Source: Promethearchaeota archaeon (GTDB lineage Archaea > Asgardarchaeota > Heimdallarchaeia > Hodarchaeales > Hodarchaeaceae). Taken from it: a stretch of 64,000 bases of DNA. Under the pieces are notes generated by a model that saw nothing but the letters and a program-made list of their open reading frames with translations, was not told the origin of the DNA and did no database searches. This document shows positions 1 through 64,000 of this stretch, in pieces. The stretch covers positions 1 to 64,000 of the forward strand of contig JBHLMN010000022.1 of NCBI GenBank assembly GCA_048938105.1. The letters run 5' to 3'. Every line of letters begins with the position of its first letter. Position 1 is the stretch's first letter. A program made the translations under genes and the position numbers.

Positions 1-169
1 ATTTTGATAATTTCATCAGAATAAAAACTAATATTTTTCTATATAAGCACATGAATTATTATACAGCTCACCAACCCCCTGATATCATGGTTTACGAACG
101 GTTTGCCCATCTACGGTTGGACTTTCACATAATAACAGAACGATTATTGCCATCTACATCCTTTTACTA

Positions 170-232
170 TCTTGTCGGGTTATGCACATCTTTTTGCTTT
201 CTAATTTTCATCATAGCATCAATTTGACATTT
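170..232 (+). repeat. 63-bp intergenic direct repeat, copy 1 (copy 2 at 3382-3444)
   Basis: tcttgtcggg...aatttgacattt; 60/63 identical by eye. Confidence 0.9.
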
Positions 233-423
233 TTGTCTTTTGTCCATCCTCAGTTTTTTCGTCTCTCGTTGATAGTTATGGATCTGTCTGTTCAGATACA
301 ACACTTCTTCATTATGCCAAAGATTCTATTCTGCTTTTATTCCTTCATTTTCTAACTAACATAAATAAAATTCTTCTCTGTCTCCGTAGAAAGCTTTTTA
401 TATCTAAGAGACCCTTTGAACCT

Positions 424-1149
424 GTGAAGCATCTTTTCTCTCAAATACTTACTGCATCAGATGCAAGGAATACTTCATACTTCTTAGATGTGGTGATTAC
501 TTACTCTTTTCTTCAGTTCCATTGGTTTCTTCTTGCTTTTGTTTGTATTATCTTGATAGAGGCTGTTGTTTATTATATATTCTGGAGAGGGCTAATTACG
601 TCATTTAAGGTTTCGATTGTAACAAATATCTGTTCTTCATTAGTGGCGGTTCCATTTCTTCTCCTATCAGATTTTTCAAGCTGGCTAGAATTAATTACTA
701 CTGCTGAATTATTTATAACAGAGGAAGAAATAACACGTTTGTTTGATGTGATTTCAATAATTTTCATTTTTTTTGTGACCACCTGTTTGGTCTCCATCTT
801 TATAGAGCTTAATATTGGTAATCTATTGAAACCCTCACAAGAAAACGACCTCAAAGTTTATGCGATAGCAAATTCAATTACATACACTTCCATAATAATC
901 ATCCTTGTAAGTATGGGTCTTTTATTTGGTATAACAAACCAAGATCCTACACTGAACTCAAATGATTTCTTTAATGACTGGTTATTCCTTTCACTCGATG
1001 CAGATTATGTACCAGATTTCTTCTCAATTTTTAGTGGATATGCTGGATTAATTGAAAGCATTTTTGTATTGATAATCATTGTCGTCCTTATCCTCTATAT
1101 TAGAAGTACCAAGTCTTCTGTTTCAACACCTCCTCCAGAGGATAAATGA
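424..1149 (+). CDS. multi-pass membrane protein, unknown function
   Basis: 241-aa ORF with about 5-6 hydrophobic helices; start uncertain. Confidence 0.75.
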   Translation: MKHLFSQILTASDARNTSYFLDVVITYSFLQFHWFLLAFVCIILIEAVVYYIFWRGLITSFKVSIVTNICSSLVAVPFLLLSDFSSWLELITTAELFITEEEITRLFDVISIIFIFFVTTCLVSIFIELNIGNLLKPSQENDLKVYAIANSITYTSIIIILVSMGLLFGITNQDPTLNSNDFFNDWLFLSLDADYVPDFFSIFSGYAGLIESIFVLIIIVVLILYIRSTKSSVSTPPPEDK

Positions 1150-1153
1150 ATGC

Positions 1154-3121
1154 TTAGAACTCACGTTTATATCCTTGGATAGCAGTTCGAATTATTACAA
1201 CAACAAGGACAATTACACCAGAAGTAAAAAAGAGAAAATAACCTATCAAAGTAGGCATATAATCATTTAGATTAGGAATAGGTCTATATAGATACATTTT
1301 ATAAGGATTACCGGGATTCATTCCCCAAATGGGGGAGTATTGATTATAAACCAATTCTTGCCATCCATACTTCAAAGTAGTGGTCATCTTAGCCCAATTA
1401 GAGGCATTAATTTCATCTAAATTCTCATAAATCCCAGTTTGAGGGTCAATTGCGTCATATTTTCCTCTTTCGAGACCCCAAATAGCGGTTTTAGCGTCTT
1501 TCACTACAGCTACTTTTATAGTTTCAATAGAGGCGTTCGGCCAAAAAATCCCCCCACCTGTTGCTGAGGGATTGTGACCTATCTTAGCTTGGTTGTAATT
1601 GTCTGATTTGACAAGTATTACTTGATCAAAATTATAACTTTCAAATTCATAAGGCCCACAACCAATGAGTTTCTCCTTCCCATGATTTGTTTCATGAGTT
1701 CTCCAATCCTTGAGTGCAATTTGTTCCATTTGTGCTTTTTGAATTATGGGTAAACCAAACACAGCTGTCGTCATATAAGGGTAGAAGGATTGGAGGGTGA
1801 ATTTTACAGTGTAAGTACCAAGTTTCTTAATACTTGCTGATGCATTTTTTCCAAACCTATCCTCTATGAAACTCAAGGTTGGAGCCCTTTTGAGTTCTTC
1901 ATTAAAAAGGGAGTGATAACTGAAGACAACATCATCAGCAGTCACTTCTGTACCATCATGCCATTGAACTCCTTGGCGGAGAGTTACAATCCATTCTAAT
2001 CCATTAGAGCTGCTTTCCCAATTCTTTGCAAGTAGAGGAACAGGATGGGTGAGATTATAGTCCCCTCGTCTAGCAGCAAGTGATAAGAAGATATTCTTTA
2101 CGACCACTGAATCGGAATAATAGTTTGATAACAGTGGATTAAAGTTTACAAAGTCTACTGGAATGGTGTAAGTCATAGTAGTTTGGTTTTTAATGGTACA
2201 ATTATTAAAAAACGCCCCTCTACCAACCAAGTAGGTATCAAAACCTTTTATTTTTGGATCCATAATAAACATATCTTGTTCCTGACATATAATAGACATA
2301 GGAACCTGATCATTAAACCATTTTTGGAAATCGCATAGTCCTTGAATACGAGAGTTTGGATCACTTGAATTGAGTGTTCTCCCCCAAATTTCTTCAACTA
2401 CTGAATTTTCAATCCAAGCATAATTGTTCCCTGTAGGAACATAAGCTTTCCTAAGAAATTTACTACTATAATCAGGGTCAGCACTAGCAAACTGATCCAT
2501 GAAGATAGCATCATAACCACCATGGATATAGTCATAGCCAGTCTCTATTGGATCAAAAAACAGACGAGGCACGATAATATTCCAGTTCCACCACTTTAAT
2601 GTAGTATAAATACCTATATTTCTAAATGATTGTGCAATTAATGGTACCCATTGAGTTCGAGCCTGATTAGTCATTGGAGAAACAAGAGTCATTCTAAAAT
2701 AAGGAACGGTTGTATAAGTTTCATTTTGAATTGCCTCATTGTAGGTTTTACCAAAAACTTCCGTGAGAAGTGCCAATGACATAGATGGATTATATGAGCG
2801 AGGAGAAATGTCTTGATCATAAATTTCAATCAGATTTTTACCAATAGGTGTTGCGATCAGTTCAGCATGTCCATCATATATCTCGTCAATGATTCTTTGT
2901 CTCGGAATAGCAAGATCCATAGCTAACCTGATTTTCTTTCTATCGTCATCCAGAAGGTTTTCATAATACCAAGTTATGTCCTTATTTTCCCATTCCTCTT
3001 CGAGGTCTTTCATAGGAATGAATACTTTAGCGAAAATCTGATTTAAAACTAGTGGATGTGTAGGAGTTAGAATCAAAAAGAATAAGGTTAAAACTAACAC
3101 TGTAAGTGCTAATTTCTTCAT
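1154..3121 (-). CDS. ABC peptide/nickel-type solute-binding protein (family 5), circularly permuted, C-terminal TM anchor
   Basis: Motifs LAKNWESSSNGLEWIVTLRQGVQWHDGTEVTADDVVFS, IGCGPY and KIRLAMDLAIPR. Signal peptide MKKLAL follows an SD-like GGGAG (ORF track starts at 3145). Confidence 0.9.
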   Translation of the reverse strand: MKKLALTVLVLTLFFLILTPTHPLVLNQIFAKVFIPMKDLEEEWENKDITWYYENLLDDDRKKIRLAMDLAIPRQRIIDEIYDGHAELIATPIGKNLIEIYDQDISPRSYNPSMSLALLTEVFGKTYNEAIQNETYTTVPYFRMTLVSPMTNQARTQWVPLIAQSFRNIGIYTTLKWWNWNIIVPRLFFDPIETGYDYIHGGYDAIFMDQFASADPDYSSKFLRKAYVPTGNNYAWIENSVVEEIWGRTLNSSDPNSRIQGLCDFQKWFNDQVPMSIICQEQDMFIMDPKIKGFDTYLVGRGAFFNNCTIKNQTTMTYTIPVDFVNFNPLLSNYYSDSVVVKNIFLSLAARRGDYNLTHPVPLLAKNWESSSNGLEWIVTLRQGVQWHDGTEVTADDVVFSYHSLFNEELKRAPTLSFIEDRFGKNASASIKKLGTYTVKFTLQSFYPYMTTAVFGLPIIQKAQMEQIALKDWRTHETNHGKEKLIGCGPYEFESYNFDQVILVKSDNYNQAKIGHNPSATGGGIFWPNASIETIKVAVVKDAKTAIWGLERGKYDAIDPQTGIYENLDEINASNWAKMTTTLKYGWQELVYNQYSPIWGMNPGNPYKMYLYRPIPNLNDYMPTLIGYFLFFTSGVIVLVVVIIRTAIQGYKREF

Positions 3122-3381
3122 GAAAAACTCCCATTTACAATCCATTTTGTGTTAGCTTAATCACACAACAATTTTTTACATTGTTTTCAAATTTATTTGA
3201 AAATTATTTAAGACATTCCCTTGTATTCTCTACGTATTCTTTACCAGCTTTAAATTACTCAAACTAGTCTTTTCTCCCCCAGAAAGAGCGAAATCTTATC
3301 CAAGAGTAAATTCGGCTAAAAAATAGTATAAATGTCACATATTAACCTTTCAATTAATGAAATAGAACAAAGAGGTTTGTG

Positions 3382-3444
3382 TCTTGTCGGGCTACGCACA
3401 TCTTTTTGCGTTCTAATTTTCATCATAGCATCAATTTGACATTT
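3382..3444 (+). repeat. 63-bp intergenic direct repeat, copy 2
   Basis: matches 170-232. Confidence 0.9.
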
Positions 3445-3671
3445 CTTTATTTCATTTAGTGATTCAATCTTTTCTGAAAATATCCGCTAATACTCGGCCG
3501 GTTATTCAGGTAGAATTATGGTAGAACGAAGGCAACATATAAACTAGCCTTATTGGAGAGCTAAAAAATTAATACTTTCTCATCTACAGGAATGTTGTGA
3601 AAAAAATTAACTAATTTCGGCTAAAATTAGGAAAAAATAGTATTTCAATTGTATTCAAGTTATATGATGAA

Positions 3672-3685
3672 GTGAATCTTTTTAT
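3672..3685 (+). promoter_or_regulatory. putative BRE/TATA promoter shared by three NosD paralogues
   Basis: GTGAATCTTTTTAT about 37 bp before ATG 3722; the same motif lies at an equivalent distance upstream of the genes starting at 29229 and 56055. Confidence 0.65.
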
Positions 3686-3721
3686 CTACTAACTTTATCA
3701 ATGAAATCATTGGGAAAGAGA

Positions 3722-5491
3722 ATGGAAAGAGTCACAAATTCTTGTTTCATGCTCATTAGTACGGTATTACTAATCAATTTGACCTTTATTTGGTCAGGGG
3801 TACATAATTGGATTATTGAGGCGCCAAATAATCGTTTTAAATTTGATAATTACCATTCACAGAGTTCAAATTTCCAAATCAGTTTTCAAATCTCTTCACA
3901 AGTTTTATCTCAATATGAGGACCATTCTCGTATAACAATCATTGGGGATAATGCTTTTTTTACTCAAGCAGATGAAAATAATTGGCCTGGTAATGGTACC
4001 CCTTCATCTCCGATTGTTATTGATGGCCTTAATATTTCAGGATCTTTTGATAGTAATCTGATTCAAATTCGTAATACTAATGTGCATTTTCTAATCAGAA
4101 ATTGCCTATTAATTGGAGGACAAAATGGAATTGAATTAAATAATGTGAAGAATGGGTATATATTTAACAATACTATTACATATAACCGCCATGAAGGAAT
4201 TCACCTTTTTTCCTCTAAGTACAACATTCTATCCAACAATATCATTACCGATAATCAGGTACATAGAATTGGGCTTAGAGGTTCTCAAAATAATACCTTT
4301 TCTGGTAATATAATCATCAACAACAGGGAAAACGGGGTTTACTTTGACGCGTCTACGCATAACATCTTATCTGGTAATAATGTTATCAACAACAGAAGAA
4401 TTGGAATTCAACTTGAGAGTATGGGGAGTAACACCTTGTTTAACAATACTATCACCAACAATAATGAAACTGGAATTCATCTCAGTACTTCCGGGTATAA
4501 CTTTATTCTTAACAATACTATTGTTAATAACTCAGAGTACGGAATTCGCCTTTATGACTCAGATGGCAACACTTTATTAAGCAATACTGTCAGTAATAAT
4601 TATGAAACAGGAATTTCTCTTAGTAGTTCTGATTTTAACACTCTATCTGATAACAGCGTTACCAACAATACTGATGGAGGAATTAATCTTTATAATTCTG
4701 GCAGTAGTGCCTTGTCTAGAATTCTTCTCACCAAAAACAGTGGATACGGAATAAACTTCGAATACTCTGAGAACAGTCTTATTTCTAACTGTACTATTAC
4801 CCTTAATTATGGGTATGGGATTTTACTAGACAATTACTCTCAATATAATAGAGTTCTTTTTAATAATCTATCTGGAAACCTCATCACTGGTGCTCAAGCC
4901 GCAGATAATGGCTTAAATAATATTTTTGGATTCAATTATTGGAGTGACTGGACAAGTTCAGATAGCGATGAAGATGGTATTCTAGATGAATCTTATATGA
5001 TTGATGGTTCAGCGAATAACAAAGATACATACCCGCTCACATCTTTTAATTTGCCTAAGAATCACTTCATAACCACCCCGACAGTTTCATATCCTAGTAT
5101 GGGAGTATATTCAGGTAGAACACTTATTCTATGGGAAAACAGTATTGACTCTTGGATTCATACTGTTACTTATACAGTTTATTTTTCTGCTAATGGGGGG
5201 ACAACGTGGGTTACATTGATATCGGATTTTATTGGAACAATGTATATTTGGGATACCACTACAGTAATTGATGGAACCAACTATTTCATAAAAGTTAATG
5301 CGACCTGTGCTGAAGGGGTCTGGAGTGCCGATATTTCTGATGGTCCATTAACAATCTATAATCTTGCGCCTTCATCCTCTGTGACAACTACAGCTATAAT
5401 GGTTGATGACATTCCTAATAATGTTATTGCAGGATTAATAATCCTAGTGGTAATAATTATAGTAATAATTATACGAAAAGTAAGCGATTGA
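3722..5491 (+). CDS. NosD/pectin-lyase-like parallel beta-helix surface protein with Ig-like domain and C-terminal TM anchor
   Basis: 22-aa GIxLxxSxxNxLxxNxIxxN repeats, WPGNGT..PIVI cap, NYWSDW..DGILD..Y motif. Start moved to MERVTNS by homology with the paralogue leaders. Confidence 0.9.
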   Translation: MERVTNSCFMLISTVLLINLTFIWSGVHNWIIEAPNNRFKFDNYHSQSSNFQISFQISSQVLSQYEDHSRITIIGDNAFFTQADENNWPGNGTPSSPIVIDGLNISGSFDSNLIQIRNTNVHFLIRNCLLIGGQNGIELNNVKNGYIFNNTITYNRHEGIHLFSSKYNILSNNIITDNQVHRIGLRGSQNNTFSGNIIINNRENGVYFDASTHNILSGNNVINNRRIGIQLESMGSNTLFNNTITNNNETGIHLSTSGYNFILNNTIVNNSEYGIRLYDSDGNTLLSNTVSNNYETGISLSSSDFNTLSDNSVTNNTDGGINLYNSGSSALSRILLTKNSGYGINFEYSENSLISNCTITLNYGYGILLDNYSQYNRVLFNNLSGNLITGAQAADNGLNNIFGFNYWSDWTSSDSDEDGILDESYMIDGSANNKDTYPLTSFNLPKNHFITTPTVSYPSMGVYSGRTLILWENSIDSWIHTVTYTVYFSANGGTTWVTLISDFIGTMYIWDTTTVIDGTNYFIKVNATCAEGVWSADISDGPLTIYNLAPSSSVTTTAIMVDDIPNNVIAGLIILVVIIIVIIIRKVSD

Positions 5492-5585
5492 AGTTAAAAT
5501 ACTCGATACATGTTTCTTCTCAATTATCAGGGGAAATACTAGTGAACTTATCAAAGAAACAGAAATAAAGATAAAACAAAGAGGT

Positions 5586-5888
5586 TTGTTCATAATGTCG
5601 GTATCTGTAAAAGTGGACTTTAAGAAGAACAGAATAATTGTAAATAAACCATTATTTTCTGTTAAAAATATCTATACCCTGAGTCGTGAAAAAGGAAAAA
5701 TAACACGACTGGAGAAAAAAAATGAAGAAGTGGAGGGAAAATTAATATCAAAAATATATTTCAAACGCTATGCTAAGAGTGAAAGTGAAAAATGGTTTAA
5801 TCTAGCTCATGAAGCTGAAATTACTCCCAAAGAAGCTAGTAAACTGATTAAAGAAACAGAAATAAAGAAAGTTGATAGGATTCTTTAA
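5586..5888 (+). CDS. small basic hypothetical protein
   Basis: 100-aa Lys-rich ORF with SD-like GAGGT; a remnant of its own 3' end lies just upstream (5539-5571). Confidence 0.6.
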   Translation: MFIMSVSVKVDFKKNRIIVNKPLFSVKNIYTLSREKGKITRLEKKNEEVEGKLISKIYFKRYAKSESEKWFNLAHEAEITPKEASKLIKETEIKKVDRIL

Positions 5889-5907
5889 TTTTCTATTGAA
5901 ATTTAGA

Positions 5908-6040
5908 TTATTGTTCACTCCTCTTTGGTATTACTTAAGTGGTTATCAACTCCTGACGATCTAGATAACATCCTCAAAGCATAGATTACTTTACTGAGCC
6001 TTCTGTCTTGATCCTTGATAAAACCCTGTTGGAATAATCC
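5908..6040 (+). repeat. dispersed intergenic repeat family, partial copy (right arm and tail)
   Basis: tcactcctctttggtatt..agtggttatcaactcctgacgat and tgataaaac..tggaataat align with copies at 31934 and 57720. Confidence 0.65.
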
Positions 6041-6049
6041 CACATATAG

Positions 6050-7495
6050 TCAAAAATTAATCTCATTGGCAATTTTTTTAATAGCATGGATAAGAACATC
6101 AAAATCTTCTGTTTTACTTCTGTGATTTGTGATAGCAACTCTAATTACAAAATTTCCTCTCAATATTGTATGGGAGGGGACTGCTATACCTCTCTCATAC
6201 AATTGAAACAGAATTTCTTCGTTAAATTTATTGAGCTTATCCTTGTCTAGTCCCTCTTTCTTGTATCTAAAACACACAATATTCATGGAGGTAGGTGCGA
6301 GTAGTTCCAAGTTCTGTTCTTTCTCGATTAGCTCTGTCAAATATTGTGCTTGTTGAATGTTTTGTTCTACTAAGCGGCCGTATTTTTCTATTCCATGCTC
6401 TTTTAGGCTCATCCATATTTTTAACGCTTTGAATTCACCAGACATTTCAACCCCATAATCACTGAACCATATTTTTCCTCCTGTTACACCTCGAATTCCC
6501 TGGGAGCAATAATCTGGGCTAAGAGCAAATGTTCGATAGTGGTCTTTTGCACTTTTAACAAGAACACAACCCGCTGCATAATTCACATACATCCACTTAT
6601 GAAAATCAAAAGCAATTGAATCTGCGCATTCAATTCCATCTGCAAGGTGATGGGATCTTGGGGATATTCTTGTTAATGCACCAAACGCACCATCGATATG
6701 AAACCACATGTTTTGTTGTTTTGCAATATCTGCAAGTGCATTAAGATTATCTACTGCTCCAGTATTAACTGTTCCAAGATTTCCAATGATACAGATGGGT
6801 TTGTAATTATTTTGCCTATCCTTTTGTATCATTTCTTTTAACTCGTCAAGATTAATTTGAAACTTCTCAGTCACAGAGATTCTTCTGAGGTTTTTATTTC
6901 CAATTCCTAGGAGTTCAATCGCCTTTTGCAGAGAACTGTGCATTTCCTCGGATCCATAATAAGTTAATTTAACAAAGTTTGATTGTAATCCTTCTTCTCG
7001 AACATCAAATCCTGCTTTCACATTTCGAGCCACAGTGAGTCCAATTAAATTCGCCATGGAAGCCCCTCTAGTTATCAATCCAGATGCTTGGGGATCATAA
7101 CCTAGCATTTCTTTCACCCATTCAATGATCTGATTTTCGACATAACTAGCACCATGTTCAAAATCTCCAGAAGTTGCATTCAAAGCTGAAGCAATTAAAT
7201 CTCCATAGGCACCAAATAGAGTACCTGTTCCAAAGACCCAACCCCAAAAAAAGGGGTGAATATTTCCCAATCTATAAGCGATCACATTCTCTTTCATTTC
7301 ATCATAGATTGAGTGAATATTCTGTCCCTTTTTAGGGATTGATCCTCGAAATCTTCCTTTCACTTCTGGTGGGATAGGTCGCCAAACTGGTTGACTTCGG
7401 ATATTCTGCAAATAATTAACCATATCATCAATAATTTGGTGTCCTAATGTTCTCATCTCCTCCCACTCTTCTGGATCTAACGTCTCTTCTATCAT
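6050..7495 (-). CDS. PLP-dependent group II decarboxylase (aromatic-L-amino-acid/glutamate decarboxylase family)
   Basis: [36 protein letters not shown] and the DFHKW PLP lysine. Confidence 0.93.
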
Positions 7496-7733
7496 TAAAA
7501 TCTCCCTAGCTAAAACATAAACATACTCATGAATTCATTACATCTTCAAAGACAATTAATCATCCTTCCATTCATTTGAATTAAATATCTTTTTTGCCTT
7601 TTGTTTAACTTAAAATTCCATAAGAACTTCATTGATAAGGTTTTATTTGTTATAATTCTGTAGTAAGCATTATATTTCCAAGCTCGAATAAACTCGATCT
7701 CCTAGAGTTTTTCGGGTTGGCTCTTTATATTAA

Positions 7734-7790
7734 ATGGTTGATCACGCCTCCTTGGTAAAACTCTAGTGTTCAATTGTTCCTGAAAATCTA
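7734..7790 (+). repeat. dispersed intergenic repeat family, partial copy (right arm)
   Basis: atggttgatcacgcctccttggta..agtgttcaattgttcctgaaaatc vs atggttactcactcctccttggta at about 31995. Confidence 0.65.
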
Positions 7791-7846
7791 AAAAGCATTC
7801 TCTAAGTGTATTGAATAATCATTGGGTTGTAGAATTTATTAATGAA

Positions 7847-9358
7847 TTAACGTGAACGAGGAAGTGTAAAATGGACTTCTGTACCCTTATTTATTCCTTC
7901 TGAAAATATCCAAATTTTTCCTTTATGCTCTTTAATAATCTTTTTACTTAAAAATAACCCTAATCCCAACCCTTGGTGAGGTTTATTTGTATTACTATCG
8001 AGAGGCCTGAAATCTGCAAATAAATTATCAAAATCTTGGGTATCAATCCCTACTCCAGTGTCTTTTACTATAATATAATACATATTTTCTTGTTTTTTCA
8101 ATAATACATCAATTCGACCTTTTTCTGTAAATTTAATCGAATTATGTATTAAATTTCTAATTACTTGTTCAATAGCTTTTGCATCACACAGAATGAGATT
8201 ATCCTGATCCTGATTATTAACTGGATTGGGAGTGAAATTGAGAGTCAATCCTTTTTTTGTAACCAAGAGTTTCATGTCTTCTATAGTGGTCTTTATGACA
8301 TCATAAAGATTATAATAGTCAAAATTAAGATAAATCTGTTTTTGTTTGGCCATTGATAAGCTATAGATATTGTTGATCATAATTTCCATTCGATTCATGT
8401 TACGAATAATGCCACCAATGATTTTTTCTTTGTCTTCAGGCAACAAATCATTACGTTGCAGCAGTAACTCAAAATTCCCTTTGACAATGTGAAATGGAGT
8501 ACGTATTTCATGAGATGTAACAGATATGAACTGGTCTTTCATTTCTGATATGCCTTTTTGATCTTCTAACTGTTTTTCTAGAAGAATAAAGGCTTCTTCT
8601 TTAATCATAGATCTTGTACGGAAAACCATTAACATTAATGTCAGTATTGCGATACAAGAAAGCGTTGCACCGAGTACTCCTAGATTAAAAGTCTCCTCAC
8701 TAAGTAAAGACATATCTCCTTCCCAATATCCAAGTATAGATCCAAGAGACAGACCTGAAAACCCTAAACCAAAAAGTCTATAATTCCTATATATAAGTAG
8801 ATATTCCTCTGTTTCCTCCTTCTGATAGAAAATAATGTGTTGAAGGGGTTTATAGAAGCAACTCACAATTATAGTAACATTAAATATTATAGCAATAGAA
8901 AGTATAAATGTTATTAGTATATCAGAAATAAATTGTATAGCCCCATTAGCTGAAGAGAGATTTACAAGGAGAAAAGCGATAACACTTATAGTTAATGAAA
9001 ATATTACTATAATAATCAAAGAAATGGTTGCTAGAAAAAGAATTATACTAATATATCTTAGATTTAATGCAACAAAAAGCATTAACCAAATTATAGTCAA
9101 AGTCAAAAAAACCATTGAGAGAATGGGTAGAATAATCATATAGAATAGTCCTTTTTCATTGAATGAAGAAAAATAGAAAAGGTAGACATGATTTGTAAAA
9201 AAATAAATAGACAAATTAGAAAAGAAGAGTGTAAGGATAAAGTTTCTTTTTGTTTGAAAGATTTTACTTTGATAAATGGTTATTGCAGACATTATAAATA
9301 ATGTAAGGGAAAATGAAAGAGTCATACTTGCAAGAAATTGCCATAACCATAAGTTCAT
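7847..9358 (-). CDS. membrane sensor histidine kinase (about 7 TM + HisKA + HATPase_c)
   Basis: H box SHEIRTP, N box NLIHNSIKFT, G1 DTGVGI, G2 GLGLGL. Confidence 0.93.
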   Translation of the reverse strand: MNLWLWQFLASMTLSFSLTLFIMSAITIYQSKIFQTKRNFILTLFFSNLSIYFFTNHVYLFYFSSFNEKGLFYMIILPILSMVFLTLTIIWLMLFVALNLRYISIILFLATISLIIIVIFSLTISVIAFLLVNLSSANGAIQFISDILITFILSIAIIFNVTIIVSCFYKPLQHIIFYQKEETEEYLLIYRNYRLFGLGFSGLSLGSILGYWEGDMSLLSEETFNLGVLGATLSCIAILTLMLMVFRTRSMIKEEAFILLEKQLEDQKGISEMKDQFISVTSHEIRTPFHIVKGNFELLLQRNDLLPEDKEKIIGGIIRNMNRMEIMINNIYSLSMAKQKQIYLNFDYYNLYDVIKTTIEDMKLLVTKKGLTLNFTPNPVNNQDQDNLILCDAKAIEQVIRNLIHNSIKFTEKGRIDVLLKKQENMYYIIVKDTGVGIDTQDFDNLFADFRPLDSNTNKPHQGLGLGLFLSKKIIKEHKGKIWIFSEGINKGTEVHFTLPRSR

Positions 9359-9688
9359 CCTTTATTGTCCTAAAAATTGTTGAAAACACGATATATATAC
9401 TTTCTTTCCTTAAAAAGATATTGAAATAATAGAGCAATTTCAATGACTTCAGCTTTTAAAAAAGAGAATTTTGATCTCAGACTCCTAGATACAATTAAAA
9501 TCTTAGCCTAAAGAAATGGTGACACCAAGTTAAGAATTAGGGATCTTAGTTCAAGCTAAGATTCAAGCCTCGGAATAAAAAAACTGTATGGACATAAAAG
9601 ACCTTATCAATTTCTTATAGGAAATTATTTTGGTAAACAAAGGATTATAGATAAAACTTAACGGAGGATTGTTTGATCTATTTTTAGG

Positions 9689-10465
9689 TTATTTCTCCCA
9701 TTCTTTTTTTCGCCAAACCTTTGGAATTAATGCTCCTACTCGTTCTCTATACTCACGATAGGGTTGGCCAAATCGTTTCAGTAAATCCTTTTCTTCATAG
9801 TATATATACACCGGGACATAAATAACCACCAAAATGGTAACCCATACGGTTATAAATAACGAATTAATAAAGAAACCAATTGCAATATAAAGTGGCATTT
9901 CTCCCCAAATCCCTGGATGACGGATAATATTGTAAATCCCTTCATGAAGGGTTGTTTCTCTCATAGGTTTCATATGTTCTTTTCCTCCATGCTTTAATGC
10001 AAAATAGAGGATAATTGAACATGGTACGAAAATTAATATGGCTATTAGTATACCCAGTACGTTTTCCTGAAAGATGGCTATATTTAATTCCGTGATTGGG
10101 AACCAAATCCATAGAAACATATTTATTATCATTACTATAAGGGCATAACTCATTTTCAGTCTATCTTGATAACATTCCTCCCATGCATCTTGGCCAATCT
10201 TTTCTTCTCGAGTAACAGGCATAACACTTCTAATGCTAAAATATGCAAATAATAGTGCAGAAAGATTCAAAGATAAGAGGTTGATAGTGCTTATGAAAGG
10301 TTTATAGAAAAGAAATATGTCTTGACCTAAAAACTCTGTGTATAGTAAGAAGAGGGAAATAACAGCTATTAGGAAAATGATTGTCCAATAACCCCATCTA
10401 ATAAGACTCCAAATCCAGTTTTTATTGTTTATTTCTGTTTGATTCAGCTCTTTCATCTTCATCAT
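9689..10465 (-). CDS. isoprenylcysteine carboxyl methyltransferase / PEMT family membrane protein
   Basis: GIYNIIRHPG and EEKDLLKRFGQPYREYRERV motifs; multiple TM helices. Confidence 0.85.
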   Translation of the reverse strand: MMKMKELNQTEINNKNWIWSLIRWGYWTIIFLIAVISLFLLYTEFLGQDIFLFYKPFISTINLLSLNLSALLFAYFSIRSVMPVTREEKIGQDAWEECYQDRLKMSYALIVMIINMFLWIWFPITELNIAIFQENVLGILIAILIFVPCSIILYFALKHGGKEHMKPMRETTLHEGIYNIIRHPGIWGEMPLYIAIGFFINSLFITVWVTILVVIYVPVYIYYEEKDLLKRFGQPYREYRERVGALIPKVWRKKEWEK

Positions 10466-10591
10466 CTTAAATAATTGGTTAAGAATAATATAAATGGATA
10501 TATTGTTAGAAAGCCAATGATAACCATCGTAATCACCTCTAAAATGATTTTCAGATATTTTCCTTTGGATTCTTTCTCAGTTTGAATAGAA

Positions 10592-11887
10592 CTAACCTCC
10601 TTGCATATCTGCATAACTAACTAATCCAGTTGCACTTACTCGCGCCATTCTAATTTCAGAAGCAGGTAGGAATGCTAATCCAACAAACCAAGGTAAGTCT
10701 TTATTGATAGGATTTGTATAATAACTGGCATATATCCAACCATCCTTTATCACAACTCCAGTATAAGCTGTGTCTCCATTGCTGGGTAAATCAAATAGAT
10801 GAATTAACTTGTCATTTTTTACCTCGTAAAATGCTGTTCTTTTAGTTACCATATGGTTTCCCATATCAGTACGAGGTCCCTGATGATTTCGTCCAACAGC
10901 AAAAATTCTTCCATCTATTGAGAACAATGTAGATCCATCTAGACGCGTTTGTTTATCTTGTACAAAATTCCATGTCAGGAACGAATTGGTGGAAGTTCCT
11001 ATCATTGTACACCCATCAGGATTCCCTAGTGCGTACCCAGGTTCTCCCATGGAACCAACACGATGTGTAGAGATAAGTTCTCCATTGGGTAGAAATTCTA
11101 TGCATGCTTCTCCATTCCCCCATTCAGTATATACCTCTACTACTTCTGTCCATGCAAAGCCATCAGTTGATTTCAGTAAGACAGTTATTGTGTTTGATAC
11201 ATCTGCATCATGACTTGAAATTGTGTCCCCAGCTTTCCTCCCCGATGCTAATACATACCATGTATTATTGTCATTTGTTTTTGGTCTCCAAAGATTCCAT
11301 CCACCTTCTAAAGTATGTGTGATTGTCCCATTGCCAAAATCACGAGTAATATTAACTTCTAATTCTTGCGGAGTGGGGTAGTCAAGATACCCATTATCAC
11401 TATAGGTGAAATATGTAGTATTTGGCCCCGGATCAAATCTATAATTTGGGAGGAAGTACAGAAATAACCTCCCATTAATATCTGCAAATTTTGGGTCTCT
11501 AACATCAGTGTCCAGAAGATTTATCCTCGTCACTTCTTCCCAGATTAGCGCATCAGCAGATTTCCAAATCACTAAATCTCCATTGGTGTCTTCTAGATGC
11601 CATTTTGTCTGAGCATGAACTAACCAAAAACTTCCATTATGAAAAATCAAATCAGTATTGGAATTATGTTGTTTAGCTGGATCATTACCAGCAGGTACAA
11701 CAGTCCAATGTGATAATTGCAATATGCTATCATACGAATAGTTGGGAGGGGGTCGTATATCATTGTATATGATCCATGCTCCAAAAAGCGTAACAGGACT
11801 AATAAAAATGATATAAATAATAATCAGACAATATTTCACAATTTTTTTTCTATTTTTGCCCAAAGGAAGAAATTTTCGTAATTCCAT
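10592..11887 (-). CDS. membrane-anchored beta-propeller, sialidase-like/BNR glycoside hydrolase
   Basis: N-terminal TM, Asp-box-like S.D...W repeats, DVRDPKF, LPSNGDTAY. Confidence 0.7.
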   Translation of the reverse strand: MELRKFLPLGKNRKKIVKYCLIIIYIIFISPVTLFGAWIIYNDIRPPPNYSYDSILQLSHWTVVPAGNDPAKQHNSNTDLIFHNGSFWLVHAQTKWHLEDTNGDLVIWKSADALIWEEVTRINLLDTDVRDPKFADINGRLFLYFLPNYRFDPGPNTTYFTYSDNGYLDYPTPQELEVNITRDFGNGTITHTLEGGWNLWRPKTNDNNTWYVLASGRKAGDTISSHDADVSNTITVLLKSTDGFAWTEVVEVYTEWGNGEACIEFLPNGELISTHRVGSMGEPGYALGNPDGCTMIGTSTNSFLTWNFVQDKQTRLDGSTLFSIDGRIFAVGRNHQGPRTDMGNHMVTKRTAFYEVKNDKLIHLFDLPSNGDTAYTGVVIKDGWIYASYYTNPINKDLPWFVGLAFLPASEIRMARVSATGLVSYADMQGG

Positions 11888-12252
11888 AATATTAGAGTCG
11901 GGTATAAAATGAAGTAAAAATAATTTGTTAATTAATAATGAGACGTGAAAAAGAAGGACATAAGTTGATTTTTTCCAGAAACTCGTAAATGGATTTTGTG
12001 AGATTGGATAGAGTTAGTTGTATTCTAAATTCTCCTTTTTTTCACTTTGAATTTGGACAGACAATGAATTCGCTACTAAATCATACACAAACCCAAGAAA
12101 TCATAGTGTTCTGACTTCAAATACTCGCACGGTTACGTTTCGTTTATTTAACACAAGAGGTTGATTTTATGGCTAATCGAATTAAAATATGTTTAAATAG
12201 GTTCAGATTAGTTATTATGAAAACAACAATGAAGACATAGAGTGAAATAAAA

Positions 12253-14457
12253 ATGAAAAAATCATATATAAGATTAATTTTAGCAATTATTGTAAGTTTT
12301 GGGCTTCTATTATATGTTCCTACGGCTATAAAGGCAACATTACCGTTGGAACTTAATACAGGTTGGCAGTGGGAAGTCAATAACTATGAAACGCTCATTT
12401 ATCATATTGAAGATAATTTCTTTGGATCACGTTATGAGGCATATAACATTACAGGTGAACCTTGGGTTTCTTATGGTTTCTTAGATGTATTAAATATAAC
12501 TAAATTGAAGTTTAATCAATTAACTGGAAGTGTTGAGAACTCGGATGAAGTATTCCAATGTGCAGTAAGTCTTGCGTCAGGATTTTGGCAGCTCTCGTTT
12601 TGGGACGGAGGAGACCCAGCTGGAGGCCTTACTATGGCATTTCCATTAATTCCTGTGAATACTAGTGGTCTAATAAATCAAACGCAGTTAGATGCTTGGG
12701 GTAGCGCTATGACCAATAATCAAGGAGGGACAACTTATGCACGCGCATTGCAATTACAAGAATATGTTGTTGTAAGTGATAATGAACTCCATTTATACAA
12801 TTCAACCTCGCCGACTTTTCAATATGTAAATTTGACATATAATAATAATGGAATACTTGAAACTGCATATGTTAATGTTGAAATTGATACGGGGGAATCA
12901 ATAATATTACTTGACCAATCTATAACAAGAGAAACTGGTGACGTGAATAGTCTATTAAACCCAATAGATGAAACTACTGTTGCTGTAAATGCTGGAGATA
13001 GTCTAATTTATCAATTTTCTATGAATGGCATTCCCCAAGTGTATCGAAGTTATAATATTACTTATGTCGGAGAAATTATGGGGGAATATCAAGGTAGCAA
13101 GAAATTGTTTTGGGGAGCGAACGCGACCAGATATAATTTTGATCCATCTACAGGTACTTGGATTATTGATCCTGAATTGATTGATCAAACAGTGGGAGGT
13201 GGTGATGATAATTATCTTTTCCTCCAGATGGATGGTCCCACAAATATCATTCATCCAGTAGGTACAAATGGTTCAATTTTAGAAAGGAATTTAGCTCCTA
13301 TGTTTGGTTCAGTGCATGGTGGATTTTTGGATACCTCCGAAACTGGTGATTGGTGGGTAAAATTCTCTAATACAACTACTGGCCAATGGATACGAATAGA
13401 ACTTGAACCAAATACGGGTATTTTGCTGAACGTGTCATTTACTCAAGGAAATAATGTTTTAATGGAATATTTAATTCGTGACGTGAATGGTCTATTAAAC
13501 CCAATAGATGAAACTACTGTTGCTGTAAATGTTGGAGATAGTCTAATTTATCAATTTTCTGAGAACGGTGTTCACCAAGTGTATCGAAGTTATAATATCA
13601 CCTATGTCGGAGAAATTACGGGGGAATATCAAGGTAGTAAGAAATTGTTTTGGGGGGCGAACGCGACCAGATATAATTTTGATCCAACTGAAGGTACTTG
13701 GATAATTGATCCTGAATGGACTGAACAAACAGTGGGAGGTGGTGATGATAATTATCTTTTCCTACGGATGGATGGTCCCACAAATATCATTCATCCAGTA
13801 GGTACAAATGGTTCAATTTTAGAATGGAATCTAGCTCCTATATTTGGTTCAGTGCATGGTGGATTTTTGGATACCTCCGAAACTGGTGATTGGTGGGTAA
13901 AGTTCTCTAATACAACTACTGGCCAATGGATACGAATAGAACTTGAACCAAATACGGGTATTTTGCTGAATGTGTCATTTACTTATGGAAATGATATTTT
14001 AATGGAATATCTAATTGATGAGGATGATTTTCCTCCAATGTCAGAGGATCTGATCCCCAAAGCAACTTTTATAGCCAATTCAACGACAATTTTCGAAGGT
14101 GAATGGGTACAATTTAATTTTACTGGATCTCCTGGTGATTTGCCAATAGATGGTCAATGGAATTTCGGTGATGGGTCAGCAATTTCGACAATTGAAAATC
14201 CTACACATCAATATACTACAGCAGGAACTTATACTGTAACTTTAACAATAATTGATAATGATGGAGATATCGACGTCTACTCGATGAATATTACTGTGAA
14301 TCCTATTGTGGATACTACCTCTACTTCTACCTCTACTTCTACTTCTAGCACAAGTGAGGAAAGTGAAGAAGAAAGTGGTGGAGTAACACCTAGTTTTGGC
14401 ATCAGTATCAGTATCATCAGTATAATTGGTATAATCCTGTTAAAAAAGAAGCATTAA
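12253..14457 (+). CDS. secreted surface protein with two 180-aa repeats, PKD domain, S/T linker and PSF-type C-terminal anchor
   Basis: signal peptide; WNFGDG..ENPTHQYTTAGTYTVTLT PKD motif; TPSFG + TM + KKKH. Confidence 0.88.
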   Translation: MKKSYIRLILAIIVSFGLLLYVPTAIKATLPLELNTGWQWEVNNYETLIYHIEDNFFGSRYEAYNITGEPWVSYGFLDVLNITKLKFNQLTGSVENSDEVFQCAVSLASGFWQLSFWDGGDPAGGLTMAFPLIPVNTSGLINQTQLDAWGSAMTNNQGGTTYARALQLQEYVVVSDNELHLYNSTSPTFQYVNLTYNNNGILETAYVNVEIDTGESIILLDQSITRETGDVNSLLNPIDETTVAVNAGDSLIYQFSMNGIPQVYRSYNITYVGEIMGEYQGSKKLFWGANATRYNFDPSTGTWIIDPELIDQTVGGGDDNYLFLQMDGPTNIIHPVGTNGSILERNLAPMFGSVHGGFLDTSETGDWWVKFSNTTTGQWIRIELEPNTGILLNVSFTQGNNVLMEYLIRDVNGLLNPIDETTVAVNVGDSLIYQFSENGVHQVYRSYNITYVGEITGEYQGSKKLFWGANATRYNFDPTEGTWIIDPEWTEQTVGGGDDNYLFLRMDGPTNIIHPVGTNGSILEWNLAPIFGSVHGGFLDTSETGDWWVKFSNTTTGQWIRIELEPNTGILLNVSFTYGNDILMEYLIDEDDFPPMSEDLIPKATFIANSTTIFEGEWVQFNFTGSPGDLPIDGQWNFGDGSAISTIENPTHQYTTAGTYTVTLTIIDNDGDIDVYSMNITVNPIVDTTSTSTSTSTSSTSEESEEESGGVTPSFGISISIISIIGIILLKKKH
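12938..14017 (+). repeat. intragenic tandem duplication, 2 x 540 bp
   Basis: gacgtgaat.gtctattaaacccaatagatg recurs at a 540-bp offset. Confidence 0.92.
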
Positions 14458-14483
14458 GCTACAAAACATGAATTAAAAGACAT

Positions 14484-14505
14484 TATCCGTATCAATATAC
14501 GGATA
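14484..14505. terminator. perfect 9-bp inverted repeat (possible terminator or operator)
   Basis: tatccgtat-caat-atacggata, 27 bp after the stop of 12253-14457. Confidence 0.35.
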
Positions 14506-14935
14506 TTCGGGACTATATATAACTTCAAACGACATTAAAGAGATTTTTGGACTAAGATTTCACAAAGATTTACTTATAAAAGAATTTTAGCCTTGATAGG
14601 TGTAGTCATCTGTATATTGATAATCTAGCTATTGAGTTAGTGAATAAAATTATTTTACTTAGAAGCTCATTTGATCATGAAATTTAAAACTCAGAGTCTT
14701 AGTTAGCTCTCTTTTAACTCATCTGTAACCCTGAAGTTAATCATCATTAACTCTTCGACACCCATCAGGGTTTTCTAGGTAATCGTTACTTATATGGATT
14801 TGAAAGTTCACCAAATCCCGTTAAAAAACATCCTGATTTATATTTGTAAACAGAAATTGCACTTAGGATTAAATACTTAAGAATATCAGAAATAACTTGT
14901 TTAAAATAAGATAATAATCGAATTGATGATTCATA

Positions 14936-15721
14936 ATGCCAATTCAGGGATTGTCTCTATCCATTTTTAACAAGAAAAAAATAAGCAATCCAATCATTGG
15001 CGGTTTATTAGTAATTATAGTAGTTATTCTCTTTACCCAGGCCTTAAATATGAATATAAAACAAGATAAATTGATAACAGAACAACCAGGCCTTATCGGG
15101 TTTTTAGGTACTATTTCAGTGATAGTAATCCTACTTTTGGTTGCATTAAATTTCATAGCCAGTTATTATCGTTCAAAATATGAGAAAAAAAACACTGAAA
15201 CAATATATCAACCAGATAAAGTCAAATTGCTCCAGTCAATCAGAAATAAAGTGATAATCGGATTAAAAAATACTAGGAAAAATACCAATCCAGAATTACA
15301 AGAAGAAATGATAATCTTTCGAAATCTGTCTCCTGAAACAATAATAGATTACTTTTCCTCGGAAATTAGGAGGGAATTACAAACAGGAATCAAAGGAAAA
15401 ACGGCGTTTATACTAATTGAAATAGCTTATCAGGATCCTTCCAAGACTAATCCAACTCAATTATCCAAAAACCTAAATATTCCTTTATCATCAGTTTCTA
15501 GGGAAATTAAGAAGTTAATCTCCTTGGATTATGTAGAAACATATATTTCTAATATTGTTCTTGAAGATACACGTTTGAGAAACTTTAAAATCACAACAAA
15601 AGGTTTCACTTTCCTATCTAATTTGAATAATGCTCTTAATATAACAATAGATCGACTTGAGAAGAGGGAAGTCGAAAAAAGCAAAAGTTCTGAAAATCAT
15701 TTAAAACATTTAAAGTATTAA
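14936..15721 (+). CDS. membrane-tethered MarR-like winged-helix transcriptional regulator
   Basis: 2 N-terminal TM helices; C-terminal TQLSKNLNIPLSSVSREIKKL..D.R...ITTKG. Confidence 0.8.
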   Translation: MPIQGLSLSIFNKKKISNPIIGGLLVIIVVILFTQALNMNIKQDKLITEQPGLIGFLGTISVIVILLLVALNFIASYYRSKYEKKNTETIYQPDKVKLLQSIRNKVIIGLKNTRKNTNPELQEEMIIFRNLSPETIIDYFSSEIRRELQTGIKGKTAFILIEIAYQDPSKTNPTQLSKNLNIPLSSVSREIKKLISLDYVETYISNIVLEDTRLRNFKITTKGFTFLSNLNNALNITIDRLEKREVEKSKSSENHLKHLKY

Positions 15722-15910
15722 GACCCCTTATTAGAAATATTCACGTTCTTAAAGAATATAACCATTTTTGTGTGGATAGAGTACTTCGTTCTGATAATCC
15801 CGTTACCATTGCCTGAGAATGAGATATTTCCATTTTTGGAAGGATCTCAAATATTAAAACTAATAATTTAACAGACATTGTATCGAAATATCCAATTAAC
15901 GGTGATATTG

Positions 15911-16399
15911 ATGACTGAATCTCTAGACTTCGCCAATTCTAAATTAAATCCTAGAATAAGAATAATAATGATGACTATCGCTATTATAATAGTTTTCGTC
16001 TTTCCATATGGTATTCATATTGATTTAGGAGTAGGACCGAGCGGGGTGATGGCAATCTTATGGGAATATCGAGAATTTCAAGTAGCTGCTGGAGACCCTG
16101 ACACTCTTTTCCTTACAGCTCTTGAATACTTCATATACTATCTCTACCGATTCGTTGTACTGTATATGATATGGAAATATACACTCGGAAAAGAACAACC
16201 AAAGAAAGTCATCTTTCATGGCCTCATATGTGAATTAATCTCATTATTGATTGATATTCCCGCAGTTCTATTTCGGGAACCAGGAACAGGCCATAATTAT
16301 ATCCCAATTATGATTCCAATCCCCTTTTTACTCATTTACTGCATTATATTAGCTTATTATGATTATTACCACAAAAATATGGGAGGAGATACGATGTAA
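15911..16399 (+). CDS. membrane protein, unknown function
   Basis: about 4 TM helices; GGTGA SD before ATG 15911 (track start 15878). Confidence 0.75.
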   Translation: MTESLDFANSKLNPRIRIIMMTIAIIIVFVFPYGIHIDLGVGPSGVMAILWEYREFQVAAGDPDTLFLTALEYFIYYLYRFVVLYMIWKYTLGKEQPKKVIFHGLICELISLLIDIPAVLFREPGTGHNYIPIMIPIPFLLIYCIILAYYDYYHKNMGGDTM

Positions 16400-16497
16400 T
16401 GTAACTCCTCCTAAATCCATTTCACTCTGAAGAGCTCATTCCACTAAATGCTAGAGCTTCAATTACTGTATACTGAAATTCTACTGAATAATCATGT

Positions 16498-17025
16498 TTA
16501 GGTAAATTTCTTTTCAAATAGTAAAAAAATTGCACCCCAAAGCCCATAAATTGTAAATGATAAGAGAAAATAAATTGGATAACCGAAAATATTAATGGGG
16601 GGAGGATCGGTATAATAATACAGACCAAGACCAGCAGCAGATGTATCTAATATCATTTGAAAACAGAAACCAAAGAAACCAACTAATAAACCAACACTTA
16701 CTATATCTTTGTTAGATAGAGATATCTCATTTGTTTTCTGAAGAGTATACCGACCTAGTTCAAAAGTTATTAGGAAGGTTGGAAAAATACCTAACATGTC
16801 TGTAAAGGCGCCAATTCTTGGATAAAAAGGGAGATCTGAACCTAAAGGTACACTATAATAAGCTCCAGATAAAAGAATGGCTAAAAAGAAAGAAGTTATT
16901 AAAAAACTAGTAATGACAGTAATTTTTATTCTATAAACTTTGATAGAATAAAAATAAGCACAGATTAACATAACTATACCAAGGAAGGATCTAATCAAAA
17001 AAAATATAGAAGTGATCACGAGCAT
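16498..17025 (-). CDS. membrane protein, weak resemblance to the CruF/DUF422 family; possibly the 3' part of a frameshifted gene starting at 17177
   Basis: D..A..LGLYYY..PP..IFGYP motif; an overlapping 53-aa hydrophobic ORF with GGTGA SD lies upstream. Confidence 0.6.
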   Translation of the reverse strand: MLVITSIFFLIRSFLGIVMLICAYFYSIKVYRIKITVITSFLITSFFLAILLSGAYYSVPLGSDLPFYPRIGAFTDMLGIFPTFLITFELGRYTLQKTNEISLSNKDIVSVGLLVGFFGFCFQMILDTSAAGLGLYYYTDPPPINIFGYPIYFLLSFTIYGLWGAIFLLFEKKFT

Positions 17026-17419
17026 TTCTTCCTCTGATTCAAGGGAAAAATGAGAGGGATTACAGAGAGTGGCCCTGATACTAACAAAATATCATATCTA
17101 AATACAAGAATTAAGAACACAATACAGAAAAAGACTGTAATACCATAAGAACCAATAATTAAATCGATTTTCTGCATGAGTTGTCTCACCCTGATTCATA
17201 ATTATAGCTCAAGGACTTGAACTTTAACGAGTGAATTAGAATCTTTTGCAAAATTATTTTCAGTAAGAATCTTTAACCATCTTTAAAAGATCCATTTTAT
17301 TTAATATTCTGAATTTTTATGATCATAACGCTAAGAAGAAGACTTATTACTTGCTGTAATTCATCTACAATAAACAAATATACTTATATTCAAAATAAAC
17401 TTCTTTTATAGGTGTAAAT

Positions 17420-18184
17420 ATGGACTTAAGACAGAATGTTTTATTATATCAGGAATTAACAAATAATGCTTGGCCAGCTAAACAGTATTCATTTTTCAAT
17501 GGATGGGTTGTGCGTTTTTCACATGATATGTTTGATAGGGCTAATTCTGTCCTTCCACTGAATTATTTTGGTCGAAATTGTGAAAAGGATGTTCATAAAA
17601 TAGAAGAAATGTATCAGAATAGACACCTTAAGGTTACTTTTCAGATTCCTGAATATACATCACCAGAGAATCTGGATAATATCCTAGAAAATATGAATTA
17701 CAATGTTAAGTCCCCAACAGCAGTCATGATGAAAACATTAACCCAGAAAAACGCAGATTCCAGTTCTTTTCATTATATTTCACAGAGAGCTGATTTTGAT
17801 GATACTTGGTTTAAAACATTCCAAACATTCTCCAACTTGCCTGTAGAAAAATCGATCCAAATGAAAGCAATAATTCAGAGAATAATTCCAGAGACAATCT
17901 TTTTTACAGTAAAAGAAGATGATCAGGAGGTCGGGGTCACCTTAGGTGTCTTTGAAAGACAATACCTAGGTATTTATTCGCTGCTGGTTGATCCCATGAA
18001 GCGAAGACGATCATTTGGCTATTCACTTATACGATTCATCGAAAATTGGTGTATAAACAACTTTATTCAGATTATTTATCTACAAGTTGAACAGGATAAT
18101 CTTGCTGCAATGAATATGTACACAAAATTAGGATATATACAATTATACTCCTATCATTATCGTATTAAGAGCGAATCTGGTTAA
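17420..18184 (+). CDS. GNAT family N-acetyltransferase
   Basis: RANSV motif, VDPMKRRRSFG acetyl-CoA loop, YLQVEQDNLAAMNMYTKLGY. Confidence 0.92.
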   Translation: MDLRQNVLLYQELTNNAWPAKQYSFFNGWVVRFSHDMFDRANSVLPLNYFGRNCEKDVHKIEEMYQNRHLKVTFQIPEYTSPENLDNILENMNYNVKSPTAVMMKTLTQKNADSSSFHYISQRADFDDTWFKTFQTFSNLPVEKSIQMKAIIQRIIPETIFFTVKEDDQEVGVTLGVFERQYLGIYSLLVDPMKRRRSFGYSLIRFIENWCINNFIQIIYLQVEQDNLAAMNMYTKLGYIQLYSYHYRIKSESG

Positions 18185-18276
18185 CTCACGTTATTTATCA
18201 AAAATATACGGAGAAAGAAAGGGAATTCTTCAAGGAAAGTTATTTCGAGCATCATCAAGATTATTGATTATTACAA

Positions 18277-18954
18277 TCAATGGACATACGATTCATGGTA
18301 GTATGCGAGACAGATAGGATCTAAGTCACGATTATACAGAAATAACTGGTGAACTCTCTCAATGACCCCTGCCATTGGAGCCCACATTGCGTTATAGATA
18401 AATTTCCCCTTAAAAATCCAATAAAAGTGTGATGAGAAAGTCTGAAAAGATGTTTTGTTCACTTCACCTTTAGAAACTGGAGATCCAGTTTCTGCAGAAC
18501 CACATGAGCAAAGTGTCCCATTTTGCCACCAACCAAGGTAATCGAAAGGGTGAGGAAAAAGAAAAGAAAGAGCCGTTGTATTTATATAAGAGAGAGAACT
18601 ATTAGTTTGAACTAGTGAGACCCCCCATGTGAACTTGACATAGCATTTGAAATTAATACCATATGGCTTTACTGTGTATGCGTGAGCGAGTAAATTATTT
18701 AATGTTTTATTATTCATAAAAAAGCGAAGATTATCACTAGCTTTAGTTGAATCGTTACCTAGGAAGTCTACGATTGATGTATTTTCAATTTTTTCCAATA
18801 ATGTATTTGCTAGTGAGTTGGAAGCTTCCCTGTTAATTTTTAATGTTCGTTGAACGGAGAAGTAATCCATCATATCAACTAGAGTAGGTAATATTAGCAA
18901 TCCAAGGAAAAATAGCACAATAAATACAAATCCAAGCCATTTTCCCCTTTTCAT
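18277..18954 (-). CDS. membrane-anchored protein of unknown family (paralogue of the C-terminal domain of 32198-33412)
   Basis: shared REASNS, SIVDF.GNDS, YLGWWQNG, FYWIF.GKF and DLDP.C.AY motifs. Confidence 0.8.
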   Translation of the reverse strand: MKRGKWLGFVFIVLFFLGLLILPTLVDMMDYFSVQRTLKINREASNSLANTLLEKIENTSIVDFLGNDSTKASDNLRFFMNNKTLNNLLAHAYTVKPYGINFKCYVKFTWGVSLVQTNSSLSYINTTALSFLFPHPFDYLGWWQNGTLCSCGSAETGSPVSKGEVNKTSFQTFSSHFYWIFKGKFIYNAMWAPMAGVIERVHQLFLYNRDLDPICLAYYHESYVH

Positions 18955-19473
18955 ACACCCAACATCCTCTAAATCCGTTATTATTGGTACATTTCTTAAA
19001 CTTTTAAGTTATATATACTTTACTTAGTAACAAATAGGGAAAAAGAGAAATGTAATGAGAAACCATGGTAAGAACATGTTTATGCTTCGTTTTTATCTTC
19101 TTCATATTCATCCTATTTGAGAGACCATATATTTTCAAGAATTATCCTGAAAACACTTTTTTCTTTAAATAAATTATTTCTATGAATAATTCAATTTCTT
19201 ATTCTATAACTAGAGACTTAATACGCCTTTCTATGGATTATAAAGAATTTATTGTTAATTCATGATTTAAATTTTAATTAATTTTTTAAATATGATTCAC
19301 ATATCGAAAATATTATTAGATTAAAGATTTAGCAATTAACTAAATGGTTATAAGAGAGAAATATAGTCAAAATAAAGATCTATTCTTTAAATGAAATCGA
19401 AAACAACCATTTTATGCTTTATTTATAAGGACGTTAAAATAATTCAAGATAGAAAATACGGGATTGAAAAATT

Positions 19474-20421
19474 ATGAATTTGGAACAATATTGGGAGGTT
19501 TTACGAGAAGCTGATAGATTATATCAAGCTGGGAACTATAGAGAAGTCATTGATTATTTAGAAGATAAGCATACTGAATTTCCTTTTGGAAAAGCTGCTC
19601 TTACTTATTCACGGATTTGTGCCGCGGCAAAATTAGGGGAATATGATTTGTCAATTGAATTAATCAGAGACATATTAGACGAAGGTGGATGGTATTCGGA
19701 GATTATTTTAAAGCAAAGTCCCTCGTTGCAACCCCTTCAAGATATCCCTGAGTTTAAAACGTTATTAGGTATCAGTATAGATCGTTCTAAAGAGGTTTTG
19801 AAGAAAGAACATAATATCACGGTTATTCCAGCTAACACTAATCCACCTTATCCATTAATGTTAGCCCTGCACGCTGGTAGTGGCTTTATTGAAGAAGAAT
19901 TTGAATCTTGGAAGACAATTGTAGACCAAGGTTATTTATTAGGGATACCTCGTTCAAATAATTTATTCTGGTCAGGAAAAGATAGCGCATATTGGCTTGA
20001 TCACGAAACAGCCGCTAATCAAATCAAAACTTACGTAAGCAAATTGAATCTAAACAAATCAGTTGATCTAGAACGTACCATTGTTGGGGGTCTTTCATCA
20101 GGCGCTGAATTAGCAATTTGGTTAGCTTTATCTGGAGTAATTCCTGTGTCTTGTTTTATTGTCGTAGCTCCTGGTGGCCAATGGATAAACGAACCAGAAA
20201 AGTGGCAGTCCTTGATTGAGGGTAAGAAAAATCAAGGTCTAAGAGGGATGATCATCTTGGGTGAGGAAGATAAGGCAGTTCCGCATGAAAATATTAAAAA
20301 ACTTGTTAAAATGTTGAATGATGGAGGCATTCCTTGCCAATTTATTAAATATCCTAGTCTAGGTCATTGGTATCCACCAGATTTTGCAGATATACTAATT
20401 TCTTTTATCAAGGATAAATGA
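19474..20421 (+). CDS. alpha/beta hydrolase (esterase/phospholipase-like) with helical N-terminal domain
   Basis: LALHAG, GLSSG nucleophile elbow, GEED and LGHW triad residues. Confidence 0.85.
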   Translation: MNLEQYWEVLREADRLYQAGNYREVIDYLEDKHTEFPFGKAALTYSRICAAAKLGEYDLSIELIRDILDEGGWYSEIILKQSPSLQPLQDIPEFKTLLGISIDRSKEVLKKEHNITVIPANTNPPYPLMLALHAGSGFIEEEFESWKTIVDQGYLLGIPRSNNLFWSGKDSAYWLDHETAANQIKTYVSKLNLNKSVDLERTIVGGLSSGAELAIWLALSGVIPVSCFIVVAPGGQWINEPEKWQSLIEGKKNQGLRGMIILGEEDKAVPHENIKKLVKMLNDGGIPCQFIKYPSLGHWYPPDFADILISFIKDK

Positions 20422-20567
20422 ATATTCAATGAGAGTGAGTCACCTCACAAAAAAGCTTATAAGAAGGAATTCAGTGTTTAAATGAGAAGTATTTATCCTA
20501 GGCACTCTGTTGATGACATTCTTCGAAGACCATTAAATTTAGAGTGGATACCAACAATAATTTATCA

Positions 20568-21308
20568 TTACTTCATTCGCTTGACAAGAAAACGGAACTC
20601 TTTAGGATCGCGTTCCTCAGAGACTAAGAGTTTATGGCCAGTTGAACGTACCCATGCAGGTATATCAGCTTTACTACCAGGATCAGTAGTTAAAATTTCC
20701 AATACTTGGCCAATTTCTAATGCTTTCAGAGATCTAACAGATTTCAGAATAGGTTGCGGACAACCTAAACCCCGTGCATCTATAGAATGGTGAATTTTAC
20801 CAGTGTATTTTTCATCCAAAGATTGTTCTTCTTCAGCTATTTTCGCTTTATCCTTTTTAGAGGGGTAAAAAAATTCATCAGTTGTAGTTGTAGGATATTC
20901 TTTCTCAATCCACAGATCCATGCCCCCTTTAAGACTTTTAACGTCTTTAAAATCTGCATCCACCAAAATATCAACAGCAACCAGGGATAAACCTCCTCCT
21001 GGACAGATTGTTACTATTTCATCTTCTTTAAAGTGTTGAAGATCCTCTAAATTCGATTTTATATCCGTAACATAAATTTGCCTTGCAGTTGGAATGTGTC
21101 CATCTGTATATTCCTTAACTGTGCGAATATCAAGTATTAATGGTGTTTTATTGGAATTTAAGCGATCATGTAATTCATCCACAGTGATTTCAGACCATTC
21201 TGATTTTTCATAGAAAAACATCATCCTGAAAGTTTTTCTCCAATATCTAAGCGTGTTTTTAAAATAATAACCCATTACGGACAGATTTTTCCCATATTTT
21301 TTCTCCAC
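20568..21308 (-). CDS. rhodanese-TusA(SirA) fusion sulfurtransferase
   Basis: LDIRT..EY..GHIP, CPGGGLS active loop, LKGG..W; C-terminal DARGLGCPQP..DIPAW. Confidence 0.9.
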   Translation of the reverse strand: MEKKYGKNLSVMGYYFKNTLRYWRKTFRMMFFYEKSEWSEITVDELHDRLNSNKTPLILDIRTVKEYTDGHIPTARQIYVTDIKSNLEDLQHFKEDEIVTICPGGGLSLVAVDILVDADFKDVKSLKGGMDLWIEKEYPTTTTDEFFYPSKKDKAKIAEEEQSLDEKYTGKIHHSIDARGLGCPQPILKSVRSLKALEIGQVLEILTTDPGSKADIPAWVRSTGHKLLVSEERDPKEFRFLVKRMK

Positions 21309-21360
21309 TTCAAGTTCACCAATTCTAAATTCGTGTGGTATAAAATAAGAAAGAAACTAA

Positions 21361-21545
21361 CTAACGGTTGAGTGCATCGTTTTGTTTAGTCTCATTATTT
21401 TGTACAACAGTAATGATGACGACATTGGTTTTCTTTTTGCCAATGTCAACGAGGCGATAGGCCTCGACAATCAACTCTGATCGATAGAGTCTATCATTCA
21501 CTGCTTTTGGCTTTCCAGCTTCACAAATCTCTTTAAGGTCTTTGA
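21361..21545 (-). pseudogene. 3' remnant of a zinc-type alcohol dehydrogenase/quinone oxidoreductase-like gene
   Basis: LKEICEAGKPKAVNDRLY..IVEAYRLVDIGKKKTNVVIITV resembles the ADH_zinc_N_2 C-terminus; second copy at 45640-45776. Confidence 0.75.
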
Positions 21546-21697
21546 GAAGGGGGAAAACATAATCTATTTTTATTTTATTTGAGGATTTATTAACGTTAAG
21601 ATAGATTCCGGATTCTTTACAGCTTTTTAAAGGTTCAGGGCGGTACAGAAACATTCACAGGCTCTAACACGGGTCTTAAATACTTGAGAGAGCCATT

Positions 21698-22780
21698 TTA
21701 ACTTAGGAAGGTATAGATAATGGTGGCACTTGAATCGTTAAGCATATGTGCTGCAGAAATCACCCAAAGATTACGAGTACGGTACCAGACATAACCAGAT
21801 AGTAGTGCACTATACAAAACTAACATAATTGAAAATGAACCGAGAAATAATCCACCACCCAAGAGATGTGAGGGAATATGGCAAACAGTGAAAAGTAGCG
21901 AAGTTAACACAATCCCTCGTTGATTCCCATACCGTCGTTCCATAAATGTCTGGAATACTACTCGGAAAGAGATCTCTTCACCAAACCCAACGACAAGATA
22001 CATGTATAAAGTTTGAGTAAGGGGATATTCATCCCCACCAAGTAGAGTGGATCCAAGGCTGGGCCAAACTATTAATTGAAAGATAAAACTTGGAAGGACA
22101 AGAACTATTAGAATTGGAATTAATAAGACAAAATGAGTCCAACGACATCCTAGTTCTGAAGGCTTTACCCTATCATGAATGATTATCGCTGCGATATATC
22201 CAAAAATAATTACATAGCCAATATATGTCATTCCACCTGCTAAGCCTACAAACATAAACAGAAGAAGAAATATTTGCCATTTGTCTAAGCGTGAGAAGTA
22301 ATCACGAAATCGTTTAACTTGACCATCTGTTTGTAACAGCCATCCTTTCTTTAATCCGATTAAGAATACAACGATAGCGATAGGAAGCATCAATATTAAG
22401 AAGCCAAACTGAGCAATGGCAAAATAAATACCCCAAACAAATCCTACATGATATAAAATATAATTACGTTCATGCTGTGAGGTTTCACCTTGCCATAATG
22501 TACTCAATGAGGTTTCATCAATGGTAAAAGATCTAGTAATTATTTGAATAACAACCACTGGTATCAAGAGATACAGAATTGGGAATAAAATGATGAGAAC
22601 AACAATTATTTCAATGTTTGGAATAATAAAAAATAATAGTGGTAATGCAAGGAAAACAGGGCCAAAAAAAAGGATTAAAGCTGTCCAAAATACATGGTTA
22701 TTATCAAATAATGTTTTAATCCGATTTCTTAATAGTAATTGATTATTATCCTTCTGAGTAGTGTTTGTTAGATCGCTCAT
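21698..22780 (-). CDS. CPBP (Abi/Rce1-like) intramembrane glutamic protease
   Basis: EEISFR, FTVCH and HMLND motifs. Confidence 0.9.
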   Translation of the reverse strand: MSDLTNTTQKDNNQLLLRNRIKTLFDNNHVFWTALILFFGPVFLALPLLFFIIPNIEIIVVLIILFPILYLLIPVVVIQIITRSFTIDETSLSTLWQGETSQHERNYILYHVGFVWGIYFAIAQFGFLILMLPIAIVVFLIGLKKGWLLQTDGQVKRFRDYFSRLDKWQIFLLLFMFVGLAGGMTYIGYVIIFGYIAAIIIHDRVKPSELGCRWTHFVLLIPILIVLVLPSFIFQLIVWPSLGSTLLGGDEYPLTQTLYMYLVVGFGEEISFRVVFQTFMERRYGNQRGIVLTSLLFTVCHIPSHLLGGGLFLGSFSIMLVLYSALLSGYVWYRTRNLWVISAAHMLNDSSATIIYTFLS

Positions 22781-22962
22781 TCTTATTTAAACCTTTTTAT
22801 AGGCTTTTCACTTCCAAAAATAACATTTAGGTGCAAAGAACTAATAATATATCCATGAATTTTATGTAAATATAATTGTATTTTGGCACAAATTCTGAAG
22901 AGAGACGACGCTATATACTTTTGAAACAAAGATAAGTGATATTATTGAAGTAAATATCTAGA

Positions 22963-23017
22963 TAGAAGGCGAGAATATAGGGAACGAAGCATCGGTGATG
23001 TTGGTCATATGGAATGA
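22963..23017 (+). pseudogene. internal fragment paralogous to 26743-26797
   Basis: 50/55 identity, differences mostly synonymous (EGENIGNEASVMLVIWNE). Confidence 0.8.
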
Positions 23018-23264
23018 GTAACCCACCATCGTCACAGGAAGATATCATCTATTCAAGTTTGGGTTATTCTAAAATAATTTTAGAGCCTTTTGAAGGTGAA
23101 AATAAGACAAAACCTCTGATACTAAGAGAATTCAATAATATAAATGCAGTGAATAAAAAGCCTCTAAGTATGCTGATTCGCTTCAACGCACACAAATTTC
23201 TCATATGTATGTTGGTTCACAGAAAGATTGATTTTGAGATATAAAGAGATTTAATTCCTTAAAT

Positions 23265-23367
23265 AGATTATTTATCTACAAGTTGAATAAAATAATCTTG
23301 TTGCAATGAATATGTATACAAAATTGGGATATATACAATTATACTCCTATCACTATCGTATTAAGAG
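23265..23367 (+). pseudogene. copy of the GNAT gene 3' end (18069-18171) with an in-frame stop
   Basis: 96/103 identity; CAG changed to TAA. Confidence 0.9.
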
Positions 23368-23417
23368 TAAAATTAAAGAACAAGCTCTTAAAATTTCAGG
23401 CCAAAGGAAAGAGTAAG

Positions 23418-24923
23418 ATGAAGGGATTAAGACTATTTTACCAATTATTAGATCAAGGGAAATTGGAGGAGGCTTCTCGTGAAGCAGTAGCTTTACAAGG
23501 TGAGGATCGAGCCGAAGCTGAGTTAATTAATGCCCTATTCGTATTAAATACTGCAGGGCCTGAGTCAGTAATCCCCATAGTGGAGAGAATTCTCACAGAA
23601 AGTCAGGATAATCCACGTATCCACAGTCTCACCAGAATTATTAGGTCTTGGATGTTTTATTGGGAAGCGAAATATGAAGCAGCATCAGTAGAACTAGAAA
23701 TGGCTGAACAGCTACTAGCGAAAGTATCTGAGGACTGTAAAGAAGAAACTCGCCACATTAAAGCATTAGTGTTATTTATGAAAGGGGGTTACTTTTCCAT
23801 TGTGAGAAAAGAGGATAATTTAGCATTAGAGTGGTATAACAAAGCTTTACAGATAAGTTCTGAAGAGGGATTTCCCTTTAAAACCTTTGACACTTTCATT
23901 TACAATAATATAGGAGCCATTTATGGCAGAAAAGGAGACTGGCTTCGTGCAATTGAGTATAATCAAAAAATCTTGAATTTGTACCGAGGTCTCGGAAATG
24001 AAACAATGATACTGTTTCCTCTCTTACAGTTAGGGACTCTTTACCACATTCAGGGCGACCTAAATCACGCTATAAAATTAGTACAGGAAGGATTGACAAA
24101 GGCAAAAGAAATTCAAACAAAACGCGGTATAGCGTGGGCTCTGGAAATACTAGGTTCAATTCATTGGAGTAGGGGGGAATCACAGGTTGCCGTGGATTGT
24201 TACGAACAGAGTTTGGTGATCACTAAAGGAATCAAGCTGGTGGCAGGTGCGGAACTCTCCTACAAACTGTACAGATTATGTCAATTTTACCTGAACCTCC
24301 AAGAACTTGATCAGGCTCAAGACTATCTCGAACAGCTCCAAGAACAAAGTCAACTTGACCCCAGTGTTGACTCTCAAATCTACTATCAATTGGCTGAGTC
24401 TATGATTCTCAAAACTAGTAAACACTTTAAAGAGAAAGCACAAGCACAAGATCTCCTAAAAGAAATCTTGGAAAACCAAAAAACTAGTGAACGAATACGC
24501 TTTCTAGCTTTATTACAATTGTGTGATTTGTTAATACAAGAAGCTAAGTTGTCTGAGGATGATGGATTGTTTATAGAAGTTCGTGCTGCAACATCTCAAG
24601 TGCTTGAGCTCGTTGATACTTGGAAATTTATACCTGATATCATTAATACTTTGATCTTACAGGCTAAAGTCGATTTAATCGAGGGAAATGCCAACAAAGC
24701 TTCAAAAAAACTCGAAAAAGCTCTCCAAATCGCAGAAGAGAAAGATTTAGCTCATTTAGCTGATCAAGTAAGAATAGAACAGGCAAAATTGAAGAACGAA
24801 CTGAAAAAATGGAAAGAATTTGTGGACAGAAATGCCTCATTACAGGAACGTGTCGCTTTCGCAGAAATCGAGGAGTATCTTCACGAAGCAATCAACATAC
24901 GCGACCGTACACTTGATGAATAA
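23418..24923 (+). CDS. tetratricopeptide repeat protein (Asgard-type expanded family)
   Basis: TPR motifs (YNNIGAIY..KGD...A..Y.QK); C-terminal EL.KWK...RNA...ER shared with 34561-36354. Confidence 0.9.
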   Translation: MKGLRLFYQLLDQGKLEEASREAVALQGEDRAEAELINALFVLNTAGPESVIPIVERILTESQDNPRIHSLTRIIRSWMFYWEAKYEAASVELEMAEQLLAKVSEDCKEETRHIKALVLFMKGGYFSIVRKEDNLALEWYNKALQISSEEGFPFKTFDTFIYNNIGAIYGRKGDWLRAIEYNQKILNLYRGLGNETMILFPLLQLGTLYHIQGDLNHAIKLVQEGLTKAKEIQTKRGIAWALEILGSIHWSRGESQVAVDCYEQSLVITKGIKLVAGAELSYKLYRLCQFYLNLQELDQAQDYLEQLQEQSQLDPSVDSQIYYQLAESMILKTSKHFKEKAQAQDLLKEILENQKTSERIRFLALLQLCDLLIQEAKLSEDDGLFIEVRAATSQVLELVDTWKFIPDIINTLILQAKVDLIEGNANKASKKLEKALQIAEEKDLAHLADQVRIEQAKLKNELKKWKEFVDRNASLQERVAFAEIEEYLHEAINIRDRTLDE

Positions 24924-24953
24924 CTTTAAACTCTTCAAAGAGTGAGTAAACAT

Positions 24954-25025
24954 CATTAATCCAAGGAGGGGCCTAAAAAAATCATAATCACTCCTCCAAG
25001 GTATTGAAAAAGTGTTTATTTACTC
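24954..25025 (+). repeat. dispersed intergenic repeat family, copy with shortened spacer
   Basis: ccaaGGAGGGG (24965-71)-N19-CTCCTCC (24991-97)aaggtattg..gtgtttatttactc. Confidence 0.75.
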
Positions 25026-25471
25026 GCAAATTTATTTGATGCTCTATTTAACGTAATTTGCTTACGTAATTCACTTAGTCTTTTGTGATTCTCGTAGGGT
25101 TTGATGGCAATGAGATAATCAGCTTCAGGAATAGGTCTATTGAGTTCTTTTTCCTTTTCTTCAAGTATCACAAATCGAGATTGTAATTTATCGCAGGGAA
25201 ATTCATCGCAATAAGCACAATTAGGTAGTTGTTTCTTTACCACACAAGGACGAACAGGGCAGGCTTTATCCATCAAATCAGAAGTTTCTGTATCTGATGA
25301 AAGACATCCATCACAAGAGATTTGATCTGCAGGAATCCGAAATCCAAAATATTCATACCACTTGTCACTTAAAAGACGGGTTTGATCTTGCTCTTGGATA
25401 TTTTTCTTATATGCTTGGCAGAGATCACACCGAAAACCACAACACGATATCTCTGGATTCATCTTAATCAC
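25016..25471 (-). CDS. DUF3795-type Cys-rich (CGxxCxxC) protein
   Basis: CCGFRCDLC, CDGC, CPVRPC, CAYCDEFPC. Confidence 0.85.
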   Translation of the reverse strand: MIKMNPEISCCGFRCDLCQAYKKNIQEQDQTRLLSDKWYEYFGFRIPADQISCDGCLSSDTETSDLMDKACPVRPCVVKKQLPNCAYCDEFPCDKLQSRFVILEEKEKELNRPIPEADYLIAIKPYENHKRLSELRKQITLNRASNKFASK

Positions 25472-25668
25472 AAGAAAGGACTTCTACCTATAACTGATTG
25501 ATACTTGTTAAAATATATATAATTATAAAAATCATTAGGTCACAATCACTGTCTCATCTTAGGTTAATAATAACTATGATAAGCCTAAGGATATCTTAAA
25601 CAAATAAGGACAGACCCAAACCAAAGAACAATAGACCTCTTAAAGCAAAAACAAGTGCTTCAAGACCT

Positions 25669-26271
25669 TCATTTGTTGCCTGCATAAACAGAGTCAAAAT
25701 GAGGATGATAATCATTAGGATCTCTTTTAGCAAGGATCAGGGAAAGAAACACCTCATCAATGTTTAGTTTTGTTTTGGCTGAACAGAAAAAATATCCAAT
25801 CTTGAGAAAGTGTTTAGCTATCACATCTTTGTGGAGATGCTCAATTAATGAATCAATTTTGTCCTTTTGAACAGAAGTTAGGTGTTCCTCTAAATCAGCT
25901 TTATTTCCGATGATCTGTAACACAACTGGCTTGGTACAGTGTACAATAATCTCTTTAATCCAAGCAATGATGTTCTGAAACGTTCCTTCTCGGGTTAAAT
26001 CGAACACTAACAATATTCCATCAACATCTCGAATGTATTGTTTTCTAACATGTTTAACCGAAGGATGACCTGAGACATCCCATAGCTGTAATTGAATGGT
26101 CTCTCCTTCAATTTCAACTTCTTTGAGAGTGAAATCAATTCCCATAGTCATCATATAATGGGAATGGAAGGGGATGCCAAAGAAACTTTGTTTTATTGAG
26201 GTTTTCCCTACTCCTTGGTCTCCTAATAAGCAAATTTTGTAGGAACGCAGATAGATCATTCCTCTAATCAA
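25669..26271 (-). CDS. Rab-like small GTPase (eukaryotic signature protein)
   Basis: G1 GDQGVGKT, switch I TMGIDF, G3 LWDVSG, G4 NKAD, G5 CSAK. Confidence 0.92.
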   Translation of the reverse strand: MIRGMIYLRSYKICLLGDQGVGKTSIKQSFFGIPFHSHYMMTMGIDFTLKEVEIEGETIQLQLWDVSGHPSVKHVRKQYIRDVDGILLVFDLTREGTFQNIIAWIKEIIVHCTKPVVLQIIGNKADLEEHLTSVQKDKIDSLIEHLHKDVIAKHFLKIGYFFCSAKTKLNIDEVFLSLILAKRDPNDYHPHFDSVYAGNK

Positions 26272-26606
26272 TCTTCTTGTAATGAAAGGAATTCTTATTT
26301 CTTAGTGCTGTCGTTAAAGTGTTTCATGATTAATACACAAGTTCAATCAAGATCTGAAGACCTTAATAAAGAGAGAACAATCAAAAAATAGCAATTTTAC
26401 TGAGATATTTTTCATATTTATCTAAAACTTAAGACATAATTTTCCTTATGAGTTTAACAAACTAAAAGAGTCTACATTTTTTTGCATCACTGGTTACATT
26501 AATATTATTCATAAAGTTGAACAAAATAATAAGGAATTAGATATTAGTAGCTATATTTAATTATTATAATCTCTTATAAATAATAGTGTGACTAAAGAGG
26601 GGTAAT

Positions 26607-27263
26607 ATGCGCAAATCACCGTTTATTAACTTCTTAATGCTTTTTTTGATGTTTAGTTCAACCCAAACTCCAGTACTAGCTATTGAGACATTGCTATACA
26701 AAATAAATATTGGGGATGTTTTTGAATGGAAATTTACTCTGTTAGAAGGTGAGAATATAAGGAATGAAGCATCAGTGATGTTAGTCATATGGAATGAAAA
26801 ACAATCTTCGTCTAAAATTCATGGGAATACAACGACTTGTATGGATTATATTATTCCTCATGGTCTTTATCTAGGAGAAACTCTAACTATCAACATTACT
26901 ACTATCCCAAATACTTCTATGTCAGACACATTTCCCTGTTGTAATGGTGACTTTCCAAGAGGCTTATTCAGAACACCACGTTATGAGGATGTTCGATGGG
27001 TCTCTCCTTATATCAATCAATTTCCTTTTATCATTCCCCAAGAACCAGATATTAGTAATAATTATCCAAATTGTCTTTTTGATCAAAAAGGGATCCTAGT
27101 GAAAGCTAATTTGACGATAAGACGGGGAAATGCTTCAGCTAATGCATGGATAAAATTAGTAACACCCAAGTCATCATTGGGGTGGGTAACAATGCCCGTC
27201 TTCTTTTCTCTGATTGTCATGGCTGTTATCTTTTCTTGGCGACGTTCAAGATGGAAGAAATGA
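26607..27263 (+). CDS. secreted protein with C-terminal TM anchor
   Basis: signal peptide; SLGW + hydrophobic helix + RRSRWKK. Confidence 0.8.
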   Translation: MRKSPFINFLMLFLMFSSTQTPVLAIETLLYKINIGDVFEWKFTLLEGENIRNEASVMLVIWNEKQSSSKIHGNTTTCMDYIIPHGLYLGETLTINITTIPNTSMSDTFPCCNGDFPRGLFRTPRYEDVRWVSPYINQFPFIIPQEPDISNNYPNCLFDQKGILVKANLTIRRGNASANAWIKLVTPKSSLGWVTMPVFFSLIVMAVIFSWRRSRWKK

Positions 27264-27348
27264 TTCTTTTACTATATTCACATCTAGCGATCTAAATTTT
27301 CTCAACCTTGAATAATCTCAGATCTTTTTTGAAGAAAACCCACTATAA

Positions 27349-29229
27349 TTATTCATACTTTTTAATAAGTATAATAGATATTATTAAAGCTGCAATTATT
27401 AGAATAAAAAGTATCAATCCACCAATAACATTAGCAGGAATGTTAAAACCACCACTAATATCAGATGGGGGATTATCGATCGTGAAGGTGCCATTAGAAA
27501 ATGTTTCGATCCAAATCCCTTCAGCACAACTAGCATTAACTTTGATTAAATAATTACCGTTATCCACAGTGGTAGTATCCCAGATATAGGAGGTAGGTGA
27601 TAAACTGGACTCCAAGACAACCCATAAAACCCCGCCATCAAACGAATAAAAGACTGTATAGGTGATTGAATGGCCCCAAGAATCAATCGCTGCAGTCCAT
27701 TCAATTGTGATAGTACCATTAACTGTTAACCCACTATACGGGTACAACACCTTCAATCCGAACATAAAGTGAACTTGAGAAACAAAAGGATAAAGATCTT
27801 GGTTGGTTGCATCACCCTCAATAGAATATGGGCTATCTACAATACCATCAGCATTTCCGTCAGGACTTGTCCACTCACTCCAGTAATTGTATTTGAATAT
27901 ATTATTAATCCCATCATCAAACGCTTGAGACCCTTCATTTACTTGTAAATCACCATTATTGTTACCAGAAAAGGCGTTGAGCAACACTCTATTATTCTCA
28001 GAGTTGTTATTAAGGACTAGTCCCCAATAGCTGTTGTTAGAGATAGTATTGCCAGATAATATGGAATCATCCGTTTTTTCGAGGTAAATACCGAAGACTT
28101 CATTATCAGTAACAAAATTGTCGGAAAAAGTATTATTTTGGGAGTAATAAATGGAGACTCCATTCCAACAGTTTTTAGTGATGTAATTGTCGTGAATAAA
28201 TAAGTTGGAGCAAAATGCTCCTTCAAGTCCAACCAAGTCCTGACCTGTAACTTCTATAGAAACGCAATTGACAAGATTGACTTGACCTGCACCATGAGGT
28301 ACAATTCCACTAGTGATATTTTGCCAAAATACCAAAGGTCTTCCATTAATAGAATTATTTGTCACAACACCTTGGAGAAATTCCTTTAGTTGATCACCCC
28401 AGACATGTAACTCATTATTTATGAGAATGTTATCCAAAATTCTATTCTTTCCAGAAGAAGTAAGAAGCATTCCTAATATACTATTCTTAGCAAGAATATT
28501 GGCAGTTAGGGTATTATTCTCTGAAAAGAAAAGGACGACTCCGATAAAGTGGTTATTAGTAATAATATTTTTGGAAAGGATGTTGTCCTCAGAATTCTCT
28601 AAGTAAATTCCTGTACCTCTGTTATACGAGATAGTATTCTCAATCAGGCTGTTATTATCGGAGGAACGAATGATAATTCCGTTTTGAACTATTAATTCTC
28701 CACTGTTATTCATGATAATATTCTTAGCGAGTATGTTATTGGTAGATTGATAAAGGGAAATTCCATCATCGCTATTGTTGGAGAGAATATTGTTTAACAC
28801 GTGTCCATTTGTAACATTAGAAAATTTAATCCCAACACGTCCTTGGGTCAATAAACAGGAACTGATTCGAAAATGTACATCACTATCTTTAATCACTAGC
28901 AAGTCATTGTTAAACGTGCCTGTTATATTCAGTCCATTAATAATAATTGGAGATAAATGAGTACCAGTACCAGACCAATCATTTTCTTCAGCTTGAGCCA
29001 TAAAATCATCATTTCCAATGATCATGATAGGTGAATGGTTTTCATATTGGACTGAGATTTGCGAAGGAATTTGGCTAATAGACTGGGTCTTTACTCCCGC
29101 CATGTCAAGGTTCAAAATACTATTAGCTGGGTTAATTGACCAATAGTGAATTAGCGGACATATAAAGACAAGATTGGTGAGACAGAGTGCACTAATCAGT
29201 ACCAAATTAGATTTTATGACTCTTCCCAT
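27349..29229 (-). CDS. NosD/beta-helix surface protein with Ig-like domain and TM anchor
   Basis: beta-helix repeats, NSINGRPLVFW insert, NYWSEW.SPD..DGIVD.PY, PANVIGGL anchor. Confidence 0.9.
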   Translation of the reverse strand: MGRVIKSNLVLISALCLTNLVFICPLIHYWSINPANSILNLDMAGVKTQSISQIPSQISVQYENHSPIMIIGNDDFMAQAEENDWSGTGTHLSPIIINGLNITGTFNNDLLVIKDSDVHFRISSCLLTQGRVGIKFSNVTNGHVLNNILSNNSDDGISLYQSTNNILAKNIIMNNSGELIVQNGIIIRSSDNNSLIENTISYNRGTGIYLENSEDNILSKNIITNNHFIGVVLFFSENNTLTANILAKNSILGMLLTSSGKNRILDNILINNELHVWGDQLKEFLQGVVTNNSINGRPLVFWQNITSGIVPHGAGQVNLVNCVSIEVTGQDLVGLEGAFCSNLFIHDNYITKNCWNGVSIYYSQNNTFSDNFVTDNEVFGIYLEKTDDSILSGNTISNNSYWGLVLNNNSENNRVLLNAFSGNNNGDLQVNEGSQAFDDGINNIFKYNYWSEWTSPDGNADGIVDSPYSIEGDATNQDLYPFVSQVHFMFGLKVLYPYSGLTVNGTITIEWTAAIDSWGHSITYTVFYSFDGGVLWVVLESSLSPTSYIWDTTTVDNGNYLIKVNASCAEGIWIETFSNGTFTIDNPPSDISGGFNIPANVIGGLILFILIIAALIISIILIKKYE

Positions 29230-29264
29230 TCTCTTTTCCTATAAATATATTTTAAGATTAGGCC

Positions 29265-29280
29265 AATATAAAGATTCACT
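29265..29280 (-). promoter_or_regulatory. putative BRE/TATA promoter (AGTGAATCTTTATATT on minus strand)
   Basis: identical 16-mer at 56091-56106; similar motif at 3672. Confidence 0.7.
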
Positions 29281-29428
29281 GAATTTACTGTATTTCTGTA
29301 TTTTTTCAGATTTCCTACTAAGGAGCTTGATATAAGCAGTGTCAGATATTTAGTCAATGGAGACAATAGTAATCCCCAAGGAGAGTTATTCTCGAATCCT
29401 CTTCTCACACCATATATTTGACAATATT

Positions 29429-31795
29429 TCATTTCTTTCTAATAAATGAGAATTTTTGAAATATGTCAATGTCCTTATCATGTAGCTTGTTTAACATTCT
29501 AAGAATAAGTTCAGATAAGAGTAAGGAAATGATAGATGCAATAAGAAAAGGACTTAGAAAGTACAAATCCCACAAATCAAATCCCATTATTTGCGGGGGA
29601 CTGGGTTCTTCAATACCAATAGCAGGAAATGAATAGAAGACAAATAGGACAACAAAAAGAATGGGCCATATAAGTATGGATATAATATCGAGAATAATTT
29701 CCACTTCAAGTGTTACCCAGTCTGCTTTTCCTACAGTATCATTCTGGAGAAGCTGTTTTAGGAGAAGGTGTCTTAGGACGACTGAAAAAAAGCCAGAAAG
29801 AAAGTACCACAAAATCACCCCTTCCCGAGATATAAATGTTGAAAACCGTTTCTGTGTGATTTGAAGGCTGATGATAGATACTAAAATGATGAATGGTAAC
29901 ACTATATAGAAAATAAAGAAATTGTGAAGTGCTTTGATTTTATTAGGATCAAGTGGAGGGAAATACCACATCTCTCGGGGGTCTTTGGCGTTCATACCAA
30001 AGATGGGATTCATATGATTGATACCGAGTTCTTGGTATCTCCACTCGTATCCTTGGAAAATCTTTCCCCAGGTGGAAGCATTGATATAATCTACATAAGA
30101 CTGGATAACCATCTGACTATCAATAATATCATAAGTGCCATCTTGGAGACCTGCAACTGCAAGGATAGGCTCTTTCACTACTTTGAAAGTAATTGTCTTA
30201 AGAGTAGGCTTAGGTAACCAATTACCTCCACCAACCATGTTCGGATTATGACCCATTTTCGTTTCGTCGTAATATGGATTTGCCTTGATAATTATGGTAT
30301 TATTGTATGGATATGAGTCAAACACATAAGCTCCACAGCCTATGGGAGTACAGTTAATGTTAGTATCATCAAGCATCCATTCTGAAAAAGGTACTTGAAT
30401 CATTTGATCCTTTTGCAATATAGGTGGGTTACCAAATAAGACTGTTTCTACATATGGGTAGAATTGTGGTAACGTGAAGCTGACTTCATATTTACCTATT
30501 TTTTCAACTGCACTGATATTTCCAAGTATATTTTGTAGTGTTTCCCTGTAAGGAGAACCAGTGCTTTCGTTCATTGCAGCTTGATAGCTAAATACTATAT
30601 CATCAGCGGTCACCTCTGTCCCATCTTCCCATAAAATTCCTTGACGGAGTGTGACATCCCATACTAAATAGTTAGCATTATGGATCCATGATTCTGCTAG
30701 CCATGGTACTACATGACTAAGATTATAATCTCCCCGTCTCCTGGAGAGGCGACAGAATAAGTTGTCAAGGATGATAGAGCCAGAGTAGCTGTTGGATAGC
30801 AGTGGATTAAGGTCAGTATAGTCCTCTGGTTGAGCGATGACTGCTGATGTTTTAGTTCCTATAGTCAAATTGGCAAGATTTTGCTTTATACCATGAAACA
30901 TGTCAAAACCGTGTAATTCACTGTTTGTTCCAAAGACCAGCATTTCTTGTGGAAGAATGATTGTCGGTACTTGGTCATAGCACCATTGTTGATACTCTTT
31001 CAACATTGTAGTACGTTTATCAGGATCCAGTTCTGTATAAATGTCAGCCCATAAGGTAGTAACATTAGGATATGCTTTATCAGTCCACTTACCAGAAGTG
31101 GGGGCACCATCTTCGATCCAATAACAATTAGCTGATGGAGGAAAGCAATTTTTGTCGTAATATTCTTTGAAAGTCGGGTCAGGGGATGTATCAAAACTGT
31201 AGTAGAACATGTCATATCCACCATGTTCAGAATCGTAGCCAATATCCTCGGGGTCAAGGAAAATACGAGTCATCATGGAATCCTTAGTCCACCATTCTAT
31301 TTTGACCTCGATTCCTATCTTTGCAAGTGCATTAACGATCAACGATGTATATTGGGTGATTTTACTATTGGTAGCTGGGACAATTAGTGTTACATCGAAG
31401 TAAGGCGCTGATGTGTGGGTTGTATTGGTGCCATCACAGTCTTTGTCATATATTAGTTCAAACACATCCGCTAAAAGGGCGGCAGCCATTGAAGTGTTGT
31501 ACTCTCTAGTTGTAATAGAGTTCTCATATATACCCTTGAAGTTCACCCCAATGGGAGAAGTAACAGCAGCAGCATATCCGTGATGCAATCCTTCAATAAT
31601 CGTCTCACGGGGGATACAATAATCGATTGTTTGTCGGATTTTTTGACGATCTTCGTCATCCAGGTTATCATAGTACCATTCTCGACCACGACCTACCCAA
31701 TATGCTTTTTGAGATGTAACTGGAACGAGCACGAATAAACAGAGAAGATTCAATGTTAAAAGAGTTAGAAGCAGTAATGCACTTCCTTTTTGCAT
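29429..31795 (-). CDS. circularly permuted family-5 ABC solute-binding protein fused to a C-terminal 4-TM module
   Basis: paralogue of 1154-3121; LAESW..WDVTLRQGILWEDGTEVTADDIVFS; extra hydrophobic C-terminus. Confidence 0.9.
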   Translation of the reverse strand: MQKGSALLLLTLLTLNLLCLFVLVPVTSQKAYWVGRGREWYYDNLDDEDRQKIRQTIDYCIPRETIIEGLHHGYAAAVTSPIGVNFKGIYENSITTREYNTSMAAALLADVFELIYDKDCDGTNTTHTSAPYFDVTLIVPATNSKITQYTSLIVNALAKIGIEVKIEWWTKDSMMTRIFLDPEDIGYDSEHGGYDMFYYSFDTSPDPTFKEYYDKNCFPPSANCYWIEDGAPTSGKWTDKAYPNVTTLWADIYTELDPDKRTTMLKEYQQWCYDQVPTIILPQEMLVFGTNSELHGFDMFHGIKQNLANLTIGTKTSAVIAQPEDYTDLNPLLSNSYSGSIILDNLFCRLSRRRGDYNLSHVVPWLAESWIHNANYLVWDVTLRQGILWEDGTEVTADDIVFSYQAAMNESTGSPYRETLQNILGNISAVEKIGKYEVSFTLPQFYPYVETVLFGNPPILQKDQMIQVPFSEWMLDDTNINCTPIGCGAYVFDSYPYNNTIIIKANPYYDETKMGHNPNMVGGGNWLPKPTLKTITFKVVKEPILAVAGLQDGTYDIIDSQMVIQSYVDYINASTWGKIFQGYEWRYQELGINHMNPIFGMNAKDPREMWYFPPLDPNKIKALHNFFIFYIVLPFIILVSIISLQITQKRFSTFISREGVILWYFLSGFFSVVLRHLLLKQLLQNDTVGKADWVTLEVEIILDIISILIWPILFVVLFVFYSFPAIGIEEPSPPQIMGFDLWDLYFLSPFLIASIISLLLSELILRMLNKLHDKDIDIFQKFSFIRKK

Positions 31796-31933
31796 TTCTC
31801 TTTCCCAGAAGCTACTGCATTTGACCTATATGTAGACTAGTGCACCTAGGTTTTAAAAGACTTGTTTCTACATTTTAGAATTTTTCAAGAAAAAAGGATC
31901 GTCTGAAAGCTTAAGCGTAAAAATAAAAAAATT

Positions 31934-32175
31934 CGTGACAAAAAGAAGGGATAAGGTTACTTATTGGAGGGGACACTCCAGATAAGAATTCAATATGGTT
32001 ACTCACTCCTCCTTGGTATTGTATAGGTGCTTATGACAATTCGATATAGTTCAAATCATCAAAGCTTGTTACGCATTAAACGCCAATGAAGAAACAGTAC
32101 CAATGTATCAACAAAGATCAAAGCTTTACTTATAGGAGGAGATTCTCAAAAAATTCATTCTTGATAGCTGAAATA
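31934..32175 (+). repeat. dispersed intergenic repeat family, full copy plus start of a tandem second unit
   Basis: GGAGGGG 31966-72 / CTCCTCC 32006-12; 61/84 gap-free identity with the copy from about 57784; ttacttata.ggaga recurs about 170 bp later. Confidence 0.85.
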
Positions 32176-32197
32176 TGGTTCTTAAATCTAAGATTTT

Positions 32198-33412
32198 TTA
32201 ATAAACCAACGAATCATGGGAGTAAGCAAAGCACACAGGATCTAAGTCTTGAGTAAACAGAAACAATTGCGTAACTCGACCCTCATATCCTGAAAGAGGC
32301 CCATATCTTAGAGAATATTGAAACTTTCCTCTAAAAATCCAATAGAATGGAGCCGAGAAATAGTAAAAAGGGGTCTCATTCAATTTACCAACATAAAAGG
32401 GTTTTGCTGGCTCCACAGAACCAAGTGAATAGAGTGATCCATTTTGCCACCAACCAAGGTAGTAAAAATCAACAAAGGATTTTTGTATAGTTGTATAAAG
32501 AAAAGAAAAAGTTGAGATATTGATAGTAGATAAGGAATTATTAGTCTGAACAACTGAGACTCTCCACTCAAGAGTGACAGACCCCTGTTTTTGATCGTTT
32601 GCGTGGGAGAGAAAATAGTTCAATGTGTCATTATTCATATAATTAGTGAGATTATCTCTAGCTTTCAGTGAATCATTACCAATAAAGTCCACGATTGAGC
32701 TATTCTCGATATGTTTCAATACGAAAGATGCTTGTGAGTTGGAAGCTTCCCGAGTAATGGAAATTCGCCTATTAACTATATACTCATTCTTCAATAGATA
32801 AGGTAAAACAAACCATCCAAACAATACTAGAATAACAAAAACAAAGCTCACCATTCGTATATCCTTCACACGTCTTTTAAACCGTTGAATATCAGATTGT
32901 GACATCTTTTGTAGTATTTGACCAAGTCGAACACTTGTCATCAAAGCGATCAAGGGTTCTAGACAGAAAACTAAAACATCAAGAAAGACTACATTAATTT
33001 GGACTATATTTAAAAGGAGAATTGGGAAAGAGAAGACTATTCTAGGAAGAATTAACAGCCCGATGAGGAGAAATAACCACCAACACGTCACACCAACAAA
33101 AAGGTTTGCGATTAACCTATATAGGCTATTTTCTTGGATTGTTATATCCGAGAGAAGAATAGGAGGAAATAACGTGAAAAGAATAGCCCAAATTACCCCA
33201 GAAATAAAAAACCAGAGAAATAAACGTAAAGCTTGAATTTCTAAAGTCACTTTGACCTCTGAACCAAACGATCTCCACTTCTTACTCCACCCAATAGCAA
33301 TCAGTAAACAAAACAACAGAAGGAGAAATACTACAACTAATGGCTTGGGAATGGCCCATTCGAAATTTCCTCCAATAGTAGAAGTTATTGTGTACACACG
33401 AAGCATTTTCAT
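32198..33412 (-). CDS. multi-TM protein with C-terminal extracellular domain paralogous to 18277-18954
   Basis: N-terminal TM module resembles the C-terminus of 29429-31795; C-terminal domain has YLGWWQNG. Confidence 0.82.
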   Translation of the reverse strand: MKMLRVYTITSTIGGNFEWAIPKPLVVVFLLLLFCLLIAIGWSKKWRSFGSEVKVTLEIQALRLFLWFFISGVIWAILFTLFPPILLSDITIQENSLYRLIANLFVGVTCWWLFLLIGLLILPRIVFSFPILLLNIVQINVVFLDVLVFCLEPLIALMTSVRLGQILQKMSQSDIQRFKRRVKDIRMVSFVFVILVLFGWFVLPYLLKNEYIVNRRISITREASNSQASFVLKHIENSSIVDFIGNDSLKARDNLTNYMNNDTLNYFLSHANDQKQGSVTLEWRVSVVQTNNSLSTINISTFSFLYTTIQKSFVDFYYLGWWQNGSLYSLGSVEPAKPFYVGKLNETPFYYFSAPFYWIFRGKFQYSLRYGPLSGYEGRVTQLFLFTQDLDPVCFAYSHDSLVY

Positions 33413-33460
33413 TCCATAACTACTGGTATCGTGGTATTACTCATGAATTTCAATAGAATT

Positions 33461-34063
33461 TTATACAACTATAATTTCAAATGGAAGCTGAATTGGTGAC
33501 ACATCATCAGAACTGAACGTAAGACATATTCCCGTGGGTAGCGAATCAAGCAAAAAATGATACTTATCAGGGGGAAGAACAGGGATCCAATGATTGACTT
33601 CAAAAGTGGAATTAGTTGGCATTTCCCTCGTGGTTCCTAAATGGATAATATGGATCCCACCAAGCTCATCTCCTTTGTGAAACTCATATACTGGATAACA
33701 GATTTCAGGCCGCTCTCTAAATGGATGCCAAACAACAATATCAGAACTATTACAGATTGCTACCCACCTGAACCACCCAGGATTATAATTAGTGACATTG
33801 TGGTCAGTTAAACAGGTTAGTTGAACAGTTAATGTCATATTTATCCCTATTGTATAAATTGTACGATCGAGAGACGCAGTAAAATTCCATCGTTCAAGAA
33901 AGCCAAGCTCAGAGGGATCTGGAGATGAATTGTTTGAATTAACAATTTCAGTATTATTGGTATTATCATTAGGGTTCATTAGAGTAATAACAATGTATGC
34001 GAAGATAATTGAACAAGTCATAACACCTAAAACTGTAAAAATAAAGACCTTTTTGGATAACAT
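33461..34063 (-). CDS. membrane-anchored protein with probable Ig-like beta-sandwich domain
   Basis: N-terminal TM, Asn-rich linker, LDRTIY..G..MTLTV..L pattern. Confidence 0.7.
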   Translation of the reverse strand: MLSKKVFIFTVLGVMTCSIIFAYIVITLMNPNDNTNNTEIVNSNNSSPDPSELGFLERWNFTASLDRTIYTIGINMTLTVQLTCLTDHNVTNYNPGWFRWVAICNSSDIVVWHPFRERPEICYPVYEFHKGDELGGIHIIHLGTTREMPTNSTFEVNHWIPVLPPDKYHFLLDSLPTGICLTFSSDDVSPIQLPFEIIVV

Positions 34064-34095
34064 TGAGTTATATCAACTCTTCTACTTGTTTAGAT

Positions 34096-34652
34096 GTAGA
34101 GTCACCATAATAGTATTCCCAACCTTTCTTGACATAGGGGTTCAGGATTAAGAGGAATAAAATCTTCTTAAAGCTTACTAATGGTCTTAATACAATACCT
34201 TATAAAAAATCGAAATAAAGGTTTCAGACTCTTTCGGAGGATAAGCAATTATCATGATTAGATGATGATTTCAAGTTCTCATTTTCTTGAACTACTAGCA
34301 TGTTTGGTAACCTTGCTTGGTTCCAAGGGGGATCCCAATTTTAGACTAATGAATTCAATCGTCCCAGAAGTTTTTGGCGTCGTTGATTGTATTCTGATTC
34401 AAAGTAACTATCAGTAATTGCAAATGATTCTAGAGAAAAATCGAGATGAAGATCCAGTGCTCCTAATTATTTCTCGGAAAACCTCTTGAAAAACTAGATA
34501 ATATTCTTAAAAACATTTTTTAAAGTGAGAGTCATTTCAGTTTCATGGAGGTTGTCAATATTGAGCAATAACTCAATAAAAGCATTATTTTTTGAAGGAG
34601 AGTTCAATAAAGCGTTAAATTTAATAGACCAATTGCCAGTCAAAGACAAATT
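34096..34652 (+). repeat. about 556-bp direct repeat, copy 1 (divergent promoter region plus 5' ends of both flanking genes)
   Basis: about 90% identical to 39198-39753 by eye. Confidence 0.95.
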
Positions 34653-36354
34653 GAAGGGATCTGTCTATAAAAGCGGGATTCTCCTAGCTAAAGGTCAGTA
34701 CCAAGAGTATTTCAATCTGATTGATGAGATTATTGAAAAAGGAAATGAACAAGGAGATCGATTTGCTATTCTAGGAGCTCATTTTTTCAAGTATTTGGCT
34801 TACGATTTTCTCGTGATTTCAAGATGGCTGGGAATAGATATATTTGCCTCATCAGGATTTTTAGAAGAAATATCAAATTTAATTCAGTCATTTGAGCATT
34901 TTAGTGATGAACAAACGCAAGAATGGGTTTCATTACTTTATTGTCACCAATCTTGGATGGAATTACTATATTCTGATTTCAATCATAGTTTAAAATCTGT
35001 TAATAAAGCATTAACCATTGGAAAAAGGATCAAGTCAGCGATTGCAAGATGTATTGCATTAATACAATTGGGGGAACATTATTTCAGGACAGGGGACCTC
35101 TCTTCAGGATTTGAATATACACAACAAGCATTAACCTTGGCTAGCAAGGAAAATCTGAGATTGTTAACCTGTGCATTATATAGAAAACTTGGGAAAGAAT
35201 CAATTCGAAGAAGGGATCTGGTAAAGGCTTCAGAATATCTAAGTGAAGGAATGACTTTAAGCAATGAAATAGCTTATGAAAATATGGTGGAAAGTATCAC
35301 AAAAAGTTTTATATTTTTACATTTGATAAAAGGAGATTATGATAGTGCATTAGAATTTTTAAGGAAAAATTACCAGATAATAAGGGAGAAACATTGGGAT
35401 TGGGAACTAAGGATTATTTACAATCTATTTGGGGAAATTTATAGGTTGAAAGGCGATCTAAAAAACTCTCTAGACAATTATCAAAAAAGCTTGGTAATAG
35501 CGACTAAATTAGAGGATGCATATGGCCAAGCAAGTGCATATAGGCACATTGGAAAAGTCTATTATGATCAAGGAGCATTTCAAGAAGCTTTGGAGATGTT
35601 CCAAAAAGCCCTTCAGAGTTTCAGCCAATTAAAGGGCCCTAAACAATGGGGCTTCCTTAATCAAGCTAGTTGTGTATATGGATTAATCTTAGTAAATGTT
35701 GAATTAAATGACCTTGAACAAGCTAAAATGTATTTGAATAAACTAGAGGAAATTAATAAACTACCAATTAGTAAATTTTCAATTAGACCTAATATTAACC
35801 TGATCTACCAATTTTCAAAAGCTTTAATGCTAAAAGCAAGTAAAAGAATGAGAGATAAAGTAAAAGCCTTGGAAATATTTGAGGCAATGTCAAAAAAAGA
35901 ATCTATCGATCTAGATGACCTTGGTTTTGCATTATTCAATATATGTGACCTTTTACTTTATGAATATAGAACTTCTGGAGAAACAGAGATCTTTCAAGAG
36001 ATTAAAGAAATAACAGAGAGATTATATAATCTGGGAAAAGAAAAGGTCATTCCTCCATTAACAATTAGAAGCATGATAATACAAAGTAAACTTAGTTTAA
36101 TAGAGGGTCAATTAGAAGATGTTGAAAAGATATTAGAAAAAGCTAAAGAGATAGCAATAGAGTTTAATCTTGAGTATTTGCTTAATCTTGTTGAAAAAGA
36201 GCAAAACAATGTTAAAAGTGAATTAGAAAAATGGAAATCATTACTCAAACGAAATGCACCAGTCAATGAACGACTAGAAAAAGCAGACCTAGAAAATTAC
36301 GTCAAGAGTGCGTTACGAGTCGTGAGTACCTTTCATGAAGATATTCAAGGATGA
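34561..36354 (+). CDS. tetratricopeptide repeat protein
   Basis: TPR repeats and conserved C-terminus; GGAGG SD at 34547-51 favours a start at 34558 or 34561 over 34525. Confidence 0.9.
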   Translation: MSNNSIKALFFEGEFNKALNLIDQLPVKDKLKGSVYKSGILLAKGQYQEYFNLIDEIIEKGNEQGDRFAILGAHFFKYLAYDFLVISRWLGIDIFASSGFLEEISNLIQSFEHFSDEQTQEWVSLLYCHQSWMELLYSDFNHSLKSVNKALTIGKRIKSAIARCIALIQLGEHYFRTGDLSSGFEYTQQALTLASKENLRLLTCALYRKLGKESIRRRDLVKASEYLSEGMTLSNEIAYENMVESITKSFIFLHLIKGDYDSALEFLRKNYQIIREKHWDWELRIIYNLFGEIYRLKGDLKNSLDNYQKSLVIATKLEDAYGQASAYRHIGKVYYDQGAFQEALEMFQKALQSFSQLKGPKQWGFLNQASCVYGLILVNVELNDLEQAKMYLNKLEEINKLPISKFSIRPNINLIYQFSKALMLKASKRMRDKVKALEIFEAMSKKESIDLDDLGFALFNICDLLLYEYRTSGETEIFQEIKEITERLYNLGKEKVIPPLTIRSMIIQSKLSLIEGQLEDVEKILEKAKEIAIEFNLEYLLNLVEKEQNNVKSELEKWKSLLKRNAPVNERLEKADLENYVKSALRVVSTFHEDIQG

Positions 36355-36550
36355 ATCATTGTTTAATCAAGACATTAATACTGGAACGATCAACAATGAG
36401 ATGAATGTGTGCGATGTGGAAAGAGGGGGTTGTTTTACCCATGTGAGGGGTGTCTCCAAAGGAAAAATCGAGTTGATGAAATCATTCCTCCTAGATATTC
36501 CTCAGATGCTTATTGACTCATGAAAATTCGAGAGAGTTCAAATCATCAAA
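36355..36550 (+). repeat. dispersed intergenic repeat family, full copy
   Basis: tGAGGGG 36444-50 / tTCCTCC 36485-91; tail gcttattgactcatgaaaattcgagagagttcaaatcatcaaa matches 32028-32063. Confidence 0.8.
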
Positions 36551-36558
36551 AATTAATT

Positions 36559-39237
36559 TTAATTAGTTATGAGACGCCGACGGATAATCATCATTAATAC
36601 AGCAACGAAAGACAAAATAATTCCTGCATTAGAAATCTGAAAGAAAGGTACTGTATTAGATGTATCAGTTTGGGTAGAGGAGGTGGTTAAGCTAATTTTC
36701 AAACTAGTGGTGGATGGTATTTCCGGAACAATTAATCTAATGGGAGAGACTAAAGGATATTGATCCTGATTGTTTATTGGGCCAGAAATTATATACGGAA
36801 GGTCTACTATCCCATCCTGATTTGTATCTGGTTCCACCCAATCAGCCCAATAATTATGACTAAAGATGTTATTAAGTCCTGCATCATATGCTTGCGTAGA
36901 ATCATTAAGATTATTTTGCCAGAAGTCATTGTACCTAATCTGTGTATTCATAACATTGACTTCTAAATATAATCCGTAATACCCGTTATTAGTAAAGAGA
37001 TTCTGATTGATAATTGTACCATTTGTCGCTTGCAAATGAATTCCATATTGAGCGTTCGCTGAAACGTTATTCATTCTAATAATGGTTGATTCAGTTGAAT
37101 CAAGGAAGATCCCAGAACTGTGAGTATTAGTAATATTGTTTCCTGAAATAATGCATGTTTTTGACGATTTCAGAGTAATAGCGCTAAAATACACCTGTGA
37201 AACAGAGTTATTAATGGTATGAATATTATAAGACGAATCAATAGTAATTCCATAAGCATGAGTTTGAAAAATACTGTTCTTAAAAGTAATATTTGCACAC
37301 CGAATAAGCTTCATTCCATTAAACGACTTACAGATCATAGTATTCGTGATTATTGCGTTTGACACATTATCAAAATATAATGTAAATGTTTCAGGCTGAG
37401 GTAGAAGCCCGCTTGGATCAGGATAAACTATCAGATAGCAGTTGTTCATGAGAAAGTGAAGATCGGTATTTTTAATTGTGAATAGATCTTTGGATGGATG
37501 AGTAATATTCAGATTGTCAATAAGATAGGGATTCTGTACAGTTCCATCCCCTTGCCATCCCTTATTTTGTGCGGTAGCGATAAAATCTTTATTTCCATTA
37601 ATAAAAATAGGTGGATGAGCCCTAGGAAGATAGATCAAATTTTTGACTATAAACTCAGTAGTAAGTCCTTCTGGACACATAGCGACTATTTTTAACTGAT
37701 AATCCGTGCTTTCAGGCAAATCTGGATTGTTCCACACAATACTGGTATTATTGAGGCCCTCTGCGAAATTGGTCCACGTGCTGCCAGAGTCAGGAGAGAA
37801 CGAAACCAAGTAGGACAAATTATTGTGCCAGTAGTCAATGCTTGGTCTCCAGGATACTGTAATTGGTGTGGTCCCATAAAGCGTTGTTCCATGCTTAGGA
37901 GATAGTGAAACAGGTTTTGAGATATAATGAATAAGAACAGGGTTATTCGGTGTGGTTTGTGGATAATAATCTTTTGTACCTGGGTTGCCATATAATGAAT
38001 TTCCAATGTTTTTGGGTATATCTACAATACCATCAGAGTTATTATCAGGACTGATTCGGTTATTCCAATAGTTATAGGCGTAGTAGCTATTATTACGGCC
38101 GTCCTCGCCAGCTTGAGGATACGAATACTTATATCCATTGTCAATGAAATCATTGAACATAATTGTATTTAAATTTGAACCAGAGTAATAAACAGAGATC
38201 CCTTTCCACTTATTATTGATAATAGAATTATTTAGAAAAATATTGTTTCCTGCATGGCATTGTATACCTGTGTCACTACCATCATGAATAGTATTGTTAA
38301 CGATGTAGTTAGAACCAGAATTTATCAGAGAAATCCCAAATCCATTTCGGGACAAGATGTTACCTGATAGAGTGCAATTCTTGGAGCAGAATAAGCAAAT
38401 ACCTATCCTACCATCAGAAAGAACATTTTTTTGTATATTCACGTGAGAACTAAAGGCTACTAATATATTAACGCATTCACTTGAGATATTTTGTCTAATA
38501 ATTGTTATGGTTGAACAATTTACAATGATCACTTGCCCAGCATTAGCAGGTACTGTCCCACCTGCTTGATTCTGCCAATATACTAAGGGTCTTCCATTTA
38601 CTGTATTGTTAGCAACTAATGTTTGAACGTACGTCTTTAAAGAGTCGGCATGAATATAAAGACCCTTATCCATCCTATTTGCTATCAAGCTGTTATTACT
38701 AGAATCCCTTGTAAACCAAATACTTCTTAACCTATTATGAAAAAATGAGTTGTTTACTAAGAAGTTCTCTCGGGAACGAGATAAATGGATACCATCCCAA
38801 TCGTTATAAGATAAGATATTATTAGCCAGATATCCATAATATACATTATCTAAAGCAATCCCTTGTCGTCCTCTGGTCAAAAGACAATTACTTATATTAA
38901 AATAGACTCTAGTATTTTCTATTGAGATTAATTGTTTATTAATGGGCCCAGTTATATTCAGGCCTGAAATGATGTATGGATTAGTTCTTGTCCCAATCCC
39001 AGGCCACCTCTCTGCAGCTGCCTGAGTGGCAAAATCAGCATCCCCATCAATAGAAATAGGATTGTGGGAAACATAATACTGTGTGATTCTTCCTTGAATA
39101 ATTAAAGAGTTTCGTATGAAAGAGGTGGAACTCTTATCACTAGAAGGGATTGAGATGTTTTCAACGATAAATACTTGGCAAGTGAAACATAATAACAGTA
39201 GAGTTATAATAACAGAATTCCCAACCTTTCTTGACAT
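36559..39237 (-). CDS. large surface protein with two NosD/beta-helix domains separated by an Ig-like domain, C-terminal anchor
   Basis: two H.PI.I.G..DF...A....W.G.GT..NPY caps, two NYW...PD...DGIVD motifs, VPFF + TM + RRR. Confidence 0.9.
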   Translation of the reverse strand: MSRKVGNSVIITLLLLCFTCQVFIVENISIPSSDKSSTSFIRNSLIIQGRITQYYVSHNPISIDGDADFATQAAAERWPGIGTRTNPYIISGLNITGPINKQLISIENTRVYFNISNCLLTRGRQGIALDNVYYGYLANNILSYNDWDGIHLSRSRENFLVNNSFFHNRLRSIWFTRDSSNNSLIANRMDKGLYIHADSLKTYVQTLVANNTVNGRPLVYWQNQAGGTVPANAGQVIIVNCSTITIIRQNISSECVNILVAFSSHVNIQKNVLSDGRIGICLFCSKNCTLSGNILSRNGFGISLINSGSNYIVNNTIHDGSDTGIQCHAGNNIFLNNSIINNKWKGISVYYSGSNLNTIMFNDFIDNGYKYSYPQAGEDGRNNSYYAYNYWNNRISPDNNSDGIVDIPKNIGNSLYGNPGTKDYYPQTTPNNPVLIHYISKPVSLSPKHGTTLYGTTPITVSWRPSIDYWHNNLSYLVSFSPDSGSTWTNFAEGLNNTSIVWNNPDLPESTDYQLKIVAMCPEGLTTEFIVKNLIYLPRAHPPIFINGNKDFIATAQNKGWQGDGTVQNPYLIDNLNITHPSKDLFTIKNTDLHFLMNNCYLIVYPDPSGLLPQPETFTLYFDNVSNAIITNTMICKSFNGMKLIRCANITFKNSIFQTHAYGITIDSSYNIHTINNSVSQVYFSAITLKSSKTCIISGNNITNTHSSGIFLDSTESTIIRMNNVSANAQYGIHLQATNGTIINQNLFTNNGYYGLYLEVNVMNTQIRYNDFWQNNLNDSTQAYDAGLNNIFSHNYWADWVEPDTNQDGIVDLPYIISGPINNQDQYPLVSPIRLIVPEIPSTTSLKISLTTSSTQTDTSNTVPFFQISNAGIILSFVAVLMMIIRRRLITN

Positions 39238-39753
39238 AGGGGTTCAGGATTACGAGGAATAAAATCTTCTTAAAGCTTACTAATGGTCTTAATACAATAC
39301 CTTATAAAAAATCGAAATAAAGGTTTCAGACTCTTTCGGAGGATAAGCAATTATCATGATTAGATGATTTTTTCAAATTCTCATTCTCTTGAACTACTAG
39401 CACGTTTGGTAACCTTATTTGATTCCATGGGGACTCCCAATTTTGGATTAATGAATTCAATCGTCCCTGAAGTTTTTGGCGTCGTTGATTGTATTCTGAT
39501 TCAAAGTAACTCTCAGTAATTGCAAATGATTTTAGAGAAAAATCGAGATGAAGAGCCACAGCTCCTAGTTATTTCTCGGAAGACTTCTTGAAAAACTAGA
39601 TAATATTCTTAACACATTTTTTAAAACGAGAGTCATTTCAGTTTCATGGAGGTTGTCAATATTAAGCATTAACTCAATAAAAGCATTATTTTTCGAAGGA
39701 GATTTCAATAAAGCGTTTGATTCAATAGACCAATTGCCAGTCAAAGACAAATT
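39198..39753 (+). repeat. about 556-bp direct repeat, copy 2 (contains a dead 5' stub of the TPR gene)
   Basis: matches 34096-34652; TPR TTG changed to TTA and homology stops after about 30 codons. Confidence 0.95.
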
Positions 39754-39791
39754 ACAACCCCATGATCAATATAAGGTCTCATGTTGTCAAA

Positions 39792-40985
39792 TTATTTATT
39801 CTTTCTTCTAATTAACAAAAATAAACTAAAGAAAATAGCTATCATAAATGAAAATCCTGGAGTATCATCTGTAGTGTGAATTGTTGTCGTATCTGTTGAA
39901 TCATCTATTGTGTAACCAGTTGTTATAGAATTTACTAATGGAAAATGATCTATTCCACTTCCATTCCCACTAATCTCATAAGGAATGTTCCAAATGGTTC
40001 CATCATTGGCTGCACTTGGGTAGTTACTGATATAATCATCACCCCAATAATTCCCTGTGGTGCCATTATCCCAATGATTATCTATGCAATCATCTTTTTC
40101 AAAGGCTTGACCATTCGTATTTCCATAAATATCGTTAAAATAAATCGTATTTTTGTTACTCGAATGCTCTAAATAGATTCCATACTTATTATAACTTGCA
40201 GTATTACCAGAAAGAGTGTTATTGCTCGAAGAAGACAGCCAGATTCCAAAGTCATTCTTATTTACAGTATTCTTGATAAGTGTGTTGTAGTTGTTCGAAG
40301 AAGACAGCTGGATTCCATACTCATTGTAATTTGCAGTATTCCTGGAAAGTGTGTTGTTGTTGCTCGAATAATACAGGTAGATTCCACGACTATTGTTATT
40401 TGCCGTGTTCCTGGAAAGTGTGTTGTTGCTCGAAAGCCCCAAAAAGATTCCAAGACTATTGTTATATGCCGTATTCTTTGAAAGCGTGTTGTTACTCGAA
40501 GTAGATAGATAGATTCCATAAATAGAGTTATTACTTACATTATTCCCTGAAAGCGTGTTTTTGCTCGAAAGCCCCAACCAGATTCCAAGATTATTGTTAT
40601 TTGCAGTATTATTGCTGACATTTACATTTGTGGCATTAAATAAGTGAATTCCATCCATACCTTCAACTTTGCAATTCTGGATGATAAGATAGGCATCTGT
40701 GGATCGAATCTCAATCCCATGCGCAGTACTGGCCTCAATAAAAAGATTTTCAATAATATAAGGGGAAGATTTGGTACCATCCCCACTTAGTCCTTCATCC
40801 TCGATAAAGGTTGCCAATGCGTCATTCCCATCAATGAAAATCGGAGCATGTTTGACCGCAGAATTTAAATTCTCTTCAATGCTAGAATTAATTTCATGAA
40901 TTCTGATACGGTCAGAAGGCCAACTATTCAATCCCAATAACAGAACTGTTAGAATGGTTATAAATAAGAATTTAATTTTTTTAAT
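39792..40985 (-). CDS. NosD/beta-helix surface protein with PGF-CTERM-like anchor
   Basis: 22-aa repeats, GNYW.D..DGTIW..PY, TPGF + TM + RRKNK. Signal peptide KKIKFLFITILTVLLLG is in frame upstream of track start 40937, implying an ATT start. Confidence 0.88.
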   Translation of the reverse strand: MKKIKFLFITILTVLLLGLNSWPSDRIRIHEINSSIEENLNSAVKHAPIFIDGNDALATFIEDEGLSGDGTKSSPYIIENLFIEASTAHGIEIRSTDAYLIIQNCKVEGMDGIHLFNATNVNVSNNTANNNNLGIWLGLSSKNTLSGNNVSNNSIYGIYLSTSSNNTLSKNTAYNNSLGIFLGLSSNNTLSRNTANNNSRGIYLYYSSNNNTLSRNTANYNEYGIQLSSSNNYNTLIKNTVNKNDFGIWLSSSSNNTLSGNTASYNKYGIYLEHSSNKNTIYFNDIYGNTNGQAFEKDDCIDNHWDNGTTGNYWGDDYISNYPSAANDGTIWNIPYEISGNGSGIDHFPLVNSITTGYTIDDSTDTTTIHTTDDTPGFSFMIAIFFSLFLLIRRKNK

Positions 40986-41011
40986 TTCAATTCCTCTTCA
41001 TTAATCAGTAC

Positions 41012-41046
41012 AATCTAATAGGTTACTCACGGTGCCTCTTGATTGT
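41012..41046 (+). repeat. dispersed intergenic repeat family, weak partial copy
   Basis: aatctaataggttactcac vs aattcaatatggttactcac (about 31987); a second weak match gatcattcctc near 41176. Confidence 0.45.
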
Positions 41047-41979
41047 GTCCCCCTAACAGTTATTTATTTAGGATGGTTATCTGTGGTTGGATGAGGAGGA
41101 TTAAGGATTTTAAGTTATTTTCCTTCGTTTGGTGTTTTTATATAGAATATCCAAACAAGAAGCTTTAACAAGTTAGATCATTCCTCTTTCCCATATTTAT
41201 AGTTTTTCAATATAGGATTTATTAGCCAAGATGGAATAGAATGGATGAAAACCAAATACGGATAAAATTAGAAAAAATAATATAAAAATATTATCAAAGC
41301 AAAATCAGGAAGCTAAAACCATCACGGAGAAGAATGTACTATGTTTTATAAGGGTGAGCATTTAATCATGAAATTCTTAACATATTGAAAGAGTCACTAA
41401 TAAAAGAGGAAGACCTAAGAAATAAAAAAAATTTCAAAGAAGAAAGACAGAAGAGATTATTCAATACTTTTTAGGTCAAACTTAAAACATTAACCAAATA
41501 CAAATCTTAGATAGGAAAATACAAAATGAAGAATATCTCTGAAAGCTCGCCTTTAGAGAGAGATAAACTTAGAGAAAGATATGCTCAACTTCTAAGAATA
41601 GCTTGCATGATATTGTTGGCGCAGAACTCTTTTTTTTCCCCACTAAAAAGTATGACGAAAATCATGTTATTCAGGTGGGTTTCAAAGGTACACAACCCTT
41701 AGAAGAATTTCCATAAGGAGTCAAACAGAATTACAGAAAATAAGTTAGAAATAGTGGAGATCTTATTAGAAAATTTGACCTAGATCTTGTTGTTTCACTT
41801 TGAAAAATACATAATATTATAAGTTGCTTTGTACATATTAAATAGGATGTTTTTGTATTAATTATTTTTTGTTTAAAATGAAAATCTTCAAGAATTAAGT
41901 TGTGAAATGACGAGTAAATAGATTTTTGGATAACCTAAGTATTTTAGGGAAAGTTAAACAACATTAGGAGAGAAATATT

Positions 41980-44900
41980 ATGACAATGAAAAAATATCTG
42001 AAAATATCTTTAATAGCTTTAGGACTTTTGTTTACTTTATCAAATGTTATTAACTATTCTTTGGCTGATCAAGCAATTAACACTAAGAATCACTTAGAGA
42101 CGATGGAAAGCATTACTAATTCTATTGAGAATGGTGATTTCGAATTAGGGACAACAGATGGTTGGGGATTAAAGTATTTAAAGGCGGGAGAAACAAATCT
42201 ATACGAGGTTTCAACTAATAATCCCCATACTGGAACCTATTCTTACTATATGTATGCCATTGCGTACAATCCCACTTACCGGGGATGTGTTATAGAAATT
42301 GGGCAAAATATCACTGTGAATGCTATAAGTAGGTTCAACCTCACAGGAAATGTATACGTCGATCAATGCACCTGTTACACTCCCTATAGTTCATGGGCTG
42401 GAATATATGTTGTATTCTATAATAGTGATCAGGATGAGCTAGGTCGGGTGTACTATCGTTTTGCAGAAAACCGAGAGTGGGGATCTCATGAATATGAGAT
42501 AGAACTATATAACCAATTGGACTCTTGGTTAGAATTTAACCGAAACATCGCCCAAGATTTTGTTAATGAAATCGGAGGGGATAGTAGTGAAATCACGCAA
42601 ATCGAACTGGTATTTAAGGTAATAGCGAGTGATGGAGATCAATCCGGGGATCGAGGGTATTGTGAGGCCTATTTTGATGATTGGAACCTAGAACACCATC
42701 CTGTTGCTAATACTATTGCAAATGGCGATTTCGAATCAGGAGCAACATTTGGTTGGGGATTAAAGTATTTAAAGGCGGGAGAAACAAATCAATACGAGGT
42801 TTCAACCAATAATCCCCATACTGGGACCTATTCATATTATATGTATGCCGTGGCGTATAATCCTACTTACCGGGGATGCTATATAGAATTTGGGCAAAAT
42901 ATCACTGTGAATGCAATTAGCAAGTTCAACCTCACAGGTTATGTATATGTTGATCAATGTTCAAGCGCTAACACGTATCCTTCATGGGTGGGTATCTATA
43001 TTGTTTTTTACAATAACACTCAGAATGAGCTTGGTCGAGTGTACTATCAATTTGCAAGTGATCATCAATATACTGAATTTGATCATGAGATCAACTTATA
43101 CAATCAATTGGACACCTGGCTAAAGTTTGATAGAAATATTACTCAAGATTTTGTCGATGAAATTGGTGGGGATATTAGCGAAGTTTCGCAAATCGAGCTG
43201 GTATTCGACACCCATGCGAGTGATGGAGATCAATCTGGGGATCGGGGATATTGTGAGGCCTATTTTGATGATTGGAACCTTGAACGCCATCCTGTTGCTA
43301 ATACTATTGCAAATGGCGATTTTGAATCAGGGACAACACTTGGTTGGGGATTAAAGTATTTAAAGGCGGGAGAAACAAATCAATACGAGGTTTCAACCAA
43401 TAATCCCCATACTGGGACCTATTCATATTATATGTATGCCGTGGCGTATAATCCTACTTACCGGGGATGCTATATAGAATTTGGGCAAAATATCACTGTG
43501 AATGCAATTAGCAAGTTCAACCTCACAGGTTATGTATATGTTGATCAATGTTCAAGCGCTAACACGTATCCTTCATGGGTGGGTATCTATATTGTTTTTT
43601 ACAATAACACTCAGAATGAGCTTGGTCGAGTGTACTATCAATTTGCAAGTGATCATCAATATACTGAATTTGATCATGAGATCAACTTATACAATCAATT
43701 GGACACCTGGCTAAAGTTTGATAGAAATATTACTCAAGATTTTGTCGATGAAATTGGTGGGGATATTAGCGAAGTTTCGCAAATCGAGCTGGTATTCGAC
43801 ACCCATGCGAGTGATGGAGATCAATCTGGGGATCGGGGATATTGTGAGGCCTATTTCGATGATTGGAGCTTGAAACCAAACTCAATATTCATCAATAACA
43901 ATGCTGATTTTGCTAATTTAGGCTTTCCTGGCACTGGTGTGCTAGAAGACCCATATTTGATAGAGAATTACACCATTACTAACTCGGAGGCCATCTTGAT
44001 AGAAATTCATAATACTACGGCATATTTTCGAATTAAAAACAATCTTCTTGACGGTTTAGAAAGAAATTATAATGGCATCTATCTTCATAACGTCACACAC
44101 GGAACGATCGTCAACAATACTATTCATAGCTGTAAGCAGGGTGTTACAGCAGATTACTATTCCCTTAATAACACCATTACTAACAATTTCATTTCCAACT
44201 GTGCATCATATGCTATTTCTATTCAGGGTGCCTCAGATCTCAATAATGTGACACATAACACTGTTTTTAACAGTGATAGTAGTGGTATTTGGTTGGAATC
44301 AGCTTTCAACACTACACTTCTAAACAATACTATTTCTACCAGCGGTTACGACGGTATTGAGCTATTAGCCTCTGATTATAACGACATTTTTAACAATACG
44401 ATAATAAATAGTACTCGTTATGGCATTAGTCTTATTGGTGGTTCGGCTTGGAATCTCATAGAGTGGAATGATTTCATCAACAACAAAGGTCAAACCTCTC
44501 AGGCTCTTGATGATGTTTCCTTATCTAATACAACTTTCAATTACAACTATTGGGGTGATTGGACAAGCCCCGACAGTGAACCTAATGGTATTGTTGACCA
44601 TCCATACTTGATCGATGGTAATGCAAATAACAACGACCCCTATCCATTAACATCTCCAAACAATCCCATCACAGATCATTCCCTCTCTATCCCTATAGTT
44701 TTATATCCTAACGGTGGCGAAACAATCAGTGGTACTATTGAGATCGAGTGGTCGGCAGCAAGCGATACATGGGGACATCTGATTACTTATACGGTTTATT
44801 ATTCAGCTGATGGTGGAACAACTTGGAACGAATTGGCCTCTGGTTTAACGACTACCTCTTATGACTGGGATACTACCACAGTAGCCGATGGAACCGATTA

Positions 44901-45153
44901 TTTAGTCAAAGTTAATGCTACCTGTGTTGAAGATTTATGGAAAGAGGATATGTCTGATGGCAAATTCTCAATTGATAATCCCGAACCTACAACAACGACT
45001 TCTACTACAACAACACCTATCATAACAACTTCTACTACAACAACAACCACTTCCGAAACTGGTGCTACTTCAGGTTGGACATTTTCCATTCTTCTTCTAT
45101 CAGTGTTAACTGTACTAGTATTGAAAAGAGGAATGAAACCAAAATCCAGCTAA
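41980..45153 (+). CDS. surface protein: three carbohydrate-binding-module-like repeats + NosD beta-helix + Ig-like domain + Thr-rich linker + TM anchor
   Basis: NGDFE.G...GW jelly-roll starts x3, beta-helix, YPNGGE Ig domain, SGW + TM + KR. Confidence 0.9.
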   Translation: MTMKKYLKISLIALGLLFTLSNVINYSLADQAINTKNHLETMESITNSIENGDFELGTTDGWGLKYLKAGETNLYEVSTNNPHTGTYSYYMYAIAYNPTYRGCVIEIGQNITVNAISRFNLTGNVYVDQCTCYTPYSSWAGIYVVFYNSDQDELGRVYYRFAENREWGSHEYEIELYNQLDSWLEFNRNIAQDFVNEIGGDSSEITQIELVFKVIASDGDQSGDRGYCEAYFDDWNLEHHPVANTIANGDFESGATFGWGLKYLKAGETNQYEVSTNNPHTGTYSYYMYAVAYNPTYRGCYIEFGQNITVNAISKFNLTGYVYVDQCSSANTYPSWVGIYIVFYNNTQNELGRVYYQFASDHQYTEFDHEINLYNQLDTWLKFDRNITQDFVDEIGGDISEVSQIELVFDTHASDGDQSGDRGYCEAYFDDWNLERHPVANTIANGDFESGTTLGWGLKYLKAGETNQYEVSTNNPHTGTYSYYMYAVAYNPTYRGCYIEFGQNITVNAISKFNLTGYVYVDQCSSANTYPSWVGIYIVFYNNTQNELGRVYYQFASDHQYTEFDHEINLYNQLDTWLKFDRNITQDFVDEIGGDISEVSQIELVFDTHASDGDQSGDRGYCEAYFDDWSLKPNSIFINNNADFANLGFPGTGVLEDPYLIENYTITNSEAILIEIHNTTAYFRIKNNLLDGLERNYNGIYLHNVTHGTIVNNTIHSCKQGVTADYYSLNNTITNNFISNCASYAISIQGASDLNNVTHNTVFNSDSSGIWLESAFNTTLLNNTISTSGYDGIELLASDYNDIFNNTIINSTRYGISLIGGSAWNLIEWNDFINNKGQTSQALDDVSLSNTTFNYNYWGDWTSPDSEPNGIVDHPYLIDGNANNNDPYPLTSPNNPITDHSLSIPIVLYPNGGETISGTIEIEWSAASDTWGHLITYTVYYSADGGTTWNELASGLTTTSYDWDTTTVADGTDYLVKVNATCVEDLWKEDMSDGKFSIDNPEPTTTTSTTTTPIITTSTTTTTTSETGATSGWTFSILLLSVLTVLVLKRGMKPKSS
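42115..43870 (+). repeat. intragenic tandem triplication, 591-bp unit
   Basis: units 2 and 3 show no mismatch by eye over about 515 bp; unit 1 is diverged. Confidence 0.95.
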
Positions 45154-45399
45154 CATCTTCCTTCTTCTCCTCCTTTTTTATTTTAAACAATCCCTATTTA
45201 CAGTATTATACTTGTTTCTTTTGGAAATACACTTTTTTCCTCTAAATAAATCATTTAGCGGGAAAACTCACTTTCTCATTCTATAACTTAAATGCCAATT
45301 TCAAATTTGCATGAAATATGATTTCTATTGTCTAAAGTGCTTTTTTAGGGGGAAATTGAAGAGAAAAGAGAATTATTTCATTCGAGAATTATTCAAATA

Positions 45400-45512
45400 G
45401 TGATTCTCAAAGGTCTTGATTTGTGAATCAACCCCTTTTTTGTATCGGTGTTTAATTACTCATGAAAATCCGAATTGAAATCAGCAGGAAGAATAAACAT
45501 TATTATGTGGAG
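45400..45512 (+). repeat. dispersed intergenic repeat family, degenerate copy (right part)
   Basis: tgtatcggtgtttaattactcatgaaaatccga vs tgtataggtgcttat and ttactcatgaa in other copies. Confidence 0.6.
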
Positions 45513-45639
45513 CCAGTTTTTATTGAGAATTTCTTCAACAATTTTGCTTCATCATTGACCTTTGTCTGATCTAGTTCATCTACAGATATTCCAAAGAGAG
45601 AAATTTCAACAGTATCGCTATCAAACCATGCGAAGGTGA

Positions 45640-45776
45640 TAACGGTTGAGTGCGTCGTTTTGATAGGTTTCATTATTTTGTACGACAGTAATGACGACAT
45701 TATCCTTCTTTCTGCCAGTGTCAGCTTGGCGATGAGCCGCAATGATCGCCTCTAATCGATAGTGTCTATCGATCAC
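45640..45776 (-). pseudogene. second 3' remnant of the zinc-type ADH-like gene
   Basis: VIDRHYRLEAIIAAHRQADTGRKKDNVVITVVQNNETYQNDALNR; homologous to 21362-21501. Confidence 0.8.
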
Positions 45777-46023
45777 GAGAACTCACCTATACTAAAATGG
45801 TTCTTCTTAACAAATATAACAAAAAGTCCATATATCAATGTGAAATAGTAAGTTCCCACAGGATTAAATTAGTTGTGCTTTAATGACTTATTTATTAATG
45901 ATTAATGTCCATTTTGGAAAAATTAAATAAGAAGCAGTCTAGAAAATATTATATTCTTTGGAATTTACTAAATGTGATAGGTTCAATCACTTTCTTCTTA
46001 TGAAATGTGGACAGGGTGATAAA

Positions 46024-48843
46024 ATGGGACGAGGTCACACTTTTAAGGAGAAAACAAGAATATTATTGCAAGTGTTACGAATTAATCTCAAGAAATCCTT
46101 GATAACACTTGTTGGAATGACAATTGCACTTGCAATAATCACCGCAAGTCTAATTTACTTGGAATCAAATGAAATAGACTATTATATAGGAGTTTTAAAG
46201 AACTCAGAGTTTGAAAAGCAGCTCATATTTCATGTTTATGGAGATTCAGAGGGAAATTACTCTTTTAAAGACATCACTTTGATTCAAAACGCTGTTAATG
46301 AAAAAATTACAGAATTTAACTTGAATAATACTATTATTCAATCAAACTATCCATTTCAATGTAGAATGAACAGAAAAATACTGTTTCGAAACACAAGTGA
46401 ATTGCATTATTTTCGTGGAATCAGTATGGATGAGTCTATAATCAAAGATTGTGTGAAAGGGAGTAAAATTCCAGGTACACCCGATGAAGTGCTTATTTTT
46501 ATACCTAGTAATGACCCAATTGAGCTAGATATAAACGAGACTATCCATTTTTCACTCTTCTATGAGGAAAACAATAACGAAAAATCACACAATATTAGTC
46601 TGAAAATTTCAGGAATGTTAACTGCTTCAAGTATTCGTTCTTCCTCTCAATTATGGTATATGGTGAGTGAGCATAATAGAATTCAAATCATCATGAACAT
46701 AAAGCAGTACTTAGAGTTACTGAACACCTTAAGGACACTATCTGATGAAACTATTTCAAATAGGCTCGAGTTGTATTATTCCTTTGACTTTTCCACGGTG
46801 AATCACCAAAATGCCATCCAAATAATTGATAGATTACTTGAATTCGGTCGGATGGGTTGGGATTTTCAAATTCAGGTTGTGACTCCTCGTGAATCAACGT
46901 GGTATGATATTTACATATCTTCAATGTCATGGTATTATATGATTCAAGATAGTGTTAGTAAATTTAGTATGTTTTTCTTCCTTTTTACAGTCCTTTGTAT
47001 TCCTGCTTTTATCATCACCTTTCTGTTAGTGAATTTTTCACTTGGAGTAATCAATGAAGGCAGAAGAAAAACCCTTACTCTATATAAAATGAGAGGGGTT
47101 TCGAAAAAATTTATTTTAACCATGTTATGTGTGGAAATATTGAGCCTTGCATTTATTGCCTCAATATTAGGATTAATTCTGGGATTACCTGTTTATTTCT
47201 TGATATCAACTACAACTGGCTATCTGAGCTTCGATTTGACAAAATGGCCAAATTTTACAATCGTTTCTCAAGCTACTGTTACGACTGTAATTGGATTCAG
47301 TTTGTGTTTCACCTTCCTTTTACATCTTAGTGCAATAATCAAGCTCGTTAATGCAAGAATTGTCCATTTGGAAGAAGAGGCAAGTAAGAAGAAAAAACGG
47401 AAGAGAGGAACTATCCGTCAAAATATTGATATTTTCTTACTATCTCAAGGAATAATTGGTATTCTTCTTCTCAACCTACTAATGGAAATTTTATATGAGA
47501 CTGGTATGATAGAGAGTGGATTAGCTGTTTACTTTATGGGATTTATTTTCATATTTGCCTTTTTAAGTCCATTATCTCTCTTAGTTGGATTCATTTTCGC
47601 ATTTAATAGATTAATGCCAGTCATGTTGGAAAAATTAGGTGGTTTATTATGGAAAAAGGACTTTAAATTTCTGGCTGTGGCAACTCGTAACTTATTTGTG
47701 AACATAAAGTTAACCACACGTACAACCCTGCTAATAGCTGTTACTGTCAGTTTTTTAATGATTTTGTCTTCGCTTCCCCTCTCATTAAATCAACATATCA
47801 TTAATACGACTTATTATAAGGCTGGAAGTGATCTTGTTATTCAAACATGGGATTTGGTTGATGAAAATGCTATTAGGAATCTTTCAACCAAATTACATGA
47901 ACTTCCTGGTTTAACTACGACGCTTGTTTCATTTAATGATTATGGGGAAATTGAAATTATGGGTATTGAAGATAATTTTGATAATGTGGCATTTTGGAAG
48001 TCACATTATGCAAAACAACCCCTCAGTAATCTCGTATCAGCACTTTATAGCTCTAAAAGTCAATTTCCAGTAATTATTGACTCCTCTTCCGCGAGAATTG
48101 AAAAGATAACTGTCAATGATAATTATCTTCTCAACTTAGATAATCAAAATCCTCTGAGCTTGACAATTGTAAGTAAAACAGACTATTGGCCAGGGTTAAT
48201 TGAGAGACATCGGGATGAGGAAAGATTTCTAATTATTAAAATATCAAATTATTTTGATTTGATAAGCGAGGATGATTCCTATATTTGGTGTAAAATCGAT
48301 CCAAGTTTCGATAAGGATGAAGTTCTTGAACAGGCTAAAAATGTAACCCTGGGATTAGGGGTCGATATTAGGAGCTTTCATCCTACCACTGAAAAATTAG
48401 ATTTAGATCCAAAGTCTCTTGAAGTGAATTTTCTTTGGATCATCACAAATTTTAATTTCCTTGTTGCTCTCTTAGTGTTATTACTCTTTTTATTTTTGTT
48501 TACAATAACACGTATCACAAACCAATTGAAAGAAATTGGATTAAGTAGAGCATTAGGAATGAAATTTCACCAAATCTTTCTCCTAATGTTCATTGAACCC
48601 TTTCTATTGGTTTTAATAAGTGGTTTACCAGGAGGATTAATCGGTTTAGGATTATTAATGACCGTCATAAATTTCGGTCAAGGACCCCCATTCAGCTATG
48701 ATCCTCCATTCATTTTAATGATTGATTTTCCATCTATTTTCCTTATTTTTGGCTCAATTTTAATCACAGCAGTCATGTCTGGATTTATTACCTCGTACCG
48801 AGCAACTAGAGCCGATGTGTCTAAGATTCTCAAAGTGGAGTGA
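46024..48843 (+). CDS. FtsX/MacB-type ABC transporter permease
   Basis: two FtsX motifs (RRKTLTLYKMRG, KEIGLSRALGM); GGTGA SD before ATG 46024 (track start 45958). Confidence 0.9.
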   Translation: MGRGHTFKEKTRILLQVLRINLKKSLITLVGMTIALAIITASLIYLESNEIDYYIGVLKNSEFEKQLIFHVYGDSEGNYSFKDITLIQNAVNEKITEFNLNNTIIQSNYPFQCRMNRKILFRNTSELHYFRGISMDESIIKDCVKGSKIPGTPDEVLIFIPSNDPIELDINETIHFSLFYEENNNEKSHNISLKISGMLTASSIRSSSQLWYMVSEHNRIQIIMNIKQYLELLNTLRTLSDETISNRLELYYSFDFSTVNHQNAIQIIDRLLEFGRMGWDFQIQVVTPRESTWYDIYISSMSWYYMIQDSVSKFSMFFFLFTVLCIPAFIITFLLVNFSLGVINEGRRKTLTLYKMRGVSKKFILTMLCVEILSLAFIASILGLILGLPVYFLISTTTGYLSFDLTKWPNFTIVSQATVTTVIGFSLCFTFLLHLSAIIKLVNARIVHLEEEASKKKKRKRGTIRQNIDIFLLSQGIIGILLLNLLMEILYETGMIESGLAVYFMGFIFIFAFLSPLSLLVGFIFAFNRLMPVMLEKLGGLLWKKDFKFLAVATRNLFVNIKLTTRTTLLIAVTVSFLMILSSLPLSLNQHIINTTYYKAGSDLVIQTWDLVDENAIRNLSTKLHELPGLTTTLVSFNDYGEIEIMGIEDNFDNVAFWKSHYAKQPLSNLVSALYSSKSQFPVIIDSSSARIEKITVNDNYLLNLDNQNPLSLTIVSKTDYWPGLIERHRDEERFLIIKISNYFDLISEDDSYIWCKIDPSFDKDEVLEQAKNVTLGLGVDIRSFHPTTEKLDLDPKSLEVNFLWIITNFNFLVALLVLLLFLFLFTITRITNQLKEIGLSRALGMKFHQIFLLMFIEPFLLVLISGLPGGLIGLGLLMTVINFGQGPPFSYDPPFILMIDFPSIFLIFGSILITAVMSGFITSYRATRADVSKILKVE

Positions 48844-49733
48844 GTGTAATGTTGTTAGAATGTAAAGATCTAATTAAAATTTATCCTTCTCCAGTTGAAG
48901 GTTTGATGTTCCCAGCACTACGAGGACTTGATCTTAAGGTACAAATGGGTGAATTAATTTCGTTAATTGGCCCTTCAGGGGCAGGAAAATCCACTCTTTT
49001 ACGACTTATTTGCACATTCGATCAACCTAGTTCTGGAGAAATCCGGTTTGATGGAAAACTAGTGAATACTTTCACAGACTCCGAATTAGAGGATTATCGG
49101 TTGAATGAGGTTGGTGTCATGTATCAAGCTCCTGAAGACAATCTTATCTGGAGTTTTGATTCACTACAGAATGTTATGTTACCAATGCGTTATTCAGGTA
49201 AATTTGGAGGAAATGAAAAAGATAGAGCCAACGAATTATTGGAAAAAGTTGGATTAAAAGGTAAGGGCCATCGAAAACCATCACAGCTTTCTGGAGGTGA
49301 GCAACAACGAGTCGCGATTGCTGTTGCCCTCGCAAATAATCCCAAACTCCTTTTAGCTGATGAACCTACTGGCGAGTTGGATAGTGGTACCACAGCTGTA
49401 ATTATTGATTATTTCAAGCAATTAAATACTGATGATGGATTAACAATTCTAGTTGCAACTCATGATAAACGCTTTGTGAAAATGACAAACAGAACCTATA
49501 AAATTTTAGATGGAAGGTTAACAACATATCATATTAGGTCTAAGAAGTCACTTGAGATTGATCTCGAAGAAGAAATCGTAATTGTGGACTCTCAGGGCAA
49601 TCTGAGATTACCTCGTGAAGTTTTCCATCAATTCAAAGACTTAACAGCAGTTAAAGTCCAAGTTAAGAATGGGAAAATCGAGTTGATTCCATTTATTGAT
49701 AAACTTAAGAAAAATCAGAGGGATCAGAAATAA
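48840..49733 (+). CDS. LolD/MacB-type ABC ATPase with C-terminal AbrB-like extension
   Basis: [27 protein letters not shown]; [10 protein letters not shown] tail; GTGA overlap with the permease. Confidence 0.95.
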
Positions 49734-50419
49734 CTGTTAATAAAGCTCTTTATAATTTACAACAGGTGTACCGATGGTATGAAAGTAATGTGGAGGTCGT
49801 AAAAGCCGTTGATGGTATCGATCTTCAGATCCGTGCGGGAGAATTTGTTGCAATTTTAGGTCCTTCAGGTTCAGGTAAAACTACATTACTCAACCTTTTG
49901 GCTGGACTTGATAAAACCACAGGGGGAACAATTGTGTTTAATGATTTAAATATGAATAGATTAAGTGATTCAGCTATCTGTGATCTTAGAAGACATGAAA
50001 TAGGTATCATTTTTCAGTTCTATAATATGCATCCTTCGCTAACTGCCCAGGAAAATATTGAATATCCTATGTTGATAGCAGATATTCCTGCAAGTCAAAG
50101 AAACCAACGAGCTACAAATTTACTTAAAAAAATCGGTCTTTTTGGCAAAAAAGATAATTTTCCTACTGAATTGTCAGGTGGAGAAAAACAACGAATTGGG
50201 ATCGCTCGTGCCTTAGCGAATAATCCTCAGGTTATTATTGCTGATGAACCTACTGGAGATCTCGATTCAGAAACTGCTGAAGATATCATTAAATTATTGT
50301 TAAAAGTGAATAAACAGGGGACTACAATCATTATGGTTACTCATGATGAATCCCTCTTAACAGAGGATATGCGAATTTTACACTTAGTTGATGGAAAAAT
50401 AATAAATGAGAAGAAGTAA
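49730..50419 (+). CDS. LolD/MacB-type ABC ATPase
   Basis: GPSGSGKT, LSGGEKQR, ADEPTGDLD; probable ATA start at 49730 (track GTG at 49766). Confidence 0.95.
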   Translation: MTVNKALYNLQQVYRWYESNVEVVKAVDGIDLQIRAGEFVAILGPSGSGKTTLLNLLAGLDKTTGGTIVFNDLNMNRLSDSAICDLRRHEIGIIFQFYNMHPSLTAQENIEYPMLIADIPASQRNQRATNLLKKIGLFGKKDNFPTELSGGEKQRIGIARALANNPQVIIADEPTGDLDSETAEDIIKLLLKVNKQGTTIIMVTHDESLLTEDMRILHLVDGKIINEKK

Positions 50420-50529
50420 ATTAGACTATTCATGTGACATATTGAATGAATAGATATAGAAGTAAAGAAACTTCAGAAGAAGTAGAGGAGTGGCGATGAT
50501 ACCTTCGTTGAATTTAATAAACAGGACTT

Positions 50530-50730
50530 GTGAACTTGAATAAGAAAAAAGGTGTCGGAGTAATTCTATCTGTAATTGGAATTATTATAATGTTTATTAC
50601 TAGTTCTATAGAAAGAGAGTTTCTTTCATTTGAACAATTTCTTTGGATATCATCTGGATTAATTTTGGGAATTGGTCTTTCTCTTCTTTTTTCCTTCTCT
50701 TTATTCCAAAAAAAAGAAGGCAATTCTTGA
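50530..50730 (+). CDS. small 2-TM membrane protein
   Basis: 66 aa, two hydrophobic helices; pseudogene copy at 57499-57699. Confidence 0.65.
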   Translation: MNLNKKKGVGVILSVIGIIIMFITSSIEREFLSFEQFLWISSGLILGIGLSLLFSFSLFQKKEGNS

Positions 50731-50887
50731 TAGTAATAGATTGTTAAGATCCCAGTTATAGAAGATGTCTGTTATTGTCCTCTTTTTCTTGGAATCGCTA
50801 TCAAAAATCAAAAAAAGTAAATGGATTGGAACACCTTTTTGAAAGAATATCTTTGGTAAATAAGATTCTACTCCTCTATAACACCTC

Positions 50888-51892
50888 TCAATACCGATAA
50901 GAGCGTTCTCCTAAAATCTCATCTATTTGATTCATTTGATCGTTTTTCAGTGGACCGAATTCCATTGCCCCAATATTATCTTTAATCTGCTGAGTTGTTT
51001 TAAAACCTGGTATAGGTATTGTCTTCTCACTTCTACCCCAGACCCATGATAATGCACCTTGAGCTAGAGTCCGTCCATCAGTTGTAAGAACATTTTTCAC
51101 GAGATCAAGTTTTTCAAGCCACTCTGGAGCTGGAAACCCATTTTTAAAGTATTTCATCCATTCTGGCTCATTACCGCGGATATCATCCTTGGGTAACTTC
51201 GTCTTTCTGCTATATTTGCCAGTTAATAGTCCCATAGCAAGAGCAGTTCGATTAATACTAGCTAAATTGTGTTCTTCACAAATTGCTATAATTTCAGAAC
51301 CTTCAACTAGAACATTTAGCTCTTGTTGAATAGCTGAACAATTATCATGTTGTGCAAAAAATTCAGCATTTTTTGTCACATCAGTGCTCCACCCATATGT
51401 TTTAATTAACCCATCGTCTATAAGAGTCTCTAGAACTTCTACAACTTTTCTTGCTTCCTCAAGCTCAATTGTCCACAAATGAAGTTGATAAAGATCAATG
51501 TAATCCGTATTTAACCTTTTTAATGAAGCCTGGCAAGCTTGTCGGATATATTCGGGAGAAATGTTAGTTCCAGTCATTTGTTTGCTCTTTTCATCAAATG
51601 TATTCCCAAATTTGGTTGCAATTACCATATCATTTCTTTCATATCCTTCTAAAGCTCGACCCAATACAGTTTCACTATGTCCTGCTCCATACACATCTGC
51701 TGTGTCGAAAAAATTTACTCCTAAATCAATTGCTCTTTGAATTGCTTTAATTGATTCATTATCGTCAATATTTCCCCAACCGTGAGGTTTGTCTCCAGTC
51801 CAAAATGGACCACCGATTGCCCAACATCCAAGACCTAAAGCACTAACTTCAATCCCCGATCTACCAATTTTTCTCTTCATAACAGAGGTCAT
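50888..51892 (-). CDS. aldo/keto reductase
   Basis: LGLGCWAIGG, FDTADVYG.GHSE, ATKFG, SLKRLNTDYIDLYQLH, PIPG. Confidence 0.96.
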   Translation of the reverse strand: MTSVMKRKIGRSGIEVSALGLGCWAIGGPFWTGDKPHGWGNIDDNESIKAIQRAIDLGVNFFDTADVYGAGHSETVLGRALEGYERNDMVIATKFGNTFDEKSKQMTGTNISPEYIRQACQASLKRLNTDYIDLYQLHLWTIELEEARKVVEVLETLIDDGLIKTYGWSTDVTKNAEFFAQHDNCSAIQQELNVLVEGSEIIAICEEHNLASINRTALAMGLLTGKYSRKTKLPKDDIRGNEPEWMKYFKNGFPAPEWLEKLDLVKNVLTTDGRTLAQGALSWVWGRSEKTIPIPGFKTTQQIKDNIGAMEFGPLKNDQMNQIDEILGERSYRY

Positions 51893-52328
51893 GATTTCTC
51901 ACATTAGTCAATTATCATCAATCTTTCTTAAATATCTCAGTTAATATTGGTTTTGATATAAACATATTTTTTCTCTATTCTATTACTAAAGATACTAAAT
52001 ATTCTGGAAGATATGTTACCTGAAGAAAAAAAATGTCTAAAAAATAAAGGAGTTGAAAGTATAAAGTAATTTCGGTTAAAAAAAGTAAAATTAGATGTAT
52101 TTTGATATGAGTACTGTTAATCTTTATTGTTCAGAATGATACCTTGAATCTTAGATATCTAGAGGCTTTGAATGCAATTGAGTAATTTTCTAAAGGAAAT
52201 ATTAGAGATAAATGTTATCTAGGAATGGATTATTTGGCAATATTCGCACACTAAAATTCCAAGAAAACTTGAAGATCAGTAAATAAATAGATGATTGAAA
52301 AAAAAGAAGAGGAGAACCGACAGGGAAT

Positions 52329-52886
52329 TTATGGTACGAGGACTGTGGTGTAAAGATCCCACCGAGTAAGGACGGTTGTGTGGAAGGCTAAGACCCCAAC
52401 ATATAACTGGGTCTCGGCTTGAAGCGGAAAGCGAGATTGAAACTCAAGGCGAACCTCCTCGTGTGCTGAAAGGCGGAAATCACCAAAGAGGACTGTGGTA
52501 CATTCGACGTTTTGGATATCACCTAACGACTCATTGAACTCTACCAAGTCATCTTTCAGACATACAAACACCTTTGCAATCTGAAATAGATCGTTTTCTG
52601 GGATGGGAAATCCACCATAGCTATTAAAGTCACAATAAACTGTGAAACGGATTGTCCCGTTGGTATACACTTCTTCATCAGTTAGAATAAGGCCGAAACT
52701 GGCCCGTGGGCCATATGGGTCCTCAGTTTCATCATTGCTTGTTTGTAACCCATGAATATACAAGTTAATCAAAGCTGTTGTGCTGATGGTTAGGATAATC
52801 ACCAGTGCTCCGACACTGATGACTTTTGTGCGGGAACTCGCTTTCTGCCATTGAGCTGTTAATTTACGGACTTGAGACCATTTCAT
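52329..52886 (-). CDS. membrane-anchored hypothetical protein
   Basis: single N-terminal TM, beta-rich domain; visibly more GC-rich than its neighbours. Confidence 0.75.
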   Translation of the reverse strand: MKWSQVRKLTAQWQKASSRTKVISVGALVIILTISTTALINLYIHGLQTSNDETEDPYGPRASFGLILTDEEVYTNGTIRFTVYCDFNSYGGFPIPENDLFQIAKVFVCLKDDLVEFNESLGDIQNVECTTVLFGDFRLSAHEEVRLEFQSRFPLQAETQLYVGVLAFHTTVLTRWDLYTTVLVP

Positions 52887-52969
52887 CCTGATCTACCCCA
52901 AAGAATTCATTATACGAGTATGTAAACGAGGGCATCCCAAGCATCAATAATACTATGTCCATAATAATT

Positions 52970-53458
52970 TTAAATATTCTGTTCCCGAAGTTTAATGATT
53001 TTTTCCTTAAATTCTGGATCCACTGGATTCAAAATAGGGATGATTTCTAAGTTCCCACGAAAATCACTGTCAAAAGTAATAAACGACTTAACCTGGGAAG
53101 CTAAGGCGATAGCTGCATGTAACGCATCAGCTGCGTAAAGATTGTGGTCAAAAATTTGTTTTCGGGATGCCATGATAGCAGATCGTGTTACAGGGATTAT
53201 CTTTAGCACTTTTTCTTCAACCATTTCTCCGAGTTCAGAGAGGAAGAAATCCAAAGCTAATTTTGCAGCTTTTTCTTCAATCTTCCCGAGATTGGCTTGT
53301 TTTTTTAAAGCACGAAACATTTCAAGTATAGTCCATTCACAAGTAATCCCCTGAAAGTTAGGAGTCAATTGATTAAGTAACCAGTCTGCAAGAGCATTAT
53401 TTTCAACAGGACAGTAGGCATTATAAAAAATATTTGTATCTAAATACACCCCCATCAT
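52970..53458 (-). CDS. vapC: PIN-domain toxin (VapC-like)
   Basis: VYLDTN, E, DALHAAIA, FITFD acidic tetrad. Confidence 0.9.
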   Translation of the reverse strand: MMGVYLDTNIFYNAYCPVENNALADWLLNQLTPNFQGITCEWTILEMFRALKKQANLGKIEEKAAKLALDFFLSELGEMVEEKVLKIIPVTRSAIMASRKQIFDHNLYAADALHAAIALASQVKSFITFDSDFRGNLEIIPILNPVDPEFKEKIIKLREQNI

Positions 53459-53691
53459 TCTTCTCCTCGTACCGATCGAATAACTTCAACTCCATCTTGA
53501 AACGGCCCCTTCTGTTTACTTTGCAGATATTCTTTCAATTCTTTACGGTTTTTAATTCCTAACTTGTCTTTAATATAAACATATATGCCGCCACGAACCG
53601 CTTCACTTCTAGAATTGATAATCCCGTCTTTTATCAGTTGGTCAATCCACTCTAAAAGCTCCTCATCAATAGAAATGGAGATACTTGTCAT
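53455..53691 (-). CDS. vapB: ribbon-helix-helix (CopG-like) antitoxin
   Basis: ISISIDEELLEWIDQL...NSRSEAVR; ATGA overlap with the PIN gene. Confidence 0.85.
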   Translation of the reverse strand: MTSISISIDEELLEWIDQLIKDGIINSRSEAVRGGIYVYIKDKLGIKNRKELKEYLQSKQKGPFQDGVEVIRSVRGEE

Positions 53692-54099
53692 AATTGCACC
53701 TTAGAATTAGTACTATCTGAAATGCTATTATATTAATAATACAAAATCAGTATCATTAAAATGTTACTATTACAATTTAATTTTCATCTAAATCAGGAGC
53801 ATAGATCCTCGAACACTTAAATCAAGGAATAGCATTTGATTAGGCTTGGAAAAAATCCGTTTCTTGGGGCATCAATGAAATGGATTAAATTGTTAAGTTG
53901 TAAGGGAGGATGTCTTGTAATTCTTGGATTTCGGCAATTTGAACCAGATTCACATGTATCAGGGGATTACACTGAGGAAGTCAAGGAGTCATTCATTGAT
54001 CAATACAAGGATAGGATCGAGAGTACTAGCTGTGAATTAACAGATCTGTGCAATTAAACCCAAGTCCAAAGATGAATTTTCTACAGAAATCAGATTTTG

Positions 54100-56055
54100 T
54101 TATTTTCTTCTCTTGACAATTTCTTTATGTAGTATTAAAGCTGCAGTTATTAGTACAATGATAATCAACCCTCCAATAACATTACTAGGATAATTATTGG
54201 CATCTTTTCTTGTGCCACTGACACTTGTACTAGTAGATTCCCCCAAGCTTGTGATAATAGTCGTATAACGAGAATTATTGATTGTGAATGTATTGTCAGA
54301 TGTATCAACATTCCAGATCCCTTCAGCACAGCTCACATTCACTTTGATCAAATAGTTGGTACCATCCGCTACAGTAGTAGTATCCCAGACATACCAGGTA
54401 CTCGTATAACGCGATCCTAGCGTGACCCATGTAATCCCACTATCGAACGAATAATAAACGGAATAACTTACTGAATGACCCCACGAATCAATACAATCTG
54501 TCCATAGAATCATGATTCGGCCTGAAAATGTCTCTCCACCATTAGGATACAACACTGTCAGACCAACTATAAAGTGATTTTGAGGCCTATTCGAAGATGT
54601 GAGCGGATAGATATCTTGGTTATTCACTGAACCAGCAATATCATAGGGTTCATCTACAATACCATCAGTATCATTATCTGGGGTTGTCCAGTCATTCCAA
54701 AAGTTAAAGGTGAAAATGTTACTTGAGCCATTATCTGCTGCTTGAGACCCCGTGGCAATGTTTCCAGAAAAATCATTGAATAGGACTCTATTATTATAAG
54801 AACCACCTTGAAGAGAAACCCCATATCCATAATTATTGGTAATGGTATTGTTGGATATTATACCATTATCAGAGGATTCAAAGTTTATTCCGTAGCCGCT
54901 GTTATTCGCAATGATATTGCTAGACAAGGTACAACTGTCAGAGTCAGATATGCTAATTCCACTATCATCGTTGTTGGTAACATTATTATCGAACAGAGAA
55001 TTTTCAGTAGAAGATCTCAGAGAAAATCCAGTTTTATTGTTGCTAGCGATAGTATTGCCAGAAAATACATTACCATCTGAAAGATAAACTAGAATTCCAG
55101 CCCTGTTGTTATTACTGATGGTATTACCAGATAAAATGTTAGAAAATGAAAGATCAAGACGAATTCCGTCCTCTTTGTTATTGACAACGGTATTGTTAGA
55201 GATTCTAGCTGTAGAGGTGGCTAGACTAATTCCAGTTTCGTTGTTGTGAGCGACAATATTTTCAGATATAGCAGCATTATCAGTGTTAAAAAGGCTAATT
55301 CCAATTTCGTTGTTGTGAGCGACAATGTTTTCAGATAAAGCAGTATTATCAGAGTTAGAAAGAGTAATTCCATCATCACCGTTGTTGTTGATGATATTGG
55401 TGGATAAAAGATTGTTAAAAGAGTTAGAAAGGCTAATTCCTTCCCTTTGGTTATAGCTAATAGTATTATTGAACAAATGATTGTTAAAAGAGTCAGAAAG
55501 GTGAATTCCCTCCCAGTGGTTATTGTTAACAGTATTATTGAACAGAGTGATACGCCCAGAATGAAGAATGTCAATTCCTCTCACGTTGTTCTTGGTGATT
55601 ATATTATTGGATAATTGTCCATTTGTCACATTACCAAAATAGATACCATCTTGGCCCAGACAAAAAAAGCAGTTACTAATTCGAAAATGTATATTAGTAT
55701 CTTGAATATTTATCAAATTATTTTCAAAGGGGCCTGTAATATTAAGATTACAAATAAGAATAGGAGACGAGGGGGTGCCATTACCAGGCCAATTATTTAC
55801 TTTTGCTAGTGTAATGAAATGAGCATTCCCCTCAATCCAGATTGGAGAATGGGTTTTATATTGGGTTAAGACATACGAAGAGGTTCGAAGCTTGTTTACT
55901 GAAGCCGACCAGGCCAATCCGCATACTTCAGATCCAGAATAATTCCTTGATCTATCGAAAAACCAATAATAAACTGTCACGGGGTAAATTAAGATTAAAC
56001 TGACAAGACAGAACATACTAATCAGCGCGAAACTAGACTTACTAGCTCTTCCCAT
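54100..56055 (-). CDS. NosD/beta-helix surface protein with Ig-like domain and TM anchor
   Basis: close paralogue of 3722-5491; PSNVIGGL anchor. Confidence 0.9.
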   Translation of the reverse strand: MGRASKSSFALISMFCLVSLILIYPVTVYYWFFDRSRNYSGSEVCGLAWSASVNKLRTSSYVLTQYKTHSPIWIEGNAHFITLAKVNNWPGNGTPSSPILICNLNITGPFENNLINIQDTNIHFRISNCFFCLGQDGIYFGNVTNGQLSNNIITKNNVRGIDILHSGRITLFNNTVNNNHWEGIHLSDSFNNHLFNNTISYNQREGISLSNSFNNLLSTNIINNNGDDGITLSNSDNTALSENIVAHNNEIGISLFNTDNAAISENIVAHNNETGISLATSTARISNNTVVNNKEDGIRLDLSFSNILSGNTISNNNRAGILVYLSDGNVFSGNTIASNNKTGFSLRSSTENSLFDNNVTNNDDSGISISDSDSCTLSSNIIANNSGYGINFESSDNGIISNNTITNNYGYGVSLQGGSYNNRVLFNDFSGNIATGSQAADNGSSNIFTFNFWNDWTTPDNDTDGIVDEPYDIAGSVNNQDIYPLTSSNRPQNHFIVGLTVLYPNGGETFSGRIMILWTDCIDSWGHSVSYSVYYSFDSGITWVTLGSRYTSTWYVWDTTTVADGTNYLIKVNVSCAEGIWNVDTSDNTFTINNSRYTTIITSLGESTSTSVSGTRKDANNYPSNVIGGLIIIVLITAALILHKEIVKRRK

Positions 56056-56090
56056 TCTCTTTCCCTATGAATTCATTCTATGAGTAAGAG

Positions 56091-56106
56091 AATATAAAGA
56101 TTCACT
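56091..56106 (-). promoter_or_regulatory. putative BRE/TATA promoter
   Basis: same 16-mer as 29265-29280. Confidence 0.7.
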
Positions 56107-56666
56107 TAATTTACTGTATTTTTTTTGGGATTTCCTAATTGGAAAGGATTAAGATAAACCCAATTAGTCCAATACAAATTCACATCACATCGATAGCTTT
56201 TCTGTCAGTTAGTTTTCGCGTCTCTCATTTTCTACAATGAATTATTCCTTAGTTATAATAGCATTCTTTCTTCTTTCAAGGTTTAAGCAAGATGAAAGTT
56301 GAATTTTAAGGCGATTTTAATTTTATTGATACAGTCGTTTGACCAAGTTAATTTTATCAGTCGTCACCATCTTTATCTAGGTTTAGTTTTGATAATTCAA
56401 TGTCTGAATAAGATTAAAATATCGCGAAATCAGAATGACTACCAATCTTAGAACAAGTACCCCCAAATGAAAACCCAGACCACATACAGACTTATTTAAA
56501 GAGAAAGCAATCACAATTGACATTATCTTTTGCTAAACATAAAGCAATTTTAGATAGTAAAAATGTAATTTTATCATCCAATTGGACTTTAATACTAAAC
56601 TTCAATTAAAAAAGAGGAATAGTTTTATATGTGGAATTGAAAGGATAAGAAGTATTTTTTCACAAT

Positions 56667-57293
56667 ATGTTGTTAATGAGGATGGATAAGATGAGTAAGT
56701 TAAATAATGCAAAAAAATGGATAGATCCAGAAAAAACAGACATTAATTGGGGTACAACCCTCGTATGGTTACTCCTTATGATTTTTTTATGGGCAGTAGC
56801 ACTGATACAAATCTTTGAATGGGATATTGCCATTTCTTCGGAAATTTTTCTTATTTTAACTGGAGGAATTGGGTCATATTTCATTGGAAAAACAGCCAGT
56901 GATGCAGAAAAGGAAAAAAATCAGTACTACAACAAAACCGTTAAAACCACCTTTGGAATAAGGCCTAAACTAGCGAGAACATTGTTGGCTCTTTCTCTAA
57001 CTGTGATTTATCTTTATCTCCTAGCTTTAAAGATGACAACAGATGCAAGTTTAACAATTTTTATTGACCAAACAAAATATGAAACCATCAGCACATTATT
57101 TTGGGCTGTTGTGGGTTTCTATATTCCAACTTTCTACTCCTTACTCATGGGACACCGAGAGTTACCTGTCGATATCGAAACAAAAATTAGGGGCTTAAAA
57201 GATCAAGGAAAAGATGCAGGAGCCATACAGAAAAATTTAGCGGAAGAAAATATAACTGTTCCTTTGAAGATGATATCTCAGTATCTCGAATGA
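56667..57293 (+). CDS. 4-TM membrane protein, unknown function
   Basis: two weakly similar TM hairpins (GSYF / GFY). Confidence 0.75.
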   Translation: MLLMRMDKMSKLNNAKKWIDPEKTDINWGTTLVWLLLMIFLWAVALIQIFEWDIAISSEIFLILTGGIGSYFIGKTASDAEKEKNQYYNKTVKTTFGIRPKLARTLLALSLTVIYLYLLALKMTTDASLTIFIDQTKYETISTLFWAVVGFYIPTFYSLLMGHRELPVDIETKIRGLKDQGKDAGAIQKNLAEENITVPLKMISQYLE

Positions 57294-57486
57294 ATAAAAC
57301 AATCATTACTATTATAGAAAATAGCATTTCAAGAGGTAGAAGTCTAGAAATTTAAAATATTCACAAGTTCCTGGTTATAAGTAATTATATCAAATTGGAA
57401 GTACAGTGGCTCTTGAAAGAATCATTCAAGGTGACTGGGAGGAATATCTCCAGAATAAGCTCCCCACTATATCAAACAAGTTATAT

Positions 57487-57708
57487 TAAACAGGACTTGA
57501 GAACTTGAATAAGAAAAAAGGTGTCGGAGTAATTCTATCTGTAATGGGGATTATTCTAATGTTTATTACTAGTTCTATAGAAAGAGAATTCTTTTCATTT
57601 GAACAATTTCTTTAGATATCATCTGGATTAATTGTGGGAATTGGTCTTTCTCTTCTTTTGAACTTTTCTTTATTCCAAAAAAAAGAAGGTAATTCTTAAT
57701 AATAATAG
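57487..57708 (+). pseudogene. pseudogene copy of the small membrane gene 50530-50730
   Basis: over 90% identical to 50518-50739; TGG changed to TAG at 57613-57615. Confidence 0.9.
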
Positions 57709-57719
57709 TAGAAAACTCG

Positions 57720-57890
57720 GTGATAAGATCGCTGGAATGATGGTCATAAAAGATCATTAACCCCCAGTTATAGGAAAGATGACATAGGGTTACTCCTAGG
57801 AGGGGTCTCTCCAAGGAAGAATGCGAGATGAGGACTCACTCCACCTAAATATTGCATGAGTGCTTCTTTACTCATGAATATTTCAATTGA
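57720..57890 (+). repeat. dispersed intergenic repeat family, full copy
   Basis: GGAGGGG 57799-805 / CTCCACC 57839-45 (33-bp spacer); outer symmetric boxes AGGAAAGATG / CTTCTTTACT. Confidence 0.85.
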
Positions 57891-58261
57891 AATTCATATA
57901 TGGTCTTGTTTTTGTAATACCTCAATCTTTCTTTTCTTTCCTGAATCCATTCAGTGCTCCGTTAAAAGTTGGTGAGCTTTACGATAAGTTTTTTTGTTTA
58001 AAGATTACGCTATATCCTTTTTTTTAATCCATTGACTCTTGTTTTTTTAACTTCCAACTCCAAATACAATTAATACTCCCCCGAATCCTATAAGGAAGTA
58101 AGCTCTGAACCTCAGGATTATTTTGATGGGTTTCGTGTACTCAGAAAATAAGTAGCTAGAACTTGATTAGTCTAATTCTAGGTGAGGTTTTTAAAGTAGA
58201 AAAATGTCCGTAATAAAATAAAAGCTTGAAAAAACCAATTTGATATCATTTCGAGTAAGGA

Positions 58262-59653
58262 GTGAGAGTCTTCTCATTGAACAGAATCTATTTGTCATTC
58301 GTGGTAATGGTGAGTGTTTTAGCTACAATAATGGTTCAATATGATGACAGCTCGCTTAGTTGTGCTCAATGTGTACATTGGAAACAATCACTTCCCCCCA
58401 AGAATAATGACCTGATTTCTGCCTCCTCTGAGATTGAAAATGAACTTTATAATGTAACTTTTAGGAATAATAGTTCTTATGCAATAGAAGAAGGAAATTT
58501 GCTTATCTGTAATCAGTGTCAAGCACTTAACAAGAGTAATATCACTTTCACTGGAAATGGCACCCTTCTTATCAAGAATTCGTATCTTTATTATATTAAA
58601 TTATGGGAAGACCTAGAAATCAAGGTCATAAATAGCACCATAGAATTCACGGAGATTGGCGGACATTCTAACGCCTTGTATCAAAATGTCCATTGTCAGC
58701 AAATCTTCTCGGAGGGAAATGCGACTATTATATTGATAGATTCTAAATTGTTAGCCAATGGGGATTCTCCGATCCCTGGATCGCCTTCTAGTGGGGTTTT
58801 CTTCCAAGCACAAGACTATAGTCGAATAATCTCAGCGTTTGATAAGAAAAACTGGAGTGGTGGACTTTGGGGAAAACCACGGGCAGGTATTATTTGTTGG
58901 ATAAATGGTTTAAGTTATAATGAGACTGATACATGTTATTATTTGAGGGGGAAAGGGGAACATGGGGAATTAGTTAAATTCGCATTCTACTTAGAAAGTA
59001 TGAGTTATAGCAAAGTGTATATTTTTCTTGACAATGTTTTGGATTCGATGATAAGCATCCAGAAATGGAGAGGATCTTATCTATTTAATACATCAAAGTA
59101 TGAAAACAGGAAATATACACTAAGGATCGTTATAAATAATTCTCACGCTGAAAATTCAATAAGGTTGGAAGTCAACATTGATGATCATCTCCTTACACGG
59201 CCGACAATTTTGACCCCTAATGGTGGAGAAATTTTATCAGGAGACGCTAAAATTCGATGGGAACCTATTATTTGTTCTGCAGGGCATTTTGTCAGTTATA
59301 CCATATCTTTTTCTAGGAATGCAGGATTATCCTGGTGGATAGAGGAGTCAGGTATATCTGATAACATGTATGTTTGGGATACCTCCATTAGAGTCGATGG
59401 TTCAAACTATTTGATCAAAGTGAATGCGAGCTGTACTGATGACGCATGGGTAGTAGACACTTCTGATGGAATATTCCAGATCCAAAATACTCCTCCTCCT
59501 ACGATTACGATTACAAATCCCGGAAGAAGGATCTCTTCTAATACAATTATCGATGGTATTCCTGTTATGCCTAGCAATGTTATTTCAGGATTATTAATTC
59601 TGGGGATAATAATAACTGTGATAATTCTACGAAAAATGATCGATCGAAGATAG
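58262..59653 (+). CDS. surface protein with short beta-solenoid, Ig-like domains and PSNVISGL anchor
   Basis: TPNGGE..W..GH.VSY..S..G..W..WDT..DGSNYLIKVNASC domain shared with the NosD family. Confidence 0.85.
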   Translation: MRVFSLNRIYLSFVVMVSVLATIMVQYDDSSLSCAQCVHWKQSLPPKNNDLISASSEIENELYNVTFRNNSSYAIEEGNLLICNQCQALNKSNITFTGNGTLLIKNSYLYYIKLWEDLEIKVINSTIEFTEIGGHSNALYQNVHCQQIFSEGNATIILIDSKLLANGDSPIPGSPSSGVFFQAQDYSRIISAFDKKNWSGGLWGKPRAGIICWINGLSYNETDTCYYLRGKGEHGELVKFAFYLESMSYSKVYIFLDNVLDSMISIQKWRGSYLFNTSKYENRKYTLRIVINNSHAENSIRLEVNIDDHLLTRPTILTPNGGEILSGDAKIRWEPIICSAGHFVSYTISFSRNAGLSWWIEESGISDNMYVWDTSIRVDGSNYLIKVNASCTDDAWVVDTSDGIFQIQNTPPPTITITNPGRRISSNTIIDGIPVMPSNVISGLLILGIIITVIILRKMIDRR

Positions 59654-60148
59654 ATATTCCAGCTACCTGGATCGATATATTCGTCATATCAACCCTCAAA
59701 GTGAGTACATAATCAGTAGTAAATCTCCCTCCAGTAAATATGTCCAAACCATTTATTCAGTAGAATAATTCCAATGAATGTGGATATGAATACATCCGTC
59801 ATGAAACCCAAAAAGATAATTGAAACCTTTTGATTAATATTTATCAAACTTCCAACCACTCTAGAATTTCTAGATTTCCCCCCATAAAAACCTTGATACA
59901 AATCTAATATAATACTAGTCTGGGATCTCTCGACTGGTAAGCTCCTCCTGACTCTCTCAGGGAAAAATAATAATGAACTTTCATCTATGAACAAATAGTC
60001 ATCCTCTAAGTAATAAGAATATTTACGATTTCAAGAAATTAACTACCCAAATATTTTAATAAGAGGAGAGGTCATTGATGTCATAGAAAATATATATCGA
60101 TAGTTATAATATTGATATTAATTTGGAGGAGATTTTATCTTAACGAGT

Positions 60149-61294
60149 TTGAAATGGAGTCGAAAACGTAATTATCGTAAATACAACGTTTTTCTTACCC
60201 TACGGTTAACTTTGACTATTTCATTCTTTATAACAATAACAGTAATTCCTTTAACAAGCATATTGAGCTACACTTCATCCAGTCTTATAACAATAAAAGA
60301 GCGTAGGTTTGAGGGAAATGAAGGAACAAGGATTACTACAAACTTGAACGATACTTTCTGGGAAAAAGGCCCCCCATTGCCAATCAATGATACAGGATAT
60401 GCTCATGCCTATAAGGGGAAAATCTATTTTGTTGGAGGAAAAGCAGTTCAAAAATACGATCCCTGGAAAGAACAATGGACAGTGATAAAACAAGAAGGCT
60501 TGGGTTATCACCCATTTAGCGGTGATAGTGCCTTAATAGGTGATAGAATTTATATGGTTCATGGATGGACTGATCGGAACACAACATATTATGATATATC
60601 ATCAAACTCCTTGGAAAGTTTTAGTCATCCGCAAAAAATGCGGTTAGATGTAGCTGTTGCCGCTGTCGATGATATTCTATATGTTTCGGGAGGATGGATT
60701 AGTGGAGGATCTGCTGTTAGAACAGTTGAAGCTTATAATCCTAAAACTGATAAATGGAGTTCGGTTCAGTCAATGAGTACTACTAGAAAGCAACACGAAA
60801 TGGTAGCTGCTGGAGGATTTCTCTATGTGATTGGAGGGTACAGTGGATCAGGATATAGAACTCGGACAAAAACAGTAGAAAAATATGACCCATCAACTGA
60901 TGAGTGGGAATATTTAGAAGATGTCCCAGCTTATTATACACAACATGGATCAACAACTACGCATGATGAAAGCATCATCATATCGAGTATCAAGAGGTCT
61001 ACCCATGTTTATAATTCTTCAGAAGAAAAATGGGTTCTAGGGCCAAGATATCCAGAACATTCAGGTATTATTTACTGGGCAAATTCTCTAACTTTTTTTA
61101 ATGGTAAAGTATATTCTATAGGATTGCGTGATTCACCAGGAAATTATTATAATTCAGTTTGGATAACCAAAATCTCTGAACCGACTGAATCAGAACCTCA
61201 AAGTTCATCTTTTGGCTCTCTAACGTTCATTTTTTCTCTGATTATCTTAGTTTTATTTGTAAATAAGTGTTTACGATCTAACGAGAAAACCTGA
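60149..61294 (+). CDS. secreted/anchored Kelch-repeat beta-propeller protein
   Basis: YVSGG..VEAYNPKTDKW and LYVIGG..VEKYDPSTDEW; N- and C-terminal hydrophobic helices. Confidence 0.9.
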   Translation: MKWSRKRNYRKYNVFLTLRLTLTISFFITITVIPLTSILSYTSSSLITIKERRFEGNEGTRITTNLNDTFWEKGPPLPINDTGYAHAYKGKIYFVGGKAVQKYDPWKEQWTVIKQEGLGYHPFSGDSALIGDRIYMVHGWTDRNTTYYDISSNSLESFSHPQKMRLDVAVAAVDDILYVSGGWISGGSAVRTVEAYNPKTDKWSSVQSMSTTRKQHEMVAAGGFLYVIGGYSGSGYRTRTKTVEKYDPSTDEWEYLEDVPAYYTQHGSTTTHDESIIISSIKRSTHVYNSSEEKWVLGPRYPEHSGIIYWANSLTFFNGKVYSIGLRDSPGNYYNSVWITKISEPTESEPQSSSFGSLTFIFSLIILVLFVNKCLRSNEKT

Positions 61295-61475
61295 TGTTAC
61301 TCACTGCTGAAAACTTGAATCCTTGAAGAGTTTCTAAACAAAAAATTATATGGCAGATACTCAATCAGATTTCTTTCGCTTATCTTTAACATAAATTGCC
61401 AGGACTGCCTTCAACACCACGTTCGTCAATTTCAAAGAGCTCAACAGCTTTGAACCTTTTATAACCATAATTACG

Positions 61476-61518
61476 CCAGTTATAGGAAAGATGGCATAGG
61501 CTTACTCCTAGGAGGGGT
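61476..61518 (+). repeat. dispersed intergenic repeat family, left-half copy
   Basis: 41/43 identical to 57764-57806; ends right after the GGAGGGGT arm. Confidence 0.9.
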
Positions 61519-61646
61519 ACTATTAACAATATTATGTAAAATAATTGTACCATAAACAATAAAAGTTTTCAAACAAAAATATATTAGGGATGGTGATCCA
61601 TAACTCAATAGCCTTTATATTATATGTGTCTTAGGAGGAAAAGAGG

Positions 61647-64000
61647 TTGAGATTTCTTCAACTGCGGATGACATTCAGTTTAGCTTGGCGAAACGTAACT
61701 AGATCTAGATATCGGAGCTTTCTCTTGATACTAGGCATTCTCCTCACAGTTGCTTTAGAAACAGGGATTGCAGTAAGTGTAGATACACTTTATGATGATT
61801 TTTTATTAGAAAATAGAAATAATAATTATACTGATATTACTGTGAATCCTGTAACTTGGCAAGATTCAGCTAGTTTAGAGGTGTTAGCAAAAGAAGTCCG
61901 TCAGATATCTGGAGTCTCTAAAGCTAGTCCAGCTTTGTTTTTGAGTGTTAATCAATTTATATCGCAGCAAGTGTCTCAAAATGTACTAGTATATGGGATT
62001 GATCCCAAGAATCACCCAGATATGGCTCATTTAGATCTAATTTCAGGATCAAGAACTCTCCAGAGTGATACGATTATTATTTCAGAACATTTATCTACAG
62101 TGTCAGGATTCCAAGTGGGGGACTCTGTTGATCTATCTTCTATAAGAGATGACCTTAATATTCTCAGAGTAACCATAGGGGGGATAATTTCAGATAAATC
62201 TTGTATTGGTAATAAAATAGGCTTTCTTTTCATCCTAGTTGATTTTCAGACTTTATTAAGAGTCATTCCAGAGGGATTGAGGTCTCATATCTTAATACAG
62301 GAGATAGATGTCTCAGTGAAAGATCTCTTAAGAATAAATGGAATAGCAGAGAAGATTGAAGATAAAGTGGGCCTAAACAATTATGTTTTCGTTGAGAAAG
62401 ATATTTCAGAAATTAAATCAGCTGGAATTCGTGCATACCAAACCGCCATGAATCTTGTGATCATAGCATCTTTTGTCGTAGAATTTTTATTCATTACTAA
62501 CATTCTAGCTATCGCTATTAAAGACAGGCAAAAAGAATTAGGTATTTTGAGAGCTACAGGAGCAAATTCTTGGCAATTCATCAAGTTTATAGGGGTAGAA
62601 GTTTTAATATACGCAATCATTGGGAGTACCTTTGGTATATTCGTTGGAATCGGGTTTTCTCAGATTTTAGTTGATTTCATGGACAACTATTATACAAGCA
62701 TTGAGTTTCAATCCATTTCATTACACTTTTCATCAATATTCGCAACTTTCCTGTCAGGAATTATCGTCGCCTTAATTTCAGGGCTTTACCCCATATTCTT
62801 AGCCCAAACATTACCTGTGGTTCAGAATATTCATTCACGGATGACAACAGCTAAATCTCATAATATTTTCACAGTTACAATGTGGAAATACACAATAGGA
62901 TCAGGAGTCTCTCTTGCAATTACTGCATTTATCTTACAGATCTTCATTGGCCCTTCTCGTTTTCTGGATTTTTCCCTTCTTTCCGCTCATTTTCTAACAG
63001 TTGTAATGATTTTTTCAGGGACTCTATTGATAGAAATAGGAATCCTGGCGTTTTTACCTCGAATTGCTATGAGAGTTCTTTTTTGGTTTGATATCATTAC
63101 ACGAACCATTTCAATTCGGAATATTGCTAGGGAATTTCAAAAATCGTTATTTACAATTATGACAGCTGCTTTAGCTCTAACTTTTATAATCATAGTAGGA
63201 ACAGTATCTGCAGCAATCATTGAAGAAGTTCCCGATTATTTTCAGAGTCAATGGGGAAGCATCGACGCAATAGTCGAGGCACGAGATGACAATCTCCTTC
63301 CCATCAATAGTACTCAGCTTCTTGAGAAACGAGGAGTCATTGCCAAAGCTGCCTTTATCCAAGAAACACGGACTCAAATAGACTCAACAAATGGATATAT
63401 CTATGGTGTTGATCCCACTCAATATAGCTTTTTTGCTGAACCCATATTAACCTCAGATTATGATCTACCATCATATTTAATCCTAAATGCATCAACAACA
63501 AACACAATTAATGGCTTAGTCTCTCAGATTCTCTTTCAACAGTTACGTTCGCCGTTAGGATCTAGCGTCTTAGTCAAAATAGCTGATAATAGTACAGTAA
63601 ATGTTACTCTGGCAGCAGTCATCAAAGCAAATATCTTCCTTGGAAGTGGAGAGTACTTATATATTAGTTCCGGTCATTTCCAAGATTATTTCAATTCTAC
63701 AATGGCTAAATGGTTTTTATGTAAACAAAGTGGTGAATCAGCTTCCATTGAGGGAGCTATTAAACTTGCTCTTCCAGAGATAAAAGAAATCACAATGATT
63801 AATTCCATTGCTGAACTTGTGGAAGAAACATTGCTATTTCAATCGGCTATTTTTCAGGTTTTGTTTATAGAATCATTTGTTCTTGCAGCAATCGCCCAAT
63901 TTGTTTGTATTCTCATGTCTACTTTACGTATGGAACGAGAAATGGGTATTATGCGTAGTCTTGGATTATCGAAAGAAAAAGTGTTTTCTATTTTTATGTG
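61647..64000 (+). CDS. FtsX/MacB-type ABC permease, truncated by the window end (absent from the ORF track)
   Basis: TTG after AGGAGG; AWRNVTRSRYRS, DRQKELGILRATGA and EREMGIMRSLGL are all in one frame. Confidence 0.9.
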   Translation, partial: MRFLQLRMTFSLAWRNVTRSRYRSFLLILGILLTVALETGIAVSVDTLYDDFLLENRNNNYTDITVNPVTWQDSASLEVLAKEVRQISGVSKASPALFLSVNQFISQQVSQNVLVYGIDPKNHPDMAHLDLISGSRTLQSDTIIISEHLSTVSGFQVGDSVDLSSIRDDLNILRVTIGGIISDKSCIGNKIGFLFILVDFQTLLRVIPEGLRSHILIQEIDVSVKDLLRINGIAEKIEDKVGLNNYVFVEKDISEIKSAGIRAYQTAMNLVIIASFVVEFLFITNILAIAIKDRQKELGILRATGANSWQFIKFIGVEVLIYAIIGSTFGIFVGIGFSQILVDFMDNYYTSIEFQSISLHFSSIFATFLSGIIVALISGLYPIFLAQTLPVVQNIHSRMTTAKSHNIFTVTMWKYTIGSGVSLAITAFILQIFIGPSRFLDFSLLSAHFLTVVMIFSGTLLIEIGILAFLPRIAMRVLFWFDIITRTISIRNIAREFQKSLFTIMTAALALTFIIIVGTVSAAIIEEVPDYFQSQWGSIDAIVEARDDNLLPINSTQLLEKRGVIAKAAFIQETRTQIDSTNGYIYGVDPTQYSFFAEPILTSDYDLPSYLILNASTTNTINGLVSQILFQQLRSPLGSSVLVKIADNSTVNVTLAAVIKANIFLGSGEYLYISSGHFQDYFNSTMAKWFLCKQSGESASIEGAIKLALPEIKEITMINSIAELVEETLLFQSAIFQVLFIESFVLAAIAQFVCILMSTLRMEREMGIMRSLGLSKEKVFSIFM

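Follow-up and report, generated by a model that had tools for sequence, protein, structure and literature searches.

A co-oriented repeat array in an Asgard archaeal island consists of worn GTPase-HerA gene junctions and may record block duplication

Introduction

What produces a row of similar intergenic repeats that all point the same way and lie between unrelated accessory genes? The question is raised by a window of 64,000 nt (the whole stretch of DNA analysed here) on the 108-kb contig C37 of a 5.85-Mb Hodarchaeales genome (G000), in which a first-pass annotation saw a candidate integron-like array of imperfect-palindrome sites. Several known systems offer themselves for comparison. Integrons have IntI with attI beside the array, or at least in the genome; their attC sites are imperfect, structurally conserved single-strand hairpins (R''-L''/L'-R'), and their cassettes are short, mostly single, co-oriented ORFs. 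A pdif-like site has 28 nt, with two inverted arms of ~11 nt and a 6-nt spacer, and is related to the host dif. MITE/REP elements occur genome-wide on both strands and carry terminal inverted repeats. Archaeal integrative elements, such as those with SSV- and pNOB8-type integrases, accumulate in tandem at a single att site and form direct repeats there. In Rhs/CDI orphan/displacement arrays, part of a functional gene is repeated, the orphans stand in one orientation beside the intact gene, and new modules are presumably gained through homology at the repeated part.

Results

The repeat family is real. A profile made from the clear copies and run with filters off gave 11 copies or fragments on the + strand of the window at E<0.01. 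The sole minus-strand match below this threshold (7391-7506, E 0.009) is borderline, and weaker matches are noise-like, with both strands equally represented. In a genome-wide nhmmer search, 12 of the 14 strong copies were on C37, every one on the + strand; the other two are C63:104948-105045 and C61:51133-51185. In total C37 carries about 17 copies, and beyond the window the array continues at 67445, 69553, 79785, 83410, 87276, 91207, 95978 and 97737, spanning a variable island of ~100 kb. The copies, confined to this one region, separate accessory gene blocks, and the units between them are 1.8-17 kb long with 1-14 genes on both strands. Co-orientation and the position between accessory gene units, both claimed from the first reading, are therefore upheld. 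The list of copies had to be revised. Four of the five copies called clear (24954, 31934, 36355 and 57720) were recovered, and the fifth, at 61476, has the left part only. Among those called partial, 5908, 7734 and 45400 are significant, 50743 is only a fragment of ~25 nt, and 41012 is unsupported (E>0.05). The weak traces near 9515, 11944, 14560-14690 (E 0.31), 26348 (E 2.1) and 33432 (E 1.1) are not significant; that at 18220 is a true remnant, as judged by orthology with the closest sister genome, G003. Only the 57720/61476/50743 subfamily has the left third of the proposed consensus (tgataa..ccagttatagg..). The whole window gave no Rfam match at gathering thresholds, and a search of it found no tRNA or tmRNA gene.

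Read on the minus strand, the unit comprises the last codons and stop of a Ras-like GTPase gene, a spacer of ~75 nt, and the ribosome-binding site, ATG and first codons of a HerA/VirB4-like ATPase gene (hereafter HerA). Its best-kept part is a 49-nt core composed of block R (GCTTATTTACTCATGAAAAT), a variable patch of ~10 nt and block L (ACTCACTCCTCCTAGGTATT). The whole core is kept by 12 copies. The features in the window are as follows.

57768..57899, + strand: fullest copy in the window (profile E 5.5e-31)
36400..36548, + strand: full copy including a HerA N-terminal relic (profile E 1.7e-29)
36341..36478, - strand: HerA N-terminal coding relic, ~30 codons MGKTTPSFHIAHIHLIVDRSSINV and then a stop (tblastn E 1.3e-6; translation)
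31924..32061, + strand: full but degenerate copy, HerA ATG lost and block R disrupted (E 1.2e-24)
32112-32188, + strand: weak second copy after 31924..32061 (E 0.006)
24924..25036, + strand: copy with internal deletions (E 9e-17)
45360..45483, + strand: partial copy (E 1e-8) that clearly keeps only block R (..TTTAATTACTCATGAAAAT) and a short GTPase tail
5890..5963, + strand: degenerate core-only copy at the left array end (E 6e-7)
7730..7791, + strand: degenerate core-only copy (E 1e-4)
39535..39595, + strand: weak degenerate copy (E 9e-4) within a 557-nt duplicated promoter segment
34430-34493, + strand: twin of 39535..39595 (E 0.004)
61481..61528, + strand: left-part fragment, HerA start region (E 2e-4), with the break directly after GGAGGGGT
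18200..18237, + strand: left-part-only remnant; the orthologous site in G003 has a full copy after the same GNAT gene
50743..50768, + strand: left-end piece of the 57720 type, ~25 nt, following a small membrane gene that is duplicated

The copy at 57768..57899 reads, on the minus strand, as a GTPase 3' relic, the 49-nt core and the HerA leader with first codons, and its HerA end runs into the 3' end of a relic RDD-family gene (57692-57767). The copy at 36400..36548 is placed between a convergent TPR gene (+) and NosD gene (-), and that at 24924..25036 abuts the stop codon of a DUF3795 gene (25016-25471, -). The fragment at 61481..61528 is identical to 57764-57806 at 41/43 positions. The small membrane gene is present twice (50515-50739 and 57484-57708, 92%). 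The two left-end copies, 5890 and 7730, are the most decayed of the array.

Both genes of the junction survive on the contig. An intact HerA gene (C37:81279-83435, -) starts within the copy at 83410, and an intact GTPase gene (97825-98346, -; 173 aa) ends within that at 97737; these are the only intact survivors on C37, the other sites holding relics only. The N terminus of HerA is left as relics at 79622-79864 (81 aa) and 36341-36478, its C terminus at 69338-69580 and 74630-74695, and the C terminus of the GTPase at 67573-67770, 65484-65627, 89421-89612 and 69614-69685. Among the surviving relics, those of the GTPase lie to the right of a copy and those of HerA to the left. The repeat is thus colinear with a functional junction and is accompanied by coding relics of both neighbours, including distal gene parts. 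It is a worn junction between GTPase and HerA-like genes, and no purpose-built recombination site. Since HerA C-terminal pieces are among the relics, several whole gene pairs were formerly present.

The relics have dN/dS values of 0.07-0.58, and their substitutions track the constraint pattern of functional orthologues (rho 0.46, p 1e-8). This is compatible with copies that were in use as they diverged, or with orphans that are still functional. With thin sampling of species, the nearest relative of most relics is the resident HerA gene rather than that of any sampled species, and import of foreign alleles is not supported. Against CedD, VirB4 and HerA models the ATPase gave only weak partial matches, far below the cut-offs, and its assignment as a known defence or conjugation protein was dropped for this reason.

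The inverted repeat described at first reading has another identity. GGAGGGG/CTCCTCC arms 33-34 nt apart are indeed present; they are the HerA ribosome-binding region and a second GGAGG-like motif of the HerA leader. They are not a conserved dyad. The arms do not covary (143/500 shuffles were equally good, and slid controls were similar), RNAalifold found no consensus helix on the copies, and single-stranded DNA folds had z-scores of -2.4 to +0.5 relative to shuffles, with 6/8 copies within 1.3 sd and a different fold in each copy. The left arm is wholly missing in several good copies (87276, 97737, 5890 and 7730).

In relatives, 14/20 genomes of the genus have 1-5 matches each, some of them orphaned, and in six genomes the best match is at the 5' end of an intact HerA orthologue (66-87% amino acid identity). 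Conservation is highest in blocks L and R, which are also kept upstream of 67-69% HerA paralogues in G012 and G009; the repeat blocks stand at a fixed distance upstream of HerA orthologues and paralogues alike. Because the two best-conserved blocks also precede distant HerA paralogues, the 49-nt core is most simply read as the HerA promoter, with a putative AT-rich TATA-like box, a spacer and the leader start. Minus-strand transcription would then start ~20-30 nt downstream of the TAAATAAG motif before HerA.

No recombinase was found on C37 by Pfam scans of essentially all ORFs >=90 aa or by a PF00589 search, and the statement that the window contains none extends to the whole 108-kb contig. 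The genome encodes three tyrosine recombinases, on C14, C56 and C45. The genome-wide hunt covered PF00589.

Discussion

Why, then, are worn junctions of one gene pair lined up in one orientation? It is plausible that the row is the relic of homology-driven block duplication or re-insertion that preserved orientation and was followed by decay; we put the probability of this explanation as a whole at roughly 0.55. Several rounds of copying in this lineage, each in direct orientation, would have multiplied a block of GTPase and HerA genes with surface-protein genes (e.g. NosD-like). Earlier copies probably underwent unequal or homologous recombination with one another, or circles that had looped out between copies were inserted again; that copying was driven by homology is what we infer from the repeats of the region. 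Redundant HerA and GTPase copies would later have been deleted and cargo genes retained, leaving a row of decaying junction remnants, all in one orientation, among the accessory gene blocks.

The point at which homology to the reference junction stops varies between -273 and -22 on the left side and between 0 and +248 on the right side. The region has direct repeats that carry neighbouring sequence (447 nt, 79621/83246; 225 nt, 50515/57484; 103 nt of a GNAT 3' end, 18069/23265; 557 nt, 34096/39198). Direct local repeat pairs outnumber inverted ones by 27:1 on C37 and by 57:7 on other contigs; since direct local repeats are the rule genome-wide, co-orientation is no pointer to a polar site. Other observations speak against duplication. 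The sharing of short patch alleles does not follow that of the flanks, three partial copies each keep block R alone, and the constraint pattern of the relic substitutions counts here too. NosD-like cargo beside different copies has 24-59% protein identity, whereas the junctions have ~80% DNA identity. With dissimilar cargo and similar junctions, whole-block duplication needs very fast or mosaic cargo evolution; otherwise the junctions were homogenised or became joined to unrelated cargo. Simple tandem duplication of whole blocks as the sole process is therefore weakened.

In Asgard archaea, tandem duplicates are frequent, with a median dN/dS of 0.37, and large genomes are thought to grow through unusually frequent gene duplication (PMC13247210). 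The island resembles those duplications in that the same block is repeated directly and the paralogues are under relaxed purifying selection, the dN/dS of the relics being close to that median; it differs in that most backbone genes were deleted, promoter/junction relics are the main trace and the cargo is largely dissimilar (PMC13247210). As in Rhs/CDI arrays, what is repeated is part of a functional gene region, and the orphans are co-oriented. Unlike them, it is an intergenic junction that takes in one gene's 5' end and another's 3' end, without toxin/immunity logic, and the intact copies lie within the array, not at its end.

Under block duplication and decay, the island would be a readable record of duplication-driven genome growth: at least five former copies of one gene pair would now be promoter-junction stubs, while the surface-protein, transporter and signalling genes between them were kept and reshuffled. 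What looks like a cassette array with a polar site could thus arise without dedicated recombination machinery, which calls for caution with similar candidates.

We think it unlikely that a site-specific gene-capture system of any kind lies behind the array. In one form of this idea, which keeps a small share of our belief, the core is an attachment site at which integrative elements or excised circles, with a GTPase-HerA backbone and varied cargo, were inserted serially by a recombinase encoded elsewhere, and the backbone then decayed. Each unit is bounded by co-oriented direct repeats, backbone-like relics at ~80% DNA identity contrast with the dissimilar cargo, and the core is discrete in 12 copies. 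The copies at 79785 and 87276 have 47/48 core bases in common despite unrelated flanks on both sides, which also counts against duplication. Gene-content differences between G000 and G003 start inside the element, and two synteny breaks of this pair, both within it, are <=6 nt apart, a further point against duplication. Orphan copies stand beside other cargo in G003, G012, G014 and G009, and the neighbours of HerA differ in every species compared. However, the 108-kb contig has neither an integrase nor a transposase, and the genome's three tyrosine recombinases are encoded on other contigs; breakpoints are scattered over >50 nt and seemingly not fixed; arm symmetry is missing from the core; blocks L and R are kept, promoter-like, upstream of old HerA paralogues; and repeats with arbitrary boundaries in the region show homology-driven events. 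The array is like archaeal att-site accretion in that core direct repeats of 40-60 nt bound successive inserts in one orientation, but here neither an integrase gene nor a remnant of one was found, the site is no tRNA gene, and the junctions vary in position.

A more elaborate version seems less probable again: the 49-nt core may be the working site of an archaeal gene-capture system with its recombinase elsewhere, perhaps aided by the adjacent HerA-like ATPase, a DNA-translocase-like member of the HerA/FtsK superfamily, as FtsK helps Xer at dif, and multi-gene blocks would be inserted and excised, building 100-kb surface-protein/accessory arrays in Hodarchaeales. If true, archaea would have a novel mechanism of gene capture linked to a HerA-like motor.

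Orphan copies might also be kept as extra promoters or regulator sites that put cargo genes or antisense RNAs under HerA-type control, which we consider improbable. Blocks L and R are well kept where all else is lost (e.g. 87276 and 97737), the changes in relics avoid columns constrained in functional copies, and a minus-strand gene lies <=~300 nt downstream of seven copies. On the other hand, about 10 copies look onto the 3' end of a + strand gene convergent with them, a placement no better than random; 5890, 7730 and 39535 show progressive decay; and cores have been lost outright, as in the 18.2-kb remnant compared with G003.

A true integron-like (attC/CALIN) array, a Xer/dif-module array or a MITE/REP-type mobile repeat is scarcely credible, and this group of readings is largely refuted: the repeat is a gene junction with coding relics, it has no conserved hairpin, covariation or R'/R'' motifs, its units are 2-17 kb long with mixed gene orientation, and no IntI candidate (PF00589) is on the contig. 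The dif-like GGCTGGATT motif has 65 matches in the genome and 0 on C37, a search for recurrent 11-6-11 palindromes found none, and direct reading of the copies showed no arm symmetry in the core. As a dispersed MITE/REP repeat the family was rejected, with 12/14 strong copies on one contig and strand, no terminal inverted repeats and no target duplications. Integrons are known in Asgard MAGs, and cassette arrays and CALINs include archaeal ones (PMC9668308). The likeness to these lies in a co-oriented repeat between accessory genes with, as in CALINs, no adjacent integrase; attC sites, however, are structure-specific hairpins between short, mostly co-oriented ORFs (PMC9668308), whereas the repeat here has coding relics and no conserved fold and separates mixed-orientation multi-gene blocks.

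In public metagenomes, block R matched 67 loci, and these are only chance matches because none was confirmed by the profile. Among species genomes, a strict pattern found only three Hod/Hermodarchaeota MAG contigs and one chance Paenibacillus match. Within the genus, the orphans of G012 include two copies 760 nt apart around one small gene.

Copy number and strand of the repeat

The window covers the first 64 kb of contig C37, which is 108 kb long and belongs to a 5.85-Mb genome of 35% GC. Its genes include Ras-family GTPases, Kelch, TPR, LRR and NosD/beta-helix surface proteins (Pfam), and this content is consistent with a Hodarchaeales (Asgard) archaeon. BLAST and nhmmer were queried with the clear copies of the first-pass annotation. 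The element is about 110 nt long and degenerate, with 75-85% identity from copy to copy. On the contig, 12 strong and about five partial copies were found, all on the + strand, and the rest of the genome holds only two. When the window was scanned with the profile without filters, 11 matches on the + strand reached E<0.01, and the minus strand gave a single borderline one; weaker matches were noise on both strands. The repeat family that the annotation had proposed is real and striking, and all but two of its copies lie on one strand of this contig. The copy placed at 41012 had no significance in the filter-free scan, nor did most of the weak traces. The trace at 18220 is accepted since a full copy persists at the orthologous place in the sister genome G003.

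The element is a gene junction

Alignment of the copies showed that the element, read on the minus strand, is the junction of two genes. It opens with the last coding bases of a gene for a 173-aa Ras-like GTPase, up to its stop codon (..EFS*, within ACTCATGAAAAT), and continues with a spacer of about 75 nt. After the spacer stand GGAGAGG and the beginning of the gene for a 718-aa HerA/DUF87 ATPase, here called HerA: the ATG and the initial codons (MSKxIPSFHFEHIPLNVDRSSIN..). The only intact HerA begins within copy 83410 (Pfam) and weakly matches CedD/VirB4/HerA models; the only intact GTPase of the 173-aa type terminates within copy 97737. In the best-kept 49 nt, the core, block R (GCTTATTTACTCATGAAAAT) and block L (ACTCACTCCTCCTAGGTATT) enclose a patch of about 10 nt that varies. 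The element is a fossil gene junction in a duplication-rich variable island and not a new structured recombination site.

The first-pass annotation had suggested an integron-like array of palindromic sites with GGAGGGG and CTCCTCC as inverted arms. The left arm is the complement of the bases directly before the HerA start codon, and is missing from several good copies; the right arm corresponds to GGAGGAG, a motif within the HerA leader. No consensus structure was predicted over the copies and the dyad did not covary: 143 of 500 shuffles were equally good, and slid controls behaved alike. Folds of single-stranded DNA varied between copies (z -2.4 to +0.5 against shuffles), six of eight falling within 1.3 sd. 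Neither the palindromic array nor the arms as a recombination structure was upheld. The window had been remarked to lack a recombinase; likewise, Pfam scans of nearly all ORFs of the contig yielded no recombinase or transposase domain, and the three tyrosine recombinases of the genome are all on other contigs. A dif-like motif (..TCGCAAAAGGCTGGATTAACAC) repeats on contigs C39, C43, C63 and C5 in one orientation per contig, with nine + strand copies on C39, and is absent from the contig studied here. Units between copies are 1.8-17 kb long with genes on both strands. For these reasons both candidates were rejected: unlike archaeal integrons (PMC9668308) and Xer/dif modules, the element lacks their defining features.

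HerA and its junction in sister genomes

Of 20 genomes of the genus, 14 have one to five matches to the element profile. Most of the genomes are fragmented MAGs, where repeat arrays assemble poorly. In six genomes (G008, G009, G011, G012, G014 and G017) the best match lies immediately before an intact HerA orthologue, at 66-87% identity. Blocks R and L are almost invariant among the orthologues, and also stand before HerA paralogues of 67-69% in G012 and G009, there without a GTPase ahead of them. Because the blocks are deeply conserved and keep a constant distance to the start codon, the element is probably the HerA promoter, with an AT-rich box, spacer and leader start. The genes flanking HerA differ in each species on both sides, so the entire neighbourhood is a variable island.

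Orphan copies without HerA occur in G003, G009, G012 and G014. The G012 orphans are:

G012 contig C372 (locus L030), 4590-5434: two co-oriented copies, separated by 760 nt, on either side of one small membrane-protein gene

A locus paralogous to it (L031) has the identical two flanking genes and merely a trace of the second copy. No additional copies were found in public metagenome contigs. In the closed genome G009 (C1:3157001-3177000, 10118-14487), the HerA orthologue (87% aa) overlaps a 724-aa NosD/beta-helix gene by 4 nt. The two may form an operon, and the block from which the array descends could have been such a HerA-NosD pair.

Origin of the array

Local repeat pairs (identity at least 78%, length at least 60 nt, 1-110 kb apart) number 27 direct and 1 inverted on this contig, 57 and 7 on the others, and 84 and 8 in the genome. 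Since local repeats are mostly direct genome-wide, the co-orientation of the copies is nothing special. The contig holds a third of these pairs in 1.8% of the genome, a density that no other contig approaches. The repeats have ragged boundaries: towards HerA, homology to the reference junction stops at positions between -273 and -22, and towards the GTPase between 0 and +248. Other direct repeats carry adjoining sequence along.

Other direct repeats on the contig
447 nt: HerA 5' end, core and start of a NosD-like gene
225 nt: small membrane gene
103 nt: GNAT 3' end
34096-34652 and 39198-39753 (557 nt, 93%): divergent promoter region

An intact TPR gene is served by one copy of the 557-nt duplication and an intact NosD gene by its twin; both copies contain a weak junction element. 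Decay is strongest in the element copies at the left end of the array, and some cores are wholly lost elsewhere.

Coding relics beside the copies
36341-36478: HerA, N-terminal
79622-79864: HerA, N-terminal
69338-69580: HerA, C-terminal
74630-74695: HerA, C-terminal
65484-65627: GTPase, C-terminal
67573-67770: GTPase, C-terminal
69614-69685: GTPase, C-terminal
89421-89612: GTPase, C-terminal

In the intact gene, the C-terminal part of HerA is 2 kb away from the junction. Relics of both genes, including these distal parts, indicate that at least five whole GTPase-HerA pairs, in one orientation, were formerly in the region. Most relics are nearer to the resident HerA than to any species sampled. 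Their dN/dS of 0.07-0.58 matches a median near 0.37 among tandem duplicates of Asgard archaea; such duplicates are reported to occur frequently and at times to comprise whole gene blocks (PMC13247210).

Because direct repeats prevail, boundaries are ragged, relics lie near the resident HerA and copies decay, we favour a homology-driven origin. GTPase-HerA blocks would have been duplicated or re-inserted with orientation kept, and redundant GTPase and HerA copies would then have been deleted. On this view the array is a form of known processes, block duplication and orphan arrays, and a record of Asgard genome growth.

Several observations fit less simply. NosD-like proteins beside different copies are just 24-59% identical, some sharing ends of 80% identity. 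The patch has three recurring alleles, discordant with the flanks; 47 of 48 core bases are common to copies 79785 and 87276, whose flanks are unrelated; three partial copies retain exactly block R; and two synteny breaks with G003 fall within the element, at -56 and -62. Substitutions in the relics tend to spare those columns that are under constraint in functional copies (rho 0.46, p 1e-8). Gene conversion among copies, together with divergence before the copies fell out of use, can account for these points, and so could a recombinase that acts on the core. We therefore retain att-type, site-specific recombination at the core as an unlikely alternative and functional promoters at the orphan copies as a still more doubtful one.

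Other local features

Besides the array, the 173-aa GTPase has a cluster of seven or more paralogues (26-55% aa) at about 9-53 kb of contig C8, which is a further local family expansion. In the window, a 1057-aa NosD-like surface-protein gene has 591-nt internal tandem units (41980-45153, 89-97%), and a PKD-domain surface-protein gene has units of 540 nt (12933-14016, 94%). Inside one unit of the array (52329-53458), a PIN-domain gene (162 aa) adjoins a 185-aa gene without a family match, and the two may be a toxin-antitoxin-like pair.
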